This document shows positions 1 to 53,000 of a stretch of 53,000 nucleotides of DNA, piece after piece. The position numbers and the translations under genes were made by a program. How positions within the stretch are numbered: position 1 is the stretch's first letter; the number at the start of each line of letters is the position of its first letter. The notes beneath the pieces are model-generated. The model was given only the letters and a program-made list of their open reading frames with translations. It did no database searches and was not told the origin of the DNA. The DNA lies in contig NMRA01001122.1 in assembly GCA_002633005.1 (NCBI GenBank), forward strand, positions 1-53,000. The letters run 5' to 3'. This DNA comes from Phoronis australis. Taxonomy: Eukaryota > Animalia > Phoronida.

Positions 1-105
1 TACATTGTTCTTTAGCATTCAATGCCTCGTTTTAGCATCAAGTTTAACAAGCGCGCTTGTTCCAAGCATGCAGAACCATTTGTGGTTTAGGCGCAACACT
101 GCCTC

Positions 106-261
106 CCAGGAAGGATCCGTGATTTTTAAAAGAGGGGTCGGATTAAGGTTTTTTAAAACGGGGATCCAAATCATTAATTTCAAAATTCTAGATTTGATAT
201 CTAGTAACTAAAATCAAGGCAGCGAGGGGTCCTGGATCCCTTGACCCTCTGGAACCGCCTA
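106..261. mobile_element. Short MITE-like element (CAGGGGCGGATCCAG-type termini), degenerate copy
   Basis: Colinear similarity to 41011-41163; related termini at 26192-26349 and 29060-29345. Confidence 0.6.
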
Positions 262-412
262 TAGCCTCATTTTCAAGCATAAGGGCGAATTCGGGCAACA
301 AGTCAATAAATATACAAAAATAACATTTACAGAGGAGTCGCATTTAGTTACATCACGCACGCCAAGATGGTTGGCCTATTTTGAATAAGATTATTGTTGC
401 ATAACGAATTAC

Positions 413-598
413 CTATGCATGGAACATGACTTGCGTTCCACTTATCCTGGGCTATGCACTTGGCGTATTTCTTCATCGACTTGTCCGGGAATACATGACC
501 GTCTTCACAGGTGTGCGCTACTACTGCTCCTTTGTTTATTGTCATTGCCTTTACGCTTGGGACGCTATTGGCAACTTTCGGAACTTTACACGACAAAG
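413..598 (-). CDS. Exon 15: Sushi/CCP domain 4
   Basis: LSCKVPKVANSV...HTCEDGHVFPDKSMKKYAKCIAQDKWNASHVPCI has the C-C-C-W-C CCP pattern; acceptor tacttttcag, donor G|GTAATT; 186 nt, phase 1-1. Confidence 0.9.
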
Positions 599-3500
599 CT
601 GAAAAGTAGTTATTTATTATTTTGCAGTGGCGGTGTTGGCAGAGGGAGGACTGAAAAGCAATTATAAGGGCTCGCAAAATCACAAGATAACACTATATTT
701 CGAGTGGAGTTCATTGGTTATCAGGGGCACAAATCACCACCGCTCAACTTAATTAATTCCACAATGAACGTAGTGGAGCTTTAGCTTCCCGTAGTTACAG
801 TGAAGGGCTGCGTGACACCTTGGGATTCAGCATAATCTATCTGTGCGTGTGCGTGAGTGAGCGCATGCGAGTGTGTGTACACGTACGCCCGTGTCATTTA
901 AACCGCATTCTTTTTTCAGTGAACAAAACTGGTTATATACCCGTGCTAAGATAACGTTATTGTTATTATTGTTTTGTTATATTGCTAAATGTAACGAGCA
1001 ACCGTGTGTGTCCACTTTGAACGCCAGCGCGCAACGTGAGTTGTGAGCTAATTTTATTTGAGTTTTCTCCGATTCTTCAACGAATAAGTTTGTAAACTAG
1101 AGAGCTTCGGCTTAACTTTAATTGTGAACATAAACCCGTGAAGTCAGTGTATTTTGCTTGCTACGTCACAATGGTAACCTACATTTATGATCGACATATG
1201 TCCCGGATAATAGATAAATGATACGTACGTCGCAAGCTCGTTACCAGAGATGAAAAGGAGACTGATGTAGGCGATGTAAGGTCATTTATTATGACTAGTA
1301 CAATTACAATAAAATGAATACAGGTAATCTCTGGAAAGATGGGCAATAAAAAGCGCCACAAGAGATGTTGTAAGAATTTTCGCGTTGGGTCGTGTCTCAC
1401 GGACGGTAACAAGGTGGAGACAGTGATCTCGCGTAAAGGTACAGCAGAAGAATAATTGAAAATGACCTTTACTATCAGGTCCTTGTCGCTTTGCTGGTCA
1501 GATTTTTCTCAGAAAAGACACAGTGATGAGGTAGTAATGAATGACACAGGAAGTGTGCTGCCTCATGTTCCGTGCCAAAACGTCTCTATATCGGTAATAA
1601 TTCATGTTAGCAAATGAGAGAATGATTTGATTGGAGATATTCAAAGCAAACGGGAAAAACTGTCGCTTAATTAAACAAAATACTTTTTGGTGCATTGTTT
1701 ACCAAAAAGACTTTTGGTATAAAAATGACAGCTTAGAATTTTTTCCTTGGGGGCACAGAATATAATGATGCTATTCCGGTCGTTGCTTTGACCCCTCCGC
1801 CTGTGGCCGCCCACACCCTAGTCACTACCTGTTCCGGCATCCGCATCCTGGCGGCCGTTAATAAGCGTCCCACTCCCCTGTCCCTCGCCTCACTACGCCG
1901 CAGAGACACTTGGAAATATCGGAATTCCAGAAGAAATTACACAGTGACTGGTACTGGCGCTGCCAAGGGGGTAACAGGTCCCTAGGAAGCGGGGAGAGGG
2001 AGAGGAGGGCACGAGCTACCACCAAAATTTTGCAAGCGTCAGGGTTAAACCGTGGCAACCGACATAGGCGTGGGGCAGGGTACAGTTGAGAAAAAAAAAT
2101 AATGCAAACACGCAAGCTGTTGAGAATAAAAAATGTTATCCACGGTTGAGAAGTAATTTCTGAACCCGATTTGTTCTTCAGCAAGAAAACCATTTTCATC
2201 AACCCATGCAGTCAACCGTTTATTTAGAACCGAAGTGAAGACTTTACTGACAACGTTCAATAACGTAATGCCCCTATAGTTAGTGGGACCAGATGCATCA
2301 CCTTTTTGAATAATGGTAGTATTATGCCGGTACCCCACGTTTCTAGGAATTTCTCGGTATGCAAAATTTAATTAAATAAATTAAATGGCAATTTCTTAAT
2401 TTCATCAACTGAAAACTTAAAAAATTCATCTGTAATTAATTGAGTTTTTATTAAGCACTAAAATGTTTTGGTATCATTCGATTCACACGCTTTTAACATT
2501 AAATTATACGTTTCTTTATTCTTATTACTTGTCTTCAGTTTGCATAACCTCTAAATTCTTTCTTAATGCAAATGTATTCGCTTAGTATATCGTCATTTCT
2601 AGTACAAACAATTTAAGAAGAACATTTTTCTTTTCTTGCATTATTTTTGTTGAACCGTGAGCAATAGCCCTATGAGCTTTGAAATAAACGTTTTTGTTTG
2701 TTTTGTTTGTTTTGATAAATCACTTGGCCGACAAAACGTAGCGCCATTATTCCGTGTATCGACCGAGATCAGGGAATAGTCTCGAGGAATATTACTTTAT
2801 CTCCGTCAATAGAGGTGCGATTTGCATCCATCCCATACGCCCATACCTAAAGTTTATTTCATTTTTTCGCAGATTTTTTAAATACTTCACCCAGACTGTT
2901 CACGTGGCGGATCACTTCCTGTATGTATGTACTTGCGCGTTAGGGTTCAAGTTTTCTCTGGTAAAAAGTTTTAAATGCAAAAATTTATTACTTGAAAAGA
3001 GGTAACAAAGATGAAAACAACAGTGATTGTGCATTGAACTTGTAACATTTCCTGAAAGTAGTTAAATAACAATATTTGATAATTTAGTTACCGAGGAATC
3101 GGCACCTGAGTTGAAGACAATAAATTTAGAAATTGAAAACTGAGACAGAAGTGTCATATAATTAAAGTTTTGCTCTAGATGTTGCGTTTGGGACCTGATT
3201 CCAGGTTCCTTTTTATTTACAGAGATTAGCTTACCGAAATAAAGAAAACTTTGACTTGCTCTTCTGCCAAGAACGTCAAATTTATTCGAAATTTTTGGTC
3301 GCATGTTTTTCGTGGTTTATCATCCACATCCAACATGAGCAAGTCCAAAAAGTTGAAGTCGTCTTTCAAAAGTCACATCGAACAGATCATAGGACTAGGT
3401 CATTTTCTTGTTGACTACAACGCCACCACTTAAGGGGGCGTAAGTTGTGACCTCTCGGGTCTAGTTAAGCACACGTTCGCGTTCAATGTGTAACCGAAGC

Positions 3501-6500
3501 TTTCCAATGGAACATAACGAATACGCGAGCGTGAACCCGTGACCTTGGCCCGGTATCTAATCCTTGTACTCGGAACGAAGTCGAAATTATTTTAGGCAAT
3601 TTACTACTTTTGTGCAAAGTCAAGATAAATGGTTATTAGACTGTGCTCGAATACATTACAGTTTACGCATTTGAGTTTTTAGTCCAAGTTTGCACTTGAT
3701 GACCGTAATATAAGTGCTACAAACTCGAGTAAAAACTCGAAATTTTGAGTTCAAACTGGAACTTTTAGCCTTAATGTTGGGTTTATCAACTGCGAACTAG
3801 GACTAAAAAATTATCCACGTAAGTCATCATGTACTCGAGCATAGAATAGTCGAGTAGAAAATGCCAAACTTTAGTTTGGAGTTCCATTTCGAGTGGATTA
3901 CAACCCGGGCCGTGGTTACTCTCACATTTACGCTCGCGTTTAACGTGTAGCCGTAGCTATGTACTAACAGCTAACAATAGGTTTAAGGGCAAAATACATT
4001 ACTGTGGAGCCCCTAACAATAGGTGTAACACCATAGTGGACACCTGTGTAGCTCCTCCACAGAAATGAAGAAAATGGGGTGGGTCAGGTTTGACGGCAGT
4101 TTTGTGGACCAAAGGGGACGTGGTTGCCACGAATGGTATTCAATAGTTTTTTGAAATTGTTTTGAGCTAGTAAATTGAGTTCAGGTGTGTGGCCTGCGCC
4201 CTTTTCTAGGATACGGAAGTCCTGCTATTTTGATAACAGATCCTTAATTAGCCTTGAATTTTTGGAGTGAATCCGGGTATCCTTCGGACAAGTGTCACAA
4301 ATCTGATAAGTAATTACGTATCTTAACCTAAAATTTTGGAATCTAGAGTGAACGAGCATTCGGATGATGGTCTCTTTTCTTGCACCGGGGTAGTCGTGAA
4401 TTTGTGATTTTAAGTGAAAAAAATGGCCAACATCGCAATTTTTGGCAACACAATTTTTTCGCGGTGGATGTAGCAAGATACAAAGACATGACTTAGTTGA
4501 ATTTCTCCATTTTTGAGAAATCCCATAGAGTGTACTTTCTGTCTGTAATGCCTTTTTCAGGCCGAGTGTCAGCAACAGGTGTGCAAACAAGAGCTTCGAT
4601 TAACCCAGGCCAATAATACGGTCAAAATCAGCATCCGGTACTGTGGTCTTAATCCATAAGTAACCGGACTTATCATCGTCTTGCAGCCAGTTTTTAGTAT
4701 TTTTTCCAGCAATCTGGGATTTGGACCGAACTTTCCTTCAACGAAGTTGTCACCATATAACGAAAGAAGCAGCGATTAAAAGAAAAAATCAAGCTCAAGG
4801 CGCATGCCCTTGTCACGTGCTATTGTATTTGAAGTCGAAGACGAACGTTTCCTTGCAGTAAAAGTGGGATGGGTTGCCAATAAAAGACCATTAGTTAGAT
4901 TGCTTTTCTCCCTGACTCCGATCTGTTACACTTATTTTTTTCTAGAACACAATAGTAAGCTATAATCACATACAGCCTCATTTTGAAAACATGTTTTGGT
5001 TCGTCTTTTGGGATAGAACACCTTGTTTTGTTCCTTTGGTGAGACAAGTTGTCTAATGGAGTTCCTTGTAAGATTCCTCACCTCTAACTTGATTAACTCC
5101 AGTTTTAAGTTGAGTGTCTCACTGGAGCGTAGTAAGGCGGTTATAAATTCGCTTTTATCACACAGAAAAAAATGATTTCGACCCTTACCGTGATGGAATT
5201 CTTCTCAAAAATTTTCTTAGTCAAAATGCATGTTCCAGTGACTTAAAAAATGGGAGTTCGTTTCATCTTCAAACCGTGCTCAGTGAATTTCAGGTCACAC
5301 AGTAATTTGAAATTTTGTGAACGCGGTCTGAAGAAATAACGCCAGTTATATCCTTCTAAATAGAGTAAAGAAAAAGAAAACACCAAATTTAAAAGGGCAA
5401 CAGTGCTAAATCAAATATTGGCTTTTTGTAATTCAAAGTCCAGATTAAATAACCCTTTAACTAGCGCTGCCCAGTGGATCCTATTGTAATTCCAATTACA
5501 AAACATGCTGGTACTTACGGATACAATTTTCAATTATTACGTCCCATTTATGAAAGCCCAAACAAACGGCAGACTTTTTGGTGGAGCCGTCAGGGTAATT
5601 GTAGTCAGTATTGCAGGTGAACGTCACTTTGGCACCCTTGGGCACGCTTCCAGAGGGAGAGCTGACGCTGTTTAAATTTTGTTGTACGCACTGCACAGCT
5701 GAAAACGGAGAGTGACAACGCCAAGAAGTGGCTAAACAACGCAGCCGAGATGAAAGAAATCGGCACTACAAAAACTGAAGTACACCAAAAGGGATTGTTC
5801 TAAAACCCCCTCGATCCTCACATCATGCGATCCAAGCGACCCATAACACTACGACCAACAACCCTGCCGACCCACGACCTGCGGCAGAGGCACGTTTGCG
5901 CTTTTTACACATTTCAAAATCTGAGGGACTTTCCTATATAGTCGGGTTTGTTGTGCAAATTTTGTTGGAATTTTTTGGGGAAAGTGGAAACTGTACATTT
6001 TTGGAAACCTCATGGAATGACAAATCAGAAAATAATTGATTCCATTTTTTGGCGGCCATCTTGCATTTTCAAAAATGGCGCCGGTAACCTGGATTTTGCC
6101 CAATATCTGCTTTTGGGTCGATGTTGGTTTTTATGACTACACCAGCAGCTATCAGGTTAAGGAATTGGATATATTAATTCTATTGGCGGCCATCTTGGCG
6201 GCCATCTTTGATTTTTAAAAATGGCGCCCGTAAGATACATTTTCCTCAGTATCTTTGCTCTTGGGTCACTTAGAATGTTAGTTTTAATGACTACACCCAC
6301 ATTCTTGTGGTTAAGAAGTCTGAAAATGCAAATTATTGAATGAGAAACATAATCAAAACCCCATTTATTAGCAGCCACATTTTCTAAATGCATTCAACAC
6401 ATGATCACTATCTTAGTTTCAAGTTTTTCTTTTGCTCGGAGCTTGTTTTCTTCAAGACACTTAAACTAAACCAGTACCAAAACAACTTATTTACGTTTAA

Positions 6501-9500
6501 AGAACAGAGAAGTATGTTTTTGTAGTGTGAATAGTCTTTCAAAACTTTGAAATCAGTCTATAGATCATTACTGTAGCCATCACTGTCACCAGGAATCACA
6601 TGATATAGATCTGTGTAAGATAGGTCCTTTGATTGGCAAGAGCATCTTTGGGAAAACGAATTGTTTTGACACTGACATCTAACCATCTCAATGATAGCCT
6701 CTGGCGCCGGAAGCTCCTCAGTTGTGAGGGTTTCAGCTGGTCATCTTTGTCCTTGTAAATTCATTCTGTAATGGGCCAAGGAACTCCTGTCGAGCAATGA
6801 CTGCCTGGCACCACACTCTGGCTAGAATAAACACCGTCAACACATGCTGTTTTGTCGCTGTCAGCCATATGTTTACAGAANNNNNNNNNNNNNNNNNNNN
6901 NNNNNNNNNNNNNNNNNNNNNNNNNNNNNNNNNNNNNNNNNNNNNNNNNNNNNNNNNNNNNNNCTCCTGTTGCTCTCATCACTGATCCTCAGCCCGGTTA
7001 CTGCGAAAATTATATGCCATCCGACTGTCAAAGGCAAAATGCATTTCCATTGAGTAGAGGAGAGCTAGATTCCAACGCAGTGAACAGTGGAAATAAAATC
7101 AAAATCTTCAAAAGATATGTTTCAAATATCTTTTCAAAAGGATATAGATATACACTGTAAATAAAGATTAATCTGCGTTCCTGTGCTTCCTTTAAATATT
7201 CTGGGGGGTTTGTAGCTGCTATTAAAATCATTTAGATTATATTATCATTTTATAAATAGTGTTTTTCAATTCCTTACCCCACAAAATGTGGGTGCAGTCA
7301 TTAAAACTAACAATCTAAGTGACCCAAGAGCAAAGATACGGGCGCCATTTTTAAAAATCCAATAGAATTAAAATTTCCAATTCCTTGGCCTGAGAAATGC
7401 AGGGGTAGTCATAAAAAACAGCATTCTAAGTGACCCAAGAGCAGATATACTGAGCAAAATGTATTTTACCGGCGCCATTTTTGAAATTTCAAGATTTCTG
7501 CCAAGATGGCCGATAATGAAATTAAAATTTCCAATTCATTGACCTCAGAACTTCAGGTGTAGCCATAAAAACTAATATTCTCAGTGACCCAAAGGCGGAT
7601 ATATTGGGCAAAATCTATTTTAACGGCTCCATTTTTGAAAATCCAAGATGGCCGCCAAGATGGCCATCGAAAAAGTGGAATCAATTATTTTCTGATTCGT
7701 CATTCCATGAGGTTTCTAAAAATGTATAATTTCCACTTTCCCCAAAAAATTCCAACGAATGTCAAAATTTGGACACAGTGAACCTGACTAATAAGACACG
7801 AAACTGCTCTGGCTCAAGACTGGTGGTTAATAACATAAAGTGGCATAAGAACATGGCGGACCGTGAGTGTGGTATCGTTGCCACGGATATAGTTCCACGA
7901 GCGACTAGCAATGACCCTGTTCTACAAACCTTAGGGAGAGAGTACGTCGATGTGTATACAGTTTGTTCACCTTCGGCGGAAGCTTTCATTAACAAAGGCT
8001 ACCCACCATTATTACACTAGACCTCGACCAATGGCCATGTATAAATCCTCTGTTTTTAGAGAGTCCGTGACAATTGACATATAAAACTGTTACCGCACCG
8101 GCCACAAGCCATTAAACGGTGACATTTTCAACAAAAATGGTGAACCTCGTGGAACTCTACCGGTTTCAAATCAGTCTTTTGTGATTGCATCAAGTTTACT
8201 TCGTTGATGGCGTTACGTGCACACTAATTTGAAACGTTATACATCAAACTTTGGCAATGTTCATCAGACAATGTGTTTATTCCAAGCTGGCGTAGCAAGA
8301 ATCTAGCGTCATCAGCCATTTCCTGTTCAGTGAAAATGGTGCTGATCAAAGCCGGTGTTATAGGACTCAGTGTCCCTATGGGGTCAGTATCCTACCTGCA
8401 TATATTTGAATGAAGCATCCGGTCGTTCACTGAATAAAGCTCTCGTATGTTGGCTTTCAAATGCATGAAGTAAGGCATTGAGCCCTAGGGAACACAGCGA
8501 CTTTGATCAGCACCACCAACCGCCTTGGCCATTTTCACTGCATAGCAAATCTCCCGAGTATTATGTGAGCAGAAGAGTCGAAGCATTTTTGTGGAGAAAG
8601 CTCTCTAAAATAAGCATTTGGGAATGAAATGGAGCGCTGGGGGGTACTGCCGTACGAGATGAGTTAAATATTTCCAGTAATGTTGAGCACGGGTGTCGAA
8701 CTTGTTCGGGTCTTGCTGGACAGTCAAGTGTGTTTGCATTCTCCTTTCGTCTTCCAGTCGGAAATTTTGAGTTGCCTTCTATAATTACTTGTGGTTGATT
8801 TTAATCGTAAACATGAAATTATTTTTGGAAAAGCTGACTTTTCTGTGTTTGACTATCTAAACGAAAACGATTGAGTTAAAAAACTAGAGTTATCTCAACC
8901 ATTGTATGAACACAAAGCTCGCTCCCCAGAATTGTCAATTCCGTTTTGAAACCCCGATAACTTAATAATTATAATTTATTAGGGATAACTATTACCAGTG
9001 TACTGCGGTGCTTTTGGATGTGATGCCTGAACTTAAAAAATACACAAATTTATGCCGGTCAAAGTGAGTTAACAATGTGACTGACTGCCGTCATGTTGTT
9101 CAACAGAATGGTCGACGGTTATTGGTCTCGCAGATTTTTGCGAAAGTAAAAATAAAAGAAAACAAATTCACTTAAGAAAGCTCCGAACAATTGCAGAAAT
9201 GTTGTCTGCGATAAAATTAGTGCAATCCTGTTGAACTGTTACCAATTGATTCGAGCTTCATTGTCGCCGATTGATCTTTAATTCACTTATTATGTTTTAC
9301 GCATCGTACGACTGTCGTTAAAGACGTTTATAACGTATTTTAACCCTTTTCAAAAATAATCTTGACTTAATAGATTCGATTTATGAGATTTATCGCGAGA
9401 GATATTTTTGCAGCGGACGAACACATTAGTGTACCCTCCGGCTGCGCACAGCAGGTGTCGTACAGCAGCTAAAGTGCTAATTTTCCCGGCAAGCTGTAGT

Positions 9501-11766
9501 CGTACTCTGATCCGTCGAACAGAAAAATGGTCCGTTATTCCCCTCTATGGCCGGCATTCCTGTCCTGCTGTGGGACGGAAGGTGCGTTGTCCTGTTTTCG
9601 GTGCTTCGCAGGTCCGTCTGCCGTTTGTCTCAGAATTGGTGCATTCTTCATGTTTCGATCATACGCCTTGTTTATGCTGCGTTTGAAACGTGTGGTCTGT
9701 CATATTGTCAAGATGCCCACAGGCGTGTACCAAAAAATTGCTGAGAGAACCCCTATCGTGGGTGCCAGTTCTGCTAATTCCCACCCCTTTTGCGGAGTTG
9801 ATTTTTCTGTCTCACCCCCTTTTGCGGGCCTGAAGCCAAAGTAGCGGGCCTTTTGCGGGGACAGAATTTAGGGACCCATTGGACCCCGTGGGGGTCCCCC
9901 AGAACTTGCTGAAAAAATACAGCCTACCGCAATTTTTGGTACTCGCTTGCGGACACATGGTCAATATGAGTGTGCCCCCTGGGTAGTTGTCCCGGATAGT
10001 ACAACAGTAGAGTGTTCTTTATACCAACCAGAGCCAGCGAAACCGAAAGTGAGTCAATAACCTGACGGTGCCGAACCCAGCTTTAAAAATTATAAGTGGA
10101 GGGTCGACGGCGTCGTGGGCCGAGGGTCGAGTGGATTGTGTGTCGATCGGGTTGTGGGTAGAGGAGTTTTAGAACAATCCCACCAAAACTGTAGATACTT
10201 GAAGTATTGGCCAGTTATACCTACTTGTACCACAGAAATTAGGAAAACACATGGTTGAAAACAATTACCTCACACAGTTGAACCATGTACCAAACCTCGT
10301 ACCAATTTCACCACTGACAGCAGCTTAGTCAATTGGAGCAAATCCTATCTCCCAAGATACAACATTGGCTACATGACAAGCATAACAGCAAGCTATAGGC
10401 CATAACAAGTTATAATAGATATAAAACCTTTCCTCAAATTATCACCAGCTAGTCGCCACAAAGAACCCTACCTATACAGTGTGGTACGGTGACGTCCCAT
10501 GTTTGTTCTGTGAGACACTTTGTTTGCATAATGTATGTTCCATCAGGGAAAGCAAAGTTTCTTAGGCACGTGTGTGTAACTGTCATTCCCTGTTTTACTT
10601 GATGCACCGAGTCAGAAACGCTTTTGTGAACCTTCTGTATTGTACATCTTCCAGCTGTAAAATATGCCCGCAATAGTCAGCAGACTGCCAAAATTGAAAT
10701 GCATGCCGAAAGCCTTAATCGTTAGATCTTTATCGTCGTGAGAGTATAACAGAGTGATTCGCTTGCCAAAGCCAGTAACGACAAGATTAATATCTTTTCG
10801 GGAATCCTGATTGGACCCTTTTTGTGGCAGTGATTTTGGAACGAGATTGACACTGTTTGAGTAATCCAGAACTGGTAATTTGACGGCGTGATAGTCGCAG
10901 GCAGTACTGGATTAAAGCACAGGGGCCCGTTCCAACAAAACTGACTGAGCTAAGACAATTCTGAAATCTTACTAAATTTTAAAATAAAAGTTAAATTTGT
11001 CTCAAATTCATTTCAAGGGAGAGATCTTATTAAGCTTGATTTAAGTGTTTGACGAAAGCTTTGTCTTAATTTTGACAAACTTACCGGATGTGGAAGTTTC
11101 AAAGACTGGAAGTTAAGACAAATCTTAGATTTAAGTCAAAAATGAACTTAAGTCAGTTTCTTGGAACGGGCCCCAGAACTCTTTACCTGGAATGCCAACG
11201 ACGTACACACGTGTCCCGTGCATTCTTTTGTTGGAGCTTGCGATCACGAGATTTCACGCGAAAGTTCGCACTTTGAATTTCCGGTTGTCTGCTTGACAGA
11301 GATTTGTTCGAGTGTTGTAGTCATCAATTAAAGCATACTTTCATTTTTGTTCATCAACTCTTGAGGTACGGTTACAGACAACTAAATAGTTTTCGGCAAA
11401 ATTAGTCAACAAAGGCGTCGATTACATAGGTCATTCTTTATACATAGCAACTTGTGGTCCTGGCAGGATGCCAGGAATAGTCTCGGCGTTGCCAGCTCTA
11501 GTCTTAGAGCCACTTTCGATAACCTACCGAACTGCATGTTAGGAGTTTTTCAATAAGACATTTTTGGCTGTTAAAACCATGCTACAGTATTTCACGGAAA
11601 GAAGTGGCGATTGGTTTCTGTGTGCTTGCTTTGAAAATTATCAATGAAAAAGGCCCTTTAAACAGATGTGTTTACGTACGGCCGTAGATTAGATACCCGA
11701 CAATTCTCAAAATCTACTATTGTCTTTATTTGCATCGCTAACTATAAATAAACATTTTCATAATGA

Positions 11767-11855
<89 letters not shown>

Positions 11856-14800
11856 TCCCTCCCTCTCCCACNNNNNNNNNNNNNNNNNNNNNNNNNNNNN
11901 NNNNNNNNNNNNNNNNNNNNNNNNNNNNNNNNNNNNNNNNNNNNNNNNNNNNNNNNNNNNNNNNNNNNNNNNNNNNNNNNNNNNNNNNNNNNNNNNNNNN
12001 NNNNNNNNNNNNNNNTCTCTCTCTCTCTCTCCCTCTCTCTCGGTAGGAACCCAACACCCCTACCAAAACAGAGCCAGCGTGCGGTACACACCCGTAACAT
12101 GCTCATTCAACACTGGTTTTTCGTGACTGACCAATGAGGATTTCGAAATCTTCAGCCGAAATGTGTCATTTTCAACACAGCGATAGATGACCCCGTATAC
12201 AGCCACTAAATCATTTTCACAGAAGAAAAATGCTTTACTCTAGAAATCGCTAAAAATTGCCAAGACGATCGTGTTTGTGGGAAACAAAAACGAGAAATCC
12301 AGCCTTGTGGACTCTGTCATAAGACTTACCGATTTTCGAATGGTTCCGCTGTAATATCTTGGCTTGGAAAAACAATTTTTCATTTCATTGACACTGATAG
12401 AGCCAAAGTAAGCAGTCAACGCTACATGCAGTTATTAGATGAAAATCTCCCGGATTTTATTCTGGATACAATGACGTATTTCAGCATGACGGGGCTCCGT
12501 CACACACGAGCAAGATAACCCAGGCTCATCTGGAGGATGGCACACCAATATTTATCAAAAAGAATGTTTGGCCCCGGTTCAATCCTGACTGCAATCCAAT
12601 GTACTACGTCATGTGGGACTCTCTGAAGGAGAATGTTTACTGGGGAATGAGAAACAAATTGATTGAGCACGAGTTAAATGGCAGGATAATTAATATGCCA
12701 TTGGAGGAAATCTCGATGGAAGAAATACGGAAAAGCATTTCTGATTGGAACAAAGGGCTCTGTTTAGGCCTGGAGGAAGATGTGGCCAAATTGAGCATAG
12801 ACTAAAATTAGCAAGCTTCTATTGATGTCTGGTGTTTTTATTTTGACAGTACACACATAACTGGACACAGACCTCTTTGATATTTTGCACATTTGTTGAT
12901 GATATCTCAACGTGTGTCTGTAAGAAACTTGAAAAAATCGGTTTATCGGTTGATAAGAAATTACTTGTCGAAAAGTGGCTTACTATATGGCGTGTTTGTA
13001 ATTTCGAATGTCGAATGACATTACACCCGGTTACAACTTACTGACGTGAAAGGGACCTAATGATCTAGTGTCCATCCATACCCAATCATTCTCCGATTTT
13101 CCAACTGTAGCCGCGCACCTACAAAATATTAGCACAGTAGTAAACAAAAGCCTGTAGCGTGAAAGTGCCCATTCGTGAGCATTGAATACTGCATACTGCA
13201 GTGATTTTTTAAACACAAAAACCACAAGACATTAATTTGTCGATGGACGCTATGTCGTTAATTGTGACCGTTTTAATCTTTTATGGGTACAAAAGGATAC
13301 AAGAAAACGCCACACAGGTATCGGACAGTTGGAAATCGCCCTGTTTCCTGGAGGCGAACTGCCCAGTCCCAAATGGAACGTTGGTCAAACTCGAAAAAAA
13401 TACAAGCAGCATTACAGGTCTGTCAGTTTCTTCTACGACGCTCTAAGCTGTCACAAAATGTTACATGCACGTCCATCAGAAACAGTGATATAATGGGACA
13501 GGCTACCACGTGTTAAATACTGATGACGTAATTATCAGTCAGTCTACTCAATTTATTTGATAGTGGTTACAAACATGAATTGCTTCTTGGCAAAAATTAC
13601 TTGTGCAATAATTTAGACTACTTAGAAACAACTTTTAATCAAGAGAAAGTTTTTTGTTTGTTAAATGTTAATATCCAGTCTCTACGTTACAAATTTGACA
13701 AATTATAAATTGCTTTAAACTTTTTTGAAAACATTTCTTTCAAGAAACGTGTCTGAATAGAAAGATAAACTTTTCTGTCGTGGTTATAATTTTAAAAAGA
13801 AATGAATCTGACTGTTCCAAACGTGAGGACGTCAGCGAAAGTTTAACATTATCGACTTCGAAACAGTTAGCAATAAAAGGATATACATGTATGTTCCTTA
13901 CGCTACATCGAACAAGAAACAAGTACGCAAACAAACAATTTGATAAATTCTTCCTCACTTAGTCTATAGATGTTTTACATTGCTCTTACACTCGTTTTTG
14001 CTAATGCCTTATAACTTTGCTATTCTAAATAATCAATAAAGCTGAAAAATTAGCTACCCAATATCAGTTATTTTAAAGTGATACACCCTACGAGTCAACA
14101 GATATAGTACTGAATACCTGGATATCGTACGAAACTGTTGACGCATTAATAAACTCACAGCTCACCACAGGTCGAAGAGGACTCCTCGAAAGAAACAAAT
14201 ATGACAAGGAGATCGACGTCATATGTTGTCGCACTCTGCATCTATTGTTGCCTGGGCGACAATATTTGTCAAACGCGACAGTGAATTTCACAACAAGGCC
14301 TGTAGATATTAATATGGTAAAGTGTTTGCCAGTTTTCAACTTCATTTTAATAACTAAGCTTTCATACTGTAGGTCCCAATAGTAAATGCTGGCAAATTTA
14401 TATTTCTAATTTTCAACCGGGCGACAGTATGAGTAGGGTGCGACATTATGTGCAGCGCACACCGAGCTATAATGTCGTCCCCAACTGTGTTGAGAGGTGG
14501 TATGCTTAGCTGTGTTTTTGCATATAGGAGGATCCACAGTCAGAGAAAGACACAGGAAACTAAATGAAAGCCCAAAACGAGATTGTACCAAATTGAACGA
14601 GGGAAGGTTTCGGCAAATGGTTGGTAAAGCTGATGACAGACTCGTTTGCGGATCGTGGAGTTTACAAACAGGAACGTTCAATGTGAAATGTAGATGAACT
14701 AAACTCTGCAAGGACTGCGTTTCGTGATCCCCATCTTAGTTACTATTTGAACTGAGGACTTACGTATGAACTGGATATTTTGGATTTCACTTTGAAAGAA

Positions 14801-17800
14801 CATTTACAAATTACCCACGTAACCGACTGCAGTTTCTAGTAAAGTGCCTCTGCTTTTCTAGTCACTCTCTGTTTTTTATCTGATTTCTAGCCTTGGTTGA
14901 AAATTTTCTTTACAATTGTACGTTTAAAGCCAACTGACATTGGGTTACCCACTTAGAATCAAATTTAATGTACAGAATTCTTATGGTGGGCTACTGTTCA
15001 TGGAAGTCAATTCTATGCATTTATAGATTTTTAAGTTTCTTTTTTCGTTGTCATAACAAAAGTAAACGTTAATTTTACGACTTTCACGACTGCACCGCAA
15101 TTGGAAATGCCATTGGAAATAGGGTCATACTTTCACAGAGGAAAATATTGCGTGGGTAACACTTTTACCCGGGGTCATAATGTTAATTACTTAAGAATGA
15201 TTCCATATAAAAACCATATGCAAATGAAAAATCACTATATACTCAAAAATTCATACAGAGCTAATACTTTGTGCATGTGTTGGGATGCTGGCCCAAAGTA
15301 CGCAGCGGCAATATTTGCACTCAATGACCTTTGGTTACCGAGATATGACCTATTTGGCTATAAAGGCATATTTCGCATTTTTTCATGTAAGTAAAAGTGC
15401 ATTTTTTGAATGGCAAAAAATCAGACTTGGAAAACTGGTGACAAAGTTTGACATTGATGGTCAAAAAGACTCATGTAAGGTTAGTAAGAAAATGAAATTT
15501 GCACCTCATAGGTACAATTAAATTTCCAGCGGGGGAGAAAACTCCGAAACCACTTTTCAGGCCAGTCAGTAGTGGCAAGATGTTGCTTAACCTTCCTGCT
15601 ATATCGGAATATATTTGAAGTTCAAATTCTCTGTGTAGACACTTCTAAGATTGTGTAAGTGAGTTATGTAAAAAACTGACTGCACAAAAATATGAAAGAG
15701 ACAAGATTTTTTATTCTTGCGTTGGGCTGAACAAAGACAGCAGAAACAGATGGAAGTTAACTCATGTTCCAAAAGACTCCGATATAGATTTGGGAGAGTG
15801 ATAAAAATGCGTAAAAATGGCCTTAATAATAAGTAGTGAAAATGATATTTTTGTAGGCTAAAACGGGAGGACATAAAAAAATCAATAAATCCACTCGAAC
15901 TAGTTTTTCTTGTTTGTTATTCTTTCTCCTTTCTGCTATATAGTTATTTTTTCAATAACGTGAAGCGATGATGTGCTGTTGCTGACAAAATGTCACCTAC
16001 TTCCAAGTACTATTATTTGCTATTTTTCAGAAAAAGTACAAAGTGGTCGTAAAAAGGGTTAAAAAAACTCGGAAACTCTTAAAAATTCAGGCTCAGGTTT
16101 CTTTTGACAAGGCCAGCTGATGTGCTAAGTTTCAAAAAAAATTGGTGATTTTGCATATATAGCCCACCATCTGGTTTTTATATGAAATTGCTCTTAATTT
16201 CACGAGAATTGGCTGACAAATGTTTTGTTCTTGAAAATGACTGTGTTGCGTGATTTTCTCAGACACCATCTCTTATATATGCAAATAATCAAGTAATTCA
16301 AACCGGGAAGCAAGTTAACGATTTTTGTAACACACATAATTACCCACAAACCTCAGTTTTACTCCATTTTCAGCACCCGTAAGTTTGACGTTATCTAAAA
16401 CGTGCAGTTCATAAAATCTTGAAGACAACGGCTTCCACGTCCTGACCTCCTCCTTTATTACTTTAACCGGTTTGCCAGGCAACACCATCTCAAGAGCCAG
16501 CTTCGATACTGGTGTTTCTGAAAACAGAATGTTAAATCGCGTATCAGCTAATACACAAGCTCTTAAACAGAATTGAAGGGACATCGAAGCGCTTTTCACA
16601 GATTTGTAAAATACATTATAATGAAAATAAATCAGCAAAACGTATGAACAATACTTGTTTGTTGTGTTAGCACTAACAAACTTAAATTCTCTCGACATAT
16701 TTAGTCGAATATTCGAGTGAATAAGTTCTTTCGAAAGGCTTGATTGCCGTGCATTTATATTTGACGTATTATTTCTGTAGATAAACTTGTTCAAGCGATC
16801 GTAATTTCGATGTATGCATGTTAATATTTGATTTTTAGTGGAGTGTGATATGTATGACTCTAAATTCTTTGCTCACAATGCACTGACTTCCAACCATGTT
16901 TAAAGATGAATTTGCATGCTCCTAACTAGGAGCAGAAACTAAACGTCTATGGTTTTTGAACATCATCCACGCTAGACAAAGTGCAGTTGTATTCATGGAC
17001 AACTTGTAAAATGTGAAAACAAAAAAATCTGCAAATAGGTGACCTTTGCACTAATGACGTATCTCGCGGGCTCACAAAGCCCGCATCATGCAGTTTTAGT
17101 CCCCAGCACCACGTATCGATACTTAATGGACACGGTTCAGTGATTTGCGGCGGATCATTTCCGCCACAAGACCCGTTCATAAAAACATTTTCAACCTAAT
17201 TCAACTTACTGTTGACGCTATATGTTGTGTTTTTAAATACTTTGGTCAATCAAACACAGAGATAAGGATTTAGCCTGCAACTGCTATAGCTTATTACACA
17301 TCTCATGCTAAGCTTCCACCGTCTGCTAAAGTAGGTTACCACTAGATACTGAGTTTAATGTCCAAGTCAAAACATCTGAAGATCGATGATTTACAAGAGA
17401 CAGAAAATGACAAATAAATTTTACTAAATTAAAAATGTCGTTTTATTGAAATTTTGCGTCTTACACTGCCATTTGCTGAACATGCGATTGTTGCGCGTGC
17501 TCATTTAAGTATTCTATTTTCACATTTGATGACGTCAGCCGCTGAGTGGTGCAGTGGTAAAGCCGACGGCCCGAAACTCTTGCGGACCGGTTCGAAATCG
17601 GTCTCAGTTTCCCGCCAACATGTTGTTCAACGACGTTAGATAACTAAATTGGTTATTAAAGTGGAGGTGGACAGGATTGTTCATCCATGAACAACCCTGC
17701 CAATGTGGCACATACTCAGCCACAACACCGCGTTCCTTACAATGTGACTTTTTATCACTCCGGCTGATCTGCTCACTCAGCTTGCCCGAAACCTGCTTTG

Positions 17801-20800
17801 CAGGCTCTTATAGCCCAGTTGGCTGTTTGGTGTAACCACTTGGTACTTTATATGGTATTTGCCCATTTGGAAGTTTGTACCCACTTGGTATTTGTTATTG
17901 AATTTGCCGTTTTGCTCGACCCAGTTGGTAGGCAATCCGATCAGCCAATACCCATTTGGTACTATGCTAACCTGTGCCACTTAGCATCCGATACTCAATT
18001 ACACTTTCGGTATCGGAAATGTTTGTGTTATCTCTTGTAATTAAGGAACCCATCTGGTTCGTTCTGTGAAATATTAATTTGCAGAGCTGTGACCCTGAAA
18101 TTCCCAATACATTTTAAAATATACATTATTCTTGTTGTTTTATTTGTCCCCAATAATGAGATTTATGGCACTCTGACATAAATCCTATTATTTGGGCAAA
18201 TAGCATATAACAGACCTTCATGCTGCATACCCAACTCCTAGTTAGTTCCTACCAAGTCCGATGGTAGCGCTGTTGTTCTTTCTCTCCAGCTTCATGTTGG
18301 CCCAGCCTCAAGCAACAGTACATTCACTCGTAAGTTTTCCTATTAGATAATTTTATACTTCTCCCACCTTCCCTACCCTGGGTTCCACGAAATCTCAAGG
18401 CCACCGATTCATACCTTTCCCACACTCTCACCCTTTTGTCGAACAAAATCTGCTGTTGGTTATTGTTGTTTTTGCAGTCCCTGCTGGTACCTTCTTCAGG
18501 CTCGGAGCGTGTTACCGTCAGGCAAGAAGCAACGTCATTGGCTAGCGACCCGACATGTTCTCCAGCATCCATCACTGCAGCTTGCTTCTCTCCACCCCGG
18601 TCACAGCTCTCGGCAAACACTGAGCCACAACACCACGTTCCTTACAATGTCTCTTTTCATCACTCCAGCTGGTCTGCTCCCTCAGCTTGTCCGGAACCCT
18701 GCTTTGCAGGTTGTTATAGCCCAGTTGTCTGTTTGGTGTAACCACTTGGTACTTTATATGATATTTGCCCATTTGGCAGTTTGTACCCACTTGGTACTTG
18801 TTATTGAATTTGCCTTTTTGCTCGACCCAGTTGGTAGGCAATCAGCCAATACCCATTTGGTATTATGCACCCATTTGGGACTATGCTAACCTGTGCCACT
18901 TAGGATCCGATACTCAATTACACTTTGGGTATCGGAAATGTGTGTGTTATCTCTTGTAATTAAGGAACCCATCTGGTTCGTTCTGTGAAATTTTAATCTG
19001 TAGAGCTGTGACACTGAAATTCCCAATACAATTTAAAATATACTTTATTCTTGTTGTTTTATTTGTCCCCAATAAATGGTTGTATCGGCCGTTCGAGGCT
19101 GATATTGTGGCCCACCGTGTTTCATACGGTATGAAACACGGTTAATGAACTTATAGAATCGCGATTATATTTATTCTAAGTAAAGTGAATTAAGAGCAAA
19201 ACAATCATTCTCTTTGTAAGAGAAGGGTATGAACACCAAACCTTTACCAAACTTTAGAAACCTCAGCTACCCGAAGCCACAGCTTGCAAAAAAGCGCCCA
19301 TTAAACTTTTTGCATAAAAATATATCTAGAGTGCTGCGAATCTCGTTAAACAAATAAGCAATCCAAATGTGTTCAATATAACATTTAAGAACAAAGGAAA
19401 ATAACATATTAGTTTTTTAGTTAATAATGATGAAAATTGTATTTCCTTGTTTTGCCCTTCCTGTACTGGCTTGGTATTATGGCTACTATTAACACTCGAT
19501 TGACATGTGCGCAGCTACTTACGAGACACTACAAAACCGAAAACTTGTACGTCACACAGCGTCAGAGTCTCCGATTCACCGGGAATCTGTATGTACAAAT
19601 AACGTCCATACACCGGATGAGGGCTACATCTAACTGTTACTCTGGCACCGGTGGCAACTGAACCCTTGTGAGTGTTGCACAGCTGATGTGAAGCGGATGG
19701 ACTAGAGGTGTTGGTCACCTTAACGTTAAAGTCGTGGAGACGTTCACCTGCAATAACATGACACTATGTTGGTGATTTCAGTGAAATGCTCTGATACAAC
19801 AGCGGTGAAAGAGATTTTACTCACAACGGGTTAGGGACTGCTGTCACAAACTAGCTCAATGCTCCCGTCTTTAAAAATAGATGCTGGGAGTTGGTACGTT
19901 GGTCGGGACGACAGTCCTCAGCTTGCTCTGCTTTTGGCTCCAATTTGTGTACTTTTAAATTTACATTAATGTAAGTCACTTTTTGAATTTTACATAATCT
20001 TTTCAAGTTATTTGTCCACGTGTACTTTACTTATCATAACACTTTTGGTAATTTAATTGTACATCTCTGTTTGTGTTTTAACTGTATGTTAATATTTTCG
20101 ACCACGCCCACTTAAAACATTGGCAGCAACAAGGATGACACTAATGACGGCGCGGACAAATACCTCGGAGACTACGACATCGCCGGCGACACTGTCAAAA
20201 AAACGACAATGCGTCAGCAGCAAAACTAAGAAAATCGCCGAAGACTACAAAGCCGCACCCAACACCGATAACAACAACGACGTCGATCGTGTCACAAGAC
20301 ACCAACCAGGTCAAAGACTATGATACCGCTAAAATGAATCGTTTTCATTGTCTTCGTCGTCATCATAACCATCACCATCCCCACCATCATCAGTTATTGA
20401 TAACGAAGTCGATAAATAAACAAAAACCTGAACACGGGCTGCCAATCGACAAGAATACGAGGGAGGAACAGTCAATAAAAATAGTTGTCCACGCAAATAA
20501 CTGAAGAACGGAGAGTTTAGTGAAAAATAGACAATTGTTTCGTGTAGTATTTGGCGATCTTCATCCACATATTAGTTTTATAAAGATCCGTCAGAGGACG
20601 TCTTCATAATTCAAGTCAGATTCAAATAAAATGCAACTGTTCTCGAAACTATGAAAATTCAAAAATTGCGCGCAAATTTAAAGTCAATAGAAAGAAAAAT
20701 ATGGTACGTTACATGCAAACGATAGAAGGGTCAAGAACTGTTGTTTTTCAATCCTGAGACAACTACCTCGTGCCATATTACGCACCAGGGTCGGACCTTT

Positions 20801-23800
20801 TAGTCAGATTCCAATTTGGCAAAAACGACTGTCGAGGGCATTTGGGGGGTAAAGATGCCCTGAAATATTTGAGCTCACTAAATTTCCAATGTAGCTTGCG
20901 GTATCATGTGACCTTTTTGCGTAACCTTAACCTCCAGTTACAAAAATGGTATCAGAATCGATTTTATACTACCTCAAAACCCATAGTTTGTTGTATCATA
21001 CTCATTTTAAAAGGCATTTATTGGGATTTGTCAATTACAATATGGCCGTTGGCGGCCATCCTGGATTTGAGGGTTATGCTGGCATAATCCAGCGAGGCAT
21101 ACAATTTTTTGGATTCTGCACTCCAAAATTAGTTCAAAATCAATCAAAATCAAATACCCTCGACACCATTTTCTTAGGCCTTTTTTGAAAATTGGAACCT
21201 CACTATAAGCCAACCTCAATGCTCGAGAACGGTAAGTCATACCAAGAAACGGATGCCACACGTACTCCATGACTTCAGAAATAAACTAGCCAAACCTGGA
21301 AAATCATGTTACAAGAATTGTTTATCAGTTTATTCGAACTTTTGTTGCAATGCAACATTTTTTGTAGAATTTATGTTGGAACATAGCGTGACGATATTGC
21401 GCCTAAGAACTAAATTTTTGTGTACGTAACCGACTTGCGTAATAAGATGTCGTGATTTCAACAATGTGGATGAATAAAATGAGTCGAGATTTTGCCAAAA
21501 TTTAGCAACACTTAAAATGAATTCAAGTTGAAAATAACTGGATATTAAGTTCCAGATTTGTCTGCCGAAGCATTGTCGAATTTTTACATTTGTCCAGTTT
21601 ACTTGGACACTACTATGGGACGAGAAATACACCAATAAAAGCGTCATCAGAAATTCCGGTGTACTCGAGCAGTAAGTCGTAGTAAGAAACAGATGAATCT
21701 CTCCAAATATTCCTCGCCTATATTTATCACCATTTCAGAAGATTCTATAAAGCGACCGTAGATTTAGAGCTCAGCAAAAGATTATTCGAAAAATGATCAC
21801 CACACCGCCATTTTGCATCATATTTCGCTACGAGAAACGTGCCTATGACAGACCAACAAAAGACCAGCGAGCAATAGGTCAATAAAAGAAGTCGACAAAT
21901 CAGCAAATCTCGTGTAACACGAGAACGGCCAGTCGGAGCGAAAAAACGGATTGCATATCCTGAGATACCACTTGGTAAGACTTATTTACATAGGAATTTC
22001 ATAAGTCCTCGTCAAAGGACCGCGTAGCTAGAGCTCCGCGAAAGGAAGGCAATCACAGCGCCATCTGTAGTCCAATTTTGCCAAAAATGTAGGCCTCAAA
22101 CTTTTAACAAGATTATGGTGGGTGTAAGTTTCACGTGGATCAGACGAAAATGTGATCTGCCACGTTCGCATTATATATCAACAAAAAACTGTGTCTTTAA
22201 ACCACAGATCAGCCAAGCTTATATAACTCTAGAACGGCAAGTCGGGTGGTATGTACGAATAGTGTAAGTAAAAACGTGGAGTTTCGACCATGTTCTAAGG
22301 CCGTCTCCTGGCTAAAAGACAAATTGTGTCCTTCACCGCTGGTGTCACAGGGAAGTCTGTAGACACCTTACGTCCCAGTACCAAATATCAGTTGAAACGC
22401 AGTCTGCAAACCTGTTTAGATATAGTTTTCGACTCTTTTATGAATCGCTTCCTTCTCCCCTTTCCTGAACAACTCGGTCACTATTCCTAATATTTTGACA
22501 TCTTCAAAATCACAATGGTGACCTATGTTGTCAAGGTGAGTCTATACAGGTGAGTCCTAAGTATTCTCATAACTGGGACGGCGGTACTGGTAAAGTCACC
22601 CCCGTAATTAGCCTTACAACCCTCCTCACTACAATCGATCCCGTCTGCACCTGAAGACTTTCGTTCCTGAGGAGTGCGGTCTTTACATGATCTAAGCGTA
22701 GGCGCATGATTTTCAACGGCTTATGGATCACCCTGATCCCAACTCCTGGAAACCTCGAACCTATATAATAAACTCTATGCATAGGGCATGCTGAATTGTG
22801 CTTACGTGCTTTTCCTGCAATGAGTGTTGCTCTGATTGGTTCCGGAAAGGTGTGAAGGAAGTGATGAATGAGACAATCGAGAAATCATCTGTAAATAGGC
22901 TTGATGGTCTGCGTTTCAACTTACCTCACATCTGGGACTGGGTCGTAGGGCCCTTTCCGTGTGTGAATAACACAGCATGTCATTCAGTCAGCACATGAAA
23001 CCAAAAGCTCTCACGAATGCGACATCAACGACAACCAAGACAACGCCGATGACGCTGGTATTGACAACAACAACGATGCCGTCAGCAATTTAATGATGCA
23101 TACCGCAGTGCATTTACAGAGACAAGGCTGCCGATCAACGAAGTCGCAGTCAGTGACAGCGACGCCGCCTACACCGACGATGACAATGGCTATAATTCCG
23201 CCATTGCCGACGACAGCAACGCTCCGCGAGCCGACAAAAGTTCCGAACCAGGTAACAACATTGATGGTGTTAACACTGAATCCAATGACGTACAATGACG
23301 AAAGCTACAGAGACGCCGGCACTGCCATGGAAACAACGTGAATAACACTGATGAGATGAGAGCGCATCTGGCGTCCATATAAATAAGCCATTGTCACTCC
23401 AGACGACCGTTCGGCAATCAAGGTGCCGATAACAACGACCTTGAAGCAAACGACACCAATGCCAAAGGCGGCGCCGTTGGAAACCATACCTCACCGGTGC
23501 ACCCCCCCCTTGAAAATTGGATGTCACACACGATGACGTGATAGTTCCAAAATTTTAAAACCATTACTGTTTTTAGCCACTTACACGGACTTTCCAGGGT
23601 TTTAAAATGCGATGATAAGTAAAATTACATGTAGCACAGACTGCGTACACCTGTACGGCACAGAATACCAGCTCATCTGTTTATCAGATAAATTGAGCTA
23701 CCTACAGCCAGCATGTCCCAGCTTCACCTGAGAGCTTGCAACTATTACAACAGCTTATTTCATAGCTCTTTAACATAATTACCGCAACAGTCCCCTCTGT

Positions 23801-26800
23801 TTAATACTGTTACATAGGAGATTGAGTGCGTAGCTGACAGATCCACTCTCCACCAGGGGTCCTTCTCACCAGCCGTATATGTACAGTAAGAGTAGTGTGT
23901 AGATAAATATCTATCCACAGCTTTTGAAGACACGTAGTATTCATATGTAGAGGACTGCTCAGTTGGCTTTCCAAAAGCAACATTCACTACTGTAACAGAA
24001 TCCAGACGCTTTGAACTGTCATGCGTGTCCATGACTCCTTGATGGAGCAGGAGTATACATGTAATATTGGAAGTCTGTTCAAGTGGCTTAGTAGAATAAC
24101 TCTCTACCCCTACTTCCTCGTTGTTCACCTCAAACAGCTCGAAACTCACCAAAGAGGAAAGAACAAATTTGTTCGAACAAACATAGCCTGATGGTGTCCT
24201 CCTGAAAGTAGTTCTATGGTCATTGGTCCCTCAAGACCAGTTTGTAGTTTACAAGAGCACTAGATAAGAGAGACATTTCTTCTCTTGCTAAAATTGGGTC
24301 TCATGCATCTAACGAATTCCGTTGTGTACTTGTCAATAATACAATATTGAAGGTTAGTGGTAACCCTTTACAAAACAACAAGACTACAAAACTACAAAAA
24401 GTTTAAGCAATACAAACAATAAAGTGTAATAAAATATGTAAATACAGATAAAAGTAAGACCGCACTATTTACAAATAGCGCAGACAATAATGAAAGATCT
24501 CTAGGGAGCGACATTTGGCAAAACTTATAGATAGACGACGGTGGTGATGACAGCTATGATGATGATAATGATGACGATGATGATGACGATGGTGATGATG
24601 ATGGCAAAAATTATTATAAGGACAGCCTTGTAAATTAATACTTGCAAAAGTTAATGAAACACGATGATGATGGGGACGATGGCGGTGGTGGTGGTAATGG
24701 CGGTGGTGGTGGTGATGATAATGACAACGATGATGATGGTGGTGTGGTGACGATGATGATGATAGTGGCGGTGGTGGTGATGATGGTGGTGGTGGTGATG
24801 ATGGTGGTGGTGGTGGTGGTGGTGATGATGACGGTGGTGGAGATGGTGGTGGTGGTGCTGATTATGATGACGATGATGATGATGGTGGTGGTGGTGATGA
24901 TGGTGATAAATGGAAACATACACATTTTGAAAACGAATGACAACGTTTTTATAATAATCTCTGGCATTATAATTAAATAACATATGTAGCCTGTGTGTAA
25001 ATGGTGNGGTGGTGGTGATGATGATGGTGGTGGTGGTGATGATGGGGGTGGTGGTTGTGGTGATTCGGGGGAGGCATGAGAATTCTGTATAGTAGCGAAA
25101 ATTATTGCGAATGATTTCAAAATATTCAAAATTTTCATAATAAATGCAAAATTATTCCATGAACCAAACATACCCTTCTCAATTATGGCTTGTATGGCTG
25201 GAATTCGCTTTACAACGCTCTTTGGCACCGTGTGCGCTCCGCCACTCGTGAGCGAGCCATCATAAAGTCCGGCGGTAAATAAGGTGCCCGGGCTCACGTG
25301 ACGACAGCACTTGTGTTCGTCGTCTTTGACACGAATCACAGTATTAGTAGTGGCACTATTGTAGTGATAACCTATGACGTCTCCTTTTTTCACTTCTACA
25401 ATAGTGGTGATGCCAATGTCTTGTTCACCTAGTAAAATTTTCTGTTTGTTACTAAAGTGATACCTCATCATTAAATAAACAAACAATAGCTGTAGTAAAA
25501 TTTCTTCGTGCTTCTCAACACATTTTTCCAGACAGTCACCCGTGTCCGCTGACTAACATTTAGCAACAATGACATTCTTAGAACAAACGTACCAAAAACC
25601 TTGTTTTGTGTACAGTGCCTGAGTTAAACAGTCAAAATTCCAAGCTCTGTAGTTTTAATATTTTTAATTAGTTGTCTAAATGCTGATTCATTTCAATACA
25701 ATTGTCGACAAATGCCTTACATCATATAATAATCTTTTTAAAATGTATTCATACTCAATCAAGAACAACGTCAACTCGGAAGTCACTGTCACGAAGGGCA
25801 GTCAGTAACAACTTTGGGCGTGATCGTGATGGTGTTAGCAAATATGATGGGGGTGATAACGCTTGTGATGATGGTCAGTATACATGTATGTCTATCGGAA
25901 ATTCAGCAGAAAATGCACAACATGACTTTAGAGTATGGGAATGAAACTTGCTCGCATGTAAAAATCGTATACACAAGCTGTAAGTGTTAAGAACTTATTG
26001 ATGTTTGCACTAAGTGACATTTGACCAATAAAATATGATTATATACGTTTTTTTTCAATTAAAGTCTTCCGGTACATTTGTAATATAAAATTTATACAAG
26101 GAGAGCGAGTCGTTCAAGAAATATCAAGGTCTGAAGAGGTCGGAAAATATGAACTAGAACTAGAATATTACTGTCAATGAAGGCAACAACTCCAGTGACG
26201 GATTTAGAGGGGGGCCAAGGGAGCCATCCCCCCTCTAAAACTCTCTCAGATTCCATTTGACAGTTTGGGGGTGCGAATGTCTGACGGGAAAAGTCCTGGC
26301 TAAAAATCTGCCCTGGTCCCCTAACTAAAAATCCTGGATCCGACCCTGAACTCTGTGCATGATCGTAATGACAACGGTGATAATACATGTATGTATGCTG
26401 CTGGTGATCATGTTTGTGGTGATCAGTGTATGTCTACTTTGTGACATTTGGAGTTTTTACATTAGAAGTGAATTATGTTAATCACACATAGTATTTGGAA
26501 TATTATGCGGAGTGCTGAAAACCGCAGACGTCTAGTTGTCAACGGGGCACAATGCAGGTTGAATGATAAAGTCGAATGTTCAGGAGAAAATGCACCTAAT
26601 GACCCGATATGTGCAACAAATGGGCTGGGATTTAAACTTGTTTGGATGCACAAATCGTTCACTTAAATTTGCATTGTCTAGTTCTCGTTATTTGTGTCAG
26701 ACATAATTCCGTGCAAACAAAACGTAAACAAACTCCACGACAAAGCTACACACTTGACGAAATTCGAATTCACCAAGTAAAACCAAAAAATGACAACAAG

Positions 26801-29800
26801 CAACGTACGAAGAAAAATTTCATTTCGCCAAGTATGAGACAAACTCGCTGGGCGGCAAAACGGCACACTTTGTTTTCACCAAGGATGGAAACCGTAGAAC
26901 AACAATAATCTGCGCTGGTACGAACAAAGTATTAAAACAAAAACCGTAGAACTCAAGTCCTCTACACTGGTACGCGTAGATTAACAAGCACTGTACACAG
27001 TACTTGATGACTACAAAGTATAATGCGATACGTTTTCCCAGGCACTCAAACATAAACTCTGGGGCTCTATCAAGTTTTCAGTGATTTTCGAATAAAATGA
27101 ACGTAGGAGTCAACCACTGTTGCAACTTTATATTTCGCATTCTTTGAAAAGCGAATTTTCTCAAATTCAAAGTATTGAAAAAACATTTTAATAGATCGAC
27201 GCAAGGCAAGCATTTCGGCAATATATGTGACATTTACCAAAGGATAACAGGAAATGTTTTATCTTGTGAAATTTACTTGATCCTCAAGCCCATTGTTAAA
27301 TAATAAATCGACGTATTGATTTATACAATAGAACAAAGTGGACAAATTCCTCACATGTACACCACGAGGGCAAAGGAACAATTGTCTCTGGAATCTTCCC
27401 CTGCGAAAAATACACATTTGGGAAATGGTACCCTGATATTCAAAAGAAAGACAGTACTTAATATAACTCTGTGTCACACAAATTTGTAACCTATTCAATT
27501 TTGAATCATCTATAAATTTCACAGTGTTGGGCTGTACTACACCATTCACCAGTAAAAATACATTCCAAACTGCCTCTCATCTCATTTCGAATTTAATTTC
27601 CACCCTACAATTGGTTAACAAAATGCTAGACCAGAAGCAAGTGCTATTACAAAAGAGAGCACGTGATCCTCCTGCAATATATTAATACAAGAGGATCACG
27701 TGGCATCTTACGAATATTTGTGTGATTTATATTTTTCTTTGCTTTGCAATACAAATCACGTGTTTACAAGATATCACCATGCATAAGTTAAGACGCACTT
27801 ATGCCAGCGCTCTACTCTTTGTACTCAAACTCGAACTGGCAATTGTTTTTCCAGTATTCGAAGGAGTGTGCGAGTATCTTTGGTCATCCCTTTTAGTGAA
27901 CAATATTACAACTATCGTTCGTTGCTATAATCTATGGTGAACTCACGATCAGTGCATATTATTCTTTACTCGCGCACATTGTGGTTTACGCATACGAGTT
28001 TCTGGGCCAAATTTGCACTTGACAACTGTGATTGACTTAGTGCAAAATAATTCTGATATATGTCTGACATAACTTGATTTATGTGAGACATAATTCCGAT
28101 TTCTACCAGGCATAAATCAAGTCCATATTTTTTTTCAATGAACAATAATGACAATTAAAAATGTAATTGGTCAAAAAGAGGAGCTCGTGATGAAGATAAA
28201 ATGATAGAGTAAAGATTAAGCCTGTGAGTAAAGAACGGTATAATACGCAAAAGATTAAGTTGAGTCCCTGTTTGGGTCTGCTTCGTGGCATCGGGACAGG
28301 AGAGAAGCATCAGTGAAACGCAAATTATCACAGCCCTGGACGTCTTATAGATAAGAGGTTCAAGTAAACTTAACCTACCATAATTTGGTGTCAGGAGTGG
28401 TATTTGCAGCAACGCCTACTATAGTGTTCGAGCTTCAGCAAATAAATGCGTTGGCCCAGCAGACCAGTTACTTGAATATGAGCCCACATCCACATGGGCC
28501 TATATATGTAGGTTTACTGCCCGGCCACGAATCAAATGGCACCGGCTCACCGGGCCAGCGTGTATTTCGAATGCTGACGCCTACCCTCCCACAAGATTGC
28601 ATCTCCATAGTAGTAAAACACGAAGTGAAAACCTAGGGTACCTTGATTTGCTACAGTCAGCTGCGTTTTGTGAATCAATGTCCATTGATCTGGTTCTTTT
28701 GACAGCCGCCAGATGTCAGCCCACACCGTACCAGCACGTTTGGCATTAAACTTCCAACCAGTCAAAACAGCATCCGATGTTATGCGGAGGTCGGGAAATA
28801 TTGATAAATTAGGACCTTCGGTCGACATCTCATCAACGTCAGTAGGGCCACCGACATGACCTAAAACATCATGTTTAAAGAATATTTGAATAATTAAGTC
28901 TTAGTACCTACGTAACAATGCGCTAAAACCCATTAGTGTTCCGCCGAGCTATGTCGCGTGTTCCAGGGGCCGAGATGTAATCTTTCTACTCTAAATCGAA
29001 TTTGAAATTATTGTGGCATTTCTGTTCCGTTTTGTGCAAACTCAAGATAAGTACTTGTTCAGGGGTGGATCCAGGATTTTGAATTGGGGGGTCAGGGCAC
29101 AGGAATAACCAGAATTTCGCTTCATGCGTGCGCCCAGACACAAATGTAGGGATGTAGGGGATCTTGAATTTTTGGGTTTATTACTAAAAAAAAAACAAAC
29201 GGGGTTTGTTCAAGGACTACGCATTGTGCATTCGCCCCCGACCCCTCTGGGTGCTAGTCAGCAATTTGCACCCCGAAATGCCAAATGGAATCTGGGAGAA
29301 TTTAAAGGGGGTCATGGCCCTTGCCCCCAGTAAATCCGTCACAGCTGTTATTCTGCGCTCGAGTAAATTGTGGTTTATGTAAATGAGTTTCTAGTTATTT
29401 TGGCATTCGAGGACCCCTAGATTTGAGCTTTTAGCCTCAATGATATGGTCATTAAGTGCAAACTAGGACTCAATTTCAGTTCGCACAAAATTGGAACAGA
29501 AAATACCACAAATTAATCTCAGGTCAGTAAAAATTAGAGCTTTATTCACGTGCCAAATCACATATACATGTACCTTGTATATGTATTACTGGTCTATGAA
29601 ATCTTACGGTTGTCACGGGTTCGCACTTCAGAAATAAATAATCAGACCAGCGACTGCAGTTCAATCATATATCGTACTTATCCCAACGGTACAGTCACAC
29701 TTCACAAACTCCGATTCAGGACTCGCTCAAACCACGAGGTTTCCAGAGAACCCGCGTATCAATAATTAGCCAACAAATACCTTCAGGTAGGTGTCTCAAT

Positions 29801-32800
29801 GGACATCAGAATATAAAGTGAATCGTGCTAACGGGCGAGAGTCCATCCCGCCACACGGTTTTATATTCCTTGCTTATTCTTTTACGGTACATTTCAATTA
29901 ATTGGTTGACTTTGAATTGCAAATACGTTAACGTCTTCCTTTTCGTAACAAGCATGCTATTACATCTTAGTCATATGGTTTTCTAACCGTGCGGTTTCCC
30001 TTGTATCAATAGTCTCTGTAAATACATTTAATTTACGTTTTTAAATAAACTTGCGTTGTATTTCATTTCATTGTACATGTACTTGTTTCTGTTGTCATCT
30101 ATATTGTTCTTCTTATTTGTTAATATCTATTTAACATGCGCGCACCCAGGGGGGGGGGCTCGGGGGGCTCGAAAAAAGGTCCGCCTCAGAGAAACAAAAA
30201 GTGAGACAAAAGTCCACTAAACAAGCACAAACGCGTGCAATTCACGGTGGTGTCCCGTTTTTTTTATTTTTTTTCCTAGTTCGCCCCTTTTTTCTTACCA
30301 AAAGGTCCACATGGTCAGGAACTCGAGCCCCCACGTTTTGAATGCTGGGCGCGCGCATGCTTATTTATTGTTACTCGGTGGTCAGCTAGTAGCGGCCCGT
30401 GCCTTTCCTGGCCATCCAGTCACATCACAATGCAGGTTTTTATATGATTTAAAAAATAAAAGTTTCTCTCTATCTTTCTTGATTTTATTCAAAAGTATAT
30501 ATGCGATTTAATTCGGCGATTTAATAGGGGTTTTCATTGGGATGCACCTTCACACAGGCACCCACGTAGACCTAAATGGCTAGAGAACTGGATAGGTTTG
30601 AAGTCTTCTCTCGCCTTCCAGAAATAGATTGACTTGCATGCTTATTTACTTTTTATCCAGTTTAAGTGTTAGCTAAAATTATCATTCAAACGGCAATGTT
30701 TAGGTGTTTTGTCTAGTAAGGGTCTGCCCTTCTCACTTTTCTCACACAACTTCAAAAGATGTTGGAAAAGCCCAGAACTTGGCAGTTTCAATTGCTAACA
30801 TGTGCAGTTTTAACGTATCTTTGTTTTTCAAAATACTACGGGATACTTGGGCATCGCGTATGAACTCTGAAATTAAACATATACCCTGCACAGTGAGCTT
30901 GCGTGTAAGGTCACGAACTGGTAAGTCGACAGCAGGCATAAATGCAGTGTATGACTTCGCATTTATAAGACATTTCGTGGTTTAAATGTCCAGCACACGT
31001 ACTATTTGCTCTCAACTGTTTCTTGTCCCACTTCACCAATCAAAATATGTGACAATATAATATTTCATTCTAAAAGGTCACTCTTATTGATTTAGCGCGA
31101 TTAACTTAAGACTTCGATTGGTCCAAGGATTTACATCAATGGACAACAAACCTGCGCTTTCTGTAAAATGACGATACAAAATTCATCGGAAATAGTATTT
31201 ACCCACGGCCGGCTGCCTAATTTCCGTCTCGCAAGTAGTTCTGACTTCCGTTTGACAATGTTGGGAGCCATTAGATGGTAAAACGTTCTACAGATACAGA
31301 TGGAATTGGTTGGAAAAAAGTTTTCGGTGATAACAAAACTAAACGTCCTTGGTTTGTACCTCCTAAGCAAGGTACAATCCATAGAAGGAATTAACACAGG
31401 AACAAACAGCGCAACCTCAGCCACGCGAGATCGAATTTGGCATTCGCTCCTAGAGTTCACAAAGTGCCAGTTCTTCACAAATCTGCAATCTGAGCAAGGG
31501 ACACGATAAGCGTCGAATTTATAACGTTAATGGACCCAAAATGAAAAGATGTTTTGAACATGGTGTAAAGCAAAATGTTCAGGATATAAACACCCGTTCA
31601 TTGCATCGTACTTACCCGTAAAGAGACTGTACACCTCCACCTCACACAAAACGAGATGAAGATCCTTTTGATGTATAATAAGATATCTTCCGTATACAGT
31701 TTTATTGCAAAAGAGGTCCTCTGTTACACCAGCACCAATAATTCCAGGGTAGTGATAACATAGGGGGTCACTAGTTGACCATTTCCCGTTGCTGGATACA
31801 CGGACAAAGATGTCGAAGGTCGATTTATCTGGAAGACATTTACAACATTAGTCGCACTGTGCTCCATTGAAATTGGAACCCCGGTGTAAAACACATATCC
31901 TGGAGCCGCCCCTTCAAAACAGCTAACCAACCCGAAAAAACATGAACCGCAACCTTTAAAACAGGAACCCAGAGGAAGGGACATTATACTCGGCGACCAA
32001 AACACCACTCCTGCACTTTCTGCCAAACATTGCTTGTCTCTAGAAAGTAGTACTTAGTACCTTTAAACAGTACACACCATGGATTTTTGCACATTTTGAA
32101 TTACCGGTGGCCACAGACTAAGTGTATGACGTAAAATTTAGCTAAACCCGTGTTTATTTTGTGTAATTAGCTCGAAATTTTGATTTTTCTTTCAATTTTG
32201 CCAATTTTCCATTTCCCGCCATGTGACGTCATGGATTGAACACAAGAGATCAGTGACTAGCATTGAACCATGGCGCAGAGCAGGGAATTTGAAAGCGACT
32301 ACGATTATGAGCAAGAATTGAACGAATACTATGAAGAAACGTACGGGAATAGTGGCCAGGATGAGGAAATGGAAATTTTTAATATTACAATTTCACAGAA
32401 CATTTATTAGATGATAACTTGAATATTAGCTAAGAAAGCTGAATGCAATGTAAAATTATTAAGCTAAAAATAAAACTATTAACAAAAAGTAACTGAATAT
32501 TACTCTACATTGCGCAAGTGTATTTTTACGAAAGTTGCGTCGTGTGGTTGAAAGTTTTCGACACGTCGAGTTTTTTAGCGGTTCACGTGAGAAAACAAAT
32601 CCTACGCTCTTCTCAGGTTTATGACATTGGAAAAAACCTCTTGGGATTTTTGTCAAAGTCCCTCGGCAAGACTCGGGATTTTGAAAAAATTTCTTCTAAG
32701 AGGTTTTACCCATATAATAAATCTGAGATTCGAGTAGGATACTCTAATATAAGAGAGTTTTAAACAACATTATGAACCATTGGAGTTCTACCGTTATTCT

Positions 32801-35800
32801 GCTGCTAAAGTTGTGGTGCGATTTTTGGGAAGGCGCCATAAAATATTGCGTCATCTATTGGCCAGTTTTCATTTTGCACAATTCTTCAATCAACTAGTCT
32901 TCTTCCGCAAGACTGCGTACATGTCACAAAAATTATCAGGATTGGTTTCATTTCGTTACAAGTTTTTAGTATTTTAATACCACCAAACCGAATTTCAGAA
33001 CAAATTTTGCAATAGCGACCCGTTAAAAAGAGAGAATTCAATCAATTCACAAATTCCGATTTCAAATTCCGTTTTAATGATCCATGAGGCGTTGAAGGGT
33101 AGGAACGGTGAAGGCCTTTTGAGTGAATAATTCTCGCGGTCCATTTCAAAATCCGGAAATTGATTGTGCCGGAAATAATGTACTCTCGACAAGTAAATCG
33201 ACGAACACTAATTGCGGCTAATTGTAAAGATATTTAAAGGAATTAATAAACAATGGCACTCAAAAGTTGATTTTTTTCATTTTCGATAATATCTTTGGAG
33301 AAACTATAAAATAATCTGAAATTATCTGAATATTCACCGAGATAACAACGTGTTGAGAGTATAGATTATATTGAAATTCGCCCACAGGCAAGTTGCACGA
33401 GTATTACCGATAAAAATAAAACAACAAAGTCAATATCATACAGGTTAGTTTGATTATTAACAATTTTTAAGAAACAAATGCAGACAACAACTGTAAAGTA
33501 CTTAAATATTCTTTGACTCACAGTTTGAGGCTACGGATATCTTCTCGGAAAATTCAAAAAAGTTGTCCGGGTTTCCTTTCTGATCCCTAGTGTTCCTGTT
33601 TTAAAGGTCGATTTCCGTGTTTTTCGGGCTGGTTAGCTGTTTTGAATGTGCAGGGTCTGCTTTCGATTCCAGGGTATCTGTTTTACACCAGGATTCCAAT
33701 TTTGATGGAACACCCAGAGTCGAATACCAAACAGATATTAGCTGCTTTTTAAACCCAAAATCTTTGTCATAAAGAAAGGTTCTGTTACCATTATAAAACG
33801 CCAAATGTTTAGAACAAGATTGACAATTCCTCACAAAGTCGGTGCAAACTCGTCTTGCGTGTCTAACGTTTCTGGTGAGAACAATCCCGCTATGAGTTTG
33901 AGAATCACCGTGCAGAGTCTGTAATGGTCGGTTCCGCCCCTTCGTTTTATGCCATACCCGTATAATTGTGATTTTGGTTAAAAGTCCGACTCACCACCAG
34001 TCGCAAAGCCGGCTACGACACTTCTATGAATGACTTTGACTGTGAAATATCTAACGCAAATGTTAACGAAGAATGTATTTTCAAGATTGACAGAACGAGG
34101 ATTGGTTGAAATCATCAAACAGGGCTTAGTGTCCTTTTAATTTTCAACACATCCAGAATGTTACAGAATGTACAGGGTGTTCTGAAAATTAGAGAACTCC
34201 AGTGGAATTTTGTTTCAGTACACCATCATGCTGCTTCGACCTCACAGACAAGGCTACCCGTCCTATTAAGACCACTTTGGTGAATTCCTCCATGCAATCA
34301 CACGGACCACAGTTTGAACCAAGTTGACAACAGTGCCTAATCTTGTTACAGTAATTCCAGGTACAGGCAATGGCCAAACTCTGAAGAGGAGACGTTGTCA
34401 CGCAATATCTCAAGAAACTGTTCATCCGTGGCTAAGGTACGCACCTTTCCTTACTGCTAACCAGGTTATCATGCAACTGAGACCTCACTCCATATCCCCA
34501 CTACGTATATATTAAAACATACATTGTGAGAATGGCATTGCGGGGGAACTGTGTCGGATTAAGGCTTCGGTCCCCGGTTGCATGAAACAGTCCCAAAAAG
34601 GGACTCAACTACGTTCCCTAAGTCTGTGTATTTGTGGACTTGTGAAAATCCTGATTGTCCTTTGTTATGCTGTTTGAATCTCATTACTAAGTCAATTTTG
34701 GCTTTGATACTAATCGACATTATTACTGAAAAAACACGGATTTTTTCATGCAACACACTTAAATTATGGACTAAATCCCTAAACATTTTGACTGAATTAA
34801 GGGCTCAGTTCTTAGTAATACTATCAGAATATGTCATTAGTCAAAGAGGGGTTCAAAATAAAGATAAAATGATATAAAAAAATCTACATCTGTGAGTAAA
34901 GAACGAAACAAACACGCAAAATATTGAGAGAACTCAGTTGAGTCCCTATTTGGGACAGTTTCTTGCAACTGGGCATTCGAGACCATCGGACTATGTCTGG
35001 AATCTCTAGTCAATAATATACCACTTTTCGCCAAAAATTCTAATTACTTCATCCCCAACACTTTCAAGAACTTTTGACGTACCCCTGGAGTGCGACGAGA
35101 CGGACCTCACGTTTCACTTCTAATCTATCCCAGGTCACGTTGAGGAGGGGGGGGGGGAGGCCGTTGGTAATCCAATGCGGGTCCCCTGTTTCGTGCGACA
35201 CTCTAAGCTGCAGCTTTCTTATCTTAAAATAATAATCCGTCACCGCTGGAGGTATGAGAATGCTGTAACGATGGGTTAACGTGGATCCCCCCAACAAGTG
35301 GCTACATTTTGTGTTCATCCGTCCAACGTTGTTTCTGATGACGACAGCGATTGATTGAAAGGTTGATAATGACTTGAACATCACAGTATCTTTCATAATT
35401 GACTTTCTTTGTGTTTTCTTAAAAAGCTACCTGTGACATGGTGTTACGTTTGAAAAGAACAATTATTTTATATGCGTGTAGCTGTGGATGCATCTCATTG
35501 TAACTGCAAGCAAGGACTGTGGAGACTAAAATAAACTCTTTACTGCAAGTTCCTGAGAAGCCCATTTTGTGAAACTGTCATACTCAGATGCTGAGTCTCA
35601 ATCAAGAGCTGCTGTTTTGACAGAAAGCATGGACTTAATGACGCTAGCAGTTTAATTATTAAAAGATTTTGCCAGGGAGGGAGGTACATGCAGTAAACGT
35701 AGGATAATGGCTAACATCTTTGGCTGAAAGCTTTTTGAGAAGGTTTCATCTGTCTTGGTGACAAATCCATTGGGGACTCCTAATGTCAGTTTTTTGTTTT

Positions 35801-38800
35801 GCGCCTGTGGTTGTGTCTGCTAAACTCTCTGATGGATCTTTGTTAAATCTGGTAAGTGCATTGGTGACAACGAATAATGACAATCGTACGGATCCCACTC
35901 CCGCAGTGACCCCTAGGCCAGGGTCAATTTGTTGTTAGCTGTTTGAATAACAAACGGTTAGAAAAAATCAATGGCGTAGGGAATGAATAAATGATGTAGA
36001 TCTTGCTGCGAGTCGGACGCGGAAGCAGGATAAACCTAAAACATTGCAGCTGATCTTTCGGTGCAATGAAGAGACCAATACCTGAGCTAGTGTGTGCTAA
36101 ACGTGGCATATTATAAACGCGCCCTGTCGGCCTGTCAAAATGCAAGTTTCAATAAGACTATGAAAGGCAACTGACCACCGTAACTATTTTCAAATTTGAA
36201 AAAAAAATAACTGCACGCGAAGTTACTAAGATGAATAAAGTCTTCAGGTCCTCACCCAAAGGCCAAACTAAGGGTCTGCAGATCACCATGGTCACAGCAT
36301 AGGTTTTACGGAATGTTTTCCTAGCTTGTCACAATAACAGTGGTCAAAGGGATTGGGGGAACCAAACGGCCGAAGTAATGTTTTCTCACAAGGATTAAGA
36401 GCCTGGAACATGTTTTACGTACGGTAATCTTTGTGTCGTCTGTTGGTGACACTAACACCGTATACAGCATGAACGGTCTCCAAGTCCACTTTCCACCATG
36501 GATTCGGCTTGCTTGTGTGAATACAGCTGTTACCAACGAGGTAACTAGTATGTTTGTTTCCATCGACAGCACGTGACGACGCACCTCCGTCCCGAATGCT
36601 TGCCTGGGAGGTGGCCTTACCGAGCGCGATATTCTCTGTAAAGCAATGGCACAAATGCTGACCGTTCTCAGTATAGCTCTACTAATAAAAACAATAGTTT
36701 TACTGTTAATTGTCTCAGATCCGGCACGTGAATCCACACACTTTCCTTAATATCTCAGGTCGTTATTATGGAAGAGCAACGTCTACATTTGTATGTTTCA
36801 TCTCATATAGCTGCTTACCCATCTTGCCATAAACTTCCACCTCACATAGACTTAGAGCCTCCGGCCCCACCTTCTGTATATACAAGTATCTCCCACCAAC
36901 AGGCTTTACACAAGGGACAACCACTGTTGCACCAGGACCAACAGTTTCGCCATAATGACGGCACAAGGTGTCAGTTGAAGAAATCTTTGACTTGCTGGAT
37001 ACTTTGATATCAAAATTTGATAATCTTTCAGCTGAAACAGTACAGTTCACATGAATATAGATATTATAAAGCATGGAAATCGTTCGATAGCCCGACAAAG
37101 GGGTATTTGCCAATTTTTCTAGCTTTCGGTGAAGCTGTCAAGGTTTTTGTTTGTCTCGCGTCCCACCACACCATCAAACTGTCCCGGTTTTTGATATACG
37201 ATAACATTGATGTATTATCATATAGTAGTCTCCACGTAACTAAGCCTATTTTTCTGGCTGACTAAATACCCTACTGGAGCATGTTCATCATCCTTGGGTT
37301 TTGAAATAGTCCCAGATGTCTCCATTTATACACGGATTTCCCAAATTTTCAACTCCAGTTGTCCGGCCCAGTTTTTTGCACTCAACTGTTGGCAACAACG
37401 CTTAAGTGAACGGATTTGTGAACGAAGTCTACAAATATGAAGGGTCGTGAGTCCAAGCATGTCCGGAGGACCATAAGCTCGAAGAATAAGTCAGTCCGAC
37501 AACAATTAGGGATTATGGTTAGTCCGGACTAAGTTCAAATTTTAACAAATAATATGCAGACTTATTAGTCCAGAATCTAACAACGCAAAGCTGTTAACAA
37601 CTGAGCAAAAAGTTAGAAGCCTGCGAAATTTTGAACTTTTCAACCATTGCGACAAAAACTAGGAACAAATTGCCGAACATTGTTGAAAGATTTTTAACAG
37701 ACGCTAGATTCAATTCGTTGGTTTCGGAGAGATACGGTAGGGGGCAGCAGCCGTGGCTGCACACGAACTTGAACAAAATCAATCCCTCGATAAATCTGTA
37801 TGGGGACTGAAAAACATGGTTTAGTATATCTACCAAAGGCACTGTTATACGACGAGAAGTTTTTATTTTAGAAACCTAAATGCGGAACCTTACTTAATGA
37901 ATTTACATTTATCAGGGACCGTAGAGTTGTGTTAACTTCATGGGCAGCGAAGATAAGAAAAGACATCTTCAAGGCCGAGTGGAAATTCCCGATGGCGCTG
38001 AAGCCACCGATGCCTGCTCCACCTCTAACGTCTTCTGACATTATTGGCATAAAATGTTCAAGTCAAAACGAACTTTTGGACTTATGAACCTTCAGACTCG
38101 TGAACTTTTGACAATCGGTTCGTTACATTATGAGTATGCAGACATAAGGTTGAAGAAGCATGCTAGCCACGGCCGCTTTATCAAAGCTGGCCTCGGAATT
38201 TTTGGTAGTCTGTTAAGTTAAATACATATATTGGCCTCTTTATCATAACATCAACCGAATTTTGATAATAATTGTTCAAACAAGTGATATCTGTTGTTCA
38301 TTTTTGGTGGGATAACCTACGCACGCTTTTGTTGAAATTTCAGTTGGTCAATCACTTGCGTTTTAGGCCAAAACAGAAGCTCGGATTTTAAGATGAGCAC
38401 GTACGTAAATAAAGAATGTTTATCCGACGTTTCAGTTTATTACTTTAAACCATTTTCAAGGCAACAGTCCACATACTCAAACAGGCGACACAAGTGGAAA
38501 ACAAACTGTGAAGGTAATTGTCCAACATGCATTGTGAGATGAGACTAGAAATCAAAACAGTTTGAGCTCAAATGAACCAATGTTCCTACGGCGTGGTTCA
38601 ACCGTATACATGTATGCATATAATCTTCTTTATGAGGAGCCCCTGGGTGGCATAATCCTTGTCTCAGATCTAAACACCAGAGCAATCTGTAGTGTAATCA
38701 GTTGTCAATGAGTGGTTGAGAACATCACTATGTGTGTCTAACAGTGTTCTTTGACTCAGATGCTAAGAATCCTGTAGGTCATTCCGATGTAAAACTGCTC

Positions 38801-41800
38801 ACATTCATTACAGTTTAGATGGTACACAACATGACATCTTTAAGAATTACTCAATGGTGTTTTTAGTCCAGGTTGACTTTTGTCATTACCATGGTACTGA
38901 GTATGGTACACATACAGCAAACGCTAATATAAGGTATCATACTTTTTCTGTACCATGTACTAACACTAGACTATTATAATTAAATAAAATCATCTATAAT
39001 AAACACGATCAGGTTTTTTACGACTTCGTTGAGACCGGCATGGCTCGAGTGGTAAAACCATGTGCTCACCCGCCTAAAATGTATTGGGGGGGCTCAAATT
39101 TTTGACAATGCGTACCTCTTACTTACAAAAAAACGGTGGACTAAAATACAAAAAGATCGGGGTACCACGTTCAAAGCTATGAATTGTGCATTCGCGGATT
39201 TTCACGGACTTTTTGTTCCTCTGAGGAGAACCTTTTTGCTCATTTCGCTAAGTGAGGTAGGGCGGACGTTGAAGTTTCCGAAGTGTCCAGCCTACATCCA
39301 ATTGCTGAATGAAGATGTATACCTGGTTCTGATTTACGAGCTTCCGCGAATATCTCTTGTATGTACCGTCTGTTAGGCAGTAGCTTTGCACTAGTTGCAG
39401 AATTATATAGGAACATGGTTCCTGTCATCTATGACAACTGGAGACGTCCAAAGTTTGTTGTTTTCGTCAGTCCTTGTATAACAGTTTCATTCCTGGCATA
39501 AACTGGCATAGATATGGTAGGCCTACTCATCGTTGCCTCCCATTTTTAAAGGCATTAATTGAAAACACAAAAGCAATGCACAATATGCAAAGGCGTCGCA
39601 CACAACACCCATGCATTTCAAGACCTGGCAACAAAATTAGAACCCGTGCACACTCTAGAAAAAAAGAACCAGAGAGGATCACTTGTTGTAGTTTTTTTTT
39701 TTTCATATTCACAATTTCGGAAATAGAGAAATTTTTCCATTTCAATATCTATATAGTTCGGCAGCATCCCTTCGTTAACACAAACTTCGTTGAAAAAACG
39801 ACTTAACTCTGTGTTTGAAAGCTTGATACTGAGTCGCTCGTAACATTTCGGGAAACTTAATATTGAGTCCGGGAAACTGGGTTGCAAGCTCGTCGCATAG
39901 AGACCTGTAGATAGGCGTATCCATTGTTCACTTTGTTTTTCTTTCTCATAATAAAGATAATGGTAAGCATTTATCGAACCGAGTGATATGCGCCCAAGGT
40001 ACGATATTCGTGGAACCTGCACTGTTATATCCATAAAGACGCAAGGAAGGAAAACAATGGTAGTGCCCAATAGGCGATAACGCCAGTCGCATGGATCTCG
40101 CAAGTTAAACAAGAGCTTGCGACATCCGTACGACGTCATTTGGATTGGGACGGTTTAGTTTTCTCTTATCTTCAGGTGTGCAGCTATATAGCAAAACACC
40201 GAGAGACATAAAAACAAGCAAACAAATTTAAACACTAGCTATATTTCGAGACTGCATGTCTCATCATCAGGCAATAAATGTAATTAACATACACGTAGCG
40301 AAATAAACAGTGAAATACACGTGACAGCGGGCAGAGATGCATACAAGCAGAGAGTGTGAATGTAACACACGATAGGAAGCCCACAACCTCATCGAAACAC
40401 AGCCAGCGTTCGGCGCACACCTGTGAGCTGCTCTTTCAACACAGTTTTTTCGTGTTCTGATCGATAGCGATTCCAAAATTTTTAGCCGAAATGTGTCATT
40501 TCCAACATAGCGAATGAAGGTATTGTCTACTATTTCTTGCCCAATCATTTTTTGGCCGTGTCGGTGTATAAAATGATCTTGAATGGACCTCTTTGCAAGT
40601 GCATGGACAACCGTCGCGAGAGCACACTGTCAGCCGATTTCATAAAGGTGGTTTGAAGTTAGACGGTTTTAACTAGATTTAGACCAGGTTTAAAGATAAT
40701 CTGCATTTCATCAAGGTGGTTTAACTTTTAGACCAGTATTCTAGTAAAACCTCATTTAACTCCAGTTAGACCTAATCTAAGTCAGTTTTCATTTCACCAA
40801 CGAGGTCCATATTCCTTAGACCTGTATTAAGATCTTAAACCAGGTTTAACTTTAGACTTGGTCAGACCCAGGTTTAATATTAGTTAAATATGACTGGCAT
40901 GATATAGGTGCAACTGAATGATGCCGCGGTGTGCATTTACGACGCAGTTTTAGAGCGAGAATGGACTATTTTCAAATTTCAGTTTTACAACGACACACGA
41001 TCAAACGTAGCAGGGGCGGATCCAGTATTTTTTTAAAGGGGGTTCGGATCAAAATTTTTTTAAAAGGGTGGACCAAGTCAACAATTTAAAAATTTTAGAT
41101 TTTATATCAATAAAATCAACGGAAAAAGGGTGTCCGGACCCCTTGACCCCTTGGATCCTCCTATGCGTAGACCAGTACGTGTTGTTGGGAGTCCTTCGGA
41201 TAACGACTGGTCGAGCAGGGCGTCATCGTCGTAAGCGCTACGGGTTTGACTGAAGACGGCATCTTCTCATTCTTCTGACCGAGTTCCACCTCCATTGGTC
41301 CCCGATTTAATGTTGCCGGCAGGAGTCCTGCCCCCTCTTTGGCCGCAAAAAATAAACTCTAAAATGAGGCGGACATAAATGTGGGCATTTATTACGTTGC
41401 AGCTAATCGTGAGCATGTACTTTAATGTGTGTATTTGTGTTGTGAACAGACATTACATACTTCCTCATGAGAAAAGTTTTAAACCCTTTTCGCAAATGTC
41501 TGCCCTGATTCTATTACTGTGGGCCATTGTATACCCACGTGATCAATTTTTGATCGAAGCACTTCAATAGTTCCTTTGTTGGGTAAATCCAGATCTGCAC
41601 AGTAGGGTGGCATGGATACTTTAAACTTGGCTTTACTAAACTCGCTCCCTAGTCTAACAAAACCAGGTTTTCAGACTTTAAAACCATGTTGGTGAAATGC
41701 AAGTTAGGTCTAAAAGTAGACCATGTTTAGGAGGAACAGGTTTAAGTGTTTAAGTCTTAAACCTGGTTTTGTTAAACCACCTTATGAAATCGGCTGTATG

Positions 41801-44800
41801 TGTCCATTGCAACACTGTTCACGAGAATGGAGACGAAACATTCGTCCATGTGAATTGGTAAACATCAATACAGTTGGCCACTGGTCAGAGTCTTTCACGA
41901 CTTCGGTTGTTTTTTCATGACAAGGTGACGTGACTTTTCATTCTGATTTGAATACACTACACCTCGCCCCCAACCTCGCACACTCTTGTCGTGACATGAA
42001 CACGGACCCTTCTTCGTCCGTCACTCCAACACTGACTACCACAGATTCAGCCCCTACCCTCGTAAGATTTGGCTACTTCCTGTCACCGGCACAATCTCCA
42101 CCCCTTCCGTTGCATCGTTTAGCACTAGAATCCGTGGCTTGTTTAAGATACATGTACGAGATGTCTAGTCTCAGCCCAAGTCTTTCCCTTTATATGTTGG
42201 ACAACATATGATGCACATTCCTGCCACTTGATGGCGCTTTTCTATTGAATTGACCAATCAGAGAGCCAGATTGTATTGTTGTGCTTAGTTACTTCAATAT
42301 GGCTGCTCCCATGGAGTGTGATGCCTGTATAATTCAAGGTTTATCAAACAGCACAAAATTGTGATGTCAGAGTCTAAAGAAGCTTAGGAAAGCTTCCTGA
42401 CGAAAGATGATTGACTAAAGAACTCTGTAGATCAGTAGATCAAAAAGAAGAAGAGGTGTCACAAACGTTTTTGCAGAAACCAGCTGCATGTCCTGGTAGC
42501 CTACACAGTAAGTCAGTACACAGTGCTGTAGACTAGAAGACCAAGTGTCAGACCAAAAAATTGGAAGGACATAGAACGGCATAGCAACGTTTCAAGGCAC
42601 CAACAGTAGTACTAAAGTTGAAGTTGCTGAAAGTGATACAGATGTTATCCAAGATTTCCCAAGAAAATCAATTACACTTCCAAAATCGGAAACGCCCAAT
42701 TAACGTGAACAAGATAGGAACATTCTGAAACATGAGTGCATCATTTGTTAGCAGGAAAAGTACATTATGGGCCACATTTCAAGAAAGAGAAAGAAAAATA
42801 GCTTTCAAAAACAGGTACGTGTTTTTTAAAAATACATCTTGGTGTTTTCCATGTGTGTATTATCACCAGTTGTTTTTTAACTTGTTCAGCCCCTTGGTTG
42901 CCTAGGCCTTAGACAATACTGCTGACCCAGTAGAGACGATGATCATACCATAGGTACTTCATATGCCAGAAACTTTTCGGCAAATTATGTTCCCGTAAGT
43001 TTAGAAGTACCGCGTAGAGAGATGTCTCTGAGGAGGTCGTTAATGTTTTCATTTGTTCCCAGTTTAAACAAATACTACTGCAATCCTGTTTTTCGAACAC
43101 TCCATTCAGTTGCCACACCGACACTGCTTGCGCTAAGGGATAATCCTATGGCGTTATACTGTGGGTGTGATTTTAAAGCATTTTAAGTCAAAAATTTTTG
43201 AGAAGGTTAAATGGAGTAGATGGTTGCAAACAACATATGCCCAAGTGGCCATCATCCCCTGCCGTAGTCTCAATTTTTTGTAAACATTAATTACTTGGGT
43301 AGCTGCAATGATAATTAAATTAAAGTGCCCAAGTGGCCATTGTCGCCGTCGAAATTTGAGGACCATGGAAGCCACTGTCCATTTCGTCAAACGTCGATTA
43401 CCTTAAGTGTAAATCGATTGACTATGGTTTGAGCATCTGATTTAAAAAATAAAAAATTAAATGTCAATCACTGCACAGGTATATCAGCTGATTTATTTTC
43501 AGTTGCATCTACTGATATAATTATTAGACGATCAACATTATTAGGCTACAGATCAGACAACATGTAAATTTGTTAGGCTGGTGGTGGATCAGTTCCTGAT
43601 AAGTCCGTCTGAAAAAGTTGCATGCCAACTCACTCATAGTTGAATGTTAAATTAGTGTTAACAGTTCGGGTTTTTTCAGTTGGACTTGTATCGCAAGCAA
43701 CAGCTCGGTCCAGAACCCTGAATATGCAAATGAAATTCAAAGATAAAGACCTTGTGTCTTAGAAGCCAAGTACCACAGATCATCATGCTATAAAAAATAG
43801 AAAGACAGCGATTGTGGAGAGTCACGAATTCACAGTTTTCAGAGATGTTTTTCTACAGTTTTGTGGGGAGTTCATTGAATCGAAGCTTCTAACACAAGGA
43901 GATGTCATTTGCCTTTCAATACTAAAGCAAGACTTTGAAGCTGTTCTTCAGAAAGCTGGTGTGCATGAAGTTATTTGAACAGGCAATCTTAAGAAATATT
44001 GTTGAAGCTACTCACTGTTGTAGTTTGTGCCTGACTAAGAGATACGAAAGTGAATTGAGGCAAGTGTTCAAAAATTCACTTGCTGACTCTAATTAACATA
44101 GCCCATTGTAACATATTTTGAATCAAACGTTTGCCCAAATAGTGCCCGCCTCCAAACAAGGACCCTTCATTGCCTGCGGGCTAATCACCAGTGTGCAGTG
44201 CTGTACCCTCTCTAATCGACCATAGTTGGCTCCTTGGCTGTGGAGCTTTGCAGTTAATTTGTATGGCAATGACCGCATCTCCATTGACAGTACTAAACGA
44301 TGAACGCTGCAAGTGCAAAAAGAACATGTGTGCTGGGAAACTGAGTTTGTGTTGCAATGCTGGGTCAAACTGTACAGAAATGTGCAGCTGTGACAACTGT
44401 AGTAACATCAGCAACACTGACTGCATAACATTGGATAGTTCTTTGACAAGTCAACCCTAAATAGACTTCCAACCCCGTTATTTCCTTTTTTGTATTAAAA
44501 AGTTAATTTTATTTGTTGATTAAGTCATAGAAAGTACATACTTTGATCATTGTCATGTATTTGTCTCATACTGCTTAATAAACGCTGTCAGAATAATCTA
44601 TTTTAATACAGTCTTTGTGCACATTCACAGAGATCATTCAACTATATTGTTTTTGTACTATAACATATTTCTGGTGTATTATGCAAACAAGCTGTATTTT
44701 ACACCATTAGTCAATGTTTTAGTCATTGAGGCACAAATTTTGCCCAGTCTCAAGTGTTTTGTGTTATTTTTGTTGCCTGACAATGCCAGAATAACTTCCT

Positions 44801-47800
44801 AGAAACATTCAGACTTAGTTTGTATTTTTGCCACTAGGTGTCTCTTTACGTTTTTTAAATTTCACTGTTTACAATTAATTTACAATAGTAAAACATGTAA
44901 TGTGAGTGTAATATTGTTCAATACAATGGCACTGATGGGACCATATTACTTGTTTTACAAAAAAGTCACCAAAACTGTTGTTTTTACAAATATAAGTTTA
45001 CTAAGCTCTTTGGTGATTATTAGGTAACTTCAAACTCAAATTTCTCAAAAATGTGCAACTTTATATGTGGGAACTTTTTAGATTTTGAAAACACTCTAAT
45101 AAATGAATTAAAAAACACCAAAATAAAATTACCCCCCTAAAGTACTCACAAAAACCATTTTCTAGAGGCCCTACAAAATCTGGCCCACCGACTATATCAG
45201 CCCTTGGGTATATAGGCGTCATACACAGCACGTCATAAACTAATACATGTAGCTCACTAGCGAGTTTCCAGTTATTTAATGTGACGGCACCGGAAGTAGG
45301 GCAAAGCCCGCCATATTGTTCTTGTTTTGCACCCGAGTCTTTGCTACACGCGCTAAATCTTACTGAATTGTTATGAAGAATTTCACGCTTAAAACCTTAC
45401 CACAACTTATGAGGTGGTTGATGGATCGTGGAATAACTGTCAATGGACGGAGAAAAGCTTAACTTGTTATGTTGTGCAAAGCTGTGAACGGACTGAAATT
45501 GGAACTCGAATCATGTACCGCGAATCTGAATTACATTTCTAATAACAGCAATGCTTGTTTGGCATTTTCGCATTAAAAGAATAAAAACTCGAAGTAAACT
45601 GAACAGAATACATTGTGCTAACGTAGTGGGTAAATGGCCAAACGGCAACCTTTTGCTCTAGTTCCGGTGACGTCACAGTTAAGTCTCACAGAATATCGCG
45701 TTATTATTATTAACCCGCGCAAGGACTACTGATGTTAAGACAATGAATTCGATTATGCATCTGTTATGTACGTCACTTCATGTATATTCATTGGTTATTA
45801 TCGCTTCATGCACTTGTTTTGCATACCTCTTAGGTTTCGGATACTCTCATTTCGACACCTTGTTGAGTCGCATATATAATTTTCTATTAGAATGCTTACC
45901 TGCTATTCTACTCCATGTAAACCTTTTTCTTGTTATTCATAACTATTTTAACTCCTTTTTGCACATTCTAATTTTTCTCAGCCTCGCTTGCTCTCCTTCG
46001 GGTGGGCGGATACATCCTTCTGCTGCATCGGTGGCAGATTGTCACCTACCTCTACAGCTCAACATATGATATAACTTTTGTATTTATCGATATCTGTAGT
46101 AGTTAAGTTTGCCACAGTATATGTGACCTTTATCTCACCCTCGTGTGTTGTTTCAGTGTAAACTAGCTTCGGTATCTTTTCACAGTTGGCACAAATAAAT
46201 ATCATTTAAGTATTTAATCATTTTATGTAAGCTATAGTGCTTCGTTCTCACTATCATATTGCTTTGGTTCTTGGGTTAGTGTCCCTCTGTTCTCCCGCTA
46301 TTGGTTTAATTGTACCACGTGGTTTCTTTGTCTCGTCGCAACACTGTGCCATCGTCTATAATTCTCTTCAATTTTGTATTTTTCAGTCTATTTCTATATC
46401 CATTCCTCCCTTCCTCAGTACATTTTCCTTCTCTATTAACCCTCAATTTTACCCTGTCGATGTGTTGCTTTGGAATATTGTCACCCATCTTTAAAGCTCA
46501 ACATTTATACAGACCTTCGTCATTCCTACAGTTGTGCCGATTGTCCTGCAGCTTGTCTCCCACCTTTACAACTCGACACATTATTTAACTTTGGTATTTA
46601 TCGATATCTCTAGTAGTTTAGTTTGTCTTAATGTATATGGCCTTTAATTCCATAAGCGTTGAATCAGTCGAGTGCAATAGGGCCAAGTGATATTGTTTTC
46701 CTTATTCACCTTCCGCACTACTTGCACAATGTCCTCTGACATTGAAAGTTCAAGAGGTAGGTCAATGTCGATTCGACGGCGTTAACTGGTTCGATCATCA
46801 ATCTTTCCGAACACAGTTTAAAGTAATAAAATTGCAGCAGTGTAAATATCACTCGACATGCAACCAAGTCCCGAACATAACATGTGGTACAAAACTGTTA
46901 ATTATATGACATTTCCCTCTCAGTTTTCAATTGCTAAATATTATATCGTCCTCGGTAACTTCAATTTCAAATATTGCTGTTATTTAACTATTTTTGGAAA
47001 TGCACAATTACCGTTTGTTTCATATTTGTTATCTCTTTTCAAGTAAGAAATCGTTACATTTCAAACTGTTTCTTTTACTAAAGAAAGCTTGTAAGCAATT
47101 GCGAAAGTATATACATATAGGATGTGATTTGCCACGTCAACACTGGAATGTGCCGAAAAAATGAAATAAACTTAAGAATTCGAAGCGGTCTCAGTCGATA
47201 CGCGGAATAATGTCTCCTTGGATTTTATTTCATCTACACTACTCTCTCTGGCTGTAGGTTTTGTGTGTTTATCTCACCCTCAGGTGTTGTTTCATTGTAA
47301 ACAGGTTCAGATATCGCTTCTCAGTTAGCGCGTAAAATGCCTGTAATTTGCGAAAACCTATAACTGTTAGAATATATATTGATTAAGCAATTAGTACGAA
47401 TGGATCCATTTTGAATTGCCCAAAATTTCTGCTAGCGTACTTTTAAATCATGGGGTCAAACTTGTTCACAGGTATTTTATCGTCAAAATCTATTTTTAGA
47501 TGGTGTTTACTACTTTGGTTCTGGGATCCAAAGCACTCTAGGGATTTTAGAAATATCTGAGAGCAAATCGTAACAGCCAATGATATGATTAGATAAGATC
47601 ATGTGGTTTTTATTAGCCAATCGCTATATAACTAGATTATTATAACTTGCGGTGAAGTTAACAAGATATTCAGATGAGCTATAGTAGTTGAAACTAAATG
47701 ACTTGCTACAGAGTACAGGGGAAATTGTACAGCAGAATCATCTCGTGGAATATTATAAGGAGAATCATGGCAAGGGCAAGCATTAACGAACAGCAAGTTA

Positions 47801-50800
47801 ACTAAGAGCTCGTGACTTGCATCGTAGGTAGTAAGATATTGCCTATAGTTTTGCGTCACGAGGGACTCTGACCACCGAGAGGAATCGTAAGTAGAAGATA
47901 CTGAATGTAGAGGTGCGTCACCAGAGACTGACCGGCAAGAAAAGTCGTGAGTAGAAGATACTGCCTGCAAGTGTTGTATCAGCAGAAACTGTGACCAGCA
48001 AGTACACTGTCGCAGCACAGTGTGTGTAGTTCGAAGATTCACCAACAGGACTGTCATCCAACAAGTGAAGAGTCCTAAAGCTTGGATAACAGATGAGACA
48101 TTTGATTAATTTGATTGATTAATTGAAGTATTCTTTACAGAGGGCGCTAGAGTGTTACTCTTCTTTTTAGTTGATTACTTAGTTGTGAACGTGTGATAAC
48201 ATCGAGCTTCTTTGTTAACTGCCAAGCACAGTCTTTTGTCTGGTATGACAACACTCAGATTTTAATAATAGTTGTGACAACAGGCAGGCCAATTATCAAC
48301 TAGTCTTATTACAGACCAGTTGTGAACACAGTCAAACCCAGAGGAAATTGGTACATTCGGAAAGAATAGCTTGTCCTAACTTCTGTTGTAGTTGGCCGAT
48401 TTTGGCAATTCAAAACTAAACATGATCACCATTTGACGAGGATTTCAGAAATGCCATTGGCTTATGTTCAAGTGTGTTATAACTTAACTTTTATTCTTAG
48501 CAGCACAGCCCAGTCACGCTAGATATGATCTTATTGGAGATTAGAGGAATTATCGAACAAAAGAGAGCTGGCTCTCCAACCATAAAAGCCAGAATGGCGT
48601 TAATCAGTCGTGTAAGATAATGGCTACAGGGGTGTTCTTCCAAACTTGTTGTTGGACTATAGAATCGAACAAGTTGGGAGCAACGGTAAAGCGCCGTAAT
48701 CAACACGTTTCACTTATTTAATTAGTGGTTTTCATATAATAAATTAATTACTGGGTTTAATCATTCCCTCTCCATCTACGCATTATCTCAAAAGCATAGC
48801 TACCTTTTGAACAAACCCACAATCAATCTTTGACAATAAAAATACACGGGAAAGCAGTGATCGAAAAAAATCCACGCTCCCACCGATCTTAGAGGTGAAA
48901 ACAAATGTGATGATATGAAAAAGTTACGTACAAAATTCCAGTCTGTTTGTTATACTGACAGCGTATACGGCATACATTCCCTCCAGGTCAACTTGCCACC
49001 AATGGGGTTTCGTATTGTCATCTGTTTGCGTACAGCTGTTCCCTGACCAGGCTGTGTCTTTGTTTCCATCGACAGCACGTGCCGAACCACTCCCATCAGA
49101 GGTGGTTGACTGGTAAGTGGGCTTGCCCAGTGCGATATTCTCTGTAATAAATATACATTGACCAGCAAAAACTTGCATAACTGGTTCTGGTTTGCGCCAT
49201 TCGCAAATGACAATGTACTCCTCACTGCTAAAAAACCCAATGCGCATTGCCTCTTGCGAACCTTTTTATCGAATGCTGCAAAAATATACCTAAGAAGTAA
49301 GTCTGACTGAGTTAGGCACTTTTATGCTTTTGGATCATTTATAAAATCTCTATTGTAAACTGTACTAGTCGTTATAATAAACAAATATCATTTATCATAT
49401 ACATTCTTTCAAAAGGACACTTTCTTCCAATTAGAAGTCATGTCTGCTTTATGTTTGGTCAAAACACGATCAACATTAATGCTGCAAACGAACAAAAACT
49501 TCATGGCAAAAGAGTTGCTAACTTGATGAAAACGTATCTTAGAAAGTCTGATCACGTTCAATGTGAATATTTATCGGCGCACAAACGTACCAGGCTCTGT
49601 GACATCTTCGTTGAAAAACGTGGCTGTACAATGAACCACGTTGCCTTCAAGGTACTTGAAAAGTTTAGTGGTTGTCTTGAACCTGGTTATTGTGGGTTTT
49701 CCTGAAATAGCGGTACGCGAACTTTACCCTAAACCTTTCACTCATTAAGTGCTGTTCAAAGAAGCAATATACTCTCACTCACAATTAATATGATTATGCC
49801 TACAGGTAGACCTTTTGAGTCACCTCAGATTCAGTCACACTATGACGTGGCTTCATCTGAAAGGTCTAACTTGAGTTCTGTCCATACACTCCGATTAGTC
49901 GCATGCCACCACGTAAACGACAAATCGGAGCATGCAACCACGTGCTTTGAACTAAAAAGTCATGTACCTATTCTTTGAGGTAAAGTACGTTGTATACTGC
50001 TTTTGTAAGAAACCATAGGGTACAGTCGCACCACTTTAAATAGACACTTCGCGCAATACTAAAGACCATCTCTGATTCTGCAGTACTTACACTCAATGCA
50101 GTGCATTCGCGGGACACCTGCTGTACACAGTTGCCGTTCTGAGCACTACTGGACATAAGTATTAGTAAGTTTGCCACGTCGCTCTGAGATGAGTAAAGTT
50201 TTACTGCTCAATAATGTGTTGCAATACAGATATAAATGAACTAAAAAGGTCAACGAGGTATGGTATGAAGCGACCCTCACTTGTCCCACTAGGCCCAGAA
50301 GTGTACTAGTGACCCTACGTGTCGAAATCAAAAGACAATCCCCTCAAATGAAGAGCCGATGCTTTAGGGATCTGATGCAATTCCGTATACATTCTGATTT
50401 TGAGCCCTATAAGCACACATTTAGGTCCGTGTGCCTAAATATGAAATAATTTGCCTTAAGGTTAACTGTGTCCAAGTAGTCCATGTACAGCTGCACTTAA
50501 GCTTCCCTTACTAGGTTCCTTGCGGTGTCTTAAAGTGGGCGTTTTCACGTGTTTTCGTCAATAGTTAAGACATTTTATTTAATAAATTTTTCCTCGCATG
50601 ATACTTTTAAGACTTGCCCATTGTTTTTTCTTAAGACTGCATTTTGCCCTGTTCAGCTCGCTGAAAAACGAACATGAAATACATTGTTGTTCCTTTACTC
50701 TCATGAAATAGGTCTCGTAATATTTGTTACCCCGACTAGTAGGATTACGCTTCAGAGTTTATTGGGATTGAACAAGTTTAAAACTCCAACTCGAGAATGG

Positions 50801-52047
50801 CGCATGTGTGCATTGCCGGCGCTTCCGACAATAATTCATGATCGGAAGAGCTTGTTTTTGAATTCTATGGAACTGCTTCACTCTTTACTTTACAGTCATC
50901 TATTTAGAACACAGGTTGAAATTAATCAATCGAACGACATCACTAAAATATAATTATTTCTGAATTTTTAGCCATGTTTTGTTTTCGCGCAAACCCTGCT
51001 CACTTTTTAAAAACATTTAAAAATGTTTTTTAAAAAGTTAGCAGCGTTTGCGCGGAAACCCTCACACCGTATGGCATGAGTTGAGTGAGTAATCATAATG
51101 CACGAGTCACTTGCCACTCACATTGGCAGCCAAAAAAAATTGAATTCGTGTTAAATTTGGTTAAGTTTGAAAATAGTGGTGTAGATAAAGCATTATTTGG
51201 ACTTCTGCTTCAACTGAACTAACTTGCGTGAACATTCGTTTCATAAAGTTTTTAACTAAAATGAAGCAGAAAGAGACAGTGTATTGAACAAGGGCGAATT
51301 GCATCATTACATGACTCATAGCGCGACACCTAAAAAGAGTGCAGGTGGCCTGGTGCCTTTTGTGGTACATCAGGCGCGTTTAGGCCACAAGGCCGGTCCT
51401 ATTACACTAATCACCTGACTATGACTCATGGGGACACAACATCATTGGAATCTTCATGGGTAAAATATTCCAATCTGCCTCTTTGTTTCAGAAAAACAGA
51501 AATACTATTAAACCTGTATGAACTAACAATGCTAACCAGACCGGTTATGTGCCCATCAAGTAGTAGATTACGGCGTCTATTCTATTGTAGGCAGGCAAAT
51601 CTTCCCCAGATGTTGAGGAGTCTCGGCCTCCTAGCCACAGCTGGGACAAAATGAACGTGCTAGGCCTATGTGGCCTGTGATGTTACGGTTCCGAGCGAGG
51701 TTGAAGTGTCCAGTAATAACCTGGATCAGATGCCTTATAGCAAGTCTATCTAAACATAACAGTGACATCTATAGGTGCACGAGCCAAATTATGGGTTAAA
51801 GTTATGCATATGCGGTATATTTGTTGCTTTCACACACTACTAAACGAACTAAAAAACATACTTTCACAATCAGGTATTTTGAGACTCCACTTATTTTTCC
51901 CGGTGCATTTCGTCGTTAATGACTTGTCGTTCAGTTTATCTGAGAAGCTGTAACCCTTTTGGCACGTAAATTTAACCACAGTATTGATCGGAACGGCCAC
52001 ACGGTGGTCAGCAACGCTGTTCTTGACATCAGGTACCCAGCATGCCA
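413..52047 (-). CDS. Partial multi-exon gene (15 predicted exons, ~948 aa, open at both ends): extracellular mosaic protein CCP - Ig-like N-half - FTL1 - FTL2 - unnamed domain - FTL3 - Ig-like C-half - CCP x3
   Basis: Exons 52047-51862, 49701-49591, 49141-48932, 37031-36819, 36635-36423, 31828-31616, 28860-28642, 25428-25174, 23989-23783, 19747-19523, 16517-16352, 13118-13042, 10654-10472, 5698-5519, 598-413. All have AG acceptors and GT donors with compatible phases (all introns phase 1 except one phase 2). The joined frame has no stop. No start, signal peptide or stop codon in the window. Confidence 0.8.
2090..2340 (-). mobile_element. Non-LTR retrotransposon (LINE) reverse transcriptase fragment
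   Basis: KGDASGPTNYRGITLLNVVSKVFTSVLNKRL...LAEEQIGFRNYFSTVDNIF matches the LINE RT N-terminal motifs NYRxIxLL and QxGFR; decayed sequence may continue towards ~3000. Confidence 0.88.
3547..3911. mobile_element. PIF/Harbinger-like MITE
   Basis: Imperfect TIRs ggcccggtatctaatcc / ggattacaacccgggcc with internal inverted segments; a related copy lies at ~28967-29540. Confidence 0.6.
5519..5698 (-). CDS. Exon 14: Sushi/CCP domain 3
   Basis: VQCVQQNLNSVSSPSGSVPKGAKVTFTCNTDYNYPDGSTKKSAVCLGFHKWDVIIENCI; acceptor ccgttttcag, donor C|GTAAGT; 180 nt, phase 1-1. Confidence 0.9.
5939..7790 (-). mobile_element. Internally deleted Academ-type DNA transposon
   Basis: TAGTC...GACTA termini, inverted arms of several hundred bp rich in aagatggcggcc, 3-bp TSD ATA; minus-strand relic ARVWCQA...PAPEAIIEMVRCQC...RCSC...YTDL resembles the Academ transposase Cys-rich C-terminus; contains the gap 6881-6963. 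Confidence 0.75.
8328..8540. repeat. Hairpin/MITE-like inverted repeat
   Basis: cagtgaaaatgg / ccattttcactg and ggtgctgatcaaag / ctttgatcagcacc inverted pairs. Confidence 0.6.
10472..10654 (-). CDS. Exon 13: Sushi/CCP domain 2
   Basis: GRCTIQKVHKS...THTCLRNFAFPDGTYIMQTKCLTEQTWDVTVPHCI; acceptor attttacag, donor G|GTAGGG; 183 nt, phase 1-1. Confidence 0.9.
10923..11173. mobile_element. PIF/Harbinger (Tourist-like) MITE
   Basis: TIRs gggcccgttccaa...aactgact / agtcagtttcttggaacgggccc; 3-bp TSD CAG on both sides. Confidence 0.8.
11769..12040. repeat. (CT)n microsatellite spanning an assembly gap (N 11872-12015)
   Basis: Direct inspection. Confidence 0.97.
12042..12183 (-). mobile_element. Penelope-like fragment (end of GIY-YIG region)
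   Basis: Colinear with 40371-40513 (agccagcgt...cagccgaaatgtgtcattt). Confidence 0.55.
12200..13000 (+). mobile_element. Tc1/mariner superfamily transposase relic, DD37D (maT) type
   Basis: FTEEKCFTL ... VFQHDGAPSHT...WPRFNPDCNPMYYVMWDSLKENVY; 37 residues separate the second Asp from the third catalytic position. Confidence 0.85.
13042..13118 (-). CDS. Exon 12: putative Ig-like strands F-G
   Basis: (R)CAATVGKSENDWVWMDTRSLGPFHV; branch point and acceptor tgctaatattttgtag, donor A|GTAAGT; 77 nt, phase 2-1, exactly complementing exon 11 (166+77=243 nt). Confidence 0.7.
15195..16193. mobile_element. Non-autonomous DNA transposon with TTAA flanks (Sola- or Kolobok-like)
   Basis: ttaa|gaatgattccatataaaaaccatatg ... 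catctggtttttatatgaaattgctc|ttaa: imperfect ~26-bp TIRs with TTAA on both sides. Confidence 0.6.
16352..16517 (-). CDS. Exon 11: putative Ig-like strands C-E and start of F
   Basis: TPVSKLALEMVLPGKPVKVIKEEVRTWKPLSSRFYELHVLDNVKLTGAENGVKL(R); acceptor attctgttttcag, donor AG|GTTTGT; 166 nt, phase 1-2. Spliced to exon 12 it gives LTGAENGVKLRCAA, like the Ig C2-set LTxxxNGxxLxCxA motif. Confidence 0.7.
17541..17608 (+). pseudogene. tRNA-like sequence (tRNA pseudogene or SINE head)
   Basis: A box TGGTGCAGTGG, B box GGTTCGAAA; acceptor-like pair gctgag/ctcagt and T-arm accgg/tcggt; no convincing anticodon stem. Confidence 0.55.
17714..19075. repeat. Two ~450-bp direct repeats (17714-18156, 18619-19075) separated by ~460 bp
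   Basis: Colinear high identity; each copy has several cccaNttgg motifs; copy 2 has one extra cccatttgg unit. Confidence 0.9.
19523..19747 (-). CDS. Exon 10: F-type lectin domain 3, C-terminal half
   Basis: GERLHDFNVKV...LCNTHKGSVATGARVTVRCSPHPVYGRYLYIQIPGESETLTLCDVQVFG; acceptor gttattgcag, donor C|GTAAGT; 225 nt, phase 1-1. Confidence 0.92.
20801..21205. mobile_element. Academ-like non-autonomous element
   Basis: Termini tagtcagattccaat / attggaacctcacta and an internal ggcggccatc motif as in 5939-7790; no clean TSD. Confidence 0.55.
22270..22960. mobile_element. Penelope-like element relics (GIY-YIG C-terminus) in inverted orientation
   Basis: Minus strand IDCSEEGCKANY...HLDNIGHHCDFEDVKIL...FRKGEKEAIH; plus strand WFRKGVKEVMNETIEKSSVNRLDGLRFNL; both match the Penelope motif WFERGVKEAI...PSLNRxGGLR. 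Confidence 0.75.
23783..23989 (-). CDS. Exon 9: F-type lectin domain 3, N-terminal half
   Basis: VNVAFGKPTEQSSTY...SSKAVD...YCTYTAGEKDPWWRVDL...VTVLNRGDCC; tandem acceptor ttacagtag, donor G|GTAATT; 207 nt, phase 1-1. Confidence 0.92.
24532..25060. repeat. (GGT/GAT)n compound trinucleotide low-complexity tract
   Basis: Direct inspection; source of the poly-H/T/V/M ORFs. Confidence 0.95.
25174..25428 (-). CDS. Exon 8: unnamed beta-rich domain, C-terminal half
   Basis: GEQDIGITTIVEVKKGDVIGYHYNSATTNTVIRVKDDEHKCCRH...KRIPAIQAIIEK; acceptor attttactag, donor G|GTATGT; 255 nt, phase 1-1. Confidence 0.8.
28642..28860 (-). CDS. Exon 7: unnamed beta-rich domain, N-terminal half
   Basis: GHVGGPTDVDEMSTEGPNLSIFPDLRITSDAVLTGWKFNAKRAGTVWADIWRLSKEPDQWTLIHKTQLTVANQ; acceptor atgttttag, donor AG|GTACCC; 219 nt, phase 1-1. 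Confidence 0.8.
30136..30359. mobile_element. MITE
   Basis: TIRs catgcgcgcacccag / ctgggcgcgcgcatg with ggggggctcga / tcgagccccc subterminal motifs. Confidence 0.7.
31616..31828 (-). CDS. Exon 6: F-type lectin domain 2, C-terminal half (not in the ORF track)
   Basis: Manual translation HKSTFDIFVRVSSNGKWSTSDPLCYHYPGIIGAGVTEDLFCNKTVYGRYLIIHQKDLHLVLCEVEVYSLFT carries the FTL hallmarks GRYL and LCEVEVY; acceptor gtcttccag, donor G|GTAAGT; 213 nt, phase 1-1. Confidence 0.92.
34572..34974. mobile_element. Harbinger-like MITE
   Basis: ~38-bp imperfect TIRs cccggttgcatgaaacagtcccaaaaagggactcaact / agttgagtccctatttgggacagtttcttgcaactggg; related right end at 28258-28297. Confidence 0.7.
36423..36635 (-). 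CDS. Exon 5: F-type lectin domain 2, N-terminal half
   Basis: ENIALGKATSQASIRDGGASSRAVDGN...SCIHTSKPNPWWKVDL...VSVTNRRHKDY; acceptor gctttacag, donor C|GTACGT; 213 nt, phase 1-1. Confidence 0.92.
36819..37031 (-). CDS. Exon 4: F-type lectin domain 1, C-terminal half
   Basis: SERLSNFDIKV...LCRHYGETVGPGATVVVPCVKPVGGRYLYIQKVGPEALSLCEVEVYG; acceptor ctgtttcag, donor G|GTAAGC; 213 nt, phase 1-1. Confidence 0.92.
38420..38880 (-). mobile_element. Penelope-like element 3' relic: GIY-YIG endonuclease plus hammerhead-like motif
   Basis: HVVYHLNCNECEQFYIGMTYRILSI*VKEH; downstream ttgaaaatggttt...aaactgaaacgtc. Confidence 0.8.
39730..40550 (-). mobile_element. Penelope-like element pLTR junction (ORF end, hammerhead, ORF start)
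   Basis: FRLKILESLSI (GIY-YIG end), then CTGATGA...GAAA motif, then FFNEVCVNEGMLPNY resembling a Penelope ORF N-terminus. Confidence 0.65.
40236..40275 (-). ncRNA. Type I hammerhead ribozyme motif (minimal, Penelope-associated)
   Basis: uugc-CUGAUGA-U-GAGAC-augca-GUCUC-GAAA-UA-UA-gc: intact core boxes and a perfect 5-bp helix II; helix I is weak. Confidence 0.65.
40631..41796. mobile_element. Internally deleted PIF/Harbinger-like element with nested MITE (41011-41163)
   Basis: TIRs cagccgatttcataaaggtggttt / aaaccaccttatgaaatcggctg; subterminal agaccagg/taaacc repeats; minus-strand KRV*NFSHEE resembles the start of the Myb/SANT-like accessory ORF. Confidence 0.7.
42240..45194 (+). mobile_element. 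Academ-type transposon relic
   Basis: Frameshifted DKDLVS/EAKYHR/SCY (~43740), RANHQCAV, and PSLIDHSW...CKCKKNMC...CTEMCSCDNCSN Cys-rich C-terminus (44200-44420); right terminus ...cccaccgacta; left end not located. Confidence 0.7.
45258..45699 (+). mobile_element. Deleted DNA transposon with SAP-domain relic (ISL2EU/Kolobok-like)
   Basis: Inverted repeats gtgacggcaccggaagtagggcaaa / ttttgctctagttccggtgacgtcac; internal TLPQLMRWLMDRGITVNGRRKA*LVMLC matches a SAP motif. Confidence 0.55.
47822..48003. repeat. Three imperfect ~60-bp tandem units, possibly inside a solo LTR (~47570-48282, minus strand)
   Basis: Recurrent tcgtNagtagaagatactg...gcgtcac...gactgacc; the minus-strand block starts TGTTG and has AATAAA near its end. 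Confidence 0.5.
48932..49141 (-). CDS. Exon 3: F-type lectin domain 1, N-terminal half
   Basis: NIALGKPTYQSTTSDGSGSARAVDGNKDTAWSGNSCTQT...PHWWQVDL...VSITNRLEF; acceptor ttattacag, donor T|GTACGT; 210 nt, phase 1-1. Confidence 0.92.
49591..49701 (-). CDS. Exon 2 (candidate): putative Ig-like strands A-A'-B (not in the ORF track)
   Basis: (R)KPTITRFKTTTKLFKYLEGNVVHCTATFFNEDVTEP; acceptor gctatttcag, donor G|GTACGT (same hexamer as exons 3 and 5); 111 nt, open, phase 1-1; PxI...EGxxVxCxA pattern. Confidence 0.6.
50983..51058. repeat. Near-perfect ~75-bp palindrome
   Basis: ttcgcgcaaaccctgctcactttttaaaaacattt-aa-aaatgttttttaaaaagttagcagcgtttgcgcggaa. Confidence 0.8.
51862..52047 (-). CDS. Exon 1 in window: Sushi/CCP domain 1
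   Basis: ACWVPDVKNSVADHRVAVPINTVVKFTCQKGYSFSDKLNDKSLTTKCTGKNKWSLKIPDCE; acceptor attttttcag, donor A|GTATGT; 186 nt, phase 1-1. Confidence 0.9.
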
Positions 52048-53000
52048 CTGAAAAAATCATACCTCAAGTGAAAGACAAGCTTGATATTAACGTCATTTTA
52101 GTTCCGAGTCTACATGCCTCACAATTACTGTGAACATGTTTTTGTAAAAAATACTTCATGGAATGCTGAAGACGTCTTGTTCAGTACCTCAAACGTGTTT
52201 ACTGGTTTTGACAGCTTGTAAATCAGAGTTCCCGAGTGAGCCGCAGATGCACCCCGGCCAACCCGTGATAGAGAACGTCCGGAAGGCGATCGAGAACGAG
52301 ACCTTGCACCAAAAATGGCAGACCACAGTGATGTACCCGCTGAGTTTAAGTGTCATTTTCTGCTTAAATAGAGGCCACTTTGGTACGAATGCTACACACA
52401 GAAAAACATCAGAGTGTAACCTTTGTTGTGGATCTGAAATAATACTCGACTTTTGCTTATATTAAAAAGAGCTCAGAAAGCAATGGCTTTCGGTAAAATG
52501 CGTTGCTCCTCGTAAAATCGGCAATTTCTACTTGTTACTAGCAGTTCCAGGGTTCTTGAGTAGAGACGTGTGACGTTTATAGTTTAAGAGTCACTGCATG
52601 AGAACGTTAAGCAATTTGCAATATTATGGAACATGACATGTCGCGAATTTTAAATTTGATATAGTACATATATCACTTGGGCTGAATTAGCTTCAAAAAT
52701 ATAAAAATTAGTTTTGTCATTCGTCAGGTTGTAAAAATATAACGAATAACTAAATCGGGTGAAAAAAATGGCCTAACCCCTTGTGCGCGACTGTTGAAAA
52801 TGACCTATGTTTCCATGGGAATTAAACCACTTTGCGGGCGTTTAGAAAACAAAAATTTGATTAAGTTATACACAACCATTCTTTTTGTAATTGTGAATGC
52901 CAAAAATAATTCAGAGTGAAGTATTTTGATATTTTTAAGGAACTTTTGAATGCCTTGCCTCCACGGGCCAAATACAGTTACCAATTTAGACCTATATAGA

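What the first reader, a model, noticed from the sequence alone, without database searches (positions are those of the whole stretch)
13042..49701. An Ig-like domain split across 33 kb with a four-domain lectin cassette inserted in its B-C loop
Seen: three otherwise unexplained exons (49701-49591, 16517-16352, 13118-13042) have good splice sites and compatible phases (1-1, 1-2, 2-1). Joined directly they give KPTITRFKTTTKLFKYLEGNVVHCTATFFNEDVTEP/ETPVSKLALEMVLPGKPVKVIKEEVRTWKPLSSRFYELHVLDNVKLTGAENGVKLR/CAATVGKSENDWVWMDTRSLGPFHV, about 120 aa with exactly two Cys. I found no partner exons next to either half, and there is no scaffold gap between them (one N only). Established: EGxxVxCxA and LTxxxNGxxLxCxA are Ig strand B and strand E-F signatures, and F-type lectin domains have adjacent N- and C-termini, which tolerates loop insertion. 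Inference: FTL1-FTL2-X-FTL3 (~585 aa) is grafted into the B-C loop (the CDR1-equivalent loop) of an Ig scaffold flanked by CCP modules, i.e. a disulfide-clamped lectin head that could be wholly or partly spliced out. I know of no described protein with this architecture. The canonical strand-C Trp is absent, so the Ig call is provisional.
Basis: partly seen in the sequence, partly recalled or inferred. Interest (0 to 1): 0.9.

Follow-up and report, generated by a model that had tools for sequence, protein, structure and literature searches.

The report
Lectin cluster inside split Ig-like domain
An expressed animal gene places three lectin-type modules and one unknown module between two protein pieces that likely fold back together into one antibody-like domain, a design known from bacterial adhesins and a few animal proteins but likely unusual at this size.

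Summary
The gene structure is real. RNA reads from three runs with the same species label confirm 10 of 14 modelled junctions, including all five that tie exons A, B and C into one minus-strand chain: CCP-A-FTL1-FTL2-X-FTL3-B-C-CCP-CCP-CCP. A splices straight to FTL1 and FTL3 straight to B, so neither piece has its own partner exon. The proposed skip form was not seen: all 38 loose reads at B's main acceptor in run X1 come from FTL3. The Ig call remains inferred. For it: the pieces hold the only two otherwise unpaired single cysteines, 69 residues apart once joined, in recalled strand-B and strand-E/F motifs. Against it: there is no strand-C Trp or Tyr corner, no family hit and no homologue, and the joined domain was not folded. 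Split Ig-like hosts holding binding domains are known (RTX adhesins, integrin hybrid domain, TEP1 MG6), so this is a new variant of a known kind: a likely disulfide-type Ig host in an animal, with an insert five times its size (585 versus 117 residues).

The parts
51862..52047 (-). CCP (sushi) module 0, phase 1-1 exon
   Evidence: Pfam Sushi E 8.4e-07; junction to exon A 504/454/2 reads
49591..49701 (-). Exon A: N-terminal piece of the inferred Ig-like host (strands A, B; Cys86), phase 1-1
   Evidence: Spliced on both sides in RNA reads; no family hit; strand names inferred from a recalled motif
48932..49141 (-). FTL1, first exon
   Evidence: Pfam F5_F8_type_C E 1.9e-09; profile of the three first exons hits MsaFBP32 E 3.6e-33 and eel agglutinin E 3.8e-16; junctions
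36819..37031 (-). FTL1, second exon
   Evidence: Junction reads 371/330 and 472/402; weak Pfam PF22633 hit, E 0.086
36423..36635 (-). FTL2, first exon
   Evidence: Pfam PF22633 E 1.4e-08; junction reads
31616..31828 (-). FTL2, second exon
28642..28860 (-). Module X, first exon (unknown, probably beta-rich; boundaries from sequence only)
25174..25428 (-). Module X, second exon (two adjacent Cys)
   Evidence: Its 3' end appears as loose ends at the FTL3a acceptor, 309/282 reads; acceptor from sequence only (25395 also possible)
23783..23989 (-). FTL3, first exon
   Evidence: Pfam PF22633 E 7.2e-09; junction reads
19523..19747 (-). FTL3, second exon; donor at 19523
   Evidence: Junction 19523>16517 360/262 reads, plus 260/186 to the 16508 acceptor
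16352..16517 (-). Exon B: middle piece of the inferred Ig-like host (strands C to E), phase 1-2; second acceptor at 16508
   Evidence: Spliced on both sides; no true homologue
13042..13118 (-). Exon C: last piece of the inferred Ig-like host (strands F, G; Cys740), phase 2-1
   Evidence: Junction from B 393/316 reads; loose ends to CCP1 432/382
10472..10654 (-). CCP module 1
   Evidence: Pfam Sushi E 0.00096, below the cut-off; four-CCP profile hits complement receptors in the PDB; 5' end seen in reads
5519..5698 (-). CCP module 2
413..598 (-). CCP module 3

Best explanation
This is the middle of one expressed, likely extracellular, animal mosaic protein in which a 36-residue piece and an 81-residue piece flank a cassette of three F-type lectin domains and one unknown domain, and the two pieces likely fold together into one disulfide-closed Ig-like sandwich that would hold the cassette out sideways from a stalk of CCP modules. 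Shown: exon order and most splice junctions, FTL and CCP identity, cysteine count, in-frame phases. Inferred: the Ig-like fold, the Cys86-Cys740 bond and the B-C loop position. Also inferred: that the lectin domains, whose ends lie close together, cluster around the loop as a multivalent head for glycans or cell surfaces. Inferred origin: the host gene had a phase-1 intron in this loop, and phase 1-1 lectin and X exons were shuffled or duplicated into it without breaking the frame. In the runs read the cassette is a fixed part of the chain; the only frequent splice variation is a three-residue change at the return hinge.
For: RNA junctions tie A to FTL1 (642/441 reads), FTL3 to B (620/448 over both acceptors), B to C (393/316) and C to CCP1 (432/382). 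Depth per exon is about 380-840 in X1, 330-670 in X2 and 0-8 in X3 on both sides of the cassette, with X1/X2 ratios of 1.13-1.38 (the two lays used different likeness filters). Every CCP has 4 Cys, the FTLs have 4, 4 and 6, X has an adjacent pair, and A and C have one each. Joined, these two are 69 residues apart. A recalled strand-B pattern and a recalled E-F pattern each occur once in the 947-residue chain, at 84 and 733; shuffles gave 1.3% and 0.08%, both together 1 in 100,000 (the patterns were written after seeing the sequence, so these rates flatter the case). All eight cassette exons are phase 1-1. FTL termini lie together (PMC5712786, passage), and close termini mark inserted domains (PMC13114784, section 6 part 1).
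Against: The joined domain was not folded. There is no Trp where strand C should be and no Tyr corner, both named as Ig hallmarks in PMC12051499 (section 8). No Pfam or NCBIfam Ig hit for any piece. No PDB sequence hit of use. A profile of 68 bacterial Ig_3 domains gave the join -1.4 bits, with 595 of 1000 shuffles as high (only 1 of the 68 has two Cys, so it is a poor reference). A beta-periodicity test did not separate the join from shuffles, nor the known FTL domains. The first strand-B pattern tried did not match exon A. No homologue with the host intact was found. Two cassette junctions are unverified. An insert five times the host runs against the usual rule (inserts smaller than hosts in 77% of events, PMC13114784). 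None of the three FTLs has the full fucose motif.
Confidence: 0.65

Rival explanations
1. The chain is a plain string of beads: A is a linker or small appendage, B+C is a separate truncated or unknown small domain, and the two single cysteines pair with the adjacent Cys pair of X or with another chain.
For: No family, structure or homologue evidence links A to B/C. X carries two adjacent cysteines whose pairing is unknown. The strand-C Trp is missing.
Against: A ends just after a strand-B-like motif and B+C supplies what would follow, with an Ig-like Cys spacing of 69. A 36-residue and an 81-residue piece with one Cys each are hard to fold alone (inference).
Confidence: 0.18
2. A, B and C do form one split domain around the cassette, but it is another beta-sandwich (not of the Ig superfamily), or the break lies in a loop other than B-C.
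For: Missing Trp and Tyr corner; no Ig profile hit. Animal split hosts of other sandwich types exist (MG6 and CUB in TEP1, PMC3464232 passages).
Against: The order and spacing of the two cysteine motifs follow the recalled Ig B and F strands.
Confidence: 0.13
3. Two transcripts meet inside the cassette: one ends after FTL2 or Xa and another begins at X, so A and B/C are never in one chain.
Against: FTL2b has a strong donor and no stop, Xa and Xb are open phase 1-1 exons, Xb is spliced to FTL3, and both halves share depth and the X1/X2/X3 pattern.
Confidence: 0.04

Closest known systems
Split Ig-like domains of bacterial RTX adhesins (Vibrio cholerae FrhA, MpIBP; PMC10865825, passages read)
   Same: An Ig-like domain discontinuous in sequence with a sugar-binding domain between its parts, proposed to project that domain away from the stalk; hard to see without a structure model.
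   Different: Bacterial and intron-free; in FrhA one sugar-binding domain splits off a single N-terminal strand. Here an animal gene inserts four domains (585 residues) after an inferred two strands, between two cysteines, at a phase-1 intron, in a CCP stalk.
Integrin beta hybrid domain with the betaA (vWA) domain (PMC2171847, passage read)
   Same: [quoted passage not shown]
   Different: One vWA domain, coupled to conformational signalling in a heterodimer. Here there are three FTLs plus X, and no sign of a partner chain in the window.
TEP1 / complement C3 family MG6 and CUB-TED nesting (PMC3464232, passages read)
   Same: Animal immune protein with beta-sandwich domains split by inserted segments or nested domains.
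   Different: Macroglobulin and CUB hosts with linker or thioester inserts; no lectin cassette.
F-type lectin mosaics with CCP modules: Drosophila Furrowed and CG9095, sea urchin SpCRL, Xenopus PXN-FBPL (PMC5712786, passages and section 8 read)
   Same: FTL domains with CCP repeats in a large mosaic protein; tandem FTLs with a degenerate fucose motif.
   Different: The passages read list these as combinations of domains and mention no FTL block inside another domain; no Ig-like piece or X module is named there.

Membership tests
Classical Ig superfamily domain (V, I, C1, C2) | Two cysteines on strands B and F, at Ig-like spacing | tested here: met
   Two Cys 69 residues apart in the join, in recalled B and F motifs. 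The bond itself was not tested and the 55-75 spacing range is recalled.
Classical Ig superfamily domain (V, I, C1, C2) | Tryptophan on strand C | tested here: not met
   Trp lies at 64, 104 and 106 of the join, none soon after Cys24; feature named in PMC12051499 section 8.
Classical Ig superfamily domain (V, I, C1, C2) | Tyrosine corner on strand F | tested here: not met
   Leu stands two residues before the second Cys.
Classical Ig superfamily domain (V, I, C1, C2) | Match to an Ig family profile | tested here: inconclusive
   Single exons have no Ig hit; the join has none against a bacterial Ig_3 profile. The join was not scored against animal C-type Ig profiles.
Classical Ig superfamily domain (V, I, C1, C2) | Two-sheet Greek-key beta-sandwich | not testable with these tools
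   The join was not folded; exon B alone gave mean pLDDT 52.
Split Ig-like host domain (RTX-adhesin type design) | Host pieces and inserted binding domain lie in one chain, in the order A1-insert-A2 | tested here: met
   8 of 10 junctions between A and C seen in reads; equal depth on both sides.
Split Ig-like host domain (RTX-adhesin type design) | The two pieces rejoin into one fold | not testable with these tools
   No model of the joined pieces.
F-type lectin domain | Sequence homology to eel agglutinin and MsaFBP32 | tested here: met
   PDB profile hits E 3.6e-33 and 3.8e-16; Pfam PF22633 over the cut-off for all three first exons.
F-type lectin domain | Full fucose motif H-X24-R-X-D-X4-[RK] | tested here: not met
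   FTL1 has Gln for His and an altered R-X-D part; FTL2 keeps His but lacks the acidic and final basic residues; FTL3 keeps R-X-D-X4-R but has Tyr for His (motif from PMC5712786 section 8).
F-type lectin domain | Cation motif h-h-D-G-x | tested here: inconclusive
   Present in FTL1 and FTL2, altered in FTL3.
CCP / sushi module | About 60 residues, four Cys and a Trp | tested here: met
   Pfam over the cut-off only for CCP0.
DUF4082 (considered for X, from a recalled resemblance) | Profile match | tested here: inconclusive
   Profile of 7 bacterial copies scored X at 1.3 bits, reached by 59 of 1000 shuffles; Pfam gave no hit on either X exon.

The most novel reading that the evidence does not exclude
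An animal has turned a disulfide-bonded immunoglobulin-superfamily domain into a branch point: its B-C loop carries a four-domain lectin head five times the host's size, assembled by exon shuffling into a phase-1 intron inside the domain. Such split Ig domains would be invisible to family searches and may be a hidden, recurring design in invertebrate mosaic proteins.
Probability: 0.5. Interest if true: 0.75.

Novelty: new variant of a known kind. Interest (0 to 1): 0.58.

Why it matters
If the fold holds, an intron inside a domain served as a landing site for exon shuffling and produced a branched rather than linear protein. It would also show that a small Ig-type domain can close around 585 residues, while surveys find inserts usually smaller than their hosts (PMC13114784). 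It offers a natural test of how far apart two pieces of an Ig domain can be and still fold together. It suggests that unannotated 'linkers' around lectin blocks in invertebrate proteins may be split domains. The gene is strongly expressed in two runs and almost silent in a third, so the tissue and ligand can be pursued.

Tried and rejected
Complex prediction of the three pieces was not available; nothing was folded, so this is no evidence either way. No whole genome is held, so paralogues could not be sought. Run search: no RNA holder listed; the runs used were added by species label. Homologue searches: exon B among longer proteins, 0 of 7 candidates; Xa, 0 of 25; CCP alignment, 0 of 470; all limited to proteins up to 2000 residues. 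Full HMMER scan with exon B gave 3 hits, all bacterial-type repeat proteins with summed weak matches, rejected. Protein atlas: nothing usable for B, best 0.78 for Xb. Metagenome scan with B: 0 of 599 stretches. FTL scans gave 27 genome and 54 metagenome loci; none of the 81 held A, B+C or X relatives (best E 0.044). Single-sequence folds of B (pLDDT 52) and Xa (59.5) were too poor; the fold search of Xa had no match at E 0.001. Bacterial Ig_3 profile: no signal. DUF4082 for X: not significant. Partner exons in neighbouring introns: none with strong sites and Ig features, and reads join A and B directly to the cassette. Skip isoform: not seen. The limit is tight at the 16517 acceptor in X1 (38 loose reads, all FTL3 type, beside 360 joined reads). 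It is loose at A's donor, where only the six largest loose ends per run were shown (smallest 127 and 139 reads). X2's row at 16517 and the 16508 acceptor were not shown. Literature: searches listed no animal protein with FTL domains inside an Ig domain; the library lacks most subscription journals. The supplementary Ig alignments of PMC12051499 were not opened; they bear on the untested profile match of the join.
Full report
What is there. The window is animal-type DNA (40% GC, GT-AG introns, transposon remnants) carrying one minus-strand gene that runs off both ends. A 15-exon model is open over 947 codons: CCP0, A, FTL1 (2 exons), FTL2 (2), X (2), FTL3 (2), B, C, CCP1-3. CCP identity rests on Pfam and PDB profile hits, and FTL identity on Pfam and hits to MsaFBP32 and eel agglutinin. 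A, B, C and X have no family hit. The organism is not known; a marine invertebrate is my guess from the domain content.

Check of the observation. Coordinates, splice sites, phases, the two cysteines and the single N between A and C are as stated. The join is 117 residues and the insert 585.

RNA evidence. Three raw-read runs and one small contig set with the same species label were listed, and about 18-19% of each raw run was read. Reads come from the minus strand and confirm 10 of 14 modelled junctions, seven as joints and three as loose ends that match the next exon's end. The contig set X4 showed no depth over the bins holding A, FTL1b, FTL2a and CCP0. FTL2b>Xa, Xa>Xb and the two last CCP junctions were outside the laid stretches. 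Exon depth and the X1/X2/X3 pattern agree on both sides of that gap, so one transcript is very likely. Exon A joins FTL1 directly and FTL3 joins B directly, so neither piece has its own partner exon in these samples.

Splicing. The skip form was not seen. At B's main acceptor the 38 loose reads of X1 are all of FTL3 type. At A's donor the limit is weak, because only large loose ends were shown. What varies is a second acceptor 9 bases into B, used by about 42% of junction reads in both runs, which removes three residues where the cassette returns to the host. It could be alternative splicing or differences between alleles; no DNA of the same animals was available.

Is A+B+C one Ig-like domain? 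For: all CCP and FTL modules have even cysteine counts, X has an adjacent pair, and A and C have one each. Joined, these two are 69 apart. A strand-B pattern and an E-F pattern, both recalled, each match once in the whole chain, at these two cysteines; they are rare in shuffles (1.3%, 0.08%, both 1 in 100,000), but the patterns were chosen after seeing the sequence, and an earlier strand-B pattern failed. Against: the strand-C Trp and the Tyr corner, named as Ig hallmarks in PMC12051499 (passages and section 8), are absent. A bacterial Ig_3 profile gave nothing, beta-periodicity was uninformative, and no homologue exists in the collections searched. The join was not folded. I therefore do not file it as a classical Ig superfamily member. 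I put about 0.65 on a split Ig-like sandwich and about 0.13 on another split sandwich or another loop.

How it likely works. FTL domains have their two ends side by side (PMC5712786, passage), so tandem copies can cluster around one point and return to it; X is assumed to do the same. The host would then act as a branch in a CCP stalk, holding a multivalent head outward, as proposed for split Ig-like domains in RTX adhesins (PMC10865825, passages). None of the three FTLs keeps the whole fucose motif (against PMC5712786 section 8), so the ligand is probably another glycan or a protein surface; binding is untested. All eight cassette exons are phase 1-1 and sit in a phase-1 gap between A and B. 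FTL1 and FTL2 share 73 of about 140 residues, FTL1 and FTL3 60, FTL2 and FTL3 49. This fits insertion by exon shuffling followed by duplication (inference; no ancestral form was found). Reads running upstream of CCP0 suggest a kringle-like end (likeness recalled), so the protein is a larger mosaic.

Comparison with what is known. Domain insertion is common: 20% of multidomain proteins, with inserts smaller than hosts in 77% of events and medians of 115 versus 199 residues (PMC13114784, passages and section 6 part 1 of 2). Split Ig-like hosts with binding domains are described in bacteria (PMC10865825), in the integrin hybrid domain (PMC2171847, passage) and, for related sandwiches, in TEP1 (PMC3464232, passages). 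FTL-CCP mosaics are described in flies and sea urchin (PMC5712786). Ten searches listed no animal protein with FTL domains inside an Ig domain; papers other than the six named were seen only as listings. Earlier notes of this scan show the split-host design many times in microbes and viruses and one animal lectin-kringle mosaic; these are unchecked leads.

Verdict. The Ig reading is plausible but unproven, the spliced-out head is not seen, and the design has precedents. New variant of a known kind; interest 0.58.

Noticed in passing
window 16508-16517: Second splice acceptor 9 bases into exon B, in frame, used by 260 of 620 (X1) and 186 of 448 (X2) junction reads; it shortens the hinge where the cassette returns. 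About half of these reads carry a variant letter next to the acceptor.
   Followed up: partly
window 52048 and upstream, outside the window: Loose ends upstream of CCP0 (581/441 reads, agreement about 0.8) are not in the window and read like the end of a kringle domain (recalled likeness); the mixed agreement may mean alleles or alternative upstream exons.
   Followed up: partly
window 19523-19747 and 23783-23989: FTL3 is polymorphic in the reads: 11 listed variants, 5 changing a residue, one giving an extra Cys in about 13% of reads; exon B has one listed variant.
   Followed up: partly
all exons laid: Expression differs about 100-fold or more between runs X1/X2 and X3 of one study, suggesting a tissue- or stage-specific gene.
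   Followed up: no
window 48080 and 48932: Minor joint from the FTL1a donor into an intronic acceptor at 48080 (12 and 3 reads), probably a cryptic exon in repeated DNA.
   Followed up: partly
window 25174-28860: Module X (about 158 residues) has no family, PDB or atlas match; a recalled likeness to DUF4082 was not significant.
   Followed up: partly
window 2045-2371 (-): Fragment of a non-LTR retroelement reverse transcriptase (Pfam RVT_1 E 4.1e-05, below cut-off).
   Followed up: partly
window 42100-45200: Repeated element in the long FTL1 intron with a CXC-like cysteine cluster at 44185-44460 (Pfam TCR E 0.00087) and a plus-strand GT-AG joint 42811-43677 (14/19/14 reads).
   Followed up: no
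window 12443-12805 (+): Open frame that looks like a Tc1/mariner transposase remnant (recalled likeness; no Pfam hit).
   Followed up: no
window 17768-18889: Two similar plus-strand stretches with plus-strand reads at depth 10-30 in X1 and X2 and many loose ends, likely a repeated element transcribed elsewhere.
   Followed up: no
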